Below are positions 1 to 64,000 of a stretch of DNA of 64,000 nucleotides, piece by piece. The stretch is from Longimicrobiales bacterium (GTDB lineage: Bacteria > Gemmatimonadota > Gemmatimonadetes > Longimicrobiales > Gaopeijiaceae). The stretch's first letter is position 1; each line of letters starts with the position of its first letter. The position numbers were made by a program, and so were the translations under genes. The stretch covers positions 2,914,022-2,978,021 of the forward strand of contig OZ245028.1 in the NCBI GenBank assembly GCA_965223925.1. Reading direction: 5' to 3'. The notes beneath the pieces are model-generated. The model saw only the letters and a list, made by a program, of their open reading frames with translations. It ran no database searches and had not been told where the DNA came from.

Positions 1-3000
1 CACCGTGTACGGCGTTCCGTTGGCCAGACCGGTGATGGTGCGGGCGGTCGTCGTCCCGCTCGAGATCACATGCTGGCGCGCGTCCGCCGCGGCGTCCGCG
101 AAGGTCTCCGTACCCGACTTCCACTGCACCTTGTAGCCCGTGGCCCCGCTCACCGCGCTCCAGGACAGGGCCAACTGAGCATCGCCCTCCGTCACCGACA
201 GTCCGGTCACCGCTCCCGGCCGGGGCGGCGGCGCCGTCGGCGTGCCGGTCTTCTCGTCCGAAGGGGGGCCGTCGCCCACCGAGTTGGTCGCGATCACCCG
301 CACCGTGTACGGCGTTCCGTTGGCCAGACCGGTGATGGTGCGGGCGGTCGTCGTCCCGCTCGAGATCACATGCTGGCGCGCGTCCGCCGCGGCGTCCGCG
401 AAGGTCTCCGTACCCGACTTCCACTGCACCTTGTAGCCCGTGGCCCCGCTCACCGCGCTCCAGGACAGGGCCAACTGAGCATCGCCCTCCGTCACCGACA
501 GTCCGGTCACCGCTCCCGGCCGGGGCGGCGGCGCCGTCGGCGTGCCGGTCTTCTCGTCCGAAGGGGGGCCGTCGCCCACCGAGTTGGTCGCGATCACCCG
601 CACCGTGTACGGCGTTCCGTTGGCCAGACCGGTGATGGTGCGGGCGGTCGTCGTCCCGCTCGAGATCACATGCTGGCGCGCGTCCGCCGCGGCGTCCGCG
701 AAGGTCTCCGTACCCGACTTCCACTGCACCTTGTAGCCCGTGGCCCCGCTCACCGCGCTCCAGGACAGGGCCAACTGCGCATCGCCCTCCGTCACCGACA
801 GTCCGGTCACCGCTCCCGGCCGGGGCGGCGGCGCCGTCGGCGTGCCGGTCTTCTCGTCCGAAGGGGGGCCGTCGCCCACCGAGTTGGTCGCGATCACCCG
901 CACCGTGTACGGCGTTCCGTTGGCCAGACCGGTGATGGTGCGGGCGGTCGTCGTCCCGCTCGAGATCACATGCTGGCGCGCGTCCGCCGCGGCGTCCGCG
1001 AAGGTCTCCGTACCCGACTTCCACTGCACCTTGTAGCCCGTGGCCCCGCTCACCGCGCTCCAGGACAGGGCCAACTGAGCATCGCCCTCCGTCACCGACA
1101 GTCCGGTCACCGCTCCCGGCCGGGGCGGCGGCGCCGTCGGCGTGCCGGTCTTCTCGTCCGAAGGGGGGCCGTCGCCCACCGAGTTGGTCGCGATCACCCG
1201 CACCGTGTACGGCGTTCCGTTGGCCAGACCGGTGATGGTGCGGGCGGTCGTCGTCCCGCTCGAGATCACATGCTGGCGCGCGTCCGCCGCGGCGTCCGCG
1301 AAGGTCTCCGTACCCGACTTCCACTGCACCTTGTAGCCCGTGGCCCCGCTCACCGCGCTCCAGGACAGGGCCAACTGAGCATCGCCCTCCGTCACCGACA
1401 GTCCGGTCACCGCTCCCGGCCGGGGCGGCGGCGCCGTCGGCGTGCCGGTCTTCTCGTCCGAAGGGGGGCCGTCGCCCACCGAGTTGGTCGCGATCACCCG
1501 CACCGTGTACGGTGTTCCGTTGGCCAGACCGGTGATGGTGCGGGCGGTCGTCGTCCCGCTCGAGATCACATGCTGGCGCGCGTCCGCCGCGGCGTCCGCG
1601 AAGGTCTCCGTACCCGACTTCCACTGCACCTTGTAGCCCGTGGCCCCGCTCACCGCGCTCCAGGACAGGGCCAACTGAGCATCGCCCTCCGTCACCGACA
1701 GTCCGGTCACCGCTCCCGGCCGGGGCGGCGGCGCCGTCGGCGTGCCGGTCTTCTCGTCCGAAGGGGGGCCGTCGCCCACCGAGTTGGTCGCGATCACCCG
1801 CACCGTGTACGGCGTTCCGTTGGCCAGACCGGTGATGGTGCGGGCGGTCGTCGTCCCGCTCGAGATCACATGCTGGCGCGCGTCCGCCGCGGCGTCCGCG
1901 AAGGTCTCCGTACCCGACTTCCACTGCACCTTGTAGCCCGTGGCCCCGCTCACCGCGCTCCAGGACAGGGCCAACTGAGCATCGCCCTCCGTCACCGACA
2001 GTCCGGTCACCGCTCCCGGCCGGGGCGGCGGCGCCGTCGGCGTGCCGGTCTTCTCGTCCGAAGGGGGGCCGTCGCCCACCGAGTTGGTCGCGATCACCCG
2101 CACCGTGTACGGCGTTCCGTTGGCCAGACCGGTGATGGTGCGGGCGGTCGTCGTCCCGCTCGAGATCACATGCTGGCGCGCGTCCGCCGCGGCGTCCGCG
2201 AAGGTCTCCGTACCCGACTTCCACTGCACCTTGTAGCCCGTGGCCCCGCTCACCGCGCTCCAGGACAGGGCCAACTGAGCATCGCCCTCCGTCACCGACA
2301 GTCCGGTCACCGCTCCCGGCCGGGGCGGCGGCGCCGTCGGCGTGCCGGTCTTCTCGTCCGAAGGGGGGCCGTCGCCCACCGAGTTGGTCGCGATCACCCG
2401 CACCGTGTACGGCGTTCCGTTGGCCAGACCGGTGATGGTGCGGGCGGTCGTCGTCCCGCTCGAGATCACATGCTGGCGCGCGTCCGCCGCGGCGTCCGCG
2501 AAGGTCTCCGTACCCGACTTCCACTGCACCTTGTAGCCCGTGGCCCCGCTCACCGCGCTCCAGGACAGGGCCAACTGAGCATCGCCCTCCGTCACCGACA
2601 GTCCGGTCACCGCTCCCGGCCGGGGCGGCGGCGCCGTCGGCGTGCCGGTCTTCTCGTCCGAAGGGGGGCCGTCGCCCACCGAGTTGGTCGCGATCACCCG
2701 CACCGTGTACGGCGTTCCGTTGGCCAGACCGGTGATGGTGCGGGCGGTCGTCGTCCCGCTCGAGATCACATGCTGGCGCGCGTCCGCCGCGGCGTCCGCG
2801 AAGGTCTCCGTACCCGACTTCCACTGCACCTTGTAGCCCGTGGCCCCGCTCACCGCGCTCCAGGACAGGGCCAACTGAGCATCGCCCTCCGTCACCGACA
2901 GTCCGGTCACCGCTCCCGGCCGGGGCGGCGGCGCCGTCGGCGTGCCGGTCTTCTCGTCCGAAGGGGGGCCGTCGCCCACCGAGTTGGTCGCGATCACCCG

Positions 3001-3945
3001 CACCGTGTACGGCGTTCCGTTGGCCAGACCGGTGATGGTGCGGGCGGTCGTCGTCCCGCTCGAGATCACATGCTGGCGCGCGTCCGCCGCGGCGTCCGCG
3101 AAGGTCTCCGTACCCGACTTCCACTGCACCTTGTAGCCCGTGGCCCCGCTCACCGCGCTCCAGGACAGGGCCAACTGCGCATCGCCCTCCGTCACCGACA
3201 GTCCGGTCACCGCTCCCGGCCGGGGCGGCGGCGCCGTCGGCGTGCCGGTCTTCTCGTCCGAAGGGGGGCCGTCGCCCACCGAGTTGGTCGCGATCACCCG
3301 CACCGTGTACGGCGTTCCGTTGGCCAGACCGGTGATGGTGCGGGCGGTCGTCGTCCCGCTCGAGATCACATGCTGGCGCGCGTCCGCCGCGGCGTCCGCG
3401 AAGGTCTCCGTACCCGACTTCCACTGCACCTTGTAGCCCGTGGCCCCGCTCACCGCGCTCCAGGACAGGGCCAACTGAGCATCGCCCTCCGTCACCGACA
3501 GTCCGGTCACCGCTCCCGGCCGGGGCGGCGGCGCCGTCGGCGTGCCGGTCTTCTCGTCCGAAGGGGGGCCGTCGCCCACCGAGTTGGTCGCGATCACCCG
3601 CACCGTGTACGGCGTTCCGTTGGCCAGACCGGTGATGGTGCGGGCGGTCGTCGTCCCGCTCGAGATCACATGCTGGCGCGCGTCCGCCGCGGCGTCCGCG
3701 AAGGTCTCCGTACCCGACTTCCACTGCACCTTGTAGCCCGTGGCCCCGCTCACCGCGCTCCAGGACAGGGCCAACTGCGCATCGCCCTCCGTCACCGACA
3801 GTCCGGTCACCGCTCCCGGCCGGGGCGGCGGCGCCGTCGGCGTGCCGGTCTTCTCGTCCGAAGGGGGGCCGTCGCCCACCGAGTTGGTCGCGATCACCCG
3901 CACCGTGTACGGCGTTCCGTTGGCCAGACCGGTGATGGTGCGGGC
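1..3945. repeat. Tandem repeat array with an exact 300-bp period: 13 full units plus a 45-bp partial unit. It runs off the left edge of the window.
   Basis: Units start at 1, 301, 601 ... 3901 (caccgtgtacggcgttccgt...). The only differences seen are A->C at 778, 3178 and 3778, and C->T at 1513. Confidence 0.97.
1..3945 (-). CDS. Partial ORF of at least 13 tandem fibronectin type III-like 100-aa modules (fragment of a giant surface adhesin). No start codon or 5' region.
   Basis: The minus-strand frame is open through the whole array. It repeats PPPPRPGAVTGLSVTEGDAQLALSWSAVSGATGYKVQWKSGTETFADAAADARQHVISSGTTTARTITGLANGTPYTVRVIATNSVGDGPPSDEKTGTPTA, an FN3 pattern (W..., GY.V.W, Y.V.V.A.N..G.G). 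The module has no Met, so it is absent from the ORF track. Confidence 0.6.
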
Positions 3946-4160
3946 CCACGGGCTACAAGGTGCAGTGGAAGTCGGGTACGGAGACCTTCGCGGACGCCGC
4001 GGCGGACGCGCGCCAGCATGTGATCTCGAGCGGGACGACGACCGCCCGCACCATCACCGGTCTGGCCAACGGAACGCCGTACACGGTGCGGGTGATCGCG
4101 ACCAACTCGGTGGGCGACGGCCCCCCTTCGGACGAGAAGACCGGCACGCCGACGGCGCCG
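3829..4160. repeat. Perfect fold-back (inverted repeat) where the FN3 array switches strand: 117-bp stem (3829-3945 / 4044-4160) with a 98-nt loop.
   Basis: 3946-4160 is the exact reverse complement of the repeat unit (offsets 143->1, then 300->229). Similarity ends at 4160. Confidence 0.9.
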
Positions 4161-6656
4161 GTAGCCACGCCGGGCCTCCGGGTCACGACGCTGGCCATGT
4201 CGTTGCGAGAAGGCGATTCGAAGACCTACGGCGTGGCGCTGGGGAGCGCTCCCGCGGCTTCGGTGACGGTCACGGTAGGCGGCTGGCCGGGTACCGATGT
4301 CGAAGTTGAACCCTCGAGCCTGGTCTTCACGACATCCAACTGGGGTGCGTCGCAGACCGTGACTGTTACGGCCAAGCAGGATGACCACTACGAGTCAACC
4401 CATGAGGTAACGTTGACACACAATTCGGGCGCCGGCGTGGCGGGCCCATCGCTGAAGGTGACTGTGATCGACGACGACGGTCCACTTCCAAGTGTGTCGC
4501 TACGAGCGCTCTCGGACTCGGTGAAGGAGGGAGAGGTCATCGGGTTCGAGCTCACGCGGACGCCCCCGCTAGGCGGTGCCCTGAGGGGCGGGATCTTCGT
4601 GTTCGACCTGGAAACGGGATCGTACTCCGACGCAATGGTCGCGTTCTATTTCCAACCGGGGGACGCCACGGACCGTATTTCCTACCGGGTGAAGATCGAC
4701 ACCCTGGTGACGACTGACAGGACGGTCAAGGCCATGATCAACCCGACCTTCGACGGGTACGAACCGGGGTCTCCCCGGGAAGCCACGGTCAGCGTGATCG
4801 ACCAGACCGTCAATCAGGCCAGTGGCGACACGGCGCCCGAGACCGGCGTCGCCTTCAGCGGCGCGCCGCTCGCGGCGACCGAGGGCGAGGACATCACCGT
4901 AGTCGTTCGATTGAGCGAGCCGGCGGAGGCCAACGTAACGATCCCACTGGTGGTCAGTGGCTTGGGCGGCGCGAACGATGAGGACTGGGATGTCCCCTCG
5001 GAGGTCGTGATCAAAGGAGGAGATTCTCTGGGAGCGGTGCTGATCTCGGCGGTGGACGATGCCGAGGAGGATCCCGGGGAATCCCTCGAACTCAGCTTCG
5101 GAACGTTGCCGCTGGGTTTCGCGGCGGCGGATCCGCGGAAGGTCGTGGTCGACATCGAAGACAACGACCAGTTCCGCATGGGTGCCGAGGAGACGCGGGG
5201 ATGGCTAGCGCGGTTCGGACGCGCCGCATCGGGGGAGGCCGTCGAGGCGGTGCGCGAGCGCATGGGTGCCGGGCTGCGCCCGTCCGAGGAGTCGCGCGTC
5301 AGGGTGGGCGGCGACGATCTGAGCGCGTGGCGGGCCGCGATGTTCCCGGTCGGCGGGAGGGCGGGTGTCGCCCCGGCGCCCGCATCGGGCAGCGAGGTGA
5401 CGTCCTCCCGGGCGGGCAGCCAGGCTCGCGTGTTCTTCGGCCGCCTTTTCTCAGGTACGTCCTTCACCCGCACGGGCGCCTTCGGCCAGGATGCGTCCAG
5501 GCGGTGGAGCGTGTGGGGCCGGGGTGGAGTGTCGAGTTTCGATGGCCGTGACGGCGCCCTGTCGCTGAGCGGCGACCTGACCACCGTCACCCTGGGCGCC
5601 GACTACGGCTCCGGGCGGGCTCTGGGTGGCGTGGTGCTCTCGCGCAGCACGGCCGACGGCAGCCTGGCCGGCGGGGATGGTCCCGGTGGTCAGGTGGAGA
5701 CGACCCTGATGGCCGCGTACCCGTGGCTGCGCTATGCGCTGACCGACCGTGTCTCCGTGTGGGGCATGGGAGGATACGGCGCCGGCTCGATGCCCGGCTC
5801 GCCGGGTGACGCGGGGGCCGGTATGGATGTCGAGATGCGGATGGGTGCGCTGGGCGCGGCCGGCCAGCTCGTCTCAACGCGTGCCCTGGCCCTCGCTCTT
5901 TCCTCGGATGCCTTGTTCACCCGTACTTCGGCGGCGGGCGCGACGATGCCAGGCGATGCGGGAGCCGACGTGAGCCGTGTTCGCCTGATGCTCGAGGGCT
6001 CGTCGTCGATCGAGATGGCCGGGGGCACTCTCCGCCCAACCTTCGAAGTCGGATTCCGTCAGGACGGCGGCGATGCCGAGACCGGGGCGGGTCTGGAAGC
6101 CGGCGGCGGGTTCGGATACTCGCTGCCGTCACTGGGGCTCGCCGTTGAAGGCCGAGTGCGGGGGCTGATCGCCCACGAGAACGACGGCTACGACGAGTGG
6201 GGCGCGTCCGGTTTGGTGCGCATCGCACCGGATCCGTCGGGCCGCGGGCTCAACCTGAACCTGTCGCCCTCCTGGGGCAGCGCGGGCCCCGGGGGCGCGC
6301 GGGCGTTGTGGTCCAGGCGCAACATGGCCGGTATTGCGACGAGGCCGGGTGGCGCATCGGGGGTCGGCAGTGGAAGCGTAGTGCTGGATCTGGGCTATGG
6401 GCTGGCCGTGTCCCGGCAGACCATTGTGACGCCCTACGGCGGAACCATGGACGGCGCGCGGCGGTTGGGCCTGCGCGTCAGGACCGGGCCGTCGCTGCAG
6501 ATCAAGTTGGAGAACGTGGAAGGGAACGGTCACGGCGGGCTGCTGCTCAACGCAGCATATCGATCAGGTTCATTCTTGAGGCTTGCGTTCGAAGCCCGTC
6601 GGAACACGGCGGGCGAGATGAGTCTCGGCCTGACTGGACAGGTTGGCGAAAGGTGA
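3960..6656 (+). CDS. 3' part of an FN3 / Calx-beta-repeat adhesin with a C-terminal autotransporter-type beta-barrel. The 5' end is cut by the fold-back junction.
   Basis: The ORF opens mid-FN3 (YKVQWKSGTETF...), with an in-frame TGA at 3933-3935. Calx-beta-like blocks end in VTVIDDD, VSVIDQ and VVDIEDND. The C-terminus has an RWSVWGRGGVSSFDG..LSGDLTTVTLGADYG ... FRQDGGDAETGAGLE pattern, typical of autotransporter beta-domains. Confidence 0.75.
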   Translation: MQWKSGTETFADAAADARQHVISSGTTTARTITGLANGTPYTVRVIATNSVGDGPPSDEKTGTPTAPVATPGLRVTTLAMSLREGDSKTYGVALGSAPAASVTVTVGGWPGTDVEVEPSSLVFTTSNWGASQTVTVTAKQDDHYESTHEVTLTHNSGAGVAGPSLKVTVIDDDGPLPSVSLRALSDSVKEGEVIGFELTRTPPLGGALRGGIFVFDLETGSYSDAMVAFYFQPGDATDRISYRVKIDTLVTTDRTVKAMINPTFDGYEPGSPREATVSVIDQTVNQASGDTAPETGVAFSGAPLAATEGEDITVVVRLSEPAEANVTIPLVVSGLGGANDEDWDVPSEVVIKGGDSLGAVLISAVDDAEEDPGESLELSFGTLPLGFAAADPRKVVVDIEDNDQFRMGAEETRGWLARFGRAASGEAVEAVRERMGAGLRPSEESRVRVGGDDLSAWRAAMFPVGGRAGVAPAPASGSEVTSSRAGSQARVFFGRLFSGTSFTRTGAFGQDASRRWSVWGRGGVSSFDGRDGALSLSGDLTTVTLGADYGSGRALGGVVLSRSTADGSLAGGDGPGGQVETTLMAAYPWLRYALTDRVSVWGMGGYGAGSMPGSPGDAGAGMDVEMRMGALGAAGQLVSTRALALALSSDALFTRTSAAGATMPGDAGADVSRVRLMLEGSSSIEMAGGTLRPTFEVGFRQDGGDAETGAGLEAGGGFGYSLPSLGLAVEGRVRGLIAHENDGYDEWGASGLVRIAPDPSGRGLNLNLSPSWGSAGPGGARALWSRRNMAGIATRPGGASGVGSGSVVLDLGYGLAVSRQTIVTPYGGTMDGARRLGLRVRTGPSLQIKLENVEGNGHGGLLLNAAYRSGSFLRLAFEARRNTAGEMSLGLTGQVGER

Positions 6657-6660
6657 ACAG

Positions 6661-6888
6661 CTACCAGATGCATCGAATACCGTAGACGTCGAACAGTGGC
6701 TCGATCGAGACGAGGGGGAGGTCGTGCGCGAGAGACTGGCCGATCAACATGCGGTCGAACGGGTCGCGGTGGAGACCGGGGAGCCTCCCCGCGTGTTCGG
6801 CGTGCGCAACTGTGATCGGGAGTTGCTGAAAGCCCTGGTCCTCGATGCAGGCCTGGGCATCCCCGGCCACCACGTCCGCTCCGGGCAA
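6661..6888 (-). pseudogene. PIN-domain (VapC-like) toxin, C-terminal fragment only.
   Basis: GFQQLPITVAHAEHAGRLPGLHRDPFDRMLIGQSLAHDLPLVS matches the conserved C-terminal H.DPFDR.LiAQa block of PIN toxins. An in-frame stop lies just upstream (6943-6945), and the N-terminal half is not recoverable in one frame. Confidence 0.5.
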
Positions 6889-7218
6889 CCTGCCAGGAGA
6901 GAAGAGCGCCCGCGGATCGAGTTGCCGGTATCGCCAGCCCGATCAGGCCGAAGCTGGCCGCGACTGCCGACGCGGGTGCCGCCGCTCGACCCGGCCCGGA
7001 CGCGGTCGAGGGCGTAGGCGTTGCGGGTCGTGTCGAACGACGAACTCACCGACTGGCGCGGACTGAAGGCCAGTTGGCCATGGTGGTCGTGGCCAGCACA
7101 ATCGCCCACCGGGTCACATGGCTCCAGAACGACGGAACATGCGGCCCCTGAGTACAGCAACGGTCGCGGCATTGGTAGCCGCCGCTAGCCTGAGTCGGCG
7201 GCCCGAGCCGGCCTTCGC

Positions 7219-8994
7219 CTATCGCGCCAGGCTCTCCCGTATCGCACGCACAGTGATCTCGGTGCGGTACGCAATGAGCTCCCGACCGATTTCCAGGGTT
7301 CTTTCCAGAGGCCCCAGCTCTACTGCGTTGATCGAGTAGAGTCCCGCCTCGATCCGTTGGCGCGCGCGGATGCGCTCCGGATCGGTGGTCGCCACGATTG
7401 ACGAGTAGTGGACATCGTCGTGATAGAGGTCCCGTGTCGCGGAACAGGTATCCGGCTTCTGGAAGATTCGCAGCTCTTCCTCCAGATACTCGCAGCTCCA
7501 GATATCCTCCCGATAGTACTCCTCGATATAGTGGGCACGTGCCGTGCCGCCCCAGTGATCGTTGAGCTTGTCCGCGGTCTCGGACATCCCGCTCTGGTTG
7601 CCCCCGCTGTCGCCGATGAAAACGACATCGGTGAATCCCTGGCTCTTCAGGCTGCTGGCCACGTCCTCGAGCACCATGCGGAAGGTTTCCTGGCGGACGC
7701 TGAGGGTTCCGGGATAGAGGATGTTCTCCGGATCTCCCTCGGGGACGTACTTCATGACCGGCGCGCACAGCGCGTTGCCCAGCTCGCGCGCGATCGCGTC
7801 GCACATCGCCTCGAGCACGTAGTTGTGCTTCCCGCCGGCCACGTACGGGCCGTTCTGCTCGACCCCGCCGGTCGCTATGATGCCGATCGTCTTCCCGGAT
7901 GCGATCTCGTCCCGCACCTCCATCCAGGTGAGTTCGTCGATCCAGATCGAGTTGATGCCCTCGATGGGCCGGAGAGCATTCCTCATCGCCTCCTGGCGGC
8001 GCTGCCGCTCGACGAGCTGCTCCGGCGTGAGGTTGCGGCGGTCCTGTGCATCGGACCCGCCAACGAACCGGCAGCGCCCCATCTGGCAGCGAATGCCGGT
8101 CAGCTCCTGGCTGAGCCGCTTGAGCCTCGCACGCGCCTCCGGGTCGTAAGCCTGGTCATTGCCGCGGGTGGGCCTGAGGCCGCTGAAGTACTGCCCACTC
8201 TCGAAGTCGTCCGAGTCGACCACCTGCATCGTGGCGTCGGCGCCCTCGGCGATGGTGGAGCGCGGTGTCGCGCCCGCCCGCCGCACCATCTCGGTCGGCA
8301 TGTAGGTAGCCGGATGGAGAGAGCCGACCACAATGCCGGTTCCGTCCAGCTCCTCGGCCAGGTCGAGGGTGAACATGACCTGGGCGAGCTTGCTCTGGGC
8401 GTAGGCACGACGCCCGCTGAAGTTGTTCTCGATCATCACGTCGTCGAAATCGATCGGGGTCTGCGCACCGGACGACACGTTCACAATGCGCGACGGCGCG
8501 CTGGTGAGGAGACGCGGCATGAGCATGTGCGTGAGCAGAAAGGTGGAGAGGTAGTTCACCTGGAAGCGGTACTCGTGGCCGTCCTCGGTGACCAGTCGCT
8601 CGTCCGGGGCCGAGCCGAAGCCCGCGTTGTTGATGAGGATGTCCAGCCGGTCGTAGTCGGCCAGCAGCGTCTCGGCGAACTGGCGGACTGCGTTCATTGA
8701 CGCGAAATCGGCGCGGTAGAAGCGGGCGCTCCCGGGTCCCTCCGCATTGATGGCATCCACCACCTCCGCGCCTCGCTCCTCGTTGCGCCCGTGGACGATG
8801 ACGTGATCGCCCCGCGCTCCGAGGCGGAGGGCGAGCTCGCGGCCGAGGCCGGAGGTTGAGCCGGTGACGAGGGCGACGTGCTGGCCGGGTTCGGGCGTCG
8901 CCTGGGCCAGGACGTCGGTGGCGGAGGTGGGCCAGGCTGCGATGAGGACGGCGGCGGCCATCGCGGCGGCGAGGTTCTTGAGTGTGGTGGTCAT
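7219..8994 (-). CDS. Secreted fusion protein: N-terminal short-chain dehydrogenase/reductase plus a C-terminal creatininase-family domain.
   Basis: Signal peptide MTTTLKNLAAAMAAAVLIAAWPTSA. SDR motifs are ALVTGSTSGLGRELA, NNAG and YAQSKLA. The second half (ELTWMEVRDEIASGKTIGIIATGGVEQNGPYVAGGKHNYV ... GTLSVRQETF ... VVFIGDSGGNQSG) is homologous to both halves of 13305..15101. Confidence 0.8.
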   Translation of the reverse strand: MTTTLKNLAAAMAAAVLIAAWPTSATDVLAQATPEPGQHVALVTGSTSGLGRELALRLGARGDHVIVHGRNEERGAEVVDAINAEGPGSARFYRADFASMNAVRQFAETLLADYDRLDILINNAGFGSAPDERLVTEDGHEYRFQVNYLSTFLLTHMLMPRLLTSAPSRIVNVSSGAQTPIDFDDVMIENNFSGRRAYAQSKLAQVMFTLDLAEELDGTGIVVGSLHPATYMPTEMVRRAGATPRSTIAEGADATMQVVDSDDFESGQYFSGLRPTRGNDQAYDPEARARLKRLSQELTGIRCQMGRCRFVGGSDAQDRRNLTPEQLVERQRRQEAMRNALRPIEGINSIWIDELTWMEVRDEIASGKTIGIIATGGVEQNGPYVAGGKHNYVLEAMCDAIARELGNALCAPVMKYVPEGDPENILYPGTLSVRQETFRMVLEDVASSLKSQGFTDVVFIGDSGGNQSGMSETADKLNDHWGGTARAHYIEEYYREDIWSCEYLEEELRIFQKPDTCSATRDLYHDDVHYSSIVATTDPERIRARQRIEAGLYSINAVELGPLERTLEIGRELIAYRTEITVRAIRESLAR

Positions 8995-9207
8995 GGTGCC
9001 AACTTCGCTTTTTTGGATGGGTGGGCGGGTTGGGAGAGAAGGTAGGGGCGCCCGCCGGCCGGGGCGATGCCGAAAGCCTGACGTTACGTGAGGGTTACCG
9101 CATCGGGCGCTTGGCGCCGAGGGTGGCCAGGCGGTCGCCGAAGCGGTGCGCGACCATGCCGAAGGCCGCGACTACAAGGCGGAGGGGAGGTGCGGACGCC
9201 GAAGCGG

Positions 9208-11817
9208 TCAGAAGGAGACGGTCGTGGTCATCGAAATCGTCCGGGCCGCGCCCAGCCAGGCCGCGTTCTCGGTAATCGCGGACAGATAGGAGTTGTCGAG
9301 CACGTTGTTCGCCACGATCGAGAAATCCATCGACCGGAACAGTGCGCTCAACGCTTCACCTCTGAAGCTGACGTAGGCGTCGACCGCCCAGTAGGCGTCG
9401 GTGTACCAGTCCGCCGTCAGACTGACTCGGCGCGATGCCGTGTACTTGGCAGACAGCCCGCCACCCAGAGGTCCGGCGCGGTCGAGGGACACCACCCACA
9501 GCCGAGGCGGTACGCCCGCAACGTCAGTACCCGGGACGATGCCCTGGCTGGCGTCAACAAGCGGATCGTCGGTTCCGACGTACTTCGAGTCGTTGAGCGT
9601 CAAAGCGGTATAGAGCGATGTCCGATCCGACATTGCTATGGTCGCGGCCAACTCGACACCACTCGTTTCGATCCCGCCCGCGTTGAAGTAGCCTCCCCCT
9701 CCGGGGATGAGGTAGTTGGGTCCCGCGGGCGTCTGAGGGCCGAGGTAGAAGATCCGGTTGTCAAAATCGATGGAGTACATGGTGGCGCTCAGCGCGAGCC
9801 GCTCGCCGGCGTACTGAACCCCGACATCGATGTTCGACGCGGTCTCGGGCTCCAGGAGGTCCAAACTCCTACCCGGTACCTCGAGCAACGTGCTGCCGAT
9901 AGCCCTGAAGTTCTCGGCGTAGCCCACGAACAAGTCGAGACCCTCCACCGGCGTATCGTACGTGACGCCGCCGGAGAAGAGCACATCCGAATCGGAATCG
10001 ACACCAAGGTCCGGATCAAAGCCGAACTGGTCCTCGCGCGACACGGAGACAAGGTACTGCTTGACGCCGCCAGTCAGTTCGAACCGGCCGAAGTACAGCG
10101 TCTCTTCCAGGTACCACTTGAAGACGTCCTGCGGGAATTCCCACTCGTACTGGTGCCAGTAGGGCTGCTCGTCCCACTTGAAGTTGAGCGCCGGGTCCAG
10201 CATCCGGTGCCAGTCGCGGCCGAGGTCGCGCCGCGAGTCCTCGTACCAGATGCCCGCCCGCAGCCCGCTGCCCCCTCCCCCGCCAAACAAGACGGACCAC
10301 TCCCCGTCGATGGTGACGCCAAGGCGCTTCTTCCCGTAATGGCTGTGGCGGTACGACTGAACTGCGGACGCCCCCGGGTGGCATGCCGGGTCGACCGCCG
10401 GGCCGCCCGACCCGTAGTAGTTGAAGATGTAGGACGACGTGCAGCCCGGCACCGGTCCAACGGCGACGCCATTGCTGTCCACGAAGCGGACTACCCCGAG
10501 CTGCGTGCCGCCGCGCACCGGCCCGAGGCCCGCCAGCTCCGATTCCGGCCCATCCCCGTCGTCCACCAGGTCCACGATGTAGGGGGGCAACCAGTCGCCA
10601 CGGCCCCGGTTGTCATGATGGTACGCGCCCGCGCTCAGGGAGATCAACTCGCTGAGGGACCAATCGGCCTTGAGATAGGCAAGCGTGTTCTTGCGCCGCG
10701 TCTGCCAGCCGGGGCGATAGAACTGGTTCAGGTAGGGCACGCCGGGCCAGTGGCCGATCAGCCGGTCCCAGCGCGGGTCGGCCCTGAAGTCCGCCTCGCT
10801 GTAGAGCCGTTGGTAGACATCCTCGTGGATGTCGTCGTGCGAGATGTAGCCGGTGAGATCGAGAGGTCCTTGCGAAAACACTAGCTTGGCGGCGAGGTGC
10901 TCCCGCTCGTTCCTTGCGGAGCCCTCCATCCAGTCGGTCGCCTCCTGCCGGATCGCGGCGACCCAGGCCCGCGTCGTGCCGCCGAACAACGATCCGGTCT
11001 CGACCCGCGCGGCGAAGCGCTGGCCCTCGTTCTCGCCGATCGTGACGGACGCCGTGTGGCTCCGCTCCGCCGCCGGGTCGGCCGTCAGGAAATTGAACGT
11101 GCCGCCCAGCGCCTCGACCGACCGGGAGGCGATGTCGGCGGTCCCCTGCGACACCTCGACGCCGCCGAGATTCATCGGGTCGACGAACCGGTTCGCCTTC
11201 GCTCCGCTCCAGTAATCCGACGTGCCATTGGGGAATCCGTCGATGGTGGTGCCGATCTGTACATCGTTGATGGTCGACTGGAACCCGCGCATGGCGACGT
11301 TGCTCGACCAGTCGTCAAAGGCGTACGCGTCCCCCTCCTGGACGGATACGCCGGGAAGGTTGTCGACCACCGACGTCACGGCGGTGATGTTCGACTGCTG
11401 TCTGATCATCGGCTCCGCGACGAAATTGCGCGCGAACACCGTGGGCTCCTCCGCCACCACGCTCAGCGGATCGAGCCGGAAAGCGGGCTCCAGAACGATT
11501 GGGACCGTTTCGATGGCGCCCGCCCGGACCGAGACCTGAAGCTCCCAGGCCGCATAGCCGAACAGAGCGGCGGTTACGACGTAGGCGCCGACGGGGAGAC
11601 CGGCGAATTCGTAGGTGCCCTCGGCCTCCGTGACGACTTCCTCGCCCACGCCGGAACCGGTTGCGGTCACCAGGACATCGGGCAAGGCGTTGCCGCTTGC
11701 GTCAACGACCGTGCCCCTGATCGTTCCGGTTTGCTGGGCAGTCGCCGCCGCCGCGGTCAAAAACGACAGCAGCAAAGCGGGGATGGTGAGTCGGCCAACA
11801 CGATTTGGATGCGACAT
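9208..11817 (-). CDS. TonB-dependent outer-membrane receptor with an N-terminal carboxypeptidase-regulatory-like domain.
   Basis: Signal peptide followed by GTIRGTVVDASGNALPDVLVTA. Plug-like region, long beta-barrel, terminal ...TTTVSF. Confidence 0.9.
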   Translation of the reverse strand: MSHPNRVGRLTIPALLLSFLTAAAATAQQTGTIRGTVVDASGNALPDVLVTATGSGVGEEVVTEAEGTYEFAGLPVGAYVVTAALFGYAAWELQVSVRAGAIETVPIVLEPAFRLDPLSVVAEEPTVFARNFVAEPMIRQQSNITAVTSVVDNLPGVSVQEGDAYAFDDWSSNVAMRGFQSTINDVQIGTTIDGFPNGTSDYWSGAKANRFVDPMNLGGVEVSQGTADIASRSVEALGGTFNFLTADPAAERSHTASVTIGENEGQRFAARVETGSLFGGTTRAWVAAIRQEATDWMEGSARNEREHLAAKLVFSQGPLDLTGYISHDDIHEDVYQRLYSEADFRADPRWDRLIGHWPGVPYLNQFYRPGWQTRRKNTLAYLKADWSLSELISLSAGAYHHDNRGRGDWLPPYIVDLVDDGDGPESELAGLGPVRGGTQLGVVRFVDSNGVAVGPVPGCTSSYIFNYYGSGGPAVDPACHPGASAVQSYRHSHYGKKRLGVTIDGEWSVLFGGGGGSGLRAGIWYEDSRRDLGRDWHRMLDPALNFKWDEQPYWHQYEWEFPQDVFKWYLEETLYFGRFELTGGVKQYLVSVSREDQFGFDPDLGVDSDSDVLFSGGVTYDTPVEGLDLFVGYAENFRAIGSTLLEVPGRSLDLLEPETASNIDVGVQYAGERLALSATMYSIDFDNRIFYLGPQTPAGPNYLIPGGGGYFNAGGIETSGVELAATIAMSDRTSLYTALTLNDSKYVGTDDPLVDASQGIVPGTDVAGVPPRLWVVSLDRAGPLGGGLSAKYTASRRVSLTADWYTDAYWAVDAYVSFRGEALSALFRSMDFSIVANNVLDNSYLSAITENAAWLGAARTISMTTTVSF

Positions 11818-11953
11818 TTTAGGTTCCCCTTACGTCAATTTCTGTTCATCCTATGGGTGGCACTTCGGGCTGGTCAATAGAACGGAAACTTCGGGCGACG
11901 CCCCCACCACCGTCTTTGGCATGGTGCTCGGACGGATCTTTTGAACAGCGCCG

Positions 11954-13216
11954 GTGCTATGTAGACTTTCGCACGCACCATGCGCGACCAGGGGGTTGGG
12001 TCGCCGGCGTGCGCCCCACCAAGGCCTGAGACCGTTGCAATCCATCAATCGACGCGACTTCGTTCGCCGCGTGGGCGGCCTGGCGGGGCTCGGCCTGATC
12101 TCCTGCTCAAGCCCGCTCGACCCCGAAGACACCCCCGGAACACTGCCCCCGGCCGACCGGCCGCTGAGGATTGTTGTGATCGGCGCCGGCATGTCCGGCC
12201 TGGTCGCGGCCTATGAACTCTCCCGGGCCGGGCACGAGGTGACCGTGCTGGAGGCCCGCGAACGCGTCGGAGGGCGCGTCCTGACCCTGCGCTCCCCGTT
12301 TGCCTCCGGACACTCCGTCGAGGCGGGCGCCGCACGCATTCCCCCGGAGCATGACCTGACCCTGGGATACGCACGCCACTTTGGACTGGAACTGGACCGA
12401 TTCTACCCGGAAGCCGGGCTCTACCTCCGGTTCCAGGACGGCGCGCGGACAACGATTCCGCCGAATTCATTTCTCTCCGAATGGCCGGACTTCGTGAAGA
12501 TCCGAGGCGGGAGCGACCGCTTGCCTGCCGCCTTTGCAGCCGCGCTGGGCGGACGCGTCGTCACGTCATCTCCCGCGACCGACATCGTTGCCGGGAGCAC
12601 GGTCCGCACGACGTCTCGCGACGGCCGAAGCTACGAATCGGACAGGGTTCTGGTGACCGTTCCGGTGCCTCTGCTCTCCAGCATCCGCTTTTCGCCGGCT
12701 CTCTCCCCTGCAAAGACCGAGGCGATGAACGGGGGTTTCCGCTACCAGAGTGCCACGCGCGTATTCGTCCGCTTTCGTACGCGGTTCTGGGAGGGCGAAG
12801 ACCTGAACGGTTGGGGGACGACCGACTGGCCCGAAGAACTCTGGCATCCCACCTGGGACACGCCGGGCCCCGAAGGCGTTCTGCTCACGTACGTGCGAGG
12901 CACCCTCGCAAACGAACTCGATGGAATGGATGGCGATGCCCGCGTCGCCCGCGTACTCGCCCACTGGGAGGAGTTCCTGCCGGGTGCCTCCGGTCACTTC
13001 GCGTCCGGCACGTCACACTCGTGGCAACGGGACCCCTGGAGCCGTGCCGCCTGGGCTGAGCCCACGCCGACCCAGGACAACCAACTCGCCGGCGCGCTCG
13101 CCCGGCCCGAAGGACCGCTGCATTTTGCCGGTGAGCATGTGTCGGGAGCCCGGGGATGGATGAACGGGGCCATCGAGTCGGGTCTGCGGGCCACGATGGA
13201 GATTCATTCGGGGTGA
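11954..13216 (+). CDS. FAD-dependent amine oxidase (flavin monoamine-oxidase family) with a twin-arginine export signal.
   Basis: Dinucleotide-binding motif RIVVIGAGMSGLVAAYELSRAGHEVTVLEARERVGGRV. Tat-like SINRRDFVRRVGGLAGLGLISC. The true start is probably the in-frame TTG at 12035, giving MQSINRRDF... Confidence 0.8.
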   Translation: MLCRLSHAPCATRGLGRRRAPHQGLRPLQSINRRDFVRRVGGLAGLGLISCSSPLDPEDTPGTLPPADRPLRIVVIGAGMSGLVAAYELSRAGHEVTVLEARERVGGRVLTLRSPFASGHSVEAGAARIPPEHDLTLGYARHFGLELDRFYPEAGLYLRFQDGARTTIPPNSFLSEWPDFVKIRGGSDRLPAAFAAALGGRVVTSSPATDIVAGSTVRTTSRDGRSYESDRVLVTVPVPLLSSIRFSPALSPAKTEAMNGGFRYQSATRVFVRFRTRFWEGEDLNGWGTTDWPEELWHPTWDTPGPEGVLLTYVRGTLANELDGMDGDARVARVLAHWEEFLPGASGHFASGTSHSWQRDPWSRAAWAEPTPTQDNQLAGALARPEGPLHFAGEHVSGARGWMNGAIESGLRATMEIHSG

Positions 13217-13304
13217 TCGTTGAGCCATCAGAGCGCTAGCCACCACACCGCCCATTACGTACGATGCGTTCAGCTCTCGCCTACCGAAACCCGGAGGAAA
13301 CACC

Positions 13305-15101
13305 ATGAAGACCGCCCTGTTCGTCGGAGCCCTGCTCCTCACATCGACCGGTGTCACGGCTCAGCAGCGTCCGGAGCGCGACCCGAACAGCATGGGAGGC
13401 GGCAACTGCGCGGCCAACGTCTACAACTGCCGGGACACCCCGAACCCGCTTCCCGCCCCGAACACGGTCTGGATCGAGGAGATGACGTGGATGGACGTCC
13501 GCGATGCCCTGGCGGACGGCAAGCCCACGGCCATCGTCCCCACCGGCGGTGTCGAACCCAACGGCCCATGGCTCGCCACCGGCAAGCACAACTTCGTGCT
13601 CCGCGCCAACTGTGACGCCATCGCCCGTGAGCTGGGCGACGCCCTCTGCGCTCCGATCATCAAGCTGGTGCCCGAAGGCAACATCGACCCGCCCGGCGGC
13701 CACATGACCAGCCCCGGCACCCTCAGCCTGCGCCAGGAGACCTTCGAAGCGCTGCTGACCGATGTCGCCCACAGCCTGAAGATGCACGGCTTTCGCAACA
13801 TCATCTTCATCGGCGACAGCGGCGGAAATCAGGGCGGACAGCGTGCCGTGGCCGAGAGGCTCAACGGGAAGTTCGCGGGCGCGGCCATCGTGGCGCACGT
13901 GCAGGAGTACTACGACTACAACTCGGTGACCCGCTACATGGCTTTTCGCGGGCTGGAAGACGGCGAGGGCGACGGCCTCCACGACGACCCGATCATCACC
14001 TTGAACATGCTCTACGACGATCCCTTCTCGGTACGCTACGAGGAGCGGGTCGCGGCGGGCAAGGCGACCATCAACGGTGTCTCGATCGAGGACCGGGTTC
14101 AGTCGCTGGAGCTGGCCCGCGAGATCGTGGCGTTCCGTGCCGAGCATACGGCTCAGGCGATCCGCACCGCGATCGCCAACCGCGGCACGCTGCCGGCGCC
14201 CGACCGATCCGGTCAATTCGCGGCCATGCGGCGAGCGGGCGGTGGTCAGCAGCAGCGTCCGGGCGGCGGTCAGCGCCCCGCCCCGGATCCCCGCTCGATG
14301 GGAGGCGGCAACTGCAGCGCCAACATGTACAACTGCGCGGACACACCGAACCCGTTGCCGAAGGTCAACACCGTCTGGATCGAGAAGATGACCTGGATGG
14401 ACGTCCGCGACGCACTCGCCGACGGCAAGACGACCGCCATCATCTCGACCGGGGGCGTCGAGCCCAACGGCCCCTGGCTGGTCACCGGCAAGCACAACTA
14501 CGTGCTGCGCGCCAACTGCCCCGCGATCGCACGCAAGCTCGGCAACGCGCTCTGCGCACCCGTGATCGAGACCGTCCCCGAAGGCAACATCGATCCGCCC
14601 AGCGGACACATGACCAGCCCGGGCACCATCAGCCTGCGCCAGGAAACCTTCGAGGCGGTGCTGACGGATGTCGCACACAGCCTGAAGATGCACGGCTTCG
14701 AGAACATCGTCCTGATCGGCGACAGCGGCGGGAACCAGAGCGGCATGGAGAACGTGGCGGGCGCCCTGACCGAGGCATGGGACGGCGAGGCCGCCGTCAT
14801 CTTCATCCCGGAATACTACCGGACCCCGCCGGGCACCCCTAACGTGCTGCGCGACCTGGGCATCGTCACCGACGACATGCCCGGCGACGGGCTGCACGAC
14901 AGCCCGGGCATCACGTTGAACATGATGCTCGACGATCCGGCTTCGGTGCGATGGGCCGAACGGGTGAAGACCGGCCAAGCGGTCATCAACGGGGTCTCCA
15001 TCGCCGATCTGGGCAAGTCGCTGGAGATCGCGCGCCTGATTTCGGACGCGCGTACCGAGCGCACTGCGCGTCTGATCGAGGAAAGGATCGCGAACCGCTA
15101 G
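13305..15101 (+). CDS. Secreted protein made of two tandem creatininase-family domains (internal duplication).
   Basis: GGAGG-type RBS and signal peptide MKTALFVGALLLTSTGVTAQ. Two roughly 280-aa halves each contain MGGGNC.AN.YNC.DTPNPLP..NTVWIE.MTWMDVRDALADGK.TAI..TGGVEPNGPWL.TGKHN.VLRANC ... GDSGGNQ. Confidence 0.85.
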   Translation: MKTALFVGALLLTSTGVTAQQRPERDPNSMGGGNCAANVYNCRDTPNPLPAPNTVWIEEMTWMDVRDALADGKPTAIVPTGGVEPNGPWLATGKHNFVLRANCDAIARELGDALCAPIIKLVPEGNIDPPGGHMTSPGTLSLRQETFEALLTDVAHSLKMHGFRNIIFIGDSGGNQGGQRAVAERLNGKFAGAAIVAHVQEYYDYNSVTRYMAFRGLEDGEGDGLHDDPIITLNMLYDDPFSVRYEERVAAGKATINGVSIEDRVQSLELAREIVAFRAEHTAQAIRTAIANRGTLPAPDRSGQFAAMRRAGGGQQQRPGGGQRPAPDPRSMGGGNCSANMYNCADTPNPLPKVNTVWIEKMTWMDVRDALADGKTTAIISTGGVEPNGPWLVTGKHNYVLRANCPAIARKLGNALCAPVIETVPEGNIDPPSGHMTSPGTISLRQETFEAVLTDVAHSLKMHGFENIVLIGDSGGNQSGMENVAGALTEAWDGEAAVIFIPEYYRTPPGTPNVLRDLGIVTDDMPGDGLHDSPGITLNMMLDDPASVRWAERVKTGQAVINGVSIADLGKSLEIARLISDARTERTARLIEERIANR

Positions 15102-15140
15102 CGAGCCACCCCGGATTGGGCGCGCCGGACCCCTGCCACT

Positions 15141-15890
15141 TCAATTCGCGGCCCGTGCCGCAGGCGCGAACTTCCGCCGGTAGTACCCGGTCCAGATCAC
15201 GATGGCCGGAATGCCGATGACCGTCGGCAGGAGCCATGGCACGACCGCGAGCGGCCCCGCAAGTTCGTAGGCCCACAGCCGCTGCGCCCCGAAAACGATG
15301 AACGCGGTGTGGAAGGCGATGCCGCCCCCGAGCATCGACCCCATGTGGCTGTAGAACCAGCCCATGTGCTGCCCACCGGGCCCGCGCATCAGCCGCAGCA
15401 TGCCCCGCCCGGTGAAGAGGCCGATCGGGCTCAGTCCGAGCAGGATCGGCGAGATGTCGGACCACACCCCCAGCGCGAACGCGATGACGGTGACGCTGCC
15501 GGCGATGGACGCCCAGGCGAGCGCCTCGTGGACCGGGGTCCGCAGCATCTCCGGCGCCCTGCGCGTGGCCACGACCCGGATCGCCTGCCGCACCGTGGCG
15601 AGGGTAACCACCCCGAGATATCCCAGGAACAGGGCGATACCGTAGAGGTCGGGCCGATCCGTGAAGCCGATGCCTTGAATCTGGTAGGAGATGATCCGTC
15701 CGGCCGATGCGGTGACCGCCGACAGCGTCACGACGTAGGCGCTGTAGGTGAAGACCCGACCGGCCCGCACATGCGCCCGTCCCCCCTTGCGCGCAAACAC
15801 GGGGACCCAGAACGCCGCAAGGCCGACGAACCCTGTGGTGACGTGCGCCCAGATGAGAACGTCGAACAGCATGGCCACGAGGGTCGTCAT
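15141..15890 (-). CDS. Multi-pass integral membrane protein of unknown function, translationally coupled to the PadR gene.
   Basis: Hydrophobic helices run throughout (MTTLVAMLFDVLIWAHVTTGFVGLAAFWVPVF...). Its ATG at 15890 overlaps the PadR stop (ATGA). The upstream extension in the ORF track is Arg/Gly-rich and implausible. Confidence 0.6.
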   Translation of the reverse strand: MTTLVAMLFDVLIWAHVTTGFVGLAAFWVPVFARKGGRAHVRAGRVFTYSAYVVTLSAVTASAGRIISYQIQGIGFTDRPDLYGIALFLGYLGVVTLATVRQAIRVVATRRAPEMLRTPVHEALAWASIAGSVTVIAFALGVWSDISPILLGLSPIGLFTGRGMLRLMRGPGGQHMGWFYSHMGSMLGGGIAFHTAFIVFGAQRLWAYELAGPLAVVPWLLPTVIGIPAIVIWTGYYRRKFAPAARAAN

Positions 15891-16525
15891 GACGGAAAGC
15901 CCTCCCGGTCGTTCGACTCGGCACCCGCCGCGGCCTCGCACCGGGGCATGGCCGCGAGCCGCCGGTCGATAGCCGCCAGTGTTTCGTCGCACCAGGCCAC
16001 CTTCGACCCGATGGAATGAATGCCCATTCGGAGCGCCGCGAACTGGTGGAAGCCGGCGTCGCTGTAACGCTCGGGTGCGTCGCCGTAGGTGGCGATGACG
16101 TCCCGTTCGACCGCCCGCAGTTGGTCGAGCCAGAGCGACAGGTGGGCTCGCAGAGAAGTCATGAACGTACGGGTCTGGTGGAGATCACCGATCACGTCCA
16201 TGAAGTAGAGCTGAGCCAGGTACGCAAACCGCTCGGTGCCGATGGCCGGCCCGCCGCGCAGCCAGCGCAGCAGCTCGGTCCGGCCCTCATCCGTCAGCGA
16301 GTAGATCCGGCGGTTCGGCCCCCTGGTAGACGGCTCGACCCGGCTGCGGAGCATCCGTCGCTGCTCGAGACGCTTGAGGGTTGGGTAGATCTGGCTCAGC
16401 TCGGCAGACCAGAAGTGCCGCACGCTCTCGCTGAACGCGTTCTTCAGGTCGTACCCGGTGGCCGGCTCGCGCAGCAGGCCGAGGAGGATGTGGTCGAGGC
16501 TCATGTCAGGTGTGGTCGAGGCCAT
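15887..16525 (-). CDS. PadR-family transcriptional regulator.
   Basis: LLGLLREPATGYDLKNAF....FWSAELSQIYPTLKRLEQRRML...RIYSLTDEGRTELLRWL is the PadR winged-helix signature. Confidence 0.85.
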   Translation of the reverse strand: MASTTPDMSLDHILLGLLREPATGYDLKNAFSESVRHFWSAELSQIYPTLKRLEQRRMLRSRVEPSTRGPNRRIYSLTDEGRTELLRWLRGGPAIGTERFAYLAQLYFMDVIGDLHQTRTFMTSLRAHLSLWLDQLRAVERDVIATYGDAPERYSDAGFHQFAALRMGIHSIGSKVAWCDETLAAIDRRLAAMPRCEAAAGAESNDREGFPS

Positions 16526-16742
16526 GTTACTATGACAATGATGATATAGTTACTGTATAGACTACGTCATAGCGTGTCAAGCAACGCACACCGGGCCGCG
16601 TTGGAGGGAGCCGGCTGAGCGCGAGTATCCCGTGGGCCGAGTCAAGCCCCGCAGCTCGCGACACACCATTGCGGAAATGGGCCATGGAATGACTAGATTG
16701 GCACCATTCCAACACCGAGCCACCTTCGGAAACGAGACCAGC

Positions 16743-17063
16743 ATGGCCAAGTACATGTTCCGAACCAGCTACACGCAATCCGGTCTGAATGGGCTGCTCG
16801 CCGAGGGCGGCACCGGCCGGGAAGCTGCCCTGCGTCAGACAATTGAGGGCGCGGGCGGCAGCCTGGAGGGGTTCTACTACGCCTTCGGCGATTGCGACCT
16901 CTATCTGATCGCCGACCTGCCCGACGAGGCGACGGCGACGGCGCTCTCCCTCAGAATCGCCGCTGCGGGTGCGCTGACGGTAACCGTGACCGTTCTGCTC
17001 ACCCCGGAGACCGTGGACGAAGCAGTAGGGAAGTCTGTCCCGTACCGGTTGCCTGGCGCCTGA
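16743..17063 (+). CDS. GYD-domain protein.
   Basis: MAKYMFRTSYTQSGLNGLLAEGGTGREAALRQTIEGAGGSLEGFYYAFGDCDLYLIADLPDE resembles the GYD family. The ATG at 16743 was chosen over the longer ORF start. Confidence 0.7.
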   Translation: MAKYMFRTSYTQSGLNGLLAEGGTGREAALRQTIEGAGGSLEGFYYAFGDCDLYLIADLPDEATATALSLRIAAAGALTVTVTVLLTPETVDEAVGKSVPYRLPGA

Positions 17064-17094
17064 AGTACCGCGACCACCGCGCCAAGACGGGCGG

Positions 17095-18429
17095 ATGACC
17101 CGGGCCGAGGCCAAGCCCGCCCTTCGTACCGGCGAGTTCGTTTCCCTCGTCGCCCTGTTGATGTCGCTCGTCGCGCTCTCGATCGACGCGATGTTGCCGG
17201 CGTTGCCCGAGATCGGCCGCGACCTCGGGGCGCTGCGCAGGAACGACACCCAGTTCGTCATCACGGCTGTGTTCCTGGGGCTTGGCCTCGGCCAGATCCT
17301 CTTCGGCCCGCTCTCCGACCGCATCGGACGCAGGCCTGCCATACACACCGGCCTCGCCGTGTTCATGGGCGGATGCCTTGTGAGCATCTTCGCGCCCACC
17401 TTCGAGGTGATGATCGCGGGCCGTGTCCTGCAAGGCATCGGGGTCGCGGGACCGCGCATCGTGACCATCGCCATGGTGCGCGATCAGTACGAAGGCCGCC
17501 GAATGGCCCGTCTCATGTCGTTCGCAATGTCGGTGTTCATCCTCGTTCCCACCATCGCTCCGGCGCTCGGCCAGGGGATCCTGTGGCTCGGAGGCTGGCG
17601 CGCGATATTCGCCGCCATCTTTACCATCGCCGCGATCGCGTTGACCTGGTTTGCGCTTCGCCAGCCGGAGACCCTGCCCGCCGCCCACCGCCGGCCCTTC
17701 TCCCCACGGGACATCGGCGGCGCCGTTCTGGAAGTTTTGAAAACCCGGGCCGCGCTCGGATACACCCTCGCCACCGGATGCGTGTTCGCGCCGTTCCTCG
17801 CCTACCTGAGCTCGGCCCAGCAGATCTTCCAGGATGCCTACCAGACCGGCGCGCTCTTCCCGCTCTGGTTCGGAGTGCTCTCTCTCTCCTTCGGGTGCGC
17901 CTCGCTCGTGAACGGCCGACTGGTGATGAAGCATGGGATGCGCCGCCTCTCGAGGGCGGCGACGGTGTGCATCACATTGGGTTCGGCCGCCGCGTGGGCG
18001 CTGGCCTTCGCCTTCGAAGGGCTTCCTCCATTCTGGCTCTTCATGGCCTACCTGCTCGCCGCCTTCTTCTGCATCGGCCTCCTCTTCGGGAACCTCAATG
18101 CGCTCGCGATGCAGCCTCTGGGCCACATCGCGGGGGTGGGAGCGGCAGTGGTCGCTTCGCTCACCACGTTCATCGGGGTGCCGCTCGGCGCGCTCGTGGG
18201 CCAGAGCTTCGACGGCACGATGTACGCGCAGATTGGTGCCTTTGCGGTGTTTGGAGCGGGGACGCTTGCGGCTACGGGGTGGGCAGAGGGGGGTGGCGGA
18301 TCCTCAGCGATCGTCAGCCGGCCCTCGAGACCCCCGCGGCAGCGTCCCGGAGTCGGGCCCCGGTTCCCGCGCAGCCCGTGGCAGCGTGTCAACCTGGACA
18401 TCGGCCGCAGCGGCGGCGCGCGGAAGTGA
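17095..18429 (+). CDS. MFS transporter, Bcr/CflA-type drug-efflux family.
   Basis: 12-TM pattern. SLVALSIDAMLPALPEIGRDLG and LGLGQILFGPLSDRIGRRP are characteristic motifs. Confidence 0.8.
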   Translation: MTRAEAKPALRTGEFVSLVALLMSLVALSIDAMLPALPEIGRDLGALRRNDTQFVITAVFLGLGLGQILFGPLSDRIGRRPAIHTGLAVFMGGCLVSIFAPTFEVMIAGRVLQGIGVAGPRIVTIAMVRDQYEGRRMARLMSFAMSVFILVPTIAPALGQGILWLGGWRAIFAAIFTIAAIALTWFALRQPETLPAAHRRPFSPRDIGGAVLEVLKTRAALGYTLATGCVFAPFLAYLSSAQQIFQDAYQTGALFPLWFGVLSLSFGCASLVNGRLVMKHGMRRLSRAATVCITLGSAAAWALAFAFEGLPPFWLFMAYLLAAFFCIGLLFGNLNALAMQPLGHIAGVGAAVVASLTTFIGVPLGALVGQSFDGTMYAQIGAFAVFGAGTLAATGWAEGGGGSSAIVSRPSRPPRQRPGVGPRFPRSPWQRVNLDIGRSGGARK

Positions 18430-19605
18430 AGCCCGCGCCTCAAGCTTCTTGACCGCAGCCGCGACGGCCTGACCGGTCGGGCCTCCCGCGCCGGTGCTCC
18501 TCAGGACTTCGCGGAGCCGGGGCAGCGCTTCCACGGCGTGGATCTCGGCGAGCGCGTTCGCCGCGTGCGTGCCGGAGGGCCCCACGAGCGCCTCGCCGAG
18601 GGCCGCGATGATCTCTTCCCTGTATTCACCGCCCAACGCCTTGAGACGCCCAGAGTCGCCGCCGAGCGCCGCGAGCACGGTTTCGGCCAGCTCCCCTTCG
18701 CCCAGCTGCCTGAGCGCCTCGGCGACCCTGCCCTGAATGCGCCGACCATCGGCCTGCCGGGTGTCGCCGAGCAGAGGGATGAGGGGGCGGATCGCACCCT
18801 GGTGCCGGATCTCGGCGAGCGCAGCGATCGCCCGCGCCCTGAGCAAGGTGTCCTCGTCCCAAAGAACGGACGCGAGGGCCGGACCGGCTGCAGGGTCCCT
18901 GAGCCGTCCGAGTGCGGCGGCCGCGTCGCGGCGCGGTCCGTCGCCTTCCCAGAGGACGTGCTTGTCCTTGATCTCGCCCCCGGGCGCGCGCAGACGCCGG
19001 ATGTGGATCCGGACATCGTCCTCATACGCCTTTCCCTCGTGACAGACCTGCTGCAGGACCTCGGTGAAGAGGTCGAACAGGGTCCGGAGCTGCTCGAAAT
19101 CCTTGATGACCCCAGCCGACTGGAAGTGGAGCTCGTCCACGCCTGCGGGGAACTTGCCGAACCACCCGTCGTGCCCCTTCACGGACAGGTGAATCCTGGG
19201 CTGGGCATCGATGAGATGACGGATCTTCTCGTTGTCGAAGAGCCGCCGCACGCGCCTGGGCGCATTGCCCTTGATCACGAAGTCCTGATCGAAGCGACGA
19301 TGGCCGACCTCGATATCCTGCGTGCCCAACGCCTTCCCCAGCCCGCTGAAGACGCTCGCCCGGTAGATTTCGAACCTGAAGCCTTCCGGATTGAAATAGG
19401 GAGCGCGGAGCCTCGTGTAGGTCTGGTGCGTGTTGCCGGCGCTCTGCGTGTACGTGTCGAGCGTGATGATCCAGTCGTCGGCACGGCCCTGGACGGCAGA
19501 TTGGGTGAGGAAGCCTCCTTCGTGGAAGTGTCCACCCACCTCGCTGGAGAGCTGCCGCCAGATCTCCTTCTGGCTCGGCCCGAAGAGGGCTTTGAGAAAG
19601 CTCAT
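18304..19605 (-). CDS. HEAT-repeat protein with an unrecognised ~190-aa N-terminal domain.
   Basis: Its start (MSFLKALFG, ATG 19605) overlaps the stop of the upstream Hsp70-like gene (ATGA). The C-terminal half has repeated A..ALG.L.D..A...L HEAT/PBS-lyase-like units. Confidence 0.65.
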   Translation of the reverse strand: MSFLKALFGPSQKEIWRQLSSEVGGHFHEGGFLTQSAVQGRADDWIITLDTYTQSAGNTHQTYTRLRAPYFNPEGFRFEIYRASVFSGLGKALGTQDIEVGHRRFDQDFVIKGNAPRRVRRLFDNEKIRHLIDAQPRIHLSVKGHDGWFGKFPAGVDELHFQSAGVIKDFEQLRTLFDLFTEVLQQVCHEGKAYEDDVRIHIRRLRAPGGEIKDKHVLWEGDGPRRDAAAALGRLRDPAAGPALASVLWDEDTLLRARAIAALAEIRHQGAIRPLIPLLGDTRQADGRRIQGRVAEALRQLGEGELAETVLAALGGDSGRLKALGGEYREEIIAALGEALVGPSGTHAANALAEIHAVEALPRLREVLRSTGAGGPTGQAVAAAVKKLEARASLPRAAAAADVQVDTLPRAAREPGPDSGTLPRGSRGPADDR

Positions 19606-21194
19606 CGCAGTCGTACCACCGGGTGCTTGACCCTCAGGTCGGTCTTCCGGTGCAGGTCGTGCACGGTAACGCACAGCCAGCGGTTTTCGTCCACAGAGTA
19701 GGTTACGCGCAGCCGGGGTGCCGCTCCCCTGCCGGGCGGGTTGAGCGGCAGCGCCGGGTCCGCCTCGTTGAGGCACAGGCAGAACGCCCGTTCACCCGTG
19801 GTCCCGGGCACGAAATAGCGGGAGCCGCTGGCTCGCTCGGTCCAGCCGACCGGACGCCCGGCGACGCGCCCGACCTCGCAGATGAAGAGGTTGATGTGTT
19901 GCTGGCCATCGAAGCCGGGGGCGTAGTAGCGCGTCACGAAGTTGTCGACCGTCGGGAAGGACGTGCCACCGGGGATGAGCAGCTCGTACTCGGCCTCGTC
20001 GTCGTCGTCGGGCAGGACGCGAAGCGCGTAGTCGTGGTAGATGAAGTCCTCCACGTGCGCGCCTCCCGCAAAGATGCACGCACCTCGCGCGACGGCCTCG
20101 AAGGGGAGCCACTCCCGCACCTTCTCCCGGCCGAGCACGTCGCCCACGACGTTGCGCACTTCCGGAAGGAGGGTGGACCCGCCCTCGAGGATCACATCGT
20201 CAACGTCGCCGGCGGGCACGCCATGCCGGGTCCGCAGCTCGGTGAGCAGCGCGCCCAGGAGCTCCCGCATCCGCGCGTACAGGCCGTTCTCGGCGAGAAT
20301 GTCGCTGAGGACGTTGTAGTCCAGCTTCCCGAATGATTCGCTCCGGAAGGTGAAGTCGCCCTCGCTCCCCGCGCTCGCGAGCAGCTTCACGCGCTCGGCC
20401 TCCCACCGGAGCGCGACCTCCCATTCGGGCCAGTCGTGCAGGGCCGCCGGGACGAACCGCTCCAGAATCCAGCGGTCGACGTCGTCACCGCCGAGCTCCA
20501 CGGCCTGCTTCGCCAGCACCTCCGCCTGGCCGGTCTCCACCGTCCGTGCGCCGTGGGTCCGCACGACGGCGGCTTCCATCGATCCGCCGCCAAAATCGAA
20601 GGCGACGAGGGTTGTGGGGCGTCCGACGTCCACGCCGTAGCCGAGCGCGGCCGCGACGGGCTCGTCGAGTGTGCGGAACACGATCCGGGTCGGCTTCCCC
20701 CGGAGGCGCGCCCACACGCGCTCCCACCAGCCACGGTGCTTCAGGCTTCGGATGATCCCCTGCAGCTCGGCCCGGTACGTCTCGTAGAAACCGCTCGGCG
20801 TGGCGATGGTGATGTCGGTGACTTCTTCGCCGAATCGCGCCTCGAGGGTGCTGATGACCTCCCGGAGGAAGAGCGAAGCGACATCCTGAGCGGTGAAGGA
20901 CCTCCCGCCCACGCGCGCCATGGCCCGGCCGCTCTCCGTGCCGAGATGGCGCTTGAACCCGCGCGCGAAGCCAGTTGCCTGTCCGTCCCAGTTGTAGGTG
21001 ACGGCCTCCTGCCCGATCAGGACCTGCTCACCGCCTGAGTCCATGACGCATACGCATGACGGCATGACCGGGGTCTGCGTAACGGGCTCGATCTTCGCGA
21101 GGTCCGGCAGGTTCACGATGTGCGGCCGGCCGGACCGGTCTTCGCAGATGGTCGTGTTGGACGTGCCGAGGTCGATGGCCCAGTGGGTTGGCAT
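19602..21194 (-). CDS. Atypical Hsp70/actin-fold ATPase: DnaK-like nucleotide-binding domain with a non-canonical C-terminal domain.
   Basis: AIDLGTSNTT (phosphate 1), FDFGGGSMEAAVV (phosphate 2), ILEGGSTLLPEV (adenosine motif). The C-terminal ~150 aa do not look like a canonical substrate-binding domain or lid. Start taken at MPTHWAIDLG. Confidence 0.75.
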   Translation of the reverse strand: MPTHWAIDLGTSNTTICEDRSGRPHIVNLPDLAKIEPVTQTPVMPSCVCVMDSGGEQVLIGQEAVTYNWDGQATGFARGFKRHLGTESGRAMARVGGRSFTAQDVASLFLREVISTLEARFGEEVTDITIATPSGFYETYRAELQGIIRSLKHRGWWERVWARLRGKPTRIVFRTLDEPVAAALGYGVDVGRPTTLVAFDFGGGSMEAAVVRTHGARTVETGQAEVLAKQAVELGGDDVDRWILERFVPAALHDWPEWEVALRWEAERVKLLASAGSEGDFTFRSESFGKLDYNVLSDILAENGLYARMRELLGALLTELRTRHGVPAGDVDDVILEGGSTLLPEVRNVVGDVLGREKVREWLPFEAVARGACIFAGGAHVEDFIYHDYALRVLPDDDDEAEYELLIPGGTSFPTVDNFVTRYYAPGFDGQQHINLFICEVGRVAGRPVGWTERASGSRYFVPGTTGERAFCLCLNEADPALPLNPPGRGAAPRLRVTYSVDENRWLCVTVHDLHRKTDLRVKHPVVRLR

Positions 21195-21213
21195 GGAGGG
21201 AAGGGGTGGCAGG

Positions 21214-21840
21214 TTACCGGCCGGGGGCATCCACAGGCAGATCGGTGGTGACGATGGCGAAAATACCCCCGGCATCCCGCGCCGGGACCGAGCGCGTAAT
21301 CATCCAGATCTCACCACCGCCCGCATCAAAGTAAGGGGGCGTCCAGATACTCGTGTCCGCGGCCAATGGCATCGTGATCCACTCCTGCGCCTCGATGTTG
21401 TATTCGGGCTGGGCAAGATCGGATGATCCAGCGCTGGGGGTGGCGGGCTCGTCCCCGACCAACTTTGCCCACGTCTCGCCGTCGGCGCCCGTGGCCTCCA
21501 GGATCACGTCGTAGAGCGCTTCCACTTCGTGCGACCTGCCGCGAACCACGCCGTTCCGATCCACCACGACATAGGTGGTTGTCAGGTCGATATAGTGCGG
21601 GTCGAGCTCTTGCAGCCCCAGCGCCGCCTCCGCTTCCTCCAGCGACTTGTCCTCATTGCCCGGCTCCCTGAGCCACTGTCCGACGCGCAGAGTGTTCATC
21701 CTCTGGTCGATCTTGTAGCTCTCGACCGTCTGCCAGGCCTCGATGCGTTCGGGCCCGGTGTCGCCCCCCGCTTCGACGTCGGTGCGTGTACAGCTGGCGA
21801 GCAGCAGCGCGGCGAACAGTGCGGTTGTGGGTTTGGTCAC
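21214..21840 (-). CDS. Lipoprotein with a Cache-like extracellular ligand-binding domain.
   Basis: Lipobox LLASC after a GTG start at 21840, with GGAG 8 nt upstream. The C-terminal WTPPYFDAGGGEIWMITRSVPARDAGGIFAIVTTDL resembles the Cache motif W..PY.D......mit.s.P. Confidence 0.5.
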   Translation of the reverse strand: MTKPTTALFAALLLASCTRTDVEAGGDTGPERIEAWQTVESYKIDQRMNTLRVGQWLREPGNEDKSLEEAEAALGLQELDPHYIDLTTTYVVVDRNGVVRGRSHEVEALYDVILEATGADGETWAKLVGDEPATPSAGSSDLAQPEYNIEAQEWITMPLAADTSIWTPPYFDAGGGEIWMITRSVPARDAGGIFAIVTTDLPVDAPGR

Positions 21841-21928
21841 GTTATTGGCTCCGGCCGAATTGGTCGCGTTTCGGACAACTCGCGGGGCGGAGAGTAGCGG
21901 GTGGGGGGGTTGGGGGGGAAGGGGAATC

Positions 21929-22135
21929 TTAGACCCGGTCATCCGCGACTTGGTAGACCAGGCGGTGTTCGATGTCGCTCCGGCGCGACCACCGGCCGGC
22001 GAGTTCGCGGCGCAGGGGTTCGGGCTTGCCGATTCCGCCGAAAGGGTCGCGGAGAATCGCTTCGACCAGCTTGAGTATGCGTAGCGCCCGCTTCCGGTCG
22101 GTCCGCGTCCTGGATTGGATTAGTAACGGATTCGA
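21929..22135 (-). pseudogene. yoeB: YoeB/Txe-family toxin remnant: degenerate N-terminus, C-terminal catalytic tail missing, no antitoxin gene.
   Basis: [56 protein letters not shown] matches the YoeB core (GKPE.L...L.G.WSRRI..EHRLVY.v.dd). It stops about 12 aa before the conserved ...RYHY end. Confidence 0.6.
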
Positions 22136-22141
22136 TAAAAA

Positions 22142-22160
22142 CGTACAGAAATTATGTACG
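22142..22160. promoter_or_regulatory. Inverted repeat CGTACA-N7-TGTACG in an AT-rich patch next to the YoeB remnant (operator-like).
   Basis: cgtacagaaattatgtacg. The GTAC-core palindrome sits in the only AT-rich stretch of this region. Confidence 0.3.
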
Positions 22161-22349
22161 ATTATGGTGGTCAGGGCACGTCTCCGGGGAGGTGAGCGGC
22201 GTCGGCACGTCGATGGCACCGGCCGCCAAATCGGCCGCCGCAAGCAATTCGGCCATCCATCATTCGCGCCGGTCTTGCTTGCTTTTCGGCAACGGCCGTC
22301 CGAGCTTGCCGGGCGGAGGGCCAAACAGCAAGAGGAACAAGGAAAAACC

Positions 22350-22967
22350 ATGCTGCACAGGGCGAGACACGGGTGGGTCGAGGTCGTCGCCGGCGTCATG
22401 TTCAGCGGAAAGTCCGAGGAGTTGATCCGGCGCGTGCGGCGTACCCTCATCGCCGGCCGGCGGGTTCAGCTCTTCAAGTCCCACCTCGACGACCGCTACG
22501 GCGGCCAGTTCAGTATCTCGTCCCACGACGGCCGCCAGATCGACGCGGAGCCCGTGTCCAACTCCGTGCAGGTCGCCGAAAAAGTTCGCCCGGGGACGCA
22601 GGTCGTCGCCATCGACGAGGCCCAGTTCCTGGACGATGGCATCTGCGAGGTTGCCGATGCGCTGGCGGACGCCGGGATGCGGGTCATCGTGGCCGGCACC
22701 GACATGGACTTCCGCGGCGAGCCCTTCGGTCCCATGGGGCTGCTCCTGGCGCGCGCGGAGCGGATCGACAAGTTGCACGCGATCTGCGTCGTGTGCGGCG
22801 ATCCGGCGACGAGGAACCAGCGCCTCATCGACGGGAAGCCTGCACCCGCAGAGGGCCCGACGATCCAGGTGGGAGGCGCCGAGTCCTACGAGGCGCGCTG
22901 CCGCCGTTGCCACGACGTGCCGAAGCGAGGTCGGGCCCAGAGGGAGCTGTTGCTGAAGGCGACCAAG
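22350..22967 (+). CDS. tdk: Thymidine kinase. It has no stop codon of its own, and the reading frame continues into the next feature.
   Basis: [14 protein letters not shown] (P-loop), [11 protein letters not shown], and the zinc-ribbon pattern C.VCG.......R.......C..CH. ATG at 22350 preceded by aggaacaaggaaaaacc. Confidence 0.85.
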
Positions 22968-23405
22968 ATGTCACAGGCTGCCCGGGGTCTCATCGTAGCG
23001 GTCCTGGCCATTGCCGGTTTCGGTTGCCAAGAGGATTCCCAAAGCACGCGGAATCCCGATGTTCCGGCCGATTCCGCGACCGTATTCCTGTCCGATTCCG
23101 CGTCCGTGGATATCGTCCGGATCTCCAATCTGCACGCCGTGGACCTTCCTCAAGTCGCGAAGAGGCTGATCTATTCCACAGCCGCGGATTTCGAGTTCGA
23201 CCACGTCGTGGGAGCGGTTTTCCTTCCGGATTCATCGCTGGTAGTCGCTGACCGGGGGTCATCCCAACTCATCCTCCTCGATCGAGAGGGAAATGTTCGA
23301 GCGCGCACAGGTCGAGAGGGGGAGGGGCCGGGAGATGCCGCGTTAGTGGTTGGGCAGCCGGGGAACACTGGTTGCCTGTGGGCCCGCCACTCATCCCTAC
23401 TCTGA
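22968..23405 (+). pseudogene. N-terminal fragment (lipoprotein signal plus first blade, up to the GEGPG motif) of a beta-propeller paralogue, in frame with tdk.
   Basis: MSQAARGLIVAVLAIAGFGCQ (lipobox) ... LILLDREGNVRARTGREGEGPGD, then unrelated sequence and a stop. It is cut where the convergent ATPase gene ends. Confidence 0.6.
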
Positions 23406-24518
23406 TCCCTCGTCCCCCTCGGTTAACCATCGGCCAAACCCCGGGTCCGCGAGTTCCCACTTTCCTCTCGCGGTGTCGACAATCCCGAGGCGTTCCAGCC
23501 TCCGAAGCGCCGCCTGTACACGCGCGGCGCTTGGCGCCTCGTCGCCGAGCGCCTCGCGAAAGACTCGGCTGAACGGCCTGGGAGCACCCATCGCCAAGGC
23601 GCGTGCTGTCTCGCGCTGAATCGGCGTGAGGGCCAACCATGTCTCCGGGTAGCCGAGGTCTGCGGCAATACGCTCCCGGACGTGATCGAGGGCCGAGCTG
23701 ATCGTATGCTCCGCGTCGTACAACATTGTCTGGACCAGCAAGCGAAAGAAGTAGGGATTGCGATGAAGACGGTCGAAAGCATCAAGCATTCCGTCGGGAT
23801 CCAGGTTTCGTTTCGACGTTTTTCGAAACACGGCCACAACGTGGTCTACGAACAGCTTGCCGAGCGCGGGGAGATCAATCGGTGTGGCAAAGTGGAAGAA
23901 CGGAGCCTCCCGGTTCGAGAACATCGCCGCCAGGCCGGCACGGCTGGATCCGGTAAATACCGCCTTTAATCCCTCCCGTCGCTTGTCCAGACCGGTCCTC
24001 AGCGCGGCCACGAGCGGTGAGTTGCTACGGCTACGCGCCAGTTCCTGGACCTCGTCCAATAGCAGGATGGTCGGCCGGGTCTTCCTGGAGACCCGTCCCA
24101 ACAGGTCGTCAAGGTGGAGGAGTAGATTGGTCGGCGGTTCGCCCTTGAGTCGGGTGAGATCGATCTCTGCTTCGGCCCCCGTTCCGGTACCGGGAACTGC
24201 TGCCGAGAGCTTCAGCTTGGGAGCCACTCTCCAGGCAGAAGTTCGAATCCTGTCCGCCAGTGTGCCCCGCTCCCGCGATTTCTCAAGAGCGTGTAGCAGC
24301 ACCGCCAGCGGGCTGAGCGGCGCTTGCCAAAACGATGCGTAGATCACACGGTGTCCCTGTGCTTCGGCGTGCGGCGCCAGGTCCTGGACGAGGAACTCGG
24401 TCTTGCCTGCTCGCCGTGGAGCGAAGAGGCTCAGCGCCTGAACCGGGCCATGAGCAAGTGTATTGAGTACCTGGTCGGCGAGTTCGTCGCGGCGGAAATG
24501 CCAAGGGTCTCTGGTCAT
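23397..24518 (-). CDS. P-loop ATPase (archaeal-ATPase / ORC-like AAA type) with a C-terminal winged-helix domain.
   Basis: Walker A FAPRRAGKTEF and Walker B ILLLDEVQE. C-terminal RVQAALRRLERLGIVDTARGKWELADP is wHTH-like. Confidence 0.65.
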   Translation of the reverse strand: MTRDPWHFRRDELADQVLNTLAHGPVQALSLFAPRRAGKTEFLVQDLAPHAEAQGHRVIYASFWQAPLSPLAVLLHALEKSRERGTLADRIRTSAWRVAPKLKLSAAVPGTGTGAEAEIDLTRLKGEPPTNLLLHLDDLLGRVSRKTRPTILLLDEVQELARSRSNSPLVAALRTGLDKRREGLKAVFTGSSRAGLAAMFSNREAPFFHFATPIDLPALGKLFVDHVVAVFRKTSKRNLDPDGMLDAFDRLHRNPYFFRLLVQTMLYDAEHTISSALDHVRERIAADLGYPETWLALTPIQRETARALAMGAPRPFSRVFREALGDEAPSAARVQAALRRLERLGIVDTARGKWELADPGFGRWLTEGDEGSE

Positions 24519-24546
24519 CGGTGTCGTTATCCGGATTTAGCCATGA

Positions 24547-24573
24547 ATGGATAATTATCCATTGATGGATAAT
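24547..24573. promoter_or_regulatory. Perfect 16-bp palindrome ATGGATAATTATCCAT plus an extra half-site ATGGATAAT, directly upstream of the ATPase gene.
   Basis: Palindrome at 24547-24562 and half-site at 24565-24573, in an AT-rich 80-bp gap 30-55 bp upstream of the ATG at 24518. Confidence 0.4.
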
Positions 24574-24611
24574 CGTGGCTAAACCCGTTTACCGCAACTG
24601 GGGTACGCTCG

Positions 24612-26246
24612 CTAGTCCCCTGGGACACGCAGAATCGGATACACCCCCCCAACACGCAGCCGGTCCGCAAGAAACCCCCAGTTCGCAAACCCGTCGTCGG
24701 ACTGTGGCTCCACCAGGCTGAACAGGAGACGTCCCAACGGCTGGTCGGCCCGCACCAGCATATCTCCGGGGGCCGGGGTGACTCGGTCCGGCTCGTAGCG
24801 TCCGAAGAGGGTTTGCTCGTTGCGCCCCTGGAACGGCCGCTCGGCCGTCCGCAGCGAATCGATGTGGAACGCCTCCACATCCAGGGGCGTCGCCTCCGCC
24901 GGCTCGAGCGCGATGCCGTGTGCCGCGAGCCTTGTCAGGACCTCTTCCAGACCGGCGGGAATCAGGTAGGCCCGGGGGACGCGCTCTCGCAGCGTCGGCG
25001 CAAACGTCCCGTACTCGTACATGGGCTCGACGTACTGCGTATCAGCGCGCAAGAGCAGCGGGCGCCCGGTGAGTGGGTGCACCTCCTCGACCGTGGCTCC
25101 CATGAGGATGTCGACCGGTGCGCCCGAGCGCTCGGGCGTGGCGCGCAACGCAAGCGAATCACCCACCACTGGGGCAGCATCGGCATCCGCGACTATTCGG
25201 CGGACCTCGTCCGCATGCTCATGGACGTAGTCCAGGATCTCTTCGACGAAGTACAGCGTCGAGAGCACGCGCTCCTCGAAGGTCGCGTAGGCGTAGGCCT
25301 CGCTCAGGATCCCGATCCTGTTGCGTAGACCGAGGTAGTTGTTGTTGAACCGCGGGCGGTGGTCGAAGGTGTACCAACCGAGCTCGCCCCCACCGCGCGC
25401 GGACGCGTTCCCGTAGTAGTAGTACTCCCAGCCGTGCTTGGCCCGGATCTCCCCGGTCACGTGGGGAAGGAGTCCCTCCCGGAGAAAATCGTCGATCTCG
25501 GCCGGCGTGTTGGGGTGGAGCGGGGGCGAATATGTGATATGGTAGGCGTGCCGCGTCCCGTTCGTCGTATGCAGATCGATGGCTACCTGCGGATCGTATT
25601 CGCTCAACAATCGCGCCACTGACCGCGCTTCGGGCGAGTCGAGCTTCATGTGATCGCGGTTCAGGTCATAGCCCTGAGCGTTCGGCCGCTGACCCATCCC
25701 TCCGATCGGCCCGTGCTGACGGCCACGATTGGTGAGGGTCACCCGTTCATTGCCGTCCGCGTTGTAGATGGGTGCGATCAGCAGGACCATCGACTCCCGC
25801 CATTCGCGGTGGCGGCCGGCCAGGAGGTCGCGGAGCAACATCTGGAGCGCCTCCTTCCCGCACACCTCGCCGCCGTGGATGTTGCCCTGCAGGTAGACGA
25901 CCGTCTTGCCGGAAGCTCTGACGGACGCCGGACTCGGATCTTCGACGTCGCCCACTACGGCCAGTGGAAGCGCCCGTCCCTCGTTCGTATAGCCGTATGT
26001 GGCATAGTGGACCGACGCCTCGCTGGCCGCCGCGCGCTCCAGGAAATCCACGACATCGGCGTAGGAACTGGTCTCGCGATACTGCGTGCGCTCCGCGCGC
26101 GTGAGAAACGTATCGTCCAGGGGCGAGGAACCATCGCACGCCGTGAGGATGGCCGTGGCGGCCGTAACCGCCGTGCATGCTGCCAGCCGCCCCCAAGTCG
26201 CAACTCCGGACTCCCATGTCGCCATGCGTTCACCGCGCCTTTCCAA
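24612..26246 (-). CDS. M14-family zinc carboxypeptidase, exported (lipobox ILTAC).
   Basis: GNIHGGEVCGKEA (HxxE zinc site), NADGNE, NRDH, and a later DLHT histidine region. Confidence 0.8.
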   Translation of the reverse strand: MERRGERMATWESGVATWGRLAACTAVTAATAILTACDGSSPLDDTFLTRAERTQYRETSSYADVVDFLERAAASEASVHYATYGYTNEGRALPLAVVGDVEDPSPASVRASGKTVVYLQGNIHGGEVCGKEALQMLLRDLLAGRHREWRESMVLLIAPIYNADGNERVTLTNRGRQHGPIGGMGQRPNAQGYDLNRDHMKLDSPEARSVARLLSEYDPQVAIDLHTTNGTRHAYHITYSPPLHPNTPAEIDDFLREGLLPHVTGEIRAKHGWEYYYYGNASARGGGELGWYTFDHRPRFNNNYLGLRNRIGILSEAYAYATFEERVLSTLYFVEEILDYVHEHADEVRRIVADADAAPVVGDSLALRATPERSGAPVDILMGATVEEVHPLTGRPLLLRADTQYVEPMYEYGTFAPTLRERVPRAYLIPAGLEEVLTRLAAHGIALEPAEATPLDVEAFHIDSLRTAERPFQGRNEQTLFGRYEPDRVTPAPGDMLVRADQPLGRLLFSLVEPQSDDGFANWGFLADRLRVGGVYPILRVPGD

Positions 26247-26504
26247 TGGTCGGGTTCCGTCAGACCACCAGCTAACCTATCGTCTGCGACACCCCTTCCA
26301 CCAACCGATTACACGGCCACGCTCTGCACATCCAGCTCCCCGTGACCGACAGGTGGACTTGGGCAATATGCATCTCGGACGGCCCTGAGCTCTCCGGACC
26401 GGTCTTCGGAGATGGTTCGTGTTGGACGGGCAGCGCCCAGCCGCTGGCGACCTCATATAGACCTGCCGTCGGGGCCTTACCGCGCCCGTGCGCTCACCCC
26501 ACCT

Positions 26505-28166
26505 CTAGCCAATCAATCGCCCCAGAATCGTCACGATCTCCTCGTGGCCGGCGGACCGCGCCCGGGCGAGCGGCGTCGCGGGCGGGAGATCGCGAGGAAG
26601 CGCGGGATCGGCTCCGTGCCCGAGCAGAAACCGGACCGTCGCCTCGTGCCCCTTCCGGGCGGCCCACGCCAGGGGTGTGCCTCGGTACTCGTCGTCCAGG
26701 GCGTCCAGATCGGCGCCATGCTCGATCATCAGCCGGGCGTTGTCCGTGTCCCCACGCCCCGCGTAGTGGTGAAGCGCGGTCTTGCCGAGCCAGTCGGGGC
26801 GGTTGGGGTCGAAGCCGGCTTCGATCAGACGTTCGAGGACGGCGGGTGACTTGACGCAGACGTTCGGATCTCCCCGGCGGAGAGAGCCTCCGTGGAGGCG
26901 GAGTGCTGCCCCCGGGACCGCCCGCAGCAGGAGGTCGGCCAGGGGGAGGTCGTTGCGGCAGAACACCTCTTCGGCGAAGTCGGCGGTCGTCGTTACGGCC
27001 GCGCGGGTGGCGATGGCCTCTCGCAGTTCGCCGATGGTCATCGACCAGATGGGTGTGGTGGCGCCGTGGTTGCGGAGGAGACGCTCGATTTCGGACGCCG
27101 AGTCGCCCGCCCAGGCGACCGCGATTCCCAGGCAGCTGTCCGACGAGTCGGGCGCGGCGTGCGGATCGGCCCCGTGCTCCAGCAGCACTTCCACCATGGC
27201 CGTGTCGCCGCGTGCGCAGGCCATCCAGAGCGCGTGGCCCTCGCTCGCGAGCTCTTCGGGCTGGCTGGGGTCGGCCCCGTGCCGGAGGAGCAGACGCACC
27301 ATGTCCAGATGGCCGGCGCGCGCGGCGTAGGTGAGCGGGCTCCGCCGACCCGAATCCAGACTGCGGGCACGCTCGGGATCCTCTTCCAGCAGTGCCCGGG
27401 CCCGAGCCTCGTTCCCGGAGGCGCAGGCCGCGGAGAGGTCGAGGGTGGCCCCGGCCCCCAGCAACGCCTCCAGAACGGTGGCGGCGTCGGGATGTGAGAT
27501 CCCCTTCAGCTCCCGCCAGACGCGGAACTCGTAGTCCCCGTTGAAGAGCAGATGCGCCGGGGTCTGCCCGTCGCTGCGGCGGCCGTCGGGATTCGCGCCC
27601 CGCTCGCACAACAGGGTCAGGAGACCGGGCTGGCGGGTCATGACGGCCCAGTGAACGGCGTTGTTGCCGTGCAGGTCGGCGGCGGCCGCGAGCTTCGGAT
27701 GAGCGAGCAGCGTCGCCTCGACCTGCCCCGCGTCCCGGGTGACCATGGCGTCCCGCAGCTCCGCGAACCGGGAATCATATCCGAAGCGTCTCCCCGCCTC
27801 ATGCTCGAGAATCCCGCGAACCTCCTGGAAGCCCATGGCGGCCGCTCGACGGACCAGCTTCTTCCATCCGGAGTCCATGAAACGCGTGCGGCCCGGCTCG
27901 GCGCCCGCATCCAGCAGAGCGCGCACGACCGCGGGACGGTTCGCGTAGACGGCGAAGTGAATCGGCTGCGTGTACCAGTACTGGGCGTGGACCAGAGCGG
28001 GATCGTGCTCGATCAGCGCGCTCACCCGTGCGAGGTCACCGTCCCGGCACGCGTCGAAGAGGGCCCAGGCCTCCTCGCCGTCCACGGGATCCACGTCGTA
28101 CAGGTACCGCCCCGACATCTCCGCCGGGGGCGTCCTGGAGCGCCTCCCCACGGGAGGGTCCTTCAT
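26505..28166 (-). CDS. Ankyrin-repeat protein (about 12 or more repeats).
   Basis: Reiterated G.T.LH.AA..GH...V..LL..GADP units across 553 aa. Confidence 0.85.
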   Translation of the reverse strand: MKDPPVGRRSRTPPAEMSGRYLYDVDPVDGEEAWALFDACRDGDLARVSALIEHDPALVHAQYWYTQPIHFAVYANRPAVVRALLDAGAEPGRTRFMDSGWKKLVRRAAAMGFQEVRGILEHEAGRRFGYDSRFAELRDAMVTRDAGQVEATLLAHPKLAAAADLHGNNAVHWAVMTRQPGLLTLLCERGANPDGRRSDGQTPAHLLFNGDYEFRVWRELKGISHPDAATVLEALLGAGATLDLSAACASGNEARARALLEEDPERARSLDSGRRSPLTYAARAGHLDMVRLLLRHGADPSQPEELASEGHALWMACARGDTAMVEVLLEHGADPHAAPDSSDSCLGIAVAWAGDSASEIERLLRNHGATTPIWSMTIGELREAIATRAAVTTTADFAEEVFCRNDLPLADLLLRAVPGAALRLHGGSLRRGDPNVCVKSPAVLERLIEAGFDPNRPDWLGKTALHHYAGRGDTDNARLMIEHGADLDALDDEYRGTPLAWAARKGHEATVRFLLGHGADPALPRDLPPATPLARARSAGHEEIVTILGRLIG

Positions 28167-28260
28167 GATGCCTCACAGGTCAGGGTGGTCAACGCGGGAT
28201 GCCCTCCGTGAGTTGTCGGCGATCAACGGCTGCTCCCTTGTCAATCGTAGCGGCCCCCTG

Positions 28261-29120
28261 CTAGCCGCCGGACCGTTCCAGCGGCCAGAGTTGCACGTAT
28301 TCCACCCCGAGTTCGTCAGACGCCCACCCCAGGATGTAGTCCTCGCCGATCTCGCGGATCCGCAGACTTTTCGGCGTCTCCAAGAGTCCCAACATCCGCC
28401 CTTGCGCGTCGAACACCGTCCACAGTGGCGCAGGCCTTTCCTCGAATGGAAAGTCGTATTCCCGCACCCAGAGGTAACCCGCCTTGTCGCTCCTGACCGA
28501 ACTGAAGGCGGGAAAGTGTTCGGCGACGGGCACGCCCTGGTATCGCTCACGCACCTGTTCGGGACTCAACCCGGGGGGAGAGTTCTCCGCCCTGTGAGCC
28601 CAGACTTCTGCTTCGGTCGGCGCGCGCGGCTCATGTCCGCGCCGGACGATCCGGACCAGGGTGCCGTCCCTGGTGAAGGCCTTCAACTCGTAGCGCTTCA
28701 TGGGGCTGATGATGACAAGGTCGCCCCAGAGTGCGACGAACGTTCCGCTGCCGTAGGTCGCGACCAACCGCGCTCCCTTCGGCTCCCTGTCGGCATGCGT
28801 CCCGAGCGAGGTCAGCACCTCGCCTTCGCCATCTCTGATTTGCACGACGATCCTGCTGCCATCTGCATTGGACGAGGCGGTGAGGATCCCGCCGTCCCTT
28901 GTGGTGGACTCCGGACTCCAGCGGAACCCCGGAGTACCTCCGTCGTCCGCCAGGGTGAAGGTGCGGCCGAAGTTGCCCCTGTCGTCAAAGACGGACAGAC
29001 CGGCCCGCGGTGCCCGCCATGTCAGTATCGAGTCGCCCGGCCACGGCTCGACCGTCAGGAGGCGTTCGGATACCACCGACAGCCACCAGCCGAAAGATGG
29101 TTCGGGCCCCGGGCGTGTCA
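28261..29120 (-). pseudogene. C-terminal ~two-thirds of a beta-propeller paralogue with no signal peptide or start.
   Basis: It ends ...EDYILGWASDELGVEYVQLWPLERSGG*, matching the family C-terminus D[ED][LM][DG]V..V.V..L..GG. The ORF-track entry 28261..29745 reads through from the SDR pseudogene. Confidence 0.5.
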
Positions 29121-29171
29121 AGCGCGGCCCATGTCCTGGTTGGCGCTCATAAAGCGCTCTGGACACCGCGG

Positions 29172-29691
29172 TCAATCGTGACGGTCCAGCCAGCGCCGCA
29201 GCCGCCCGACCTCTTCCCCCGCGGCCGGATCGAGCTCCGCCTGGTAGAGCCGGCTGCGGACGATGAAGAGGTTCATCTCGGTCGGCTCCTCGTCCCCATT
29301 GACGATCTCCTGCACCTTGCGCGGGAAGAAGGTGCCCCAGTTCGGCCGGCGGCCATCGACATCGGTCAGGCCGTACTCCCTCGAGAGCGTCCAGGTCGAG
29401 AACACGCCGCCGCTCTTCGGCACGGACCCTCGCGAAGAGCTGCTCCACTTCGGACTCGACCGTGTGGTCGGTGCGGACGGCGATGCCCCGGCCCCCCTCC
29501 GCGGTGACCAGCTCCGCCGTCTCCTCGATGGTCTCCGGACGCCCGGGCGTGGCGGGCCGCCCCCGCACGCTGCGCCCGGTGCAGTAGACGGTGGCGCCCG
29601 CCGCTCCCAGCATGCGAGCGATGCCCCGGCCGGCCCCGCGCGTCGCGCCGGCGACGACGGCCACCTGGTTGCGGAGCGGGTGTTTGGGCAT
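29172..29691 (-). pseudogene. SDR oxidoreductase with a large internal deletion and frame change.
   Basis: The N-terminal part is VAVVAGATRGAGRGIARMLGAAGATVYCTGRS...LFARVRAEE. It jumps near 29405 into another frame encoding a protein-like C-terminal tail, GGVFSTWTLSREYGLTDVDGRRPNWG...*. The catalytic middle (YxxxK region) is absent. Confidence 0.55.
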
Positions 29692-29835
29692 GGTGCTTCC
29701 TGCGTGAAGCTGGCGCTCGGTGCCGCTCTCCTCATTCATGGCCATTCCTCATGTGGCTCCAGCGGGGTAGTTTCGCCAGCAGGGCTGCTTCTGCACCGCT
29801 ATCGAGCATGGCGCTGATCTTAATGACAACTGTGA

Positions 29836-29864
29836 TTGACATGATGTAAAGCAAACATTACATT
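29836..29864 (+). promoter_or_regulatory. Sigma70-like promoter TTGACA-N17-TACATT overlapped by the inverted repeat ATGTAA-N8-TTACAT.
   Basis: ttgaca at 29836-29841 and tacatt at 29859-29864. Inverted-repeat arms at 29844-29849 and 29858-29863. It lies in an AT-rich patch upstream of 30066..31041. Confidence 0.35.
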
Positions 29865-30065
29865 TCATGGGCACACCCTGCCTGTTGGTCTTGCCCGCCC
29901 GATCCCCGACGCTGGACCGGGAGCGCGCCGCTTGCAATTCGGTAGCTCGGTCTGATAGGATGAAGGTCACATCTGCAGAGTCACCAGCACCAGCATTGAA
30001 CGCGCACCGAAACTTGGCCGATTCGGCTATGGTAATGACCCACAGTTCTTTCCATTAATCCACCG

Positions 30066-30299
30066 ATGAGGGCGGATGCGCCCTCGCTACCCCGGTTCGA
30101 CCCCGAGAAGCGAGAGAGTGAGCTGATGGAGAGCAACACCAAGCCCAAGAACGAGCCGCAACGGACCATCCACCATACCGAGGGCGGTGGCCATTCGGTT
30201 GATGCTCGCGAAATCCTCCAGAGCAAGCGAGCTCAGAAACTGATTTCCGAAGTCGCGAGCAGACTGAAGGTCTCGCGCACCGACGGATCTCCTCGCTGA
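30066..30299 (+). CDS. Small hypothetical protein (alternative start ATG at 30126).
   Basis: The ORF is hydrophilic (MESNTKPKNEPQRTIHHTEGGGHSVDAREILQSKRAQKLISEVASRLKV) and sits in a patch of lower GC than its surroundings. No recognisable family. Confidence 0.35.
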   Translation: MRADAPSLPRFDPEKRESELMESNTKPKNEPQRTIHHTEGGGHSVDAREILQSKRAQKLISEVASRLKVSRTDGSPR

Positions 30300-30345
30300 C
30301 CGCCACCCTGACTCCGTAGTCCTTTTCGCCCCCCGCTGAGACCTG

Positions 30346-31041
30346 ATGGGGTTCGGCCTCCTTTTCGTGCCCCTCGTGGGCGGCTATCTCTTCCTGACAC
30401 GCTGTCATTGGACCCGGTTTTCGGTCCGTCGCCAAAGCGGGCACCACCTTCTCTTCGGGTCCGCGTCTGCCGGCCTGCTACTCCTGGCGGCGGCTTGGAT
30501 GTTGGCTGTCCTGGCGGAAGAGCCGCTGGGCAGCAACGTGCTTGTGGTGGAGTACTGGCCGATTCTCGTGCCTTTCCCCTATGTGGGCACCATCGCCCTG
30601 GCTTTCGTTCTCGGTCCGACTGCCGCAGTCCTGGTCAATCTGATATACACCGAGTCCAAGGGAGCGATGCGTGCCGTCCGCCGGGCCGGCAATTCCATGG
30701 AACGTCTATTCGTCGAATCCATGGGGGTCGATTCCGTGGTTGAACTCACTCTGCATTCCGGCAAGGTGTATGTCGGATGGATCCTCAACGCGAGTGTGGC
30801 CGAACCCGAGAGGAAGTTCGTTGAGATGCTACCTCTGGCCAGCGGCTTCAGGACCAAGGAGACCCACGAACTGCAGTTTACAACGAACTATGCGCCGGTA
30901 TTGGTAGCGAACGCGAGCGACGGCGAGGACGGGACGGACATCGACTTTCAGGTCGTCGTTCCGGTCTCCGAGGTGCGGAGCGCGCGACCGTTCGACTTCG
31001 GGACGTACTTCCAGTTTCAGGAATTCGGTCAGGTGGCCTGA
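30346..31041 (+). CDS. Hypothetical membrane protein: 3-4 N-terminal TM helices plus a soluble beta-rich C-terminal domain.
   Basis: TM segments GFGLLFVPLVGGYLF, LLFGSASAGLLLLAAAWMLAVL and PYVGTIALAFVLGPTAAVLV. C-terminal VVELTLHSGKVYVGWILNAS...VEMLPLASGFR (Sm/SH3-like strand pattern). Confidence 0.55.
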   Translation: MGFGLLFVPLVGGYLFLTRCHWTRFSVRRQSGHHLLFGSASAGLLLLAAAWMLAVLAEEPLGSNVLVVEYWPILVPFPYVGTIALAFVLGPTAAVLVNLIYTESKGAMRAVRRAGNSMERLFVESMGVDSVVELTLHSGKVYVGWILNASVAEPERKFVEMLPLASGFRTKETHELQFTTNYAPVLVANASDGEDGTDIDFQVVVPVSEVRSARPFDFGTYFQFQEFGQVA

Positions 31042-31102
31042 ACCGGGTGCGGGCGGCGCCCGCCAGCGCGGCCAAATCCCCTACAGGTCCCGGAGCCGTA
31101 GG

Positions 31103-33274
31103 CTACCGCCTCACGCGCACCACGTCGCGAACCCGGTCGCGCACCTCTTCGGCGCGACCCGCTTCCTCCAGCAGGCTCCAAAGCCGTTCGATCGTCCGGG
31201 AGTCGACATTGCCGGGCACGGTCGTCTGCCAGTGCTGATCCGCGCGGAATCGGTCCACGACGTCCACCGTCTCCTGGTCGTAGACGAGCACGCCGGGAGA
31301 ATCGATGGATGGGGAGGGCGAGGCGGGGCGGTAGTAGCCGAGCGCGTGGAGCATCACCTTCAGCTGGAACACGTCGCGGCCCACGAACTGCTCGAGCCTG
31401 CGGAAGCCGAGCGTCTCGGACGCCACGGCGTAGATCCGGCGCAGTTCGTGGACCGGCTCCGGATGTTCGCAGACGTTGATGTCGGTCGTGACCCCGTCGG
31501 GGCTGCGGGACATTCCGGGCCGTGGATCCGCCACCAGCACCGCCGCGGACTGGGTCTCCCCGTGACGGCCGTCGCCGCCCAGAAGCTGGCCCGCCCGGAG
31601 CGCCTCAATCAGCCTGTCGGCGAGGTGGCGCCCCGATCCCTCACTTCTATCGAAGGCGACCGCCACGGAATCCACCACCGCCGTGCCGACCAGCGAATTG
31701 CCCTGAACGGCGTAGTGCAAGCCCGACCGCTCGGCAACCCAGTCGCCCTGCTCTTCGGCTCCGTACTGCCCCGATCCCGTCCACTGCGCCGACCGGCCGT
31801 CCACACCGATCACACCCACCTGCCTGCGCTCGCGACCCTCGTCGGCGGCCACCACCCTGTCCATGGCTTCCTGCGGCGCCACCCCCTGTTCCAGGAGATC
31901 GAGCAGGTCGTTGCCGTACTCCAGCCGGGTGCCCCCCTGGGTGGCCACGGCACCCACACCCGCACGGACCCAGGGAACCGCGTTGCCCACACAGGGGTTT
32001 CGCGTCGTGACCGCCACGCCCGACTCGCCCGTCGAGGGATCGATCGCCACGATCGAAAAGGTGTTGAACAACGGCTCGATGTCGTTGGGAACCGGCTCCA
32101 GCCGCACGACTGCGGTCAGCTCCTCCGCGTGCTCCAGGGCCAGGTAGATGAGTCCGTCCGGGCCCTCGCGGACGTCACGGATCCGGCCCAGCTCTCCTTC
32201 GAGGAGTGTCTCCAGGCTGACGGCGTCGCGCCCCTCGAGCGTCACGCGGGCGAGCTGCTGGCCGACCATTCCGCCGACGAATGCGCTGCCGCGCCACCAG
32301 GGGAAGCTGTCGCCCCGGTAGATCATCATGCCCGAGGTGCCGATAGAAGGGATCCAGACGAACCTGGGCGACTCCAGGCCCGAGCGTTGCGTCTCGTTGG
32401 TGAACACGGTGCCGTCGTAGTTGATGCCGTGGGAGACCACCGGCCAGCCGTAGTTGGCTCCGCCCACGATCAGGTTGAGTTCGTCCCCGCCCCGAGGGCC
32501 GTGCTCGTTCGACCAGACATCTCCAGTGAGCGGGTCGACCGTGAGCCCCTGGATGTTCCGGTGGCCGTAGCTCCAGACCTCGGGGAGCGCATCGCCCCGT
32601 CCGACAAACGGGTTGTCGGAGGGCACGCTCCCGTCGTCGTGGAGGCGCACGATGGTCCCCATGTGATTGCTCAGGTCCAGTGCCGGGTGATCGGCCAGAG
32701 CGTTCGGTGTCACCATCCGGTCGCCCACCGCGACATACAGATAGCCATCCGGACCAAACGCCATGCGACCGGCAAAGTGGTTGTTGTTGTCGCCCCAGGC
32801 GTCGGCCTCGAAGATCTCTTCCACGTCCGTCACCCGGTCCCCCTCCCACCGTCCCCGGACCACCGCAGTGGCCCCCTCCGACCCGTCGTGGTTGGCCTTG
32901 CCGTAGCTCAGGTACAGCCAGCCATTCCGCGCAAAACCGGGGTGCGGAAGAACGTCCATGAAGCCGCCCTGCCCCTGTTCGCGATAGACCTCGGGCAGGC
33001 CCGCAACCGGGTCGGGCTGAAGGGCACCGTCGCGCACCACCCGAACTCTTCCCGGGCGCTCCACGATCAGCATCTCCCCTCCCGAAAGCCACGCCATCGA
33101 CCAGGGATGGTCCAGCCCGTCCGCGACAGTCGTCACCCGGAAATCGTGGCGGGCCGATGAGTACACCCGGGCGGTGGAATCGTTGGCGGCCTCCTCCTCC
33201 GACGCTGGTGTGGGCGAGCACGCGCAGGCCAAAACGGTGATCCCGACGCTCGTTCCGATCATTGCAAGTCGCAT
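31103..33274 (-). CDS. Lipoprotein fusion: PQQ-dependent sugar dehydrogenase-type beta-propeller + DUF1028-like (Ntn-hydrolase fold) domain + peptidoglycan-binding-like tail.
   Basis: Start MRLAMIGTSVGITVLACACS with GAGGAGG upstream. sGDH-like blocks are LDHPWSMAWL, GGFMDVLPHP, GHRNIQGL, GPRGGDELN and ANYGWP. These are followed by FSIVAIDPSTGESGVAVTTR...QGNSL (DUF1028-like) and LHALGYY...VDVVDRFRADQ. Confidence 0.8.
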   Translation of the reverse strand: MRLAMIGTSVGITVLACACSPTPASEEEAANDSTARVYSSARHDFRVTTVADGLDHPWSMAWLSGGEMLIVERPGRVRVVRDGALQPDPVAGLPEVYREQGQGGFMDVLPHPGFARNGWLYLSYGKANHDGSEGATAVVRGRWEGDRVTDVEEIFEADAWGDNNNHFAGRMAFGPDGYLYVAVGDRMVTPNALADHPALDLSNHMGTIVRLHDDGSVPSDNPFVGRGDALPEVWSYGHRNIQGLTVDPLTGDVWSNEHGPRGGDELNLIVGGANYGWPVVSHGINYDGTVFTNETQRSGLESPRFVWIPSIGTSGMMIYRGDSFPWWRGSAFVGGMVGQQLARVTLEGRDAVSLETLLEGELGRIRDVREGPDGLIYLALEHAEELTAVVRLEPVPNDIEPLFNTFSIVAIDPSTGESGVAVTTRNPCVGNAVPWVRAGVGAVATQGGTRLEYGNDLLDLLEQGVAPQEAMDRVVAADEGRERRQVGVIGVDGRSAQWTGSGQYGAEEQGDWVAERSGLHYAVQGNSLVGTAVVDSVAVAFDRSEGSGRHLADRLIEALRAGQLLGGDGRHGETQSAAVLVADPRPGMSRSPDGVTTDINVCEHPEPVHELRRIYAVASETLGFRRLEQFVGRDVFQLKVMLHALGYYRPASPSPSIDSPGVLVYDQETVDVVDRFRADQHWQTTVPGNVDSRTIERLWSLLEEAGRAEEVRDRVRDVVRVRR

Positions 33275-33424
33275 GGCAACCTCCTCAAGCGCTCCCGGGC
33301 GCGGCCCGGATCCTGTCATCGACCGTTGACCCACGCAGTCCAAGCCTCTTTCCAGCCAGCCATCTTCCCCATCGTACGTTAAGCAACCCTGGCCATATGG
33401 ACGACTGTCCAAAGCCGTGGGGAC

Positions 33425-34018
33425 AATCCGGCTCGGGCGCAGTCGGCCCAGCCGAGACCGGCCGCCGAGGTGCGCCTGTCGGCTGAACCGGTCCTCTCCA
33501 TCGGGATGCTCGATGGGCCGGACGAGTACCTCTTCGCCGGGATCAACGCTGGCACCCTGCTCGCCGACGCAAGCGTGGTCGTGTCCGATCAGCAGCACTT
33601 CCGGGTCCAGCGGTTCAGCGCCGAGGGGGAGCACCTGTGGAGCCGCGGCCAACCGGGCGAGGGGCCGGGCGAGTTCAGGAATGTCTGGATCGCGGAGGGG
33701 TGCGCGAGCGAGGAATCGATCGTCGTGTACGACATCTGGACCACGCGGGTCTACGTGTTCGACAAGGAAGGCAATCTCGTGGACGAGTACCGCTTCCTGT
33801 ACAACGGACTGCCGCTGCGCGATTTCGCGTGTGCGCCCAGCGGGCGCCTGGGCTTCATGGGGTCCAGTGTCGGGATAGGCGAGGAGGGCGTCGAGCCCGG
33901 GGAACTCTTCCGCGCACTCCTGTCGCTGGGCTCCGCGGAACTTGGAGACACGGCCACGACGACGCTGCGTGAGAGGATCCTGGACCCAACTCCGCCCCGC
34001 CCTGTCAACTGTGAGTGA
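33425..34018 (+). pseudogene. Internal fragment of a paralogue of 41903..43087, lacking both the signal peptide and the C-terminal half.
   Basis: Nucleotide similarity to 41975 onward starts at about 33425. [24 protein letters not shown]...GEGPGEFRNV...[12 protein letters not shown], then unrelated sequence and a stop. Confidence 0.7.
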
Positions 34019-34087
34019 CATGACGTAAGGTAGAGTTTACATCCCGTCAGATCTCTGGGCGACCTGTTCGCCGCAGGAGTACCCACA

Positions 34088-35335
34088 ATGCGAAAGCCAT
34101 TGGCAGCGTTCGGCGCAGTCGTCGTCTCATTCAGCCGCTCGCCAACCCGAACCCATCTCATCCTCCTGCTCCTGGCACCAGCCGCCGCCTGCGCACCCGA
34201 CCCCTCGCCCCCCGCCCACGCCCCACCCCTGATCCAAGACAGCGCCGGCATCCGGATCGTCACCTACGAGCGCACCCCAACCGCCGCCGCCCCCTTCCAG
34301 CTCGCCGCAGAGCCACGGTACCGCCACGGCGCCAGCCCGGGTGACTATGCCTTGCAGGAGGTTGGCGTCGGCCGCCTCTTACCGGACGGCAGCGCGGTCG
34401 TCTACGACCCATGGAACAGCGAACTGGTCGTTCTCGGCCAGGATGGCACGACGTACGAGGTGCTTGCCACGGAGGGAGAGGGACCCGGGGAAGTGGGCTC
34501 TGTCAGTGCCATATTCGCACTGGGGCAGGACAGTGTCCTGGTGGCTGACCTCAACCTCGGCCGGATGACTCTTTTCGTCGGCGCTTCGGTCGCGCGCACC
34601 GCGGGCCTCAGGCTCTCCGGCCGCCTCGGTGTGGAGGGAATCGGTTCATCCGGCGAGTTGCTGCTGGCCACTTACTGGGGTCCGTCCGTATTCGAAGAGG
34701 AATGGCTCCCCGGGCACATGATCCGGTTCGACATGGAGACCGGCGCCCTCGACACAATCGCGTCATACGATCTCAATCCGCGTATCCCGCCGGGGCTTCA
34801 GTGGGACCCGATCCGAGCGGCTGGCGAGGTCATGGTGGCCGCCGGGCAGTTCGTCTACACCAGGTCCGACAGGCCGGAGGTTACCTGGCGTCTGCCCGAT
34901 GGCACGGTAACGCAGATCATCCGGTGGCAGGCCGAGCCGGCTTTGCTGACCGAGGAGTGGCTGGAGCCCATTGAAGCCGAGCACCTTATTTCGGTTCGCA
35001 TGCACAGCCCCGGCGTTCCCGATGCCCGGATCGCGGAGATCACCCGAAGGAACATGGCCGCCTATCACGCCGGCATCGGCCGGCCGATGCCGCTCTTCGG
35101 TTCGCCGTTCGCCGACGCCGAAGGAAGGATATGGCTGCCGTCCTACAAGCCGGGCGGTGAGCGCCATAGTGTGGCCCCCTACAGCGTGATCGCGCCCGAC
35201 GGGGAGTGGCTGGGCACGGTCGAGGCTCCGCCCGGGTTCCGTATGCTCGATGTAGCCGGAGGGCTCGTCCTCGGCGTGGCGCGAGACGAAATGGATGTGG
35301 AGAGCGTCGTGGTGTACGAGTTGGTGGGTGGGTAG
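34088..35335 (+). CDS. GEGPGE-motif beta-propeller lipoprotein paralogue (subtype A).
   Basis: Lipobox LAPAAAC. IQDSAGIRIVTYE...TEGEGPGEVGSV... C-terminal DEMDVESVVVYELVGG*. Confidence 0.75.
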   Translation: MRKPLAAFGAVVVSFSRSPTRTHLILLLLAPAAACAPDPSPPAHAPPLIQDSAGIRIVTYERTPTAAAPFQLAAEPRYRHGASPGDYALQEVGVGRLLPDGSAVVYDPWNSELVVLGQDGTTYEVLATEGEGPGEVGSVSAIFALGQDSVLVADLNLGRMTLFVGASVARTAGLRLSGRLGVEGIGSSGELLLATYWGPSVFEEEWLPGHMIRFDMETGALDTIASYDLNPRIPPGLQWDPIRAAGEVMVAAGQFVYTRSDRPEVTWRLPDGTVTQIIRWQAEPALLTEEWLEPIEAEHLISVRMHSPGVPDARIAEITRRNMAAYHAGIGRPMPLFGSPFADAEGRIWLPSYKPGGERHSVAPYSVIAPDGEWLGTVEAPPGFRMLDVAGGLVLGVARDEMDVESVVVYELVGG

Positions 35336-35497
35336 TGGTTACCGCCAGAGACGGCGACGTCAGCGTTGAGGTCGATTCGACCTATGCCGAAGTCGTCGAG
35401 TTCGTCTTTTCGTGGACTGTAAGTGCGGGGTGGCTCCCGTGCTCCCGCAAGAGGGCCACGGAGCGAATACAGATGTACCGGCTGGAGGGAGAGTAAG

Positions 35498-36700
35498 ATG
35501 CCAGGCCGAAGCCACTTCATTCTTGTACTGATGGCAGGGGTCGGGGCGTGCGGGGGCGACACCTCGAAGACCGGTGATGTCCCGGTCGAGATCCAGGACA
35601 GCGCGGGCGTGCGGATCGTCGCGTATGAGGGGACGCCAACCACCGCCGCCCCCTTCCGCTTCCCCGCAGAGCCACGCTACCGCCACGGCGCCACCCCCGG
35701 CGACTACACCTTCCGCGGAATCAACGTCGGCCGCCTCTTCCCGGACGGCAGCGCCGTCGTCTCGGACGAATGGAACAGCGAACTGGTCGTCTTGAGCACG
35801 GATGGCACGACGCACGAGGTGCTTGCCAGGCAGGGAGAGGGACCGGGCGAAGTCATGTACGTCTACGCCATGTTCGCGCTGGGGCAGGACAGCGTCCTGA
35901 TGGCTGACCCTCGCCTGGGCCGCGTCACTCTCTTCGCCGGCGGTTCGGTCGCGCGCATCGCCAACCTGCATCGGTCAACCGGCCTCGGTGGGGCCGGAAT
36001 CGGTTCATCCGGCGAGTTGCTGCTGGCCACCCGAGTACCTTCCGAGCGCCTGTCCGGTTTCGAACGGGAATGGCTCCCCGGGCACATGGCCCGGTTCGAC
36101 ATGGAGACCGGCGCCCTCGACACGGTCGCGTCGTACGACTACATGCCGCGTATCCCGCCGGGGCTGGAGTGGAACCCGATCGCGGCGGTTGGCGAGGTCA
36201 TGGTCGCCACCGGGCAGTTCGCCTACACCAGGTCCGACAGGCCCGAGGTCACCTGGAGTCTGCCGGACGGCACCGTAACACAGATCGTGCGCTGGCAGGC
36301 CGAGCCCGCCCAACTGACCGAGGAACTGCTGGAGCCCGTCGAGGCCGACGAACGAATGAGGAACCGCGTTGCCTACCCCGGCCTTCCCGATTCCCGGATC
36401 GAGGAGATCACCCAGGAGGACATGGCCGCCTATTACGCCAGCATCGGCCGGCCGATGCCGCTCTTCGGTTCCCCGTTCGCCGACGCCGAAGGAAGCGTAT
36501 GGCTGCCCTCCTACCAGCCGGGCGGCTCACAAGATGGGTTGCCCTACACCGTCATTTCCTCGGACGGGGAGTGGCTGGGCAAGGTTGAGGCTCCGCCCAG
36601 GTTCCGTATTCTCGATGTGACCGGAGGGCTCGTCCTCGGGGTGCTCAGGGACGAAATGGACGTGGAGAACGTCGTCGTGTACGGGTTGATGGGGGGGTAG
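35498..36700 (+). CDS. GEGPGE-motif beta-propeller lipoprotein paralogue (subtype A).
   Basis: ATG at 35498 after ggagggagag. Lipobox MAGVGAC. RQGEGPGEVMYV. Ends DEMDVENVVVYGLMGG*. Confidence 0.75.
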   Translation: MPGRSHFILVLMAGVGACGGDTSKTGDVPVEIQDSAGVRIVAYEGTPTTAAPFRFPAEPRYRHGATPGDYTFRGINVGRLFPDGSAVVSDEWNSELVVLSTDGTTHEVLARQGEGPGEVMYVYAMFALGQDSVLMADPRLGRVTLFAGGSVARIANLHRSTGLGGAGIGSSGELLLATRVPSERLSGFEREWLPGHMARFDMETGALDTVASYDYMPRIPPGLEWNPIAAVGEVMVATGQFAYTRSDRPEVTWSLPDGTVTQIVRWQAEPAQLTEELLEPVEADERMRNRVAYPGLPDSRIEEITQEDMAAYYASIGRPMPLFGSPFADAEGSVWLPSYQPGGSQDGLPYTVISSDGEWLGKVEAPPRFRILDVTGGLVLGVLRDEMDVENVVVYGLMGG

Positions 36701-36828
36701 GTTACCGCACACTCCAAGGGCGAGGGACGGCGCGCCGCACCTTTCTCCGTGTGGTAAACGCAGGCGACGCCAGGAGCGTCCAAGGGGTAGTCCCGTCTTC
36801 GTTTCACTCGACCCACGGTACCATCGTC

Positions 36829-38064
36829 ATGCCAACAACAGCCCCCTGGATCGAACACACGATCCGTCACCTCACTCTGGCCGCCACCCTCCCGGTCCTT
36901 CTCACGGCCTGCGGCTCCGGCTCCGACGGGGTCGGCGAATGGTCCGGCACGATGGACACCCTTCCTTCCGGCGAGATCGTCGTCCGAAACACCGACGATC
37001 CGCTCTGGACATCGGAGAATGCATGGCGGGTGGTCGAGGATCTGAGGATCGGGGAAGCAATGAGCGAGGGTCCCGATCTGTTCGGGGCCATCTTGTCCTT
37101 CGACGTTGATGCGTGGGGCCGGATCTTCGTCCTCGACAATCAGGCGCAGGAGGTCCGCATCTTCGACTCGGGAGGCGCCTTCGTCCGAACGGTCGGGAGG
37201 AGGGGCGAGGGACCGGGGGAGTTCACCCAGGCCGGTTCGGTCAACCTCTCCCGGAACGGAGAGATCTGGGTGATGGGAATGGGCCAGGGGCGCGTCTCGA
37301 TCTTCGACACAACCGGCACCTATCTGAGAGGGGAGCGGACCAACGCCGGCGGCATGATCTTAAGACCGTACCGTGGAGGATTCGATCCGATGGGTCGTTA
37401 CAACGTCGTGATCCGGTCCGCGGGCATGAGAGGGATGGCCCGCTTCGACCAGTCCTTCACCCCGATCGATACAATCTCCCTTCCCGAGAATCCGGAGGAA
37501 GGCGAGTCCTTCACCATGGTCGGCGATGACGGCAGGTCGAGGATGAGCGCGGCCGTACCCTTCCAGGGATTCATGGCCTGGCGCTTCTCGCCCACAGGCA
37601 CCGTGTGGACGCTCCTCACCGGTCGCTACGAACTCTCGGAGATGACGGCCGGCGGCGAGGTGCTGCGAACCGTTACGAAGGATCATGAACCGATCGCGGT
37701 GACGGACGAGGAACGGGAGGAGGCCATCGAGAACCTCGATTGGTTCACCAGCCAGGGGGGGCAGATCGATCGGTCGAAGTTTCCCAATACCAAGCCTGCC
37801 ACGGCTTCCTTCCTTATCGACGACGAGCGGAACCTGTGGGTCGAACGACAGGTCGCGTTCGCTGACGAGGACGATGAGGGCCGCCTCTTCGACCTCTTCG
37901 ATGCCGAGGGTCGCTATCTCGGTATGCTCCGCCTCCCCTTCTCGCTACGACGGTCGATTCCCGAGCCGATCGTGCGGAACGGCGTCCTTTACGGCGTCAC
38001 GAGCGATGAGATCGGGGTGCTGTACGTTGTGCGAGCTCGGATCGTCAAGCCCTCTGGTCGTTGA
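36829..38064 (+). CDS. GEGPGEF-motif beta-propeller lipoprotein paralogue (subtype B).
   Basis: Lipobox LLTAC. GRRGEGPGEFTQAGSV. Ends GVTSDEIGVLYVVRARIV... Confidence 0.75.
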   Translation: MPTTAPWIEHTIRHLTLAATLPVLLTACGSGSDGVGEWSGTMDTLPSGEIVVRNTDDPLWTSENAWRVVEDLRIGEAMSEGPDLFGAILSFDVDAWGRIFVLDNQAQEVRIFDSGGAFVRTVGRRGEGPGEFTQAGSVNLSRNGEIWVMGMGQGRVSIFDTTGTYLRGERTNAGGMILRPYRGGFDPMGRYNVVIRSAGMRGMARFDQSFTPIDTISLPENPEEGESFTMVGDDGRSRMSAAVPFQGFMAWRFSPTGTVWTLLTGRYELSEMTAGGEVLRTVTKDHEPIAVTDEEREEAIENLDWFTSQGGQIDRSKFPNTKPATASFLIDDERNLWVERQVAFADEDDEGRLFDLFDAEGRYLGMLRLPFSLRRSIPEPIVRNGVLYGVTSDEIGVLYVVRARIVKPSGR

Positions 38065-38106
38065 TGATGAGAAGAGTATCCGGGTCGGCGCACGATCTGA
38101 CACCCA

Positions 38107-38218
38107 GATGAAGCGGAAGGCGACGGCGGCGCTCGCGGCGATGGGGCTGAAGGCCTCGGAAGCCATGCGGCTGCTGTTCCATCCATTGCCGTCGATCAGG
38201 CGTTCCCGCTCGAACTGA
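38107..38218 (+). pseudogene. DinJ/RelB antitoxin fragment (frameshifted copy of 57943..).
   Basis: atgaagcggaaggcgacggcggcgctcgcggcgatggggctgaaggcctcgga... is about 90 % identical to 57943-58050. It loses frame after LLFH. Confidence 0.6.
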
Positions 38219-38523
38219 AGGGTGGAACATGACCCGGTCAACAGACAAGGCGCGCCTGCGCGCATTCGTGAACGTCTCGATCCTGGTGACGCTGGTTGCA
38301 GCGTTGGGCAGCACCGGTGCGCGCTCGGCGGAAGCGCAACAGGACACGGCTCTTCGCATTGTCGATTTGTCCGATCCGTTGTTCGACTCTTCGGATCGAC
38401 AACGAATTGGGAGTGGATCACGCATTGGTTGGGCGGATGACGTTGCGGTAGGGGCGTGTGCGGGCGCCCACCGATGCTCGCGCGCCGGGTGGCCGATGCT
38501 TCGCCCCTATTGTACGTTGCGAA

Positions 38524-39559
38524 GATGGGGACCAACCGCTACGCGATCGTCACGACCCTGCTCACGCTGCTGGGCCTCGTGGGCCTGCTTTCCCTGCGTT
38601 TCGTCGGCTTTTACAACCACCAGGCGTTGGCGGTCGTGCTGTTACTCGGGTGCGGTTGGGCGGTCGTGAGCCGCATTTGGCTAGTGCGGAAGGGGCGTCT
38701 GTATCCACGGCCGTTTCGCGGATTCCGTGGGCGCGACAGTCGGCCTCAACTGCTTGAGGCGGTGGGGCGTGCGAGCTTCTGGGTGGCGGCCTCGGCCGCG
38801 TGCCTGGCGGTGTTTCCGCGGTCGGCGGAGTTGACGCCCCTGATCCTCACGCTGGCCGGGATCTGCGTAGTCCGAATAGCGGCCTCGTTCCTCACCTCGC
38901 AACGGACCAACACCGGTCCCACCCTCGTCATGGTGGCAGGAGCGTTGGTGCTGGCATTCGATCTCGGTCGCGCCTTCATCGGAGGCCCCGCCGCCATCGC
39001 GCAGATTGCCCCGCCGTTCGAGGGGGAGTGGCTCGTGCTGCAGGGAGGTCGTAGTCCGCTTCAGAACCACCATCTCGTCGCATACAACCAGCGGTTCGCC
39101 CTCGATCTCGTCCGGCTGGACAACGGGCACATCTTCACCGACACCGACGACACCGGCAACGCGGGTGTCCATAGCTGGGAACAGCCGCTCCTGTCGCCCG
39201 CGGACGGCAAGATAGTGGTCGCGCGCGACGAGATGGAGGATGCCGACGGCGCCAACTTGGTGACCGATGCCGCGGACGCCGCGGGAAACGTCATCGTCAT
39301 CGAGCTCGACACCGGTCTGTTCGTCGTCCTGGCGCACCTCCGGCACGGGACGTTCCGGGTCAGCGAAGGCGACCGGGTTCGGAAGGGCGATCCGCTGGCC
39401 CTGGTCGGAAACTCGGGGAACACGACCATGCCGCACCTTCATCTCCAGGTGCAGACCCACGTCGACCTCTGGAATCCCGACAACCGCTCGGTACCTTTTG
39501 CATTCGAGCCCGCCGGCCGCGTCATGGCGCGCAATGATCGGGCTGGCGGCCGTCCATGA
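38524..39559 (+). CDS. Membrane-anchored M23 (LytM-type) metallopeptidase.
   Basis: About 5 N-terminal TM helices. C-terminal VIVIELDTGLFVVLAHLRHGTFRVSEGDRVRKGDPLALVGNSGNTTMPHLHLQVQ (HxH motif). Confidence 0.75.
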
Positions 39560-39572
39560 ACGGTCGCTCACG

Positions 39573-39890
39573 TCATATCTGAACTTCCCTGTAGTCGCCG
39601 GGAGCGGTCTCGTTGATCAGGGTCCTTATCTCAGTTGCCCGCAGGCGGATCCTGGGCCACGCCGTGGACATGAGCACCATTACCGCCAACTCCCTGTTCG
39701 CCAGATCTTGCTGATACCGGAGGCTCTGATCTGTCGTGATGAGAAGTTCGTAGCCATCCTCTTCCGCCCTATCGAGCAGAGCGCTATTGCGGAGCTCCGA
39801 CCATCCCCGTTCGAAGGCCGTATCCACACGGTGCTCGGGAAGGTGACGCCGAAGAGGTACCGGAGTTCCCTGATCGAACAGGATCCTCAC
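39573..39890 (-). CDS. PIN-like (DUF5615/Mut7-C-type) putative toxin.
   Basis: VRILFDQGTPVPLRRHL...ALLDRAEEDGYELLITTDQSL. Its GTG start overlaps the stop of the upstream DUF433 gene (GTGA). Confidence 0.6.
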   Translation of the reverse strand: MRILFDQGTPVPLRRHLPEHRVDTAFERGWSELRNSALLDRAEEDGYELLITTDQSLRYQQDLANRELAVMVLMSTAWPRIRLRATEIRTLINETAPGDYREVQI

Positions 39891-40114
39891 GAAGCGACTG
39901 TTTCCGCCAAGTAGCGAAGCTCGTGGTCGAGAACGGACTCGACCTTCCATCGCTCGACGCCCTGAAACCACTCCAGAAATTGCTCAATCGACGCACCTGC
40001 CTTGAGATTCTCGAACAAGGCGGAGACAGGCACTCGTGTACCCTTGAATACCCACGCGCCGCTGACCCTGAGCGGATGGCGCTCGACCGCCGGGCAGGTT
40101 TCCCAGTTCGCCAT
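39887..40114 (-). CDS. DUF433-family putative antitoxin.
   Basis: GAWVFKGTRVPVSALFENLKAGASIEQFLEWF matches the DUF433 pattern G.p.i.GTRipv..i...l..G.s.e. Confidence 0.7.
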   Translation of the reverse strand: MANWETCPAVERHPLRVSGAWVFKGTRVPVSALFENLKAGASIEQFLEWFQGVERWKVESVLDHELRYLAETVAS

Positions 40115-40286
40115 CGTTGTCCCCTCGTTTTCCGACTTGGCGCGCTTCGCCTCGTCTGTCGCACTGTCACGCCTCGTAAGTTAACGTGTGGCCTCAATGA
40201 TCGGCCCACAACCAAGGATTGCGACATCGGAGTCCGACGATATGACAGTCCGTGAGTCTCCAACGTCCCTTCAGGAGGCATTCCTC

Positions 40287-40622
40287 GTGAATCAGCAGGT
40301 ATTGAGCACCCGACGCCTCCCTCCCCCCCTCCTGGCTCTGCTCGCCCTGTCCGCCTGTGGCCCGGACATCAATCTGGAGGCAGGCGAGACGCTCCACCCC
40401 ACACCCGAAAACGCGCCCCCGGCGGACGCGGCACTCATCACCACCGACAACGAGCCCATGGGACTGTCGGCGGATGCGCTCGACCAGTGGCGCGCGACGG
40501 GGCAAGGGGCGCTCATCTCGGAGGACTTCCCACTCATCATGAGGATGACTCCCGAACACTTCGTCGCAGGCTGGAATGATCCGTATCCCCGGATCGAGGT
40601 CCACGAATTGGACGGTAGCTGA
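40287..40622 (+). CDS. Small hypothetical lipoprotein.
   Basis: AGGAGG at 40273-40278, 8 nt before the GTG at 40287. Lipobox LLALSAC. Confidence 0.45.
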
Positions 40623-40692
40623 GCCAACCCTGACGTTACGTTACGTGAGGGTGTCGCAAGTAGTAGCCGTTCAACACCACGCGGGAGATGTC

Positions 40693-41919
40693 ATGAGGCA
40701 AGCAACGGCGGCTGTCGCACGGTGGTCATTCACGCTGGCCCTGGCAGCGGGCGCCGTCCCGCTTGCGGCCCAGGAGGTCATCGAGTTGCCCCGGGAGGAC
40801 CGCTATCTCGATGCGGACTTCGAGGAGGTGTACCGTGTGGGGGCGTTGGCGGGTGAAGATTGGGAGACCTTCGGCAATGTGTTCGGTGTAGTTTTCGACC
40901 GTTCCGGCAACTTGTACGTGGTCGACAGCGGGGCCGCACGGATCGTGATGGTGAACACGGAGGGAGGCTTCGTCCGGCAACTCGGGGGAGCCGGCGAGGG
41001 ACCCGGAGAATTCAGTCAACACAACACCTCTTCGATCCAGATCGCGGTGTTGTCTGACGGGCGGACCGTGGCCTTCGACCAAAGATTCAGTGTGTTCGGC
41101 CCGGACGGCGAGTTCGAGCGTACGGTACGCATGGGGGGCAACGACGCGCTCATCTTCATGCCGCGTCTGGATGTGGATCGGCGGGGAGAGGGCGTCCTTG
41201 CGACCGGAGCCCTCCGAATGATCGACCTTGCAATGCTGCGCGGCCGGGCCGACGGCACCCCTGCCGAACCGGAGTTTCGCCATATCGTCCGCCTGGATCT
41301 GACCGGCGACGAAGCCACCCCGGACACGGTTGTGTACGCCTGGAATCCGCCCGGAGAGGCGACCGGCTTCATACCTCCGCTGGTTGCCGGCGCACTTCCG
41401 GACGGTGGCGTGGCCTACACCGATTCGTCCGCCTATGCGATCAAGGTGACCAGCGCCGATGGGACGCTCGATCGGATCATCACAAGGCCGTTTCGGCCCG
41501 AACCTGTAACGGACCGCATCCGCCAAGAGGAGAGGGAGCGCCGCCTGAAAGGACTGGAGGGCGACCCGCTGGGAGCGGGCAGGACGGGTGGGGAGAGGGG
41601 TGCCATGATGAGCGGGATGGCCGACGCGATGCGCCGGAACGCCGAGTCGATGGAGTTCCACCCCGTGATACCGGTCGTGCGCAGCCTGCGCACGAGTTGG
41701 GACGGGAATATCTGGGTCCAGCGCCGCGGCGAAGAGCCGGTCAGCGACGGCCCCATCGACGTGCTCGCCCCGGACGGGCGCTACCTGGGCACCTTCGCGG
41801 CGGATGCAACGGCGATGCCGAGCGCTTTCGGCCCGGACGGTCTGGTCGCGTTCGTGGAGAAGGACGAGCTGGATGTGCAGACGGTGGTGGTGAAGCGGGT
41901 GGTTGAGGCCCCTAGATGA
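40693..41919 (+). CDS. GEGPGEF-motif beta-propeller paralogue (subtype B), secreted.
   Basis: Signal peptide ...[22 protein letters not shown]. Ends [21 protein letters not shown]. Confidence 0.75.
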
Positions 41920-43087
41920 AGCTCTGGATTCACGCCGCACCGTGTCAGCCCTGGCCCTGGCTGCCACACACCATCCGGCTCGCGCGCAGTCGACCCAGCC
42001 GAGACCGGCCGCCGAGGTGCGCCTTTCGGCCGAACCGGTTCTCTCCATCGGGAGGCTCGACGGGCCGGACGAGTACCTCTTCGCCGCGATCAACGCCGGT
42101 GCCCGGCTGGCAGACGGCAGCGTGGTCGTGTCCGATCGGCAGCAGTACCGGATCCAGCGATTCAGCGCAGATGGGGAGCACCTGTGGAGCCGCGGCCGCG
42201 AGGGCGAGGGCCCGGACGAGTTCAGATATGTCCGGATCGCGGAGGGGTGCGCGAGCGAGGAATCGATCGTCGTGTACGACACCTGGACCGACCGGGTCTA
42301 CGTGTACGACGGGGAAGGGAATCTCGTGAACGAGTACCGCTTCCTGTACAACGAGTTGCCGCTGCGCGATTTCGGGTGTGCCCCCGGCGGACGCGTGGCC
42401 TTCATGGGATCCAGTGTCAGGAGCGGCGAGGAGGGCGTCGAGCCCGGCGATCTCTTCCGGCAACTCGTGTCGCTCGGCTCCGCGGAATTGGGCGACACGG
42501 CCACGACGACGCTGCGTGAGAGGATCCCGCACTCGGAACAAAGGCTTCTCGGTCCAGGCAACGCGATGCCTGGAAGCACCTGGCCACACGACGTGGTGTT
42601 TGCCGCGACCAACGAAGGAGTGTGGCTCGGAACCAGTGAGGACTACGAGGTCGAGTTGATCGACTGGACGGGAGCGACGATTCGGCGAATCCGCTGGGAG
42701 GGGCCGGATCTGGCCGTGACCCGGCAGGACGTCGACCGATACCGGGACGCCCTCGAGGAACGCTACCGCGACGACGACGATCCCAACTGGCGTGCGCGCT
42801 TCGAGAGCACCTGGGATTGGGAGAGCGAGATCGTGCCCGACGTGTTCCCCTCGTACCAAAGGCTTCTGGTGGGGGACGACGGCGTGCTGTGGGTGCAGGA
42901 CTACATCCGTCCCGGGGAGCGGAGCGAGTGGTTCGCCTTCGACCCGGACGGCCGATGGGTCCGCTCCCTGGTGCTGCCCCGTCGCACCCGCCTGCTGGAC
43001 ATCGGCCCCGACTGGGCGCTCGTGCGAACGGTTGACGACCTGGATGTTCAGCGGGTCCAGGTGCGGGGATTGGTGGAGGGGGGGTAG
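41903..43087 (+). CDS. GEGPDEF-motif beta-propeller paralogue (subtype C).
   Basis: The TTG start at 41903 overlaps the previous gene by 17 nt (start uncertain). [13 protein letters not shown]. Ends [18 protein letters not shown]. Confidence 0.7.
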
Positions 43088-43123
43088 GGGCCTGCGGCGA
43101 CCGATACCAGCGCTGAATCCGGT

Positions 43124-43157
43124 TTGTCCGCCACTTTCGCCCTAAAGTGGCGGACAA
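43124..43157. repeat. Palindromic repeat, copy A (TTGTCCGCCACTTT-N6-AAAGTGGCGGACAA).
   Basis: 14-bp perfect stem between the convergent genes 41903..43087 (+) and 43192..43587 (-). Confidence 0.75.
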
Positions 43158-43191
43158 TCTCAAAGGCGGTCGACGGGCGCGGTTGCGATCG

Positions 43192-43587
43192 TCACGGTTG
43201 ACGCTTCTCCTCCATGATCTGGATCAAGTTGCCGCACGAATCGTCGAAGACTGCGGTAATAACGCTCCCGAGGTCTGTTGGCGGCTGCACGAATCGCACA
43301 CCTCTTGCCACGAGACGCTCGTGCTCGGCTCCGACATCGTCGACCGCGAAGGAGGCACTGGGGATCCCGTCCTCCACAAGCGCCTTCCTGAACGGACGGA
43401 CTGCGGGGTGGCCATCAGGCTCCAGCAGCAGCTCCGTCCCCTCTGGAGCTTCCTCGGATACGACGGTGATCCAGGCGTGATCTCCCAGAGGGATGTTGTG
43501 CTTTACACGGAAACCAAGGGTTTCTGTGTAGAAACGAAGTGCCTTCTGTTGGTCGTCTACGAAGACACTGGTTAGGTGAATCCTCAT
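43192..43587 (-). CDS. VOC-family (glyoxalase/bleomycin-resistance fold) protein.
   Basis: LTSVFVDDQQKALRFYTETLGFRV... and FVQPPTDLGSVITAVFDDSCGNLIQI. Confidence 0.8.
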   Translation of the reverse strand: MRIHLTSVFVDDQQKALRFYTETLGFRVKHNIPLGDHAWITVVSEEAPEGTELLLEPDGHPAVRPFRKALVEDGIPSASFAVDDVGAEHERLVARGVRFVQPPTDLGSVITAVFDDSCGNLIQIMEEKRQP

Positions 43588-43589
43588 TT

Positions 43590-43925
43590 CTAAATGCCCT
43601 CCTCTGTCTGGTTTGAAATGCTCTTATCTGTCGAGATCGGCCACCGCTCCCCGACAGCCTTCAGCGGGGCGCCCACGAACCAGTGGAGCTTCGACCTCCC
43701 CTCGCGCCTCGTGCGAATCAGCCCGGCGGCTTCCAGGACGTCCAGGTGTTGCGAGATCGCCTGCCGCGAGGAGTTGATGCCATGCTTCATGGTCAGACGT
43801 GAGCAGAGTTCGAAGAGCGATTGACCTGACCGATCGACGAGCTCATCCAGGATGGCTCGCCTGGTTCGGTCAGCGATCGCGCGGTAAATGTCCACATGTA
43901 GTCTAAAGCAAGTGTTCGCTTGCAT
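43590..43925 (-). CDS. ArsR/SmtB-family transcriptional regulator.
   Basis: IYRAIADRTRRAILDELVDRSGQSLFELCSRL.......SRQAISQHLDVLEAAGLI. Confidence 0.8.
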   Translation of the reverse strand: MQANTCFRLHVDIYRAIADRTRRAILDELVDRSGQSLFELCSRLTMKHGINSSRQAISQHLDVLEAAGLIRTRREGRSKLHWFVGAPLKAVGERWPISTDKSISNQTEEGI

Positions 43926-43949
43926 GTCATGGCTTCATGATATGCAAGC
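43918..43949. promoter_or_regulatory. Inverted repeat GCTTGCAT-N16-ATGCAAGC in the divergent ArsR / 43960 promoter region.
   Basis: Arms at 43918-43925 and 43942-43949. The left arm contains the ArsR ATG. TGCATGTCA is reiterated nearby. Confidence 0.35.
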
Positions 43950-43959
43950 ATGGGCCTGC

Positions 43960-44610
43960 ATGTCAAAGATGACCGTCGCACTTGCCGTGCTGTTCGTCAG
44001 GAGCGGGACGCCTGCGGACGGTGTACTCAGAGCACGCGGGCTGATCATCGAAGACGAGGCCGGGCGCGAGAGAATCCTAATCGGCGCCCCGGTCCCCGAG
44101 GCCGCCAACCGTGTTCGTACCGATGAAGCCCGAGTGCAGGAGGTCTGGGCATCCCGGTACACGGACGCCGACGGCTACATGGGCTACTACCAAGGCTATA
44201 GCCACGAAACCAACGGGCTGCTGATCCTCAGCGAGGACGGGTTTGATCGCCTCGTCCTCGGGGATCCGGTGCCCGATCCGAACATCGGCAGGCGCATCGC
44301 CCCGAGCACGGGCATGGTGATCAACGACCTCGAAGGATTCGAGCGGATGGGGTACGGCTTCAAGGTTGTGAACGGTCTCGGTCGAGTCGGTTTGGGTCTC
44401 GACACGGATCGTATCCAGGAGGGTCTGCTTTTGACCCTGGACGACGACGGGCTGCTCGGCGTCACAGTGGGTACCGGGGCGAACGGGATCTTCCTTGGCA
44501 GCGCGCCCGCCGGTCACGAGTGGACCGGCCTTGCGGAGGCGTTTCAGGGGCTACTGGTCAGGCGAGACGGCGAGATCGTCCACCAGGTGAATGCCGCAAG
44601 GGACAGGTGA
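43960..44610 (+). CDS. Hypothetical protein with an N-terminal hydrophobic segment. No family recognised.
   Basis: MSKMTVALAVLFV... ORF with coding-like composition. A deleted remnant copy lies at 50014-50165. Confidence 0.5.
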   Translation: MSKMTVALAVLFVRSGTPADGVLRARGLIIEDEAGRERILIGAPVPEAANRVRTDEARVQEVWASRYTDADGYMGYYQGYSHETNGLLILSEDGFDRLVLGDPVPDPNIGRRIAPSTGMVINDLEGFERMGYGFKVVNGLGRVGLGLDTDRIQEGLLLTLDDDGLLGVTVGTGANGIFLGSAPAGHEWTGLAEAFQGLLVRRDGEIVHQVNAARDR

Positions 44611-44726
44611 AGCCACCAGCTTGAGCGTGCGTAGGGCCCGCTTGCGATCGGTCGAGTCCAGTAGATCAGGTCTTCAAGAAACGCAGGATCGAACACTGCC
44701 CCCGACCGAGACAATTTGTCCGCCAT
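44595..44726 (-). pseudogene. YoeB-like toxin, N-terminal fragment with a frameshift.
   Basis: MADKLSRSGAVFDPAFLEDLIYW, then with an indel DRKRALRTLKLV. The nucleotide stretch cagcttgagcgtgcgtagggcccgcttgcgatcggtc parallels 22070-22105. Confidence 0.45.
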
Positions 44727-44749
44727 TTCGGGGGCAAAGTGGCGGACAA
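44715..44749. repeat. Palindromic repeat, copy B.
   Basis: tttgtccgccatttcgggggcaaagtggcggacaa. One stem mismatch. Confidence 0.75.
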
Positions 44750-44781
44750 TGGGACGTTTCAGCTGAAACCCGGGATCGGTT

Positions 44782-45190
44782 TCACCGAATCTCGATCGGA
44801 AGTCGCCAGACGGTGATGACCGGAACCTCGGCGAAGAAGCGCTTGTTCTCGATTGCCGCCGTCCGGGAGTCCGCGACAGCCTCGATAAACGCGTCGGCAT
44901 CGGGTGACGGCGTCCCACTGCTTCTGACCGTAATCGCCTCCACCCGGCGTCGTTTCAGTCTCCGGGTTCTCGTCGGCTTCCCGGTCCTCGGCCGGGGCCA
45001 CCGGCAGATCCTGGTAGGCAACCAGCTTCTCCAGGAACTCAAGCGGCGTCCCACTTGACTGAAGAGAACTGCGCGGAAACCGAATCGTTTGTATGGAGTT
45101 CAGGCGGTCGATCCATTTCTGTGCCAGATCCTGGGGTGTCAACTCCAGTTCGGCGTCCGGATTGTCGGTCGGCGGCTCTGCAACGTCCGT
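44782..45190 (-). pseudogene. Frameshifted, 5'-truncated hypothetical gene.
   Basis: Protein-like sequence is split over two frames: ...LEFLEKLVAYQDLPVAP...GGGDYGQKQWDAV, then PDADAFIEAVADSRTAAIENKRFFAEVPVITVWRLPIEIR*. Confidence 0.3.
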
Positions 45191-45191
45191 G

Positions 45192-45483
45192 ATCTGGGTC
45201 CAGCGCTGCGGCGAAGAACCGGTCAGCGCCGGCCCCATCGACGTGCTCACCCCGGACGGGCGCTACCTGGGCACCTTCGCGGCGGATGCAACGGCGATGC
45301 CGAGCGCTTTCGGTCCGCACGCGCTTCGAGAGCGCCTGGGATTGGGAAAGCGAGATCGTGCCCGACGTGTTCCCCCCCGCACCCGCCTGCTGGACATCGG
45401 ACCCGACTGGGCGCTCGTGAGAACAGTTGACGACCTGGACGTTCAGCGGGTCCAGGTGCGGGGTTTGGTGGAGGGGGGGGTAG
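45192..45483 (+). pseudogene. Three-segment mosaic remnant of the tandem paralogue pair 40693..43087.
   Basis: 45192-45316 is ~95 % identical to 41710-41834. 45318-45373 matches 42795-42850. 45375-45483 matches 42978-43086, including the stop. Confidence 0.8.
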
Positions 45484-45536
45484 GGTTACCCTGAACAGGG
45501 ACCACCCCACCAGCGACACGAAGGAGGCAAAGCGAC

Positions 45537-46532
45537 ATGAAGAAAGCGCTTCCCCGGAATGCGCTGCGGTGCTGGAGACGGATCTCCATGGTTGGCCCGG
45601 CAGTCCTGGTGTCGGCGTGCAGCAACCCACCCTATGTGCCGCCCGAAGGCCTGCCGCTTCTCTTCGAAGCGGTTGAGGCGGAGCCCGCCCTGCATGAGCC
45701 GGCAATGGATGGCTGCGTACAGGTCCACAACGTGTGGAAGGCCCAGGTCCGGGCCGTGCATCTCACCGCCCGTGGGTCCATTGCGGATCGGGTGGAGATG
45801 CTCCGAGACAGCGTCTACACACCGTACTCCGAGTTCTGGGATGGGTATGCCGGCGATTTCGACAGATGGGCGCGCCGCGTGTTCGATCTCGCAGGCCATC
45901 CCAACAGGACTTTTCCGACTCGAATCGACCTTCCTCGTCTGATCGCCGATGCAACGGTCCGGGCGGAGGAGATGACCGGGTTTCGTGGATGCGCCTCATG
46001 GCATCTCGTGTATGGTCCCGGCTGGGCCGATATGGGAGGGCTTTCGGATGGTAGCATGCTGGTCGATTTCTTCGGCGGCCACTCAAAGGCCGAAGACATG
46101 CACTGGACGCTTCCCCACGAGGTCGCGCACGTGCTCCGCGGCCAGGAATCGGAACCCGAACCCTGGAATGTACTTACCGTCATAGTCACCGAAGGCATGG
46201 CAGACTACTTCAAGGACATCTATTGGGGCGACGAGCAGAACAGTGCTGAGGTGCTGGGGTATTCCGAGTCCGAATGGGACTGGGCCATCGCTCACGAAGC
46301 CGAGCTGTGGGGCATGGCAATCGAACAACTCGAAGACACCAGTCGTGACATCATCGATCGATACCAGTCGGCGAGCCAGCGTTTGCATCCGGACGGACCC
46401 AGCAACGTGGGCTACTTCCTCGGATACAGGATTTCGGAGGCATACATCGCCAGGCACGGTCCCGATGCCCTCGTTGATCTGTTCCGGCTAACGGCGCGGG
46501 AGATTCTTGAGGAGAGCGGGTACTCGCCGTAG
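45537..46532 (+). CDS. Lipoprotein with an HExxH zinc-protease motif (DUF2268-like predicted metalloprotease).
   Basis: GAAGGAGG RBS. Lipobox LVSAC. LPHEVAHVLRG and downstream TEGMADYF. Confidence 0.6.
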   Translation: MKKALPRNALRCWRRISMVGPAVLVSACSNPPYVPPEGLPLLFEAVEAEPALHEPAMDGCVQVHNVWKAQVRAVHLTARGSIADRVEMLRDSVYTPYSEFWDGYAGDFDRWARRVFDLAGHPNRTFPTRIDLPRLIADATVRAEEMTGFRGCASWHLVYGPGWADMGGLSDGSMLVDFFGGHSKAEDMHWTLPHEVAHVLRGQESEPEPWNVLTVIVTEGMADYFKDIYWGDEQNSAEVLGYSESEWDWAIAHEAELWGMAIEQLEDTSRDIIDRYQSASQRLHPDGPSNVGYFLGYRISEAYIARHGPDALVDLFRLTAREILEESGYSP

Positions 46533-46590
46533 GGGGCTAACACACCACATCCTGACTAGTACACCGGTTCAGAAGTTCGATGACGTATAC

Positions 46591-46959
46591 TCATGCGGCA
46601 TGGGCAAGTGAGGGCGTCGCGGATCCGGGCGTGCGGGCCATGAGGCGGGTGAGGTCTTGTCGGGTGAACTTCCATTGAAAGGGGGAGGCGATCTGCTGGT
46701 AATGGTCCTGAAAGCCGAGGATACGGTCGGCGACTTGGTTCTGGGAAGTGAAGTGAGCGGGCGTGAGGGCTTTGCGCTGCAGGATCGAGAAGTAGATCTC
46801 GATCTGGTTCATCCAGCTCGCGTGCGTGGGCAGGTGCACCAGGGTGAGATTGTCGAACTGTGCCTGGAGACGGTCGACGGCGCGCTGGCCGCGGTGAATG
46901 GTGCCGCCGTCGACGATCCAGAAGACGCGTCTGGCCGAATGATAGGGTTCTCGGGCCAT
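46591..46959 (-). mobile_element. IS630-family transposase, C-terminal (DDE_3) fragment only.
   Basis: VFWIVDGGTIHRG...LVHLPTHASWMNQIEIYFSILQRKAL...F.S......I..F...Y. The N-terminal ~200 aa are missing. Confidence 0.7.
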
Positions 46960-46979
46960 AACCTTGGCGACGAGCGCGT

Positions 46980-47085
46980 CCGGCGGGTGCTGAACAGCTT
47001 CCTGCAGATGATCGGCTGTCAGAGCGCGATCTCGATATGGCGAATGGAAGCGAAGGGAAGAATCAACACTTCATTCTCATACGCA
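46980..47085 (+). pseudogene. Decayed copy of the IetA-IetS gene junction: an internal IetA piece fused to the intergenic region and first 14 codons of IetS.
   Basis: 46980-47015 matches 54872-54910 (RRVLNSFLQMI). 47016-47080 matches 55259-55323 (tcagagcgcgatctcga.atggcgaa.ggaagcgaagggaagaatcaacacttcattctca). Confidence 0.75.
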
Positions 47086-47161
47086 GTTGCAACCTTCGCA
47101 GGTTGCTGAAGCATCGAACCAGCGGCCAAGGATGAACCAATGCAATAGGAGATCCCGAAGC

Positions 47162-48331
47162 ATGGCGCGACTGTCCGTATCTCGTCATCGAGTTCTGACC
47201 ACGACGCGTTGTCAGAATCAGGCTGTTGTCGGGCTGGCCGCCTTGGCGGTCGGCCTGGCCACAGTGCCCCCCCAGTTCCTGTCCGCCCAGATGGGGCCAT
47301 CGCTCATTCTGGAGGACAGTGTCGTCCTGCGCGAGACGGACGATCACTACCTTGGTCAGCCGGTCAGCCTCATCCCCGTGGGAGACGGTTCCTTTCTGAT
47401 AGCCGACGGTTTTTCGAATAGCGTTCTGCACTTCGATTCCCGCGGTCGGTATCAGAGGACATTCGGGCAAAAGGGTGAGGGCCCCGGAGAGTTCGGGTTC
47501 GTCAGTGCCGCCGGCTTTGTGGCGGGCGACGTGGTCGGCATCGGCGACGATCGGGTGTTCGAACTAGAGTTGTTCGACCTTCGTAGCGCCGCTCACATCG
47601 GGGCGGTACAGATGAGTGCCCTGGTGGATGAGTATGTCGTGCGCGGCGATACCATCTGGTTCGGTGGGGTGAACAAGGAGAATTGGACCTCAGTCGGATC
47701 TGCTGAGTTGGACGACCTCGTCGCTGTCGCTTCCTCCGGCGGGGGGGATGGCACCATCCTCTCGCCGAATCGAATAGGCGTGCCCAGGATCTACATGGAG
47801 AACGAAGTGGTCATGGGCATGCTGGCCGGGGTCTCGCTCGACGTCCACGAGGGTGTCTCGGTCGTTGGCTTTGCGGCGTCACCCGCATTGGTGATTGCCA
47901 GCTCCTCCGGTGCCGTCCTGGATTCGCTTGCAGTCCCTGCTTCCAGACGCCGAGGGCTTCCTGAAGAAGAGCTCCTCGCCCTGGAACGTGGATCAGGGTA
48001 CACGGACATTTACGGAAGGATGTCCATCCTGCTGAAAGTGTCACATGACTCACTCGGATACATCCACACCGTCCACCAAGAGAGCGACTACGATCCCGAG
48101 ACCCGCCAAATGCGGGGGACGTTCTTCGTGTCGAGTGTGAGAGCGGACGGCACACAGCCCTGCCCCGACACCTTCGTCCCCACCGCCGATGCGGGGCTCG
48201 CGGAGCTCACGTTGCAGGGAAGTCGGCTCCATGTGCTGGACCAGCGACTTGCGGGCGGCGGAGTACGGACCGTCGTACGCACCTTCAGCATCGATCCCGA
48301 GAACTGCACCGGTGAGATCGTTGAAGGGTAG
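47162..48331 (+). CDS. GEGPGEF-motif beta-propeller paralogue (subtype D), secreted.
   Basis: Signal peptide ...LATVPPQFLSAQ. GQKGEGPGEFGFV. Confidence 0.7.
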   Translation: MARLSVSRHRVLTTTRCQNQAVVGLAALAVGLATVPPQFLSAQMGPSLILEDSVVLRETDDHYLGQPVSLIPVGDGSFLIADGFSNSVLHFDSRGRYQRTFGQKGEGPGEFGFVSAAGFVAGDVVGIGDDRVFELELFDLRSAAHIGAVQMSALVDEYVVRGDTIWFGGVNKENWTSVGSAELDDLVAVASSGGGDGTILSPNRIGVPRIYMENEVVMGMLAGVSLDVHEGVSVVGFAASPALVIASSSGAVLDSLAVPASRRRGLPEEELLALERGSGYTDIYGRMSILLKVSHDSLGYIHTVHQESDYDPETRQMRGTFFVSSVRADGTQPCPDTFVPTADAGLAELTLQGSRLHVLDQRLAGGGVRTVVRTFSIDPENCTGEIVEG

Positions 48332-48334
48332 GGT

Positions 48335-48761
48335 AGACGCGCCAGCGGTGTGGCTCAGTAACCGACCTACCGTTACTCCAGTAGAGCGGTCATCACTCTC
48401 GGACAGGCGCCACCGGGTCAGGTGCTCATTGACGGGTTGTCCGAGATCCAGGTTGCGATCTGCCGCGAGCCGGAGCACTCCCCATGGTCGTCACCGGCTT
48501 TGAGAGGGACGCCACATTCAGTGGAGTGGAGGCCCCCATCAATCTCCCCGATGAAGGATCGACGAAGCCGTACCCTGTGGTCAAAGCGGGAACGCCATCG
48601 TGAAGGTACGCGACGACAAGGCCCGGAACCTCATGTTCAGCCAACAGCCCGGGGACGACTGAATCCAGCATGGTCCGGAAGCGGTCGGGCCCTTCCTGCG
48701 CTACCGCCAAGGTGGGGCCGAAAAGCAGCCAAAAAGGAGCGGCCCAGAGGGCACTGCACAC
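48335..48761 (-). pseudogene. Beta-lactamase-family serine hydrolase: N-terminal ~140 aa, frameshifted and 3'-truncated.
   Basis: Signal peptide, then GLVVAYLHDG......GYGF.D........TPLNVASLSKPVT (SxxK). It continues in another frame as LRLAADRNLDLGQPVNEHL...VTVGRLLSHTAG. Confidence 0.55.
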
Positions 48762-48789
48762 CTGTCTGCGTCGGATCAGCGCACCCCCC

Positions 48790-49700
48790 CTCCGGCAGAC
48801 GCCTCACCACCACGTAGGGCACGTCCAGGTCATCCGTCTCCACGAAGGCGGCGAGGCCGTCCGGGCCAAAGGCCGAAGGCATCGCGGTGGAGCCGGGCGC
48901 GAAGGTGCCCACGTAGCGTCCGTCCGACGAAATGAGGTCGATCGGGTTGCCCTCCGTCCCTTCGTCGCCTCGGTGGCGGACCCAGATGGTGCCTTCCCAG
49001 CCCTTCCAGGCGGCGCTCGATCTCGGCGGCCTTCATGCGGTCTGTCACGGGGCTGGGCTGGAACGGACGGGTCAGGATCCGGGTCACACGGCCGCCAGGC
49101 ACGGCGATCTTGATTGCGTACGCAGAGGAGTCGGTGTACACCACCGCCTTGCTGGGGAGCACTGCCGCCGCGAGCCGGGGCCTGAATGCCTCCGGATCGC
49201 CGGGCGCCCGCCATCCCGCCACGACCGAGTCGATGCCGACCCGGTCGCCGCTCAGATCGTAGCTCAGGACATACCGGAACGAGGGTGCCGGCGCTTCGTC
49301 GTCGGGACTGGGCGCGGTCCTTCTCAGGTAGCCGACTTCGGTTGTGGCGAGAACCCGATCCATTCCCGGGAAGGCCTGAATGCCACCGATCATCGGCGTG
49401 TGCGTCTGCGGGCCTCCCAAGGGGATCGTGCGTTCGAATTCGCCGTCCGCAGCGAAGAGGGCGAATCCCATTCGCCCCACGTCGTAGACGGTCACCCGTC
49501 CGTCCCGCATGACGGCGAACTCCAGTGCGGCCGCAGACCGCCTGCTCGCGGTCGCCTGCGCGATGCTCCAAACCCGGTCCTCCTTACCGGCCCGCCGACC
49601 CGGCAGAGCATCATGCGGCCTGGTCTCCTCTCCCGTCGCCTCGCCAGGCCATGTTTTGCCGCCACACCTGCGGCCTTCCCGCTCTTGGACGAATCAGGTC
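48790..49700 (-). pseudogene. Subtype-B beta-propeller paralogue with several frameshifts, a degenerate GEGPGEF motif and a lost stop.
   Basis: AAALEFAVMRDGRVTVYDVGRMGFALFAADGEFERTI ... [36 protein letters not shown] ..., then in another frame [42 protein letters not shown]. Confidence 0.6.
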
Positions 49701-49750
49701 GATCCCCATCGAGATAAACCGGGCAATGTCAAAATGATGTCAAAATGAAC

Positions 49751-49788
49751 GTTTGTCCGCCATATCAGGAGTGAAATGGCGAACAAAC
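49751..49788. repeat. Palindromic repeat, copy C.
   Basis: gtttgtccgccatatcaggagtgaaatggcgaacaaac. It shares ~55 bp including the loop and 3' flank with copy D. Confidence 0.7.
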
Positions 49789-49865
49789 AGGTTGGGGGCG
49801 CTATGAGTCCGGCAAGAGCTCGTACTTGGCAATTCGCCAAGGTGGAATGTCCGGATTGAGCAACA

Positions 49866-50010
49866 CATGGAGTGAACACGCGCGCGGCGCGATTCGCGAG
49901 CGCAGATGAGATGTTTGCGGAACTTGAAGAAGCCTCCGGCAAGTAAGCGGGCCAAGCAGCCGCGCAGGGTTGACTACGCCCGACAATTCCTCAAGGACTG
50001 GGAGCGGCTC
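49866..50010 (+). pseudogene. Remnant of a DinJ-YafQ-type TA pair: last ~25 codons of the antitoxin plus the first ~20 codons of a YafQ/RelE-like toxin.
   Basis: RAARFASADEMFAELEEASGK* parallels 58110-58179. It is followed by KQPRRVDYARQFLKDWERLS (toxin N-terminal pattern i.y...F.kd.krL). Confidence 0.55.
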
Positions 50011-50013
50011 TCC

Positions 50014-50165
50014 GTGTTCGTACCGATGAGGCCCGAGTGCAGGAGGTCTGGGCACCCCGGTATCCGGACGCCCCCTACATGGACTACATCAGGACTATGG
50101 GCACGAAACCAATGACGCTGAAAGATTGTCCACGAGGTGAATGTCGCAAGGGACAGGTGGAGCCC
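50014..50165 (+). pseudogene. Internally deleted remnant of a 43960..44610-type gene.
   Basis: 50014-50105 matches 44111-44215, and 50125-50165 matches 44575-44612. Confidence 0.6.
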
Positions 50166-50311
50166 GGCCGGCGATCAAACTCAACCGAAACTACGCAGCG
50201 CTGACGTTCCCGCGAAGCGCTTGCCAACTTCCCATACGGCGTCGTGCTTCTTCCCGTCGTCCGTCGCACGAGCAGTGTCGTGGGGGTCCGGTGCGCCCTT
50301 GTGGTCGTGCG

Positions 50312-52174
50312 TCATGGTGTCCGCCCGCCCCTTGCATGGGATTGGTAGGCTTCCTCAAGCTGGCTGACCGATTTCCCCGTCAACTCAAGCAGCGCCGTGA
50401 TGAGTTGGTCGTTGGAGACGACCTGATCTGAGTTGATTCGGTAGATCAGGGCATACAGAACGCCTGGCTCACGTTTTTCCAAATAGTCAAACAGCATGCA
50501 CGACTGCGAGTATGTTCGTTCGGGATCAGCAAGAAAGGCGTCGCGACTGAGACGGAGCAGCTGCGCGAGGGGCATGAGACGGGCTTGCTGATCATACCGC
50601 TGGAAGAGATCGGTGCAGTAGGGGACTGGCGTTGACATTCTGAGCGAGCCGCTGAACACACCGCCCTCAAAGTACATCGCAGTGCCTTCGATAAACCAAT
50701 GGGAGTTGCGCCACGCCCGTGGCCATGTCGCGTAGAGGAAATCGTGGCCGACCTCATGCAACTGAGTGCCGAAGTCCGGGATCTGGTACGGAATGACGAA
50801 CCACCGCGGGTAGTCAAAATAACAGGTCGTTACGTTCCTGGCTCCGGGGATGAAGATGGTGGGGCAGTGCGGCACGACCTTCTGAAAGACCGCCGGGTCT
50901 GATGTGTAGTAGGCATCAATGTGGGCGCCGCGGTTTCTGGCGTAGAGGGCATCGAAGAAATCCCAGACGCGCTTCAGATGCTCTGCGTGCTCCTTGCTGA
51001 AGGTCGGGCTGATGTCGGAGAAGACGCGAACGTTGGCCACTTGATGAACGTGTGGATAGTCGGCAGCCAGGGCGCGGAGCCATGCCGGATCCGTGTCGGG
51101 GAAGGGGGACGGAGGCTGCGGGGCCGGTGGCTCATGGGAGATCGCGAAATCCAGCACCGTGTCCGAGGCCAAGCCTAACCTGCGGCCGACTGACACGAAC
51201 CCTGCCGCCGTTGCTCGAATGGTGAACTCCGCTGGCCGCAGGGCTTCCAGCATGTAGCGCCCGCTATCGTCGGTGGTCGCCTGACGCCCGGCATCGGGGC
51301 CATCGACGACCTCAACGATGGCGCCAACGACGCGACCGGTGGGTGTAGTGACCACAGGCACCGCAGGCCCGAGATCTCGTACTTCAGGGTGTCGCAGATG
51401 CCGCCGCACGGAACGGCCATCGAAGCGGCCCTCGCGACCCGATTCGCCGGCGCTGCTCATGCGCAGCCGGTAGCTCGCTACGTCGGCAAACCCGTTCGTC
51501 TGAGGATCGGCCCACCCGTGACTGACGGTGCCTGATAGCGTCCAGCGGGTGGGTGCCGTCACCACCAACTCCGCCCGGCCGGTCACTCCTCCCGCAGCGG
51601 CGGTGATGGCCGTCTCGCCCGCCGCGACCCCGGTGACGAGGCCGTCGTCATCCACCCGGGCCACCAGGGTGTCACTGGACGCCCAGGCGAACACCGCGCC
51701 CGCTATCGCGTGACCGTTCGCGTCGGCCGCTTCGGCGGAGAGACGCACGGTGTCGGCCTCCACCAGGGTGTCCGCAGGCGGTGAAACCGCGACCGTGCTC
51801 ACCTCCTGGGCCACCGTCACCGTCGCGGTCCCGTTCGCGCCGCCCGCCGTCGCCGTGATCGTCGCCGCCCCGTTGCCTACCGCCGTAACGAGACCGGATG
51901 CGTCGACCGTCGCCACCGGCGCATCGTCGCTCGCCCAAGCGACGGCGGCCCCGGCCAGCACCTGTCCGTTCTGGTCGCGTACCTCGGCCGAGAGCTGCAC
52001 GGTTGCCCCCAGCGCGCTCAGCCGGGCGGTCGCGGGCGTGACCGTCACGGTCGTCGGCCGCGGGGGGTCGGGGGGCGGGGCCGGAGGTTCCGTGGTCCCG
52101 TCGCCGCAGGCGTACGCCCACAGGGCGGCCGATAGCGTCGCGGCCGCAAAGATGAAGATTCGATTGCGGTTCAT
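50312..52174 (-). CDS. Lipoprotein with two Big_2 Ig-like domains, a carboxypeptidase-regulatory-like beta-sandwich and a C-terminal HExxH (peptidase-MA-like) domain.
   Basis: Lipobox LWAYAC. Two units of VTVTPATARLSALGATVQLSAEVRDQNGQVL..A.V.WASSD..VA.VD..GLVT.V..G.A.ITA. LHEVGHDF ... EGTAMYFE. Confidence 0.7.
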   Translation of the reverse strand: MNRNRIFIFAAATLSAALWAYACGDGTTEPPAPPPDPPRPTTVTVTPATARLSALGATVQLSAEVRDQNGQVLAGAAVAWASDDAPVATVDASGLVTAVGNGAATITATAGGANGTATVTVAQEVSTVAVSPPADTLVEADTVRLSAEAADANGHAIAGAVFAWASSDTLVARVDDDGLVTGVAAGETAITAAAGGVTGRAELVVTAPTRWTLSGTVSHGWADPQTNGFADVASYRLRMSSAGESGREGRFDGRSVRRHLRHPEVRDLGPAVPVVTTPTGRVVGAIVEVVDGPDAGRQATTDDSGRYMLEALRPAEFTIRATAAGFVSVGRRLGLASDTVLDFAISHEPPAPQPPSPFPDTDPAWLRALAADYPHVHQVANVRVFSDISPTFSKEHAEHLKRVWDFFDALYARNRGAHIDAYYTSDPAVFQKVVPHCPTIFIPGARNVTTCYFDYPRWFVIPYQIPDFGTQLHEVGHDFLYATWPRAWRNSHWFIEGTAMYFEGGVFSGSLRMSTPVPYCTDLFQRYDQQARLMPLAQLLRLSRDAFLADPERTYSQSCMLFDYLEKREPGVLYALIYRINSDQVVSNDQLITALLELTGKSVSQLEEAYQSHARGGRTP

Positions 52175-52545
52175 GCATCCATCTCCGGGCCGGAGAGGAG
52201 GTCTTGGTGCAATAACTCGCCCAGGTGCGGAGCCTCACCAATTAGATTGGAGGTGGTCCGGCCAGACAGCAATCCCCAATGGAGGGATAGACGGAACCGC
52301 CGGCGAACGAGTTCGTTTAGCGCGCACCATCGGTCAACCCGGTCCTGCATCTCCTCCACCTTGAGCAGGCTCTTCAGGTAGGCCGTCACGTTCGCGTTGG
52401 CGTTGATCGTCCGGGCGAAGGCATCGTCGATCTTCGTGAGCAGAGCTGTCTCGCGCGCATTGTCAGGCTGAAGGTTATCCGGACCTTGGAGAACGGAGTC
52501 GAACGATGCAAACCCGTCTGACCATACTGCCACCGCCACGAGCAT
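52171..52545 (-). CDS. Small (124-aa) hypothetical helical protein. Its stop overlaps the start of the Big_2 lipoprotein gene.
   Basis: ATG at 52545. Sequence ...ETALLTKIDDAFARTINANANVTAYLKSLLKVEEMQDRVDRW... ATGA overlap at 52171-52174. It could instead be a frameshifted C-terminal extension of the DUF429 gene. Confidence 0.35.
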   Translation of the reverse strand: MLVAVAVWSDGFASFDSVLQGPDNLQPDNARETALLTKIDDAFARTINANANVTAYLKSLLKVEEMQDRVDRWCALNELVRRRFRLSLHWGLLSGRTTSNLIGEAPHLGELLHQDLLSGPEMDA

Positions 52546-53585
52546 GCTCGGCCTCGCTGCTTGCGGCTCCGATACCGGGCCCGCCGGCCCAAGGGTTGAA
52601 GTCGAGACGATCGGCGACACAACGATCCTCGGAGGGAATCGATTCGCAGCAGTCAATTGCCGCCGCTCGAGCGACCAGAGCTGCCACGAGCACATCGTCC
52701 GAGGCCCGACACTGAGACCGATCCTCTTTGGTGAGGGTGAGCCAGGAACTGGTCTTCTCGGCAAAGTCCCTAACAAGCTGGGCCCGAACTTTTTCTCCCT
52801 TGGTGCCTTTGTAGTCACGCGAGGGGAACCCCCATATCGACAGCGCTGCAGCAGGGTACGTTTCGACGAAGCGGCCGCCGCCGCTCCGATCAATGGCTTC
52901 GCCGGTTGCAGCTGCTGCTGCGAGCAGACGGGCAGCTCGCATCGCGGTCATCGCGATCCGATCCGACGAGACACCCAGAGGCCATCGACACAGTCTCTTC
53001 TTCACCGCTTGGTCCGTTCTCCGAAACCGAAGCTGGGAGACTTCAACAGAAGGCCAGACCATCGAGGTCGAGTAGTCATCGATGGCCCGGGTGAACGGCA
53101 CGGGCCAGCCAAAGGGGGCATCGATTCCGATCTTGTCTGCGCGCCTAAACAGCCCCAAGCAGGTCTGAGTCCGTCGCTCCCATCGAGAGTGACTCGACAC
53201 GTGCCGACGTGCTGCCCCAACGGATCAGGCAGGTGCCGGTGCGCTTCGGCTGAGATGCCAGATCCACACCTAGAGTGACCACTAGCCGAGACTCCGCTAG
53301 CGATCCAACTGTACCGCCGCAGTCGCACGCGACAACCTCGAAGCCGTGGCGTCGGAGAAACCCGTTGGACTCACGGCCTCCGGAGAATCGATCCGGATCG
53401 AGCGACTCGCCCGTCGCGATCTGATGAGCGAGCGAAATCGTGTACTTCGGGGGCAAGTGCTCGCCGTTCGTAGACAGGCAGTAGCCTCGGCCCCTTCTTC
53501 GCGGTGGTACGCCGTCGTGGACGATGCGCCGGATGGCTTCCGCAACGTGTGTCTCGGTGATGTACGCTGGGATCATAAGTCTCAC
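52475..53585 (-). pseudogene. Fusion of a small N-terminal (restriction-enzyme-head-like) domain with a DUF429 (RNase-H-like predicted nuclease) domain, interrupted by a 1-nt frameshift near 53150.
   Basis: N-terminal domain: AIRRIVHDGVPPRRRGRGYCLSTNGEHLPPKYTISLAHQIATGESLDPDRFSGGRESNGFLRRHGFEV. DUF429-like: TLGVDLASQPKRTGTCL ... SDLLGAV* / (frame shift) RRADKIGIDAPFGWP ... ETYPAAAL ... DDVLVAALVARAAA. Confidence 0.6.
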
Positions 53586-53866
53586 CGCGCGCGCAGCCAG
53601 GGCCGGTTCACGGTGTAGCGGCTGACGGAACTGCTGCTGTCCCGCTCGACGCCAATGAGCCCGCGGCCCTCCAGTCTGGCCAACGCAGCCTGGACCGCCC
53701 GCTTGGACAGGCCCGTGCCCTCCGCGATCTGCCTCAGACTCAGCTCAGCCGCCTTGTCGGCCACCTGCCGATACAGATAGAGGTAGGTCAGATAGGCGCT
53801 GGGATGCCGATCGTGCCCGACCAGATCGGGCAGAAGAACGTCGATGACATAGGGGTCGATTTCCAT
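53582..53866 (-). CDS. Small winged-helix (MarR/GntR-like) DNA-binding protein.
   Basis: LSLRQIAEGTGLSKRAVQAALARLEGRGLIGVER. Its stop overlaps the start of the next gene by 4 nt (53582-53585). Confidence 0.6.
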   Translation of the reverse strand: MEIDPYVIDVLLPDLVGHDRHPSAYLTYLYLYRQVADKAAELSLRQIAEGTGLSKRAVQAALARLEGRGLIGVERDSSSSVSRYTVNRPWLRAR

Positions 53867-53874
53867 CGCTCAAG

Positions 53875-54070
53875 TTCACTTCCATCCCCGTCCGGAACCA
53901 GGACGCCGCGCTCGACTTCTACACGAGCAAGCTGGGCTTCGCCGTGGCAACCGATCAGCCACTCGGTGAGCAGCGCTGGATCGAGCTGCGCATCCCCGGG
54001 GCCGACACCCGCGTCGTGCTCTACACCCTTCCAGGTCAGGAAGATCGCATCGGAACGCCGTCAAACGTGG
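53875..54070 (+). pseudogene. VOC-family gene, N-terminal ~65 codons only, with no start codon.
   Basis: FTSIPVRNQDAALDFYTSKLGFAVATDQPLGEQRWIELRIPGADTRVVLYTLPGQEDRIG parallels the N-terminus of 43192..43587. It begins 9 nt from the divergent wHTH start. Confidence 0.6.
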
Positions 54071-54270
54071 ACAGGGCCCTTCCATATCAGCTACTCGGAA
54101 TGACAAGTACAGTTGTCATTGTGTCAAGCACGCTTTACATTACAGCCGCGAAAGGTCAAGGTCGCGCGCGCTGAGAGCACCGTCTTCGCCCATCCACCCA
54201 TACCTGGGGCCCACGCCAATCGTTACGTTGGGAGCCGATCAGGACCACCATCGCAAACCGGAGACGTCCA

Positions 54271-55260
54271 ATGGCCAGTGCTGAGCAGCTCAAGGCGTTG
54301 CTGAGGTCGCATCTGGAAGGCGACAACGACCGGTTTATCTCGGTCGCCATGCAGCTCGCCGCTCACGAAGCGAGGCTGGGCCACGGTAAACTGGCCACCG
54401 ATCTGCGCGACATCATTGATCAGGCCAAGAGCCGCCGTGAAGCGGGATCTCCGGTGCCGATCAGCCGGCCGCGCGGAGAGTTGGCCAACCTCCTGGAGGC
54501 TTCCTACCCCAAGTCACGGCTGGGGGACATGATCCTTGGAGAGACCCTCGCGGATCGGATCAAACGTGTCATTCGTGAGCAGCGCCATGCCGGGCGAATC
54601 CTGGATCACGGTCTTTTTCCAAGGCGGAAGCTCATGCTTGTGGGCCCTCCGGGCACCGGAAAGACGCTTACCGCGTCGGTCCTGGCGGGCGAACTCGGTC
54701 TTCCTCTGCTTCAGGTCCGCCTCGACGGCCTCATCACGAGATTCATGGGCGAGACCGCGGCCAAGCTGAGGCAGATCTTCGACGCCACCGACCAGACCCG
54801 GGGCGTGTATTTCTTCGACGAGTTCGACGCCATCGGTTCGAAACGCGCGATTGCCAACGATGTGGGGGAGATCCGGCGGGTGCTGAACAGCTTCCTCCAG
54901 ATGATTGAGCAGGACCGCTCCCACAGCATGGTGATGGCGGCGACCAATCATCCCGGCATACTCGACCGCGCACTCTTCCGCCGCTTTGACGACATCCTTC
55001 ACTTCGAGCTGCCGGACGAGTCGCAGATCGCCAAGTTGCTGAAGATGCGACTTGCCGCGGCGACGCAGCGGTCGATCGCATGGAGTGACCTCGCGAGCCG
55101 AGCCGTCGGGCTAAGCTACGCGGAGGTAGCACGGGCCGCGGACGATGTGATCAAGGATGCGCTGGTTTCTCGCCGTTCCCGGGTCCGGGAGCAGGAGATC
55201 CGCGCGATGCTTGAGGAGCTGAAGGCGACCCGTGAGCGGTTCGGGAAGCAACGGGCGTAG
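54271..55260 (+). CDS. ietA: AAA+ ATPase, IetA-like partner of the downstream S8 protease.
   Basis: Walker A LVGPPGTGKT and Walker B VYFFDEFDAIG. AATNHPGILDRALFRRFD (sensor / Arg finger region). Confidence 0.8.
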   Translation: MASAEQLKALLRSHLEGDNDRFISVAMQLAAHEARLGHGKLATDLRDIIDQAKSRREAGSPVPISRPRGELANLLEASYPKSRLGDMILGETLADRIKRVIREQRHAGRILDHGLFPRRKLMLVGPPGTGKTLTASVLAGELGLPLLQVRLDGLITRFMGETAAKLRQIFDATDQTRGVYFFDEFDAIGSKRAIANDVGEIRRVLNSFLQMIEQDRSHSMVMAATNHPGILDRALFRRFDDILHFELPDESQIAKLLKMRLAAATQRSIAWSDLASRAVGLSYAEVARAADDVIKDALVSRRSRVREQEIRAMLEELKATRERFGKQRA

Positions 55261-55278
55261 TCAGAGCGCGATCTCGAG

Positions 55279-57789
55279 ATGGCGAACGGAAGCGAAGGGA
55301 AGAATCAACACTTCATTCTCAAAGACGTAACGGAGACTGAGGCGTACAGCTATCCGGGTGGTGGTGGCGGCGATGGTTCTAACATTCCCGAACGCGATCG
55401 TACCGCACACGCCGCGGCCCTGCGAGGGCAACTGGACGCGGTTCGCGAAAACGCGGAGACCGCGGCAAATGCCCAGCGGGACGCCGGCATCGAAGAGGGT
55501 TTGGGACTTCAGGTCGAGTTCGAGAGTTTCCCCGATGTGGAGTTGGTGTTTGAGAGCCTGGCACGAGAGAAATCGGGAATCGAATTGCTGAATGTACGCC
55601 ATGAGGACAAGATCACTCTGGCAACTGTCTTCGTGCCCGACGGCAAGCTCGATCACTTCGAGAACCTACTCGTAGCCTATCTCGAACGCCGTGAGGATAG
55701 CCTCGGTCGCCCTCGAGACAGCAGGCTGCTACTCGACGCTATCCGACAGATCCGGGCGGCCAGTATTCGGGCACTCTGGACCGATGACCGTGGAGCCTTC
55801 CCCACCACCGAAGATGAGCCGGTGTGGTGGGAAGTGTGGCTACCGGTCAGGACGGATCGGCAAGCGACGACCGCCGCGTTTCGCGAGAGATCCGATCTCC
55901 AGGGAATGCGTTTGGCCAAAGGAGAGCTGAGATTCCCGGAGCGTACCGTCCTCTTGGCACAGGCTTCTGTGGAACAGATGCGAGCATCCATGGTCACGCT
56001 GAACAACATCGCCGAGTTGCGGCGCCCGAAGGAAACAGCGGAGTTCTTCGATACTCTGCTTCCTTCGGAGCAACTGGAATGGCTTGAAGACCTGCTGGCC
56101 AGGACTCGATACCCGTCCAGCGCCGAAGATGTCCCTTATGTCTGTCTCCTTGATACTGGAGTCAACCGCGGTCATCGGTTGCTCGCCCCCGCGCTGGCTG
56201 TAGATGACCTGCATACGGTCGAGCCTGGTTGGGGAACCGACGACGCCGACGGCCACGGGACGGAAATGGCAGGACTCGCTCTTGGTGGGGACTTGGCAGA
56301 ATTGTTGGACGCAAGCGGTCCGGTGGACCTCAGACACCGGCTGGAGTCCGTGAAACTGCTGCCCCGCGATGGGACAACCGGGACCGATCCCGAGCACCAC
56401 GGATACCTGACCGTCGAAGGAGTCGCGCGGCCCGAGATTCCTGCTCCGGACCGGCCAAGGGTTTTCGGCATGACCATCACGGCTCGCGACAACCGGGACC
56501 GGGGACGTCCGTCAGCATGGTCATCAGCCATCGATGCCTTGGCGGCCGACTCGGACGGACATGGAGGCCATCCGCGGATGCTCGTGGTATCCGCAGGCAA
56601 CGTCAACGACCCCACGGCGTGGGGCAACTATCCCGAGAGTAACGACTCGGACGGCGTACACGACCCAGCCCAGGCGTGGAACGTGCTTACGGTCGGCGCA
56701 TGCACCGACCTGGTATCGATAACCGAGCCAGACACCCAAGGACTTGAGCCAATCGCCCCGAAGGGTGGCCTGAGCCCCTTTAGCACCACATCTCTGCCGT
56801 GGCAGGGACATTGGCCAATCAAGCCGGACGTGGTATTGGAAGGCGGGAACGTCGCAAGGGACTCCTTGGGCGCCGTAACGATCCCGAGTCTCAGTCTCTT
56901 GACGACGAGCTATCGTCCAGCGATGCGATCCTTCACCACAAGCCACGCCACCAGCGCGGCGACCGCTCTTGCGTCCCGACTCGCAGCGCAGGTGATGGAA
57001 GCATATCCGGGCCTCTGGCCAGAGACGGTTCGCGGGTTGATCGTCCATTCTGCGGAGTGGACCGATGCAATGAAAGCCGCGTACTTGCCCGAAGGTCAGA
57101 GTCCATCCAAACGCGATTGCCAGAAGCTGCTACGTCGTTGCGGCTTCGGCGTACCGGATCTGGAACGCGCGCGCTGGAGCGTCGCCAATTCTCTGACCAT
57201 GGTTGTTCAAGAGACCCTGGTCCCATTCAAGCGCCGCAAGTCAGGAAATGTGGTGAGTCGCGAGATGCATATCCACAATCTGCCTTGGCCGCAGGAGGCC
57301 CTGGAAGCCCTGGGAGAGACGCCGGTCGAGATGCGCGTTACTCTCTCTTACTTCATTGAGCCGAACCCGTCTCGGCGGGGCGTCACGTCCCGATATCGAT
57401 ATGAGTCACATGGTCTCCGCTTCGACGTCAAGCGACCGCTCGAATCGATCGACGGCTTCCGCGGTCGAATCAGCGCAGCGGCGCGTGACGACAAATACGA
57501 AAGCGGTGGGGGCGGTGGCGATCCGTCATGGCTGATCGGTACCCAAGGCCGCCATCGCGGATCGATTCATGGTGACATTTGGCGTGGGAGCGCGGCCGAT
57601 CTCGCCAGCCGGGGGTACATCGCCGTCTATCCTACCTCGGGATGGTGGAAGACACGGCAAACACTAAAGCACTACGATAGAGACGTGCGGTATGCCCTGG
57701 TCGTGAGTATCCGGGCGCCGGAGGTTGACGTCGACCTATACACCGAGGTGGCGAACCGGATTGATGTCGGGGTGCCGGTAGAGATCTGA
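55279..57789 (+). CDS. ietS: S8 (subtilisin-like) serine peptidase with a large N-terminal extension, IetS-like.
   Basis: Catalytic Asp CLLDTGVNRGH, His DGHGTEMAGLAL, Ser SHATSAATALASRLAA. It starts 18 nt after the ATPase stop. Confidence 0.8.
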   Translation: MANGSEGKNQHFILKDVTETEAYSYPGGGGGDGSNIPERDRTAHAAALRGQLDAVRENAETAANAQRDAGIEEGLGLQVEFESFPDVELVFESLAREKSGIELLNVRHEDKITLATVFVPDGKLDHFENLLVAYLERREDSLGRPRDSRLLLDAIRQIRAASIRALWTDDRGAFPTTEDEPVWWEVWLPVRTDRQATTAAFRERSDLQGMRLAKGELRFPERTVLLAQASVEQMRASMVTLNNIAELRRPKETAEFFDTLLPSEQLEWLEDLLARTRYPSSAEDVPYVCLLDTGVNRGHRLLAPALAVDDLHTVEPGWGTDDADGHGTEMAGLALGGDLAELLDASGPVDLRHRLESVKLLPRDGTTGTDPEHHGYLTVEGVARPEIPAPDRPRVFGMTITARDNRDRGRPSAWSSAIDALAADSDGHGGHPRMLVVSAGNVNDPTAWGNYPESNDSDGVHDPAQAWNVLTVGACTDLVSITEPDTQGLEPIAPKGGLSPFSTTSLPWQGHWPIKPDVVLEGGNVARDSLGAVTIPSLSLLTTSYRPAMRSFTTSHATSAATALASRLAAQVMEAYPGLWPETVRGLIVHSAEWTDAMKAAYLPEGQSPSKRDCQKLLRRCGFGVPDLERARWSVANSLTMVVQETLVPFKRRKSGNVVSREMHIHNLPWPQEALEALGETPVEMRVTLSYFIEPNPSRRGVTSRYRYESHGLRFDVKRPLESIDGFRGRISAAARDDKYESGGGGGDPSWLIGTQGRHRGSIHGDIWRGSAADLASRGYIAVYPTSGWWKTRQTLKHYDRDVRYALVVSIRAPEVDVDLYTEVANRIDVGVPVEI

Positions 57790-57897
57790 ACGGGGCGACC
57801 TGGTCGGTCGCGGAGTCGGTTGCCTGACCCCCAGCAGGCTGACCGGGTTCGCGCCGGTATGATAAGATGCATCGCAATTGAGATACAGGAGGCCCGA

Positions 57898-58179
57898 ATG
57901 AAGACACATAGTTCGATGCTGCACGTCCAGATGGACACCGAGATGAAGCGGAAGGCGACAGCGGCGCTCGCGGCGATGGGGCTGACGGCCTCGGAGGTCG
58001 TGCGGCTGCTGTTCCACCGCATCACCATCGATCAGGCGTTCCCGCTCGAACTCAAGGTACCGAACGCGCAAACCCGGAGGGCCATGGCCGAGGTCGACGA
58101 AATGGTGAAGACGCGCGCGGCCCGATTCGCGAGCGCGGACGAGGTGTTTGCGGAAATTGAAGAAGCCAGCAGCCAGTAG
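57898..58179 (+). CDS. DinJ/RelB-family antitoxin with no cognate toxin gene (orphan).
   Basis: CAGGAGG RBS. MLHVQMDTEMKRKATAALAAMGLTASEVVRLLFHRITIDQAFPLELKVPNAQTRRAM fits the ribbon-helix-helix DinJ pattern. Confidence 0.75.
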   Translation: MKTHSSMLHVQMDTEMKRKATAALAAMGLTASEVVRLLFHRITIDQAFPLELKVPNAQTRRAMAEVDEMVKTRAARFASADEVFAEIEEASSQ

Positions 58180-59416
58180 ACGGGCCAACCGTTCAAAGGA
58201 CCGCCGGCGAGGGCATTCCCTGTCACGCCGAAGCCACCTCGCTTTTGTGCTGACGGTAGGGGTCGGGGCCTGCGGAGGCGACCTCTCCACCCCCACCCAC
58301 GCCCCACCCCAAATCCAGGACAGCACGGGCATCCGACTCGTCACCTACGACCACACCCCAACCGCCGCCGCCCCCTTCCAGCTCGCCCCCGCACCCCTCT
58401 ACCGCCACGGCACCAACCCGGGTGACTATTCCTTTCAGGAGGTCAGCGTCGGTCGCCTCATACCGGACGGCCGAGCGGTCGTCTACGACCCGTGGAACGC
58501 CGAACTGGTTGCATTCGGCCCCGACGGAACGACACACGAAGTCCTCGCCACGGAAGGAGAGGGACCAGGGGAAGTCAGCTACGTCGCCGCCATACTCCCG
58601 CTTGAGCAGGACAGCGTCCTGATCGCCGACCCCGGCCTCGCCCGCGCGACCCTCTTCGTCGGCGGGTCGGTCGCGCGCATCACGGCCCTCCCGCGCGGTG
58701 CCCGCCTCCGCGTTGAGGGAATCGGTTCCTCCGGCGAGTTGTTGCTGGCCACTGCCGGGGGCGCGTGGGGCTTCGAAGGGGATTGGCTCCCCGGGCACAT
58801 GGCCCGGTTCGACATGGAGACCGGCGCCCTCGACACGGTCGCATCGTACGATTTCTGGCCGCGCACCCCACCGCGGCTGGAGCGGAACCCGATCGGTGCA
58901 GTCGGCGAGGTCATGGTCGCCACTGGGCACTTCGTTTACACCAGGTCCGACAAGGCGGAAGTCACCTGGCGTCTGCCCGACGGCACCGTCACGCAGATCG
59001 TCCGATGGCAGGCCGAGCCGGCTCTTCTGACCGAGGAATGGCTGGCACCCATCGAGGCCGGGCACCGGATGCAGGCTCGCATGCACAGGCCCGACCTTTC
59101 CGATGCCCGGATCGCGGAAAACACCCGGAGTGACATGGCGGCCTATCACGCCACTATCGGCTGGCCGCTGCCACTCTTCGGTTCCCCGTTCGCCGACGCC
59201 GAAGGAAGGGTATGGCTACCCTCCTACAAGCCGGGCAGCGCGCGCCACAGCATGGCGCCCTATACGGTGATCGCGCCCGACGGGCAGTGGCTGGGCGCGG
59301 TGGAGGCTCCGCCCGGGTTTCATATTCTCGATGTCGCCGCCGGGCTCGTCCTCGGTGTGGAGCGGGATGAGATGGATGTGGAGAGTGTGGTGGTGTATGA
59401 GTTGGTGGGGGGGTAG
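58148..59416 (+). CDS. GEGPGE-motif beta-propeller lipoprotein paralogue (subtype A). Start uncertain.
   Basis: Lipobox VGVGAC. TEGEGPGEVSYV. Ends DEMDVESVVVYELVGG*. The position homologous to the ATG of 35498 is CTG here. The longest ORF uses TTG 58148 inside the DinJ 3' end. Confidence 0.7.
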   Translation: MRKLKKPAASRRANRSKDRRRGHSLSRRSHLAFVLTVGVGACGGDLSTPTHAPPQIQDSTGIRLVTYDHTPTAAAPFQLAPAPLYRHGTNPGDYSFQEVSVGRLIPDGRAVVYDPWNAELVAFGPDGTTHEVLATEGEGPGEVSYVAAILPLEQDSVLIADPGLARATLFVGGSVARITALPRGARLRVEGIGSSGELLLATAGGAWGFEGDWLPGHMARFDMETGALDTVASYDFWPRTPPRLERNPIGAVGEVMVATGHFVYTRSDKAEVTWRLPDGTVTQIVRWQAEPALLTEEWLAPIEAGHRMQARMHRPDLSDARIAENTRSDMAAYHATIGWPLPLFGSPFADAEGRVWLPSYKPGSARHSMAPYTVIAPDGQWLGAVEAPPGFHILDVAAGLVLGVERDEMDVESVVVYELVGG

Positions 59417-59420
59417 CTGC

Positions 59421-59637
59421 ACTCCACCATGATCCAGTACTTGTAGTCGCCCAGGAAGAGGTACTTGCGTCTCTCGTGGAAGAACTGGCACTCGACACCC
59501 TCGCCCCGGTTGATGCGGTCGCAGAAGCCGCCACCAAGAACTGCGGCACCGTGCTTCGCAGCCACGTTTTTTCGCACAGCGTGCCCCTTGTACCGGTGGA
59601 CGCGGCCTTCGCGCTGCTCGAGCTCGATTGCGTTAGA
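59421..59637 (-). pseudogene. SF2 helicase remnant, part downstream of the IS insertion (motif VI onward).
   Basis: ...SNAIELEQREGRVHRYKGHAVRKNVA... (Q.EGR..R motif VI). Confidence 0.6.
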
Positions 59638-61603
59638 CCGAAGTTCGGCCGCTGGGGGGTGGGTCAAGTCGTTGTAGGGCGGTGACATAGCTCGGATCGG
59701 CGGGTGTACGCTACTGGGTACGGGTCAAGGGCGGATGCCGAGGAGACGGAAGGCCTTGGCCTGGAGCGGTGTGGGGCGGGCAAGCATGTCGGCGGTCATG
59801 GCACCGGGGACGGCGGGCCGTACACGGTTGCGGGTCAGGGTGGCGAGATCGCCGAGCAGGCTCCGGAAGCTGTGGACGGGCAGGCCGTCGGGCGTGCGTT
59901 TCCTGCCCGCCTTGGCACGTGCGGCCTTCGAGCGCTGGGCGGGCGCGACGGGCGAGGAACGGCCGGCTTCGGCGGCGGCCGGGTCGTCGTCGTCGAAGAG
60001 CATCGGCGCCAGGGCGCGGCGCATGTGCCACTCGACGTAGTAGGCGAGCATGCAGAGGAAGACGTGGGCGCGGACGCGCCCCTCGAGGCGGTGGTGGACG
60101 GGCCGCACCTTGAGATCCACCCCCTTGAAGCTGCGGAAGGCGCGCTCGACCCGGCTGAGGCTCTTGTAGGCCCGGACCGCGTCTTCGGGCCCGAGCTCCT
60201 TGGCGGCCACGTTGGTGCGGATCACGTAGATGCCGTCCAGCGCCGCCTCCGCGGCGATGCGCGCCTCGTCGCGCTCGTACGAGAAGCCGTCCTCGCTCGC
60301 GGTGGTCGTGAAGTGCTTGCCGACCTTGTGGGCGCGCAGGGCCCGGTCGGCGCGCACGGCGATGTCCTTCGTGCCCCGCAGGGGGCGGTTCTCGCGCTTC
60401 GTGGCCCGGACGACCAGGTCGAGCTTGGCCTCCGTGGCCGCCAGCAGCGCCTCGCGCTTGCGGGCCCGCTCGGCGGCCAGCAGCGGGTTGCGGCAGACGA
60501 TGAGCCGCTCGTCCGGATAGAGCTCTGGCGCGGAGATCTCGGCGAGGTCCTGGGTGTCGAAGATCGACAGCTGCAAGTCGCCGCCGGAAACCAGCTTGCG
60601 GATCTTCGGAGCCCGCAGCGCGGTGATCCAGCGCAGCCCCGCCGGCTCGACATCCTCCCGGACGCGGGCGTCGGTCAGCAGCCCCCTGTCTCCGACCAGC
60701 ACGATGCGAGACAGCGAGAAGCGCGCGGCGAGCTTCTCGGCCTGGGAGGCCACGGCGCCGGGATCGGCCGTGTTGCCACGGAAGACCTCGGCGGCCACCG
60801 GACAGCCGTCCCGGTCGCAGAGCAGGGCGAAGACGATCTGCAGCTTGCCGCGCCTGCCGTCGCGGGAGTAGCCGCGCTTGGCCAGCGGGCACTTCGCGCC
60901 CTCGAAGTACACCGAGGTCAGGTCGCAGAGCACGAGCGAGCCGTCCTCGATGTGCTTCGCCGCCAGGGTCCGCTCGATGCGCTTCTGCCGCCGGAGCAGC
61001 CAGTCCATCGCCTCGTAGAGTTCCTCCGCCGTCGCGTCCGCCGTGCCGGTCTCCTCGCCCAGCGTGTCGGCCAGGGTCTCGGAGCTGAGGCCGCGGGCGG
61101 TGGCGAGCTTCGAGCGCGGGTCGAGGACGCGCGCCGCGATCATCGCCAGCGCCAGCGACCGCATCCGCGACGGACGGCGGTCCAGCAGTCTCTCGAGGCC
61201 CAGCGTGCGGGCCGTGCCCAGCACGGCGGCGGCGTGTCCGTGGGGGCGGGAGCGCAGGATCTCGAAAGCGTCGCCGAAGGACTTCAGGGCGACGCCGCCC
61301 TTGAGCAGGATGCGCAGCCCGTCCACGATTTCGTCGGGCAACTTCGACAGGTTGGCCAGGGTGCGCTTCCTGACCTTGCCGCCCTCGCGGAAGGACTCGC
61401 GCAGGAGCACGGCGGGCGGGGAGTTCCGATTGGGCACGCGTTCGATATACATGACTATGATCGTAACGACTATCATGTATCATGTCAACGGTATAGCCTT
61501 GTTATTACATGGGTACATATATCCCATACGAGAACTGGTGTCAAGTCCCGTGCCCACAACAGGTTACGGCCAGGAATCAGCCCGATTCGGGCCCGAACTT
61601 CGG
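59638..61603 (-). mobile_element. Complete IS1634-family (IS4-like) insertion sequence, ~1.97 kb, with terminal inverted repeats and a 6-7-bp target-site duplication.
   Basis: The ends are CCGAAGTTCGGCCGC... and ...GGGCCCGAACTTCGG. GTTAGA(C) is present at 59632-59637 and 61604-61609. Confidence 0.8.
59725..61452 (-). CDS. IS1634-family DDE transposase.
   Basis: MYIERVPNRNSPPAVLLRESFREGGKVRKRTLANLSKLP... is the characteristic IS1634-family N-terminus. The 575-aa ORF fills the element. Confidence 0.85.
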   Translation of the reverse strand: MYIERVPNRNSPPAVLLRESFREGGKVRKRTLANLSKLPDEIVDGLRILLKGGVALKSFGDAFEILRSRPHGHAAAVLGTARTLGLERLLDRRPSRMRSLALAMIAARVLDPRSKLATARGLSSETLADTLGEETGTADATAEELYEAMDWLLRRQKRIERTLAAKHIEDGSLVLCDLTSVYFEGAKCPLAKRGYSRDGRRGKLQIVFALLCDRDGCPVAAEVFRGNTADPGAVASQAEKLAARFSLSRIVLVGDRGLLTDARVREDVEPAGLRWITALRAPKIRKLVSGGDLQLSIFDTQDLAEISAPELYPDERLIVCRNPLLAAERARKREALLAATEAKLDLVVRATKRENRPLRGTKDIAVRADRALRAHKVGKHFTTTASEDGFSYERDEARIAAEAALDGIYVIRTNVAAKELGPEDAVRAYKSLSRVERAFRSFKGVDLKVRPVHHRLEGRVRAHVFLCMLAYYVEWHMRRALAPMLFDDDDPAAAEAGRSSPVAPAQRSKAARAKAGRKRTPDGLPVHSFRSLLGDLATLTRNRVRPAVPGAMTADMLARPTPLQAKAFRLLGIRP

Positions 61604-61760
61604 GTTAGACGGCAGGTTCCAGTGCATGACGGCGTGGCAGTCGGCGTGGTAGTCCAGCCCCTCATGGCCGACGGACGTGAACGCGAGGACGAAGCGCCAG
61701 AAGGTGGAGTTGAAGGCCTGGCGCACCTGCCCCTCGCGCGCACCCGCCCTGCCGTCGTCA
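61604..61760 (-). pseudogene. SF2 helicase remnant, part upstream of the IS insertion (motif V region). The remainder of the gene is absent.
   Basis: QVRQAFNSTFWRFVLAFTSVGHEGLDYHADCHAVMHWNLPSN. No helicase-like sequence is visible further upstream. Confidence 0.55.
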
Positions 61761-62090
61761 CTCTCCTGGGCGCCGAACCGCATGGCGAAGTGGTGACGCG
61801 TGCGGCGGTGCTGATTTGGAAGCCCTGCACGCCCAGATCGACGCGGGGTTCCGACGGGTCTTGCCGGAACTGCGCGGACTCCGCGGGCGCGGGGTCGGGC
61901 TGGCCGCGGTGCCGGCGCCCACCACCACCAACAGCAGAATCCGCCCGGCACGGCCTCAACGTCCGGCACGACCCCAACGCCCAGCGCGGCCTCGACGCCC
62001 GACGCGACCTCGGCGGTGAGAAGGGATCAACATCAATCGGAAGGCGGACTATGTTGCGCTGGTTGAAGCGGGCAGGTGAATGGGTGTTGA

Positions 62091-62129
62091 CGTTAGTCCG
62101 CCATATCAGGAGTGAAACGGCGGACAAAC
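62091..62129. repeat. Palindromic repeat, copy D.
   Basis: gttagtccgccatatcaggagtgaaacggcggacaaac. Confidence 0.7.
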
Positions 62130-62231
62130 AGGCTTGAGGCGCTAGACGGCGTCGATGAAGGGAGGCTTGAGTGTGCCGCGCGGCCATGGCCGCCCCGCGA
62201 AGCTCCGTTGCTGCGAGCGAGCCCGGGTTCG

Positions 62232-62522
62232 CTAACCGTCCAGCTCGATCCTCAGATTGAGGCCCAGAACGTTCGCGGCCGCGGTGAGCGTGTCGAGGCG
62301 GATGTGGTCGTTATCGGGGTCGAGAATCCGGTCCAGTTGGCTCCGACTCGTGCGCATCGCTCGAGCCATGGCACTCTTGCTCATCTGCCTTCTCTCCATG
62401 GCCTGCTCCAACTGCCAAGCCAGAACGCGCTTGACCGCATTGGTAGTGGTCTCCTCGAGGGTTCCCTGCTCGGCCAAGTAGTCCTCGAAGGAGGAGCCGA
62501 TGCGTCCCATTCTCTGCGTCAT
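62232..62522 (-). CDS. XRE-family HTH protein (HigA-type antitoxin-like) with no adjacent toxin gene.
   Basis: AAGGA RBS. MTQRMGRIGSSFEDYLAEQGTLEE....MSKSAMARAMRTSRSQLDRILDP. Confidence 0.75.
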   Translation of the reverse strand: MTQRMGRIGSSFEDYLAEQGTLEETTTNAVKRVLAWQLEQAMERRQMSKSAMARAMRTSRSQLDRILDPDNDHIRLDTLTAAANVLGLNLRIELDG

Positions 62523-62596
62523 GACGTGATTTCCTTTGCTCTTTGGGCAACGCTCGACCGCACCTCCCAGAGTCCGCCGCCCAGATTCCACCCCGT

Positions 62597-62633
62597 GGTA
62601 CCTCATAAGGTACATAGTACCATGAATCGTACA
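62597..62633. promoter_or_regulatory. Array of GTAC-core palindromes (GGTACC, GGTACATAGTACC, CGTACA) upstream of the XRE gene; operator-like.
   Basis: GTAC cores start at 62598, 62610, 62617 and 62629 (spacing 12/7/12), 75-110 bp upstream of the ATG at 62522. Confidence 0.4.
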
Positions 62634-62841
62634 AAGTGCGTCAAGCGGAGGTCGATCCACTTGGTGACCGAGAACCGGGCCAACTTGCGGCAGTCCGATC
62701 ACCATCCGGTCAACGGATGATGGGAGGGCTTGGGCAAAGCGTTCGGAGGATCGACCACGAGCCAGGTGGATTGACCGACCGTCGCAATCACGTTACTCTA
62801 ATTTACAGAGTACTCTATCATCATTGCAACCGAGGCCTGGC

Positions 62842-63459
62842 ATGATCCAAACGGACCCACAGCCCAATCCCGAAGACGACCTGGCCTTGATCCGCCGCCT
62901 CATGCAGGGCGCGCGGGAGGCCGAGGTCGACCATAGCGGGCACCTGATCCTGTGGGGGTTCCTCCAGGCCACCGCCGGAATGCTGGCATACCTTGTGCAT
63001 CAAGGTGCTTTCCACGTTTCCATCAGTGTCATCTGGGCCGTGGCGGTCGGCATCGGCTTTGCCGGCTCCTGGCTGCTCGCACGCCGCTTGAAAAAGAGCG
63101 CCCCGGTCAACTCGCTCGTGAATCGGGTTCTGGCTGCCATCTGGGTCGGATGCGGGCTTTCGCTGACGCTCGTGGGGTTCCTCGGACCAGGCCCCGGGTC
63201 ATTGCCGTCTCCGGTCACGCCGGGCGTCAAGAGTATCATCATCGGGTGCGCGTTCTTCGCATCGGCTCCGCTTTTCAACCGGACCGCCTACTGGGCGCTT
63301 GCGGCCGTGTGGTGGATCCTGGGCAGCGCGTTGCTGGTCCGTCCCTCTCTGGGATCGAACCTCGTGTTCGTTTGCGCGCCGATCCTGTTCATGCTCGTGC
63401 CCGGGCTGGTGCTTCGATCGCGTCGCCGTACAACCCCTCGGCTCCATGTAATCGCATGA
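62842..63459 (+). CDS. Hypothetical integral membrane protein (~5 TM helices).
   Basis: Hydrophobic helices run throughout. Its stop overlaps the start of the downstream regulator (ATGA at 63456-63459). Confidence 0.55.
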   Translation: MIQTDPQPNPEDDLALIRRLMQGAREAEVDHSGHLILWGFLQATAGMLAYLVHQGAFHVSISVIWAVAVGIGFAGSWLLARRLKKSAPVNSLVNRVLAAIWVGCGLSLTLVGFLGPGPGSLPSPVTPGVKSIIIGCAFFASAPLFNRTAYWALAAVWWILGSALLVRPSLGSNLVFVCAPILFMLVPGLVLRSRRRTTPRLHVIA

Positions 63460-63785
63460 CGAACTTCGACTACCGCCAGTTCGACCCGCTCATCCATTCG
63501 AGGATCCGGCTTTCGGTACTGGCCATCCTCGTCAGCGTCGACGACGCCGAGTTCACGTATCTGCGGGAGCAGGTCAAGGCCACCGATGGCAACCTGGGCG
63601 CTCACCTGCGCAGACTCGAGGAGGCCGGATATCTGCATGTCACCAAGCGCTTCGTGGATCGGAAACCTCTGACCCGCTACCGGGTCACTGACACCGGGCG
63701 AAAGGCGTTTCGGAGGTACGTCGACAGCTTGGAGCAGTTGCTGCCCGCTGCGCCGTCCGACGCACCACGGAATACGGCAGCGTAG
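63456..63785 (+). CDS. Winged-helix transcriptional regulator (ArsR-like / HTH_34 type).
   Basis: FDPLIHSRIRLSVLAILVSVDDAEFTYLREQVKATDGNLGAHLRRLEEAGYLHVTKRFVDRKPLTRYRVTDTGRKAFRRYV. Confidence 0.7.
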   Translation: MTNFDYRQFDPLIHSRIRLSVLAILVSVDDAEFTYLREQVKATDGNLGAHLRRLEEAGYLHVTKRFVDRKPLTRYRVTDTGRKAFRRYVDSLEQLLPAAPSDAPRNTAA

Positions 63786-63789
63786 GGGC

Positions 63790-64000
63790 GTGCTTGCGCT
63801 TGACGACATTCGCCGGGATGCCCGGCGCTGCAATGTCCGGCGCGCGAATGGCGGGCGGTGGTCGGTCGTCTGCTCCGTGTCCGTCGCAGCGGTCACGTTG
63901 TGTCTCCCACCGATGTGTCTCGCGCCGATCGCCCTGGCTGCCCAAGAGTCGTCTGCCGTGTCCGGCACCGTGCGAGACCTTGCCGGGAAGCCGCTTGCCG
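63790..64000 (+). CDS. 5' end of a probable TonB-dependent receptor or other carboxypeptidase-regulatory-domain protein. It runs off the window.
   Basis: Hydrophobic signal sequence ...LCLPPMCLAPIALAAQE, followed by SGTVRDLAGKPLA (start of a CarboxypepD_reg-like domain). The GTG start is tentative. Confidence 0.4.
   Translation, partial: MLALDDIRRDARRCNVRRANGGRWSVVCSVSVAAVTLCLPPMCLAPIALAAQESSAVSGTVRDLAGKPLA

Follow-up and report, generated by a model that had tools for sequence, protein, structure and literature searches.

The window, a stretch of 64,000 nt analysed as a whole, comes from a marine, Palauibacter-like member of the Gemmatimonadota. Between positions 22968 and 59416 (∼37 kb), it carries seven intact paralogous genes (A–G) and six fragment loci, among which about seven broken genes can be counted. 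This region extends from the thymidine kinase gene (tdk) to beyond a GSDH-DUF1028 gene, and a scan of the window with the family HMM returned no member beyond 21957–59413.

All seven intact genes lie on the + strand. Three of them, A (34088..35335; 415 aa), B (35498..36700; 400 aa) and G (58148..59416; 422 aa as called), form the A-type subfamily, with a lipobox-like LLLLAPAAAC in A and the lipobox GVGAC in both B and G. B is 70% identical to A, and G 73–76% identical to A; the three are mutually 68–76% identical, while C, D, E and F share 22–33% identity with any other copy. C (36829..38064; 411 aa; lipobox LLTAC) has orthologs that carry the NCBI name '6-bladed beta-propeller'. D (40693..41919; 408 aa) is overlapped at its end, by 17 nt, by E (41903..43087; 394 aa), which finds B in blastp at E=4e-15. 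F (47162..48331; 389 aa) is the most divergent of the seven. Proteins identical to A occur on four other contigs, and proteins identical to F on four contigs. The start of G is doubtful as read from its sequence: a CTG stands where B has ATG, which leaves only a TTG start, overlapping the relB 3' end. G may be non-functional. A database look-up returned no record of its exact product, probably because gene callers picked a different start.

The seven ORFs are open and homologous (blastp E from 0 to 1e-3), and in all-vs-all blastp each copy has a partner at an E-value of 4e-6 or lower. By these alignments A–G are one homologous family, as the first-pass annotation had proposed. That annotation counted eight intact genes, including 28261–29120 as arguably intact, if N-terminally truncated. 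Seven of these stand, whereas the last is truncated, a C-terminal fragment that covers HMM positions 224–399 only. The ∼4 subtypes then recognised prove too few, as there are at least five among the intact genes and three more seen only as fragments. Of the two shared motifs described, GEGPGE(F/V) is present in A, B, C, D, F and G, but reads GEGPDE in E; the C-terminal D(E/D)(L/M)DV tail is found in A, B, D, E, G and the 28-kb fragment, but is degenerate in C (DEIGV) and missing from F. Only 13 columns are invariant among the seven paralogs, eight of them Gly or Pro. The sole acidic residues among them (D103, E127 and E131) fall within or beside NHL sequence motifs, and no other polar residue is conserved in all seven.

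Four of the fragments already listed, at 22968–23405, ∼33383–34015, 45063–45491 (+) and 48640–49693 (−), are genuine homologs. Directly 3' of tdk, f1 (22968..23405, +) represents a distinct subtype by its N-terminal third, with signal, lipobox and sequence as far as GEGPG. It is 70% identical to a full-length gene of related locus L037, and many related species have a full family gene downstream of tdk at or near this position. The 28-kb fragment (28264..29120, −) is the C-terminal ∼55% of another distinct subtype, 62% identical to an intact gene of L023. It has neither signal peptide nor GEGPGE motif, and its ORF also encodes the first 110 residues of a truncated SDR (matched at ORF residues 21–113). 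The same fragment is seen in L086, and is missing from L084 and L087. At 33383..34015 (+), f2 is the 5' half of an E-like gene, 'E2' (phmmer to E, E=1e-100), and is 97% identical in nucleotides to the 5' 564 nt of an intact 390-aa gene in L001, relative to which ∼1.9 kb is absent from the window; E2 is intact in L085 too. In f3 (45063..45491, +), the 3' ends of two genes, one D-like and one E-like, are joined: 45192–45321 is 95% identical to 41710–41839, and 45372–45479 is 94% identical to 42977–43084. Common to the window, L001 and L085, f3 is, on these alignments, a relic of a second D–E pair. The fragment f4 (48640..49693, −) derives from a D-like gene of 410 aa that L089 and L090 have intact; it is frameshifted and has lost its 5' part. 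Two reading frames match D, and residues 124–292 (100%) and 338–408 (96%) of the parent are retained. The sixth, f5 (∼52505..52630, +), was missed both by the first-pass annotation and by the family HMM scan. About 42 codons remain from the start of a C-like family lipoprotein of 417 aa, intact in L089, and they cover its signal and lipobox. Residues 9–42 of the L089 protein align at 52529–52630 with 97% identity (tblastn), from which the start at ∼52505 is extrapolated; homology to L089 stops at 52627, where the segment bearing IetAS begins. Judged by these comparisons, most fragments are deletion derivatives of genes intact in sister strains.

The array is interleaved with toxin-antitoxin relics, insertion sequences and defence genes, as had been noted. 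A RelB antitoxin gene (57820..58179, +; PF04221, E=1e-12) overlaps the start of G, and an 83-nt repeat of 93% identity after C (38099–38181) is a relB relic. Inside the cluster, the defence pair IetA (AAA ATPase) and IetS (S8 subtilase) occupies 54271..57789 (+; PADLOC E=3e-73 and E=8e-32) and also matches Pfam AAA and Peptidase_S8. Upstream of F lies a DDE_3 transposase relic (46591..46959, −; PF13358, E=8.5e-11, profile positions 73–144 only), and directly after G, at the cluster edge, an IS4-type DDE_Tnp_1 transposase gene (59725..61476, −; PF01609, E=7e-10). Peptidase genes of the M14, M23, DUF2268 and S8 types occur in the neighbourhood. The one TonB-dependent receptor gene in the window (9211–11829) lies >10 kb upstream and adjoins no family gene. 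Other products encoded in the window include an ankyrin-repeat protein of 553 aa and an fn3 protein. We considered tdk, M14, an Hsp70-like gene and AAA_14/DUF4143 as functional partners and rejected them, their recurrence from locus to locus reflecting shared synteny or mobile genes.

AlphaFold (AF2) predicts ∼24 strands in six blades for A (pLDDT 85.4, pTM 0.83). When this model was searched with Foldseek, the best match was 4raa (BF0058; E=2e-11, TM 0.55 on target), followed by the NHL domains of TRIM2, Brat and TRIM71 (TM 0.6–0.7 on target). Pfam PF17170 (DUF5128; gathering threshold 22.9 bits) recognises C (46.1 bits), D (23.7) and F (29.3); E falls below at 15.7, and A, B and G have no Pfam match at all. 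The cluster thus mixes members of PF17170 with a sister subfamily outside that model. This A-type subfamily has at least 544 database relatives, annotated 'hypothetical', which in the genome scan appear confined to Gemmatimonadota. In phmmer searches, C matched NHL domains of PDB entries, those of Thin and TRIM2 at E 1e-21 to 1e-17, and those of Thin, TRIM2 and TRIM71 together at E 1e-21 to 1e-11 over two to three stretches. The A1 profile, which includes rows for C–F, matched NHL domains at E=8e-34; an hhalign comparison of A1 with C was dropped as circular, A1 containing C. The Pfam NHL model (PF01436) stays below its cut-off (D, 14.9 versus 20), and NCBIfam gave only weak ScyF-like NHL matches, far under the cut-offs. 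A profile of the seven paralogs, run against 1.84 billion representatives, collected 110,471 matches, mostly giant multi-NHL proteins; as these match positions 69–160 only, the count gauges the NHL superfamily, not the paralog family. Propeller strands are conserved (entropy 0.78), and variation is greatest in the loops (1.12) and in a two-helix insert (1.66) between blades 4 and 5. The model of A, the Foldseek matches to 4raa and NHL domains and the PF17170 scores of C, D and F support the beta-propeller fold proposed at first pass, and, more specifically, the prediction that A–G are six-bladed NHL-type propellers.

Sec-type signal peptides are present in all seven intact paralogs. A lipobox-like Cys is found only in A, B, C, G and f1; the signal peptides of D, E and F are of the ordinary kind and lack the Cys. 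When compared with the pattern [LVI][ASTVI][GAS]C, the lipoboxes of B (VGAC), C (LTAC) and G (VGAC) are canonical, and those of A (AAAC) and f1 (GFGC) are not. Both signal peptides and lipoboxes were called by visual inspection and regular expression. Across all loci scanned, a crude regular expression detects a lipobox in 101 of 224 full copies. The earlier description of a secreted lipoprotein family therefore holds for secretion, but the lipobox Cys is confined to about half of the copies, and about half of the proteins would be lipid-anchored.

Had the array arisen by massive local expansion, as first suggested, its members should be each other's closest relatives. They are not. The best identity among paralogs inside the window is 76% or less, and each paralog is closer to a gene in another species' locus (A to L005, 77%; B to L017, 81%; C to L005, 93%; D to L083, 57%; E to L068, 76%; G to L014, 80%). 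In 79 loci from related MAGs, we counted 217 full copies and 107 fragments, with clusters across the order reaching 10 full copies in 21 kb. The site is conserved and its content variable, gene sets differing between species. C-type relatives of ∼55% identity also occur in Bacteroidota and Rhodothermaceae MAGs. Since the nearest relatives lie in other genomes and clusters are common across the order, the array is old and inherited; these identities show paralogs whose divergence predates the species splits. Decay is another matter. Across six near-identical haplotypes, the core retains between four and seven intact genes, and the losses are reciprocal. The window and L085 have E intact, whereas L001 and L084 have it broken; L085 also has intact versions of E2 and of a 421-aa gene, both of which the window has lost; and L089 has whole 410-aa and 417-aa genes that survive as relics in the window. 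At this conserved site, then, gene content varies from species to species and also among near-identical strains, which supports the local dynamism claimed at first pass, although by these comparisons it is the decay that is recent, and not the expansion.

The term 'diversifying' finds no backing in substitution rates. Gene-wide dN/dS (NG86) is 0.27–0.55 for orthologs, the upper value being that of D and its L001 ortholog (95.7% nucleotide identity), and 0.40–0.49 for the A/B/G pairs; the neighbouring GSDH gene gives 0.28. The ortholog values argue against gene-wide positive selection and show, at the level of coding sequence, purifying to mildly relaxed selection. Recombination between paralogs, also proposed earlier, fares less clearly. 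The closest pair among A, B and G switches along the gene, and a three-sequence gene-conversion test is significant by permutation when all informative sites are used (p=0.007), but not at third codon positions (p=0.27), so that gene conversion among the three is only suggestive.

These last results bear on whether the fragments could be silent donors that recombine into expressed copies, as antigenic or phase-variation cassettes of the pilS/pilE or vls kind do. Within a few kb of intact D and E there are fragments 83–95% identical to these genes, and the mosaic signal in A, B and G would fit. However, that signal is gone at third positions, every traceable fragment derives by simple deletion from a gene that a sister strain still has whole, and neither flanking recombination repeats nor an invertase or recombinase turned up. 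Moreover, f3 sits in a block 99.7% identical between strains, and hence is not in use as a template. We rejected silent cassettes because the fragments trace to intact sister-strain genes, and regard this reading as very improbable. Instead, we favour, as moderately probable when taken whole, the view that the cluster is a conserved chromosomal hotspot of Palauibacterales-like Gemmatimonadota holding an old, diverse set of exported six-bladed NHL-type propellers (DUF5128/PF17170 plus A-type). By analogy with NHL domains, the paralogs would be non-enzymatic ligand-binding scaffolds in the periplasm or at the cell surface, with separate paralogs perhaps having separate binding specificities. The array is being eroded strain by strain, with deletions of ∼0.1–2 kb, and mobile, toxin-antitoxin and defence DNA inserted in or replacing parts of it, leaving the fragments.

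A scaffold role in the cell envelope is the most likely one given the NHL analogy and the lack of a conserved catalytic constellation: the 13 invariant columns hold no catalytic set common to the seven paralogs. The main competitor is that they are propeller enzymes (lactonases, lyases or hydrolases resembling SMP30/Drp35/PON, Vgb lyase or PAL lyase) each acting on its own small molecules or peptides, possibly together with the M14, M23, DUF2268 and S8 peptidases nearby. Foldseek does match Drp35, SMP30-like proteins, regucalcin and Vgb lyase (E 1e-7 to 1e-8), the profile matches the PAL domain of peptidylglycine amidating monooxygenase (E=3e-5), and several peptidase genes are nearby. Yet the best structure and sequence matches are 4raa and non-enzymatic NHL domains, the paralogs share no His/Asn/Glu metal ligands, and they have no Pfam match to the SGL, Str_synth or arylesterase families, nor any Pfam or NCBIfam match to SMP30/gluconolactonase/LRE-like or Drp35-type families. 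Nor are the peptidases consistently tied to the family across loci beyond shared synteny. We therefore consider an enzymatic role unlikely. Somewhat harder still to credit is that these are 'eukaryotic-like' NHL effectors by which sponge- or coral-associated Gemmatimonadota bind host proteins, copy flux then reflecting host-specific selection. Many related loci presumably belong to sponge-derived MAG sets, to go by isolate-name prefixes (RHO1, RHO3, SB06xx, APA, bin94), and the ankyrin-repeat and fn3 proteins of the window could be counted in its favour. NHL repeats are also listed with eukaryotic-like domains enriched in sponge microbiomes (PMC9531527, PMC5524777). Against it, lipid anchors and ordinary Sec signals suggest a location in the envelope of the bacterium itself, no dedicated secretion system lies near the cluster, the C-type relatives extend to the Bacteroidota and Rhodothermaceae MAGs, and the description of Palauibacterales does not mention such proteins. 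A further idea, which we think improbable, is that an order-wide 'contingency island' lies downstream of tdk, with the propeller lipoproteins as surface determinants toward phages or an animal host, kept polymorphic by frequency-dependent selection. This would explain why the site is shared with IetAS, toxin-antitoxin and IS elements, and the reciprocal presence and absence in sister strains.

Palauibacterales are abundant in marine samples and uncultured. Some of their genes annotated as 'hypothetical' belong to a large, old family of exported NHL/DUF5128 propellers, of which the paper describing the order makes no mention. What is new here is the A-type subfamily missed by Pfam; the DUF5128 family itself was already known. 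Annotators gain a name for these genes, and ecologists gain a marker of strain-level variation, as hotspot content differs even between strains with identical copies. If the proteins bind host or environmental ligands, they would bear on life in sponges and sediments. The cluster reveals no new mechanism; it is a well-documented hotspot of a known kind.

The closest known relative is PF17170, with 4raa (BF0058 of Bacteroides fragilis) as its structure. Among the papers listed by a literature search for DUF5128, PF17170 and BF0058, none had either of the first two terms, and those matching bf0058 dealt with other subjects. The paralogs resemble this group in length (350–420 aa), export and six blades, but A, B and G lie outside the Pfam model and E below its cut-off. 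The Gemmatimonadota proteins differ from it in sharing a DE(L/M)DV..VVV C-terminal strand and in the variable two-helix insert, modelled in A and placed in the other paralogs by alignment. With eukaryotic NHL domains (TRIM2/3/71, Brat, Thin) they have the six-bladed fold in common, and their GEGPGEF...D blades 1–2 are canonical NHL repeats, although only about two blades keep the NHL motif. They are also stand-alone, exported bacterial proteins, whereas the TRIM NHL domains are C-terminal parts of cytoplasmic RNA- or protein-binding proteins. BtuG, the B12-capture protein of Bacteroides, is likewise a lipid-anchored propeller with paralogous copies in one genome and serves as a ligand-capture module. 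The structural match is weak (TM 0.35–0.45, E∼1e-7), and the likeness does not indicate corrinoid binding by the window paralogs. BamH, from a preprint on the Bacteroidetes BAM, was dismissed as a close comparator because its architecture (an Ig-like domain plus a 6-bladed propeller) differs. The surface-lipoprotein paralog families of Borrelia plasmids also combine many paralogs, fragments and fusions amid transposase relics. The locus described here, however, is chromosomal, its paralogs are old and under purifying selection, and its fragments stem from recent deletions rather than from a mechanism of variation.

The window holds seven open reading frames of the family, A-G (34088-35335, 35498-36700, 36829-38064, 40693-41919, 41903-43087, 47162-48331 and 58148-59416, respectively), all uninterrupted, with an uncertain start for G. 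The first-pass annotation had counted eight intact genes; these seven are open and homologous, and the eighth, at 28261-29120, is a fragment (H). As had been proposed, A-G align as one family, each being linked to at least one other copy at 4e-6 or better (blastp). Identity is 68-76% among A, B and G, the A-type subfamily, and 22-33% between C, D, E or F and any other copy (blastp E values of 1e-3 to 1e-15). The GEGPGE(F/V) motif is present in A, B, C, D, F and G and replaced by GEGPDE in E, and the DE(L/M)DV..VVV tail is carried by A, B, G, D and E, degenerate in C and missing from F. When all six frames of the window (GC content ~65%) were searched with a seven-copy HMM, family sequence was confined to 21957-59413.

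Beside the intact genes, six loci contain seven gene remnants. Fragment f1 (22968-23405) encodes a signal peptide, lipobox and first blade up to GEGPG; H (28264 to ~29120, minus strand) covers HMM positions 224-399 only; f2 (33383-34015) is an E-like 5' half (E=1e-100); f3 (45063-45491) joins a D-like 3' end to an E-like 3' end (95% and 94% nucleotide identity); f4 (48640-49693, minus strand) is D-like and lies in two reading frames; and f5 (~52505-52630), seen only via sister-strain comparison, comprises about the first 42 codons of a further lipoprotein gene of the family. In a single 494-codon ORF (28261-29745, minus strand), H, the C-terminal half of a family propeller, is joined to a truncated SDR oxidoreductase of which the first ~110 residues remain (NCBIfam PRK08303, E=6e-38). 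This SDR-propeller ORF is a deletion fusion; it occurs in contig L086 too. Two further ORFs run across fragments. The tdk ORF (21972-23405, plus strand) has no stop before the ATG of f1 and continues into the lipoprotein signal peptide and truncated propeller; tdk of relatives stops 15-25 codons past a conserved RAQREL, and in other contigs the read-through is annotated as a single TK product of 348-351 aa. Opposite f2, a 972-codon ORF (31103-34021, minus strand) is over-extended across the fragment, and other contigs have there a 723-aa GSDH + DUF1028 (+ PG_binding) protein, a domain fusion unusual in itself.

A beta-propeller fold, suggested at first from sequence, is borne out by an AlphaFold2 model of A, which rests on 63 sequences (pLDDT 85.4, pTM 0.83) and shows ~24 strands in six four-stranded blades, with a two-helix insert at residues 289-328. 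The top Foldseek match in the PDB is 4raa (BF0058, a Bacteroides fragilis "putative exported protein"; E=2e-11), followed by the NHL domains of TRIM2, Brat, TRIM71 and Thin (TM 0.6-0.7 on the target) and, more weakly, by propeller hydrolases and BtuG lipoproteins. In sequence comparisons, C matches the PDB NHL domains of Thin, TRIM2, TRIM3 and TRIM71 at E values of 1e-21 to 1e-11 and 4raa at 6e-4. Judged against its cut-off, the Pfam model PF17170 (DUF5128, "6-bladed beta-propeller") recognizes C (46 bits), D (23.7) and F (29.3); E scores below the cut-off, and A, B and G give no match to this model. A profile of the seven paralogs matches 110,471 cluster representatives, the top ones being giant proteins hit repeatedly at positions 69-160 only; therefore the blades adjacent to GEGPGEF are canonical NHL repeats and the other blades degenerate. 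Lipoboxes are canonical in B, C and G and non-canonical in A and f1, and the signal peptides of D, E and F are hydrophobic and lack Cys. Among A-type proteins, conservation is highest in the strands (entropy 0.78), lower in the loops (1.12) and lowest in the helical insert (1.66), the scaffold being conserved and its surface elements variable.

The annotated interleaving of the array with toxin-antitoxin relics, IS elements and defence genes holds: RelB, a DDE_3 transposase relic, an IS4-type transposase and the anti-phage defence pair IetAS are all present. IetA (AAA ATPase) and IetS (S8 subtilase) occupy 54271-57789 (plus strand; PADLOC E=3e-73 and 8e-32). Just upstream of F, beside the DDE_3 relic, a 62-nt stretch (47018-47079) matches the IetA-IetS junction and first IetS codons at 97% identity and looks like a remnant of a second IetAS copy. 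The remaining interleaved genes encode Tdk, an AAA_16 ATPase, an M14 carboxypeptidase, a 553-aa ankyrin-repeat protein, DUF6338, a GSDH-DUF1028-PG_binding protein, an M23 peptidase, a glyoxalase, HTH regulators, a GldB-like/DUF2268 protein and a Big_2/CarboxypepD_reg protein. Two proteins belong to the 'eukaryotic-like' repeat class whose enrichment in sponge symbionts has been reported: the ankyrin-repeat protein (26505-28166, minus strand; Ank_2 E=2e-45) and one of 906 aa that has an fn3 domain (3936-6653, plus strand). A group of genes upstream of the cluster comprises two with a creatininase domain, one of them SDR-fused, together with those for a flavin amine oxidase and a TonB-dependent receptor (7222-9171, minus; 13224-15098, plus; 9211-11829, minus; 11945-13213, plus); it may be a creatinine/amine utilisation locus.

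At the far end of the array, G has CTG at the position of B's ATG, and its sole usable start is a TTG overlapping the 3' end of relB; its status is therefore uncertain. The relB antitoxin gene (57820-58179, plus strand) is intact and its end falls within the 5' end called for G (58148-58260), and no toxin gene was identified beside it. A 470-aa database protein, P0013, is called as a RelB-propeller fusion.

The first-pass annotation had read the cluster as a local expansion. This reading fails, as the best match of A, B, C, D, E and G each sits in the locus of another species: L005 for A (77%) and C (93%), L017 for B (81%), L083 for D (57%), L068 for E (76%) and L014 for G (80%). Since the top identity between any two window copies is 76%, the duplications are older than several species splits. 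The array has been inherited and did not arise in a local burst. Among named relatives, the closest belong to the Gemmatimonadota order Palauibacterales and carry the labels "Longimicrobiales bacterium" or "Candidatus Palauibacter sp."; a scan of species-representative genomes yielded 79 loci, all in the Palauibacterales group. Searching these loci with the family HMM gave 217 full-length copies and 107 fragments; 18 loci have at least four full copies per ~21 kb, two have ten, and MAG jk18x22bins.63 alone has at least 17 over four loci. Clustering with fragments thus characterises the lineage as a whole. One gene order, namely HEAT-repeat gene, Hsp70-like gene, (M14), tdk, family genes, GSDH, is found again in L007, L012, L018, L019, L021 and L022, with family gene number and orientation varying at this conserved site.

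We compared six haplotypes in which A is identical or 96% identical (the window, L084, L086, L087, L001 and L085). A, B and C are intact in all six. D is intact in the window, L084, L001 and L085, and in L086 across the 338 codons that precede the end of the locus. E is intact in the window and L085, a 44-codon relic in L084, and has a 527-bp internal deletion in L001. E2, an E-like gene between GSDH and A, is intact in L001 and L085, and only its 5' half remains in the window (f2), L084, L086 and L087. A 421-aa gene upstream of A (minus strand) is intact in L085, in two frameshifted pieces in L001, and absent from the other four. Intact genes in the E2-to-E core thus number seven in L085, five in the window, five in L001 and four in L084. 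The losses are reciprocal between strains and deletion-driven. Where the window and L086 carry H, L084 and L087 carry a YafQ-RelB module instead. Downstream of the core, L089 (same genome as L001) has intact 410-aa D-like and 417-aa C-like genes, whose relics in the window are f4 and f5, respectively; the homology of f5 to L089 stops exactly at the start of the segment with a MarR-type regulator and IetAS. A 966-bp sequence found in three related contigs (L088-L090) is missing from the window at 48341/48342, truncating the beta-lactamase-fold gene adjoining F. Fragment f3 is older; it is common to the window, L001 and L085, within a block 99.7% identical between window and L001 (43160-45894). 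Between M23 and D, the window has a segment with a DUF433-type TA remnant (39562-40728) that in L001 sits upstream of GSDH (4496-4915); small TA-bearing segments have therefore changed position inside the locus.

Gene-wide Nei-Gojobori dN/dS values argue against the diversifying family that had been envisaged. Between window and L001 they are 0.34 for A, 0.27 for B, 0.32 for C and 0.55 for D, compared to 0.28 for the neighbouring GSDH control; E versus E2 gives 0.33 and the A/B/G pairs 0.40-0.49. The range of 0.27-0.55 indicates purifying to mildly relaxed selection. The array consists of old paralogs under purifying selection and has undergone strain-specific losses by deletion. Along the locus, dS between window and L001 spans ~15-fold (M23, 0.007; C, 0.023; A, 0.053; D, 0.110) and 300-nt stretches are 92% to 100% identical. 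This mosaic divergence across the hotspot (31090-45894) suggests homologous recombination between strains. The closest pair among A, B and G also shifts along the gene, a mosaic with a permutation p of 0.007 for all informative sites and 0.27 for third codon positions; given the latter value, gene conversion among the three is not established. A silent-cassette variation system is unlikely.

As to function, 13 columns are invariant among the seven paralogs, eight of them Gly or Pro, and the sole acidic invariants (D103, E127 and E131) lie within or beside NHL sequence motifs, so the paralogs have no shared candidate catalytic set. Because of this, and because the best matches are non-catalytic NHL domains, the propellers are probably envelope binding scaffolds and not enzymes, although an enzymatic role is possible. 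They may also act in host interaction as "eukaryotic-like proteins"; lists of domains with enrichment in sponge microbiomes include NHL repeats (PMC9531527, PMC5524777). The family has export signals and a six-bladed NHL/DUF5128 fold.

Among the papers listed by the literature search, none mentions DUF5128 or PF17170, and the description of Palauibacterales does not mention these propeller proteins. Fold and family are known, though uncharacterised: C-type orthologs are annotated as "6-bladed beta-propeller" at NCBI, with relatives at ~55% identity in Bacteroidota and Rhodothermaceae MAGs. A-type relatives number at least 544 (60-96% identity) and are unnamed or "hypothetical", without a Pfam domain. 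New here are this A-type subfamily missed by Pfam, the conserved hotspot downstream of tdk, and the reciprocal decay documented between near-identical strains.

Follow-up and report, generated by a model that had tools for sequence, protein, structure and literature searches.

Proteins of the DUF429 family (PF04250) are predicted RNase H-like nucleases of the RuvC/terminase clade, with described fusions to NUDIX or RelA/SpoT (Majorek et al. 2014, PMC3985635). ScoMcrA, a type IV restriction endonuclease of Streptomyces coelicolor (PDB 5ZMM), has a head domain (PF26345) to which no function has been assigned, even in ScoMcrA itself (PMC6224610). Here we analyzed a stretch of 64,000 nucleotides (the window) from a Longimicrobiales bacterium (contig OZ245028.1), where an initial annotation had proposed that four consecutive genes, joined by short overlaps next to the defence pair IetAS, form an undescribed system: a wHTH gene, a head-DUF429 nuclease gene, a small helical ORF (ORF3) and a lipoprotein gene. 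Our results indicate that these four "coupled" reading frames are very likely a patchwork of unrelated genes and relics, with no operon-encoded system. The patchwork comprises a regulator orphaned from its partner, a nuclease pseudogene undergoing decay, a false ORF that overlies a fragment of a gene, and a protease-like lipoprotein that is exported and unconnected with the rest (Table 1).

Table 1. Features of the locus and its surroundings, in window coordinates.
Feature	Coordinates	Strand	Evidence
RelB/ParE-type toxin-antitoxin relic	49872..50027		87% identity to L001 ParE/RelB genes
Lipoprotein, intact, 620 aa	50312..52174	-	Pfam matches; protein identical in L014 and L015
Native 5' leader/upstream region of the lipoprotein gene	52175..52301	-	DNA identity to L024 paralog
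Relic, 51 internal codons (aa 121-171) from a family of ~200-aa lipoprotein genes	52309..52461	-	tblastn with P0242
Filler, about 160 nt	52462..52622	-	Homology to sister strains only
DUF429 part (RuvC-like RNase H fold, predicted), disabled three ways	52623..53288	-	Pfam DUF429 3.1e-24; indels vs L001, L014, L015
Head domain (ScoMcrA N-terminal type) of the fusion pseudogene	53289..53576	-	92% identity to P0001, tblastn
wHTH (MarR-like), intact, 94 aa	53582..53866	-	Pfam MarR_2 and HTH_24
VOC/glyoxalase relic, roughly codons 5-71 of 121	53870..54070	+	blastn 92-94% identity
IetA, intact	54271..55260	+	PADLOC IetA 3.1e-73; NCBIfam IteA 8.2e-60
IetS, intact	55279..57789	+	PADLOC IetS 7.9e-32

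The reading frames and overlaps of the initial annotation are all present in the sequence, on the minus strand: 53866-53582 (94 aa, wHTH), 53585-53145 (146 aa) and 53200-52475 (241 aa), which carry the head-DUF429 fusion, ORF3 (124 aa, from an ATG at 52545 to 52171), and 52174-50312 (620 aa, the lipoprotein), with an ATGA at 52171-52174. Its domain assignments were also right (wHTH, DUF429, a McrA-like head of the ScoMcrA type, a Big_2/HExxH lipoprotein, the neighbouring IetAS and a VOC relic). The string had been placed between IetAS and the VOC relic, which was wrong, as the relic sits between the wHTH gene and IetA. The IetAS pair (54271..57789), consisting of an AAA ATPase (IetA) and an S8 peptidase (IetS) the two genes sharing a strand and separated by 18 nt, adjoins the string and is no part of it.

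Comparison with the fetched loci showed that DNA homology breaks at each junction of the string. Homology over the wHTH gene ends at 53582, homology to the intact 342-aa ortholog of the fusion (P0001) is limited to 52623-53587, and homology to the lipoprotein family begins at 52301. By these alignments, the tight junctions mark breakpoints of DNA homology rather than conserved gene boundaries. The 4-nt overlap at 53582-53585 can be read in the sequence, but it joins two genes only if the GTG at 53585 is the start codon, whereas the start of the ortholog corresponds to the ATG at 53576. Likewise, the 70-nt overlap at 52475-52545 exists, but as the product of the DUF429 frame running past a 3' truncation (52623) into unrelated DNA. 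Long spurious ORFs are plentiful in DNA of 60-70% GC, and 14 kb of this region contains 138 ORFs with a length of 40 aa or more. The mosaic of four unrelated pieces would have been produced by recombination and deletion in a variable, defence-rich region of this Palauibacter-like (Gemmatimonadota) genome.

The wHTH protein scored above the respective Pfam cut-offs for MarR_2 (28.3 bits) and HTH_24 (24.5 bits), and 1307 homologs were found. A divergent VOC/Glyoxalase partner was present beside the wHTH gene in all five independent loci (L010, L011, L013, L029/L030 and L031/L032), which span 52-92% identity, the lowest (52%) being that of Sulfidibacter corallicola. This partner is 121 aa long in L010, L011, L013 and L031, with a gap to the wHTH gene of about 134 nt in the first three and about 290 nt in L031; in L029 it is no more than a Glyoxalase fragment of 72 aa, at a distance of about 120 nt. 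DUF429 was found near none of the five, and none of the three close DUF429 or fusion locus types carries a wHTH gene. In the window, the VOC relic aligns to L010 (7854-7654), L011 and L013, the first 13 nt of the VOC gene are gone, its 3' part is also missing, and the 139-nt wHTH/VOC intergenic (promoter) region is wholly deleted. Homology between the window and L013 stops exactly at the wHTH stop codon. The wHTH gene belongs to a conserved divergent wHTH/VOC pair as its regulator half and has been orphaned in the window; judging from gene order, it most likely encodes a local MarR-type regulator of the VOC gene. In the window, the VOC gene is cut at both ends, and the promoter region common to the two genes has gone with it.

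In the lipoprotein, a signal peptide that includes Cys23 is accompanied by two Big_2 domains, one CarboxypepD_reg domain and a C-terminal domain of ~270 aa, which carries the motif HExxH-x18-E with H129, E130, H133 and E152 unchanged across 14 sequences. Searches with the protein against curated Pfam/NCBIfam peptidase families gave sub-threshold matches only (Flagellinolysin, 0.0023; BSP, 0.077), a profile search of the PDB returned nothing below E 0.5, and the model was unusable (pLDDT 42). We found 13 relatives in MAGs, and none of their 13 loci had wHTH, DUF429 or IetAS nearby. The protein is probably transcribed on its own and belongs to a multi-copy family of surface proteins that are exported and are probably zinc peptidases.

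It is conceivable that the wHTH ancestrally controlled a downstream Big_2/CarboxypepD_reg/metallopeptidase lipoprotein, and that head-DUF429 and the relics were inserted between them later. At L029/L030 a wHTH gene (68% identical) overlaps a CarboxypepD_reg gene by 4 nt, followed by a Big_2/Big_1/CARDB/Peptidase_M8 lipoprotein gene whose product is 54% identical to the window lipoprotein over its first 89 residues. However, L029/L030 is a duplicated region of a single genome, its peptidase domain is unrelated to that of the window, and the genes downstream of wHTH at the four other loci are unrelated. Moreover, the 13 loci that carry relatives of the window lipoprotein all lack a wHTH gene, and these genomes contain Big_2 lipoproteins in multiple copies. 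We consider such an ancestral link unlikely.

The head-DUF429 copy in the window is a dead gene. Its head matches residues 1-141 of P0001 by tblastn. The fusion likely starts at the ATG at 53576 (MIP...), 5 nt past the wHTH stop codon, because the intact ortholog starts there and because, among the best 150 representatives of the 1081 clusters matching the head domain, almost all are matched from residue 1. Three lesions were detected in the window. The first is the frameshift implied by the initial annotation, which proved real and consists of a single additional G within a run of G, at 53156. The second, a 9-nt deletion at about 52692, removes the region of the invariant D297/A298. The third is the truncation at 52623, which drops the last ~20 codons and with them the invariant EGWIxxP end of the domain, including E327, G328, A331 and P333. 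Besides having a broken frame, the window copy lacks the full set of DUF429 invariant residues, while the fragment still scores 86.4 bits for DUF429 (Pfam gathering cut-off, 23) and matches PDC-S44 of PADLOC at 8e-5, with models that have no curated cut-off. The frameshift and the 9-nt deletion were confirmed in the independent runs X1 and X2 at 18-47x, and are not present in the sister strains L014 and L015. Across strains the lesions are nested: L014, L015 and X6 have the truncation only, and their fusion ORF is uninterrupted (402 aa); X3 also has the 9-nt deletion; X1, X2 and the window have the frameshift too. The fusion would have landed right after the wHTH stop codon in this lineage and lost its 3' end, and would then have decayed stepwise, through the 9-nt deletion first and the frameshift second.

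The short distance from the wHTH stop codon to the ATG of the fusion, the uninterrupted ORF in L014, L015 and X6, and a dN/dS of 0.33 for the fusion against the intact ortholog (L015 vs L001) could also be taken to reflect a new two-gene module, in which the wHTH was captured as the regulator of head-DUF429 and which is functional in the sister strains and was lost only in the window strain. Yet all these strains share the truncation that removes the EGWIxxP end, the later lesions pile up in their descendants, as expected once a gene is freed from selection, and the native upstream region of the wHTH gene is gone. For the most part, the dN/dS value is a product of the long time over which the gene was intact, and of the L001 lineage, in which it still is. 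A functional module of this kind is very improbable.

ORF3, annotated as a gene, is a false one. Only 51 of its codons have homologs, all within a relic of 153 nt (tblastn places P0242 aa 121-171 at 52461-52309); the homologs cover 28-45% of the query (28-34% in all but one) with 64-93% identity. The filler next to this relic, where the DUF429 frame reads through to its end and ORF3 has its ATG, had no homology in any fetched locus apart from the sister strains. There, a 1-nt difference at 52529 alters both frames, and the ATG at 52545 is out of frame, so that the start is unconserved even among strains that are 99.4% identical. The last ~43 codons are the translated 5' leader of the lipoprotein gene: over 400 nt (51906-52301), the DNA is 79% identical to the beginning of a Big_2 lipoprotein gene paralog in L024 and the sequence upstream of it, where no real ORF covers the equivalent of the leader. 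ORF3 is an artefact, a chance reading frame over filler, the relic of another lipoprotein gene, and the leader. Further decay is visible in the region on the other side of the lipoprotein gene, which downstream adjoins the RelB/ParE relic; this relic also duplicates window positions 58105-58188.

As for a single translationally coupled system of wHTH regulator, cytoplasmic nuclease and exported Ig-like peptidase lipoprotein, the ORFs do follow one another on a single strand, with overlaps or gaps that are short, a stop-start spacing of 5 nt makes read-through from the wHTH gene into the fusion physically possible, IetAS adjoins, and no terminator-like site was found between the ORFs (the scan was empty across the entire region, against a mean of 2.4 in shuffles), but we regard this reading as barely tenable, with homology broken at every junction, ORF3 reduced to relic read-through, the nuclease gene truncated, frameshifted and short of conserved residues, the wHTH promoter region deleted, and no co-occurrence in about 100 related loci. 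RNA runs containing the sequence were looked for, and none turned up. The initial annotation had itself named a lack of co-occurrence elsewhere as one refutation; the comparison was run, the genes were not together in any other locus examined, and the four-gene system is refuted for this reason. The patchwork described above is the reading that we retain.

Elsewhere, the fusion is a real gene, as indicated by its dN/dS, its defence-island setting, its PDC-S44 match and RuvC as its best structural match. The intact P0001 was found on six contigs from related metagenomes, with no wHTH gene upstream and an Xre-type antitoxin gene downstream. Its defence island includes a PD-Lambda-5 A+B pair, a PDC-S02-like protein, an IetS fragment and toxin-antitoxin modules. 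P0001 matched DUF429 at 5.6e-33 (114.9 bits; Pfam cut-off 23), and matched PDC-S44 at 1e-10 (39.6 bits), a free-standing relative doing so at 2.2e-8, again with models without a curated cut-off. The P0001 model had a pLDDT >90 over the DUF429 domain, and its best Foldseek match was RuvC (7xhj; probability 1.00, E 3.7e-3, TM 0.54 on target), with further matches to terminase nucleases and RNase HI. The DUF429 domain of P0001 is accordingly predicted to adopt an RNase H-like fold. Free-standing DUF429 genes have still other gene contexts, and 80 metagenome DUF429 loci (370 kb) contained no head, wHTH, lipoprotein, ORF3, IetAS or VOC. The fusion is a separate, self-contained single-gene module.

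In the same model the head had a pLDDT of about 45, from an alignment that could take only DUF429 homologs. A profile of the head family (A2) run with hmmsearch against the PDB gave a single match, 5zmm_A residues 4-94 (E 4.6e-5), and hhalign aligned the family to the ScoMcrA head with 96.8% probability and 30% identity. PF26345 was for P0001 a precomputed "faint" hit only, and the local Pfam copy gave no match for the head even at E 10. Profile comparison relates the ~90-aa head to the head domain of ScoMcrA. Apart from DUF429, the head family is also found on CN_hydrolase/DUF7255, GIY-YIG, McrB-type AAA, EVE, HNH, HEPN and STAND effectors. Searches for HNH, SRA or SBD in the window protein and in P0001 found none, DUF429 being the only match; a McrA-type type IV restriction endonuclease is ruled out, as the fusion has neither an HNH nor an SRA/SBD reader.

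No ScoMcrA-type head fused to DUF429 appeared in the literature searched, and the fusion is rare and mildly novel. In it, a portable head is joined to a RuvC-like nuclease of the RNase H fold, 244 aa long and normally free-standing, with the fusion point precisely at the start codon of the nuclease. The intact fusion would most likely act as a stand-alone defence nuclease, the head sensing or targeting a nucleic-acid cue and DUF429 cutting. We tentatively suggest that P0001 may represent a hitherto undescribed nuclease that acts against phages or plasmids as a single-gene system, with a head from a large family of portable N-terminal sensor modules.

These results call for caution in rearranged, high-GC defence islands, where recombination junctions and pseudogene read-through can yield back-to-back ORFs with 4-nt overlaps. 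The region also offers a view of gene decay in real time, with nested lesions in one nuclease gene across natural populations. The ScoMcrA head emerges as a widely distributed N-terminal module that shuffling has joined to many nuclease and NTPase effectors, and its rare fusion is a modest lead that puts the uncharacterised RNase H-like DUF429 family among likely defence nucleases. The intact ortholog could provide a route to the function of both domains.

Compared with known systems, the wHTH protein resembles MarR-type regulators of divergent VOC pairs in its MarR_2 and HTH_24 matches and in its homologs, which lie ~120-290 nt from a Glyoxalase-family gene; unlike such pairs, the window retains only a relic of the VOC gene and has lost the intergenic region. 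The lipoprotein shares with gluzincin (HExxH-x18-E) zinc metallopeptidases on Ig-like (Big_2) stalks the signal peptide and Cys, the two Big_2 domains, CarboxypepD_reg and the invariant motif, although it has no significant Pfam, NCBIfam or PDB peptidase match. With ScoMcrA the fusion shares a head homologous to residues 4-94, at the extreme N-terminus of a nuclease in both, but its effector is DUF429, with no SBD, SRA or HNH. For these reasons, and because the head has no assigned function in ScoMcrA, the fusion is not a member of the McrA family and modification dependence cannot be claimed for it. Most DUF429 proteins have a single domain, whereas the fusion carries the head and its window copy is a pseudogene; like DUF429 proteins, the fusion has a strong Pfam match, invariant acidic residues and, in the P0001 model, a structure closest to RuvC. 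Finally, although the matches to PDC-S44, an unvalidated single-gene phage-defence candidate of PADLOC, are modest and its models have no head match, both P0001 and the free-standing relative match it, and P0001 lies in a defence island.

Four reading frames on the minus strand of the window (coding for a wHTH protein, a head-DUF429 protein, ORF3 and a Big_2/HExxH lipoprotein) had been proposed in the initial annotation to form a translationally coupled, undescribed system next to IetAS. The partners were missing from the wHTH, DUF429 and lipoprotein loci examined, and this lack of co-occurrence refutes the four-gene system; what we find instead is a patchwork of unrelated genes and relics. 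The observation as a whole is partly confirmed. The description of the reading frames was largely accurate (five minus-strand ORFs are found, and Pfam bears out most domain assignments), the domains were interpreted correctly (wHTH, DUF429 and Big_2 by Pfam, the head by profile to ScoMcrA), and PADLOC recovers IetAS as the neighbour. A scan for promoters and terminators, uninformative for the host phylum, gave one promoter-like site on the opposite strand and zero terminators, and a check of RNA sequencing runs turned up none containing this stretch.

Reading frames under study, their IetAS neighbour and relics nearby (window positions)
Feature	Position	Strand	Match
wHTH ORF, 94 aa	53866-53582	-	Pfam wHTH; MarR_2 28.3 bits, HTH_24 24.5 bits, each above cut-off
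ORF, 146 aa (head region)	53585-53145	-	Pfam: no match
DUF429 ORF, 241 aa	53200-52475	-	Pfam DUF429 3.1e-24
ORF3, 124 aa (from first ATG)	52545-52171	-	Pfam: no match
Lipoprotein ORF, 620 aa	52174-50312	-	Pfam: two Big_2, CarboxypepD_reg
IetA + IetS	54271-57789	+	PADLOC IetA 3.1e-73, IetS 7.9e-32
IetA/IetS junction fragment beside DDE_3 transposase fragment	46591-47079		
RelB/ParE relic	49872-50027		
Fragments of the 43888-44610 gene	50012-50164		

The second gene represents a genuine, though rare, fusion, of which the window contains a decaying pseudogene. With the read-through of both window fragments as query, we found an intact 342-aa ortholog (P0001), 90% identical to the window copy, on six metagenome contigs; the remaining close relatives are all 244-aa DUF429-only proteins from Gemmatimonadota, some of them named Candidatus Palauibacter. 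Compared with P0001 and its DNA loci (L001-L006), the window copy carries three lesions. An additional G at 53156 puts the gene out of frame, so that the frameshift implied inside this gene by the initial annotation is real; because of a 9-nt deletion near 52692, SDDVFDALVAAL has become SDDVLVAAL; and homology ends at 52623, where the last ~20 residues (GLATKEGWIALPQSESLDKLV) are swapped for unrelated sequence. An alignment of 57 family members shows D297, A298, E327, G328, A331 and P333 as invariant residues, so that conserved positions are lost through the deletion as well as through the truncation.

Two sister-strain assemblies (L014 and L015), 99.4% identical to the window, have the same gene order and the same truncation without the frameshift or the 9-nt deletion, and their fusion ORF of 402 aa extends into the nonsense tail. 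Public sequencing runs covering 52300-53700 likewise display nested decay stages of this nuclease gene in natural populations: X6 has the truncation only, as in the sister strains, X3 has the truncation and the deletion, and X1 and X2 (18-47x) carry all three lesions, as the window does. An assembly error was considered as the source of the frameshift and rejected, because the shifted form is present in these two independent runs, the unshifted form occurs in other samples, and the picture across runs is nested. The fusion gene has gathered damage since the loss of its 3' end. In the existing annotation of the sister strains the pseudogene is invisible, since the gene caller placed a 223-aa opposite-strand ORF (8998-9669 in L014/L015) where the truncated fusion gene sits.

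The two parts are joined exactly where the free-standing gene has its start codon (...SESRL|VITLGVDLA in the fusion, MVTLGVDLA in the free-standing protein). None of 80 further metagenome DUF429 loci had a head, and dN/dS between the L015 and L001 fusion copies is 0.33. The neighbours of the intact fusion are a PD-Lambda-5 A+B pair, a PDC-S02/PDC-M26A-like protein, an IetS fragment and toxin-antitoxin genes. The IetS fragment consists of the last 196 codons (L001 8717-9307), oriented away from the fusion (10001-11029) and ~700 nt upstream of it, which indicates that IetAS and the fusion were already neighbours in the defence island of the common ancestor. IetA, the VOC relic and the wHTH gene are absent near the intact fusion in L001, with ~690 nt without any match in their place.

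The wHTH gene, with over 1300 homologs, is part of another partnership. A divergent Glyoxalase/VOC gene lies ~120-290 nt from it in all five independent loci; wHTH identity to the window is 92% in L010 and L011, 84% in L013, 68% in L029/L030 and 52% in L031/L032 (Sulfidibacter corallicola). The VOC partner has 121 aa in four of the five, L029/L030 having a 72-aa fragment only. The gene found 3' of wHTH is different in each locus examined: a gene of unknown function on the opposite strand, a DUF5128 propeller, a 144-aa ORF with an IS21 element after it, a CarboxypepD_reg gene, and a giant CHAT/kinase/STAND gene. In L029 and L030 (4001-7898) the wHTH homolog overlaps the CarboxypepD_reg gene by 4 nt, a Big_2/Big_1/CARDB/Peptidase_M8 lipoprotein gene follows, and the whole block is duplicated within one 2.8-Mb contig. 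In L007 a free-standing DUF429 gene has a 73-aa ORF upstream, which was considered as a wHTH candidate and rejected, being a small hydrophobic protein with no HTH.

In the window the VOC gene is reduced to 53870-54070, the 139-nt wHTH/VOC intergenic region having been deleted together with the initial 13 nt of the VOC gene itself, and about 3-7 nt of native sequence are left before the wHTH ATG. On the other side, homology to L013 extends as far as the final base of the wHTH stop codon (53582), and the fusion module is matched from 53587 onwards. The 4-nt overlap reported between wHTH and the second gene depends on the longest-ORF start: the fusion's conserved start codon is ATG 53576, so the GTGA overlap is a product of taking the longest ORF, and the true spacing is 5 nt.

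ORF3 is not a gene. When the whole frame 3' of the breakpoint was used as query, matches other than the window's own product covered only 28-45% of it, and all shared the same 51 residues, a stretch that spans positions 121-171 in a family of ~200-aa lipoproteins. Among the database entries of this family many are themselves fragments, and in related genomes the relatives of 52309-52461 (P0242-P0256) are often incomplete or have internal deletions. In its last ~43 codons ORF3 runs through the leader that precedes the lipoprotein gene: the DNA at 51906-52301 shares 79% identity with the beginning of a paralogous Big_2 lipoprotein gene (L024) and the DNA upstream of it, and no genuine ORF covers the matching leader in L024. 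In both sister strains the ATG at 52545 is out of frame owing to a 1-nt difference at 52529. Codon-position GC is coding-like (0.66/0.42/0.72), but we rejected it as proof of a real gene, since the signal comes from the embedded 153-nt relic (GC3 0.92 around 52400). The ATGA at 52171-52174 is present in the sequence as described; as a coupling junction it does not hold, its stop codon falling by coincidence in the lipoprotein leader.

The lipoprotein itself is intact and independent, and L014 and L015 encode the identical protein. For its C-terminal domain, 13 relatives (60-85% identity) were found, in MAGs assigned to Longimicrobiales and Gemmatimonadota and in MAGs under other labels; the identity of 60-69% in MAGs labelled Dehalococcoidia, Bryobacterales and Acidimicrobiales suggests horizontal transfer among co-resident bacteria or mis-binned contigs. 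None of the 13 loci had wHTH, the fusion, IetAS or the 200-aa lipoprotein nearby, and several had tandem Big_2 paralogs. The domain carries an invariant, gluzincin-like HExxH-x18-E motif; it had no match among curated families and solved structures, including a PDB profile search, and its single-sequence AlphaFold2 model was unusable (pLDDT 42).

Short duplicated pieces and relics are scattered throughout the region at 41-62 kb. At 46979-47079, next to a truncated IS630-type transposase gene (the DDE_3 fragment, 46591-46959), lie a 34-nt piece of IetA and a 62-nt duplicate of the IetA stop/IetS start; they match 54872-54905 and 55260-55321 at 97% identity and look like what is left of a second IetAS copy after its deletion. 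A ~1.2-kb gene occurs in three paralogous copies (58221-59416, 34187-35335 and 35499-36700; 78-82% identity), one of them just past the RelB-like gene that comes after IetS. At 1-3945, a 300-nt tandem repeat (13.1 copies, 99% identity) runs off the window start, probably inside a very large repetitive protein gene.

The interest that is left lies in the head-DUF429 architecture and in the large uncharacterised head-domain family, for which the intact ortholog is a better subject than the window copy. The family comprises 1081 representative clusters (E up to 1e-3); in almost all of the best 150 the head stands at residue 1, in proteins of ~70 to 860 aa. Partner domains in 93 of these proteins were CN_hydrolase (14), DUF7255 (12), GIY-YIG_2 (4), nSTAND3 (4), McrB N-domain with AAA_5 (3), EVE (2), HNH and HEPN, and DUF429 in none; the nearest heads (67-78% identity) are borne by DUF7255/CN_hydrolase proteins. 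A literature search on ScoMcrA_N, PF26345 and DUF7255 found nothing, and PDC-S44, the PADLOC candidate matched by P0001 at 1e-10, appears in a survey only. The most probable working model makes the intact protein a one-polypeptide defence nuclease, whose head would provide sensing or targeting and whose DUF429 part would do the cutting.

The plain P0001 sequence gave only a spurious ribosomal-protein match in the PDB, and AlphaFold2 confidence for the head was low (~45), as only DUF429 homologs were allowed into the alignment. It took the head-family profile to reach ScoMcrA, its one match in the PDB (5zmm_A residues 4-94, E 4.6e-5; hhalign, 96.8% probability); the ScoMcrA paper describes this head domain as small, flexibly attached and of unknown function (PMC6224610). 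The earlier reading of a McrA-type head is therefore right as homology, its DNA-sensing role being putative. The DUF429 part of P0001 was modelled with pLDDT >90, and its best structural matches, Deinococcus radiodurans RuvC (probability 1.00, E 3.7e-3), terminase nuclease domains and RNase HI, agree with the published assignment of DUF429 to the RuvC/terminase clade among RNase H-like nucleases (PMC3985635).
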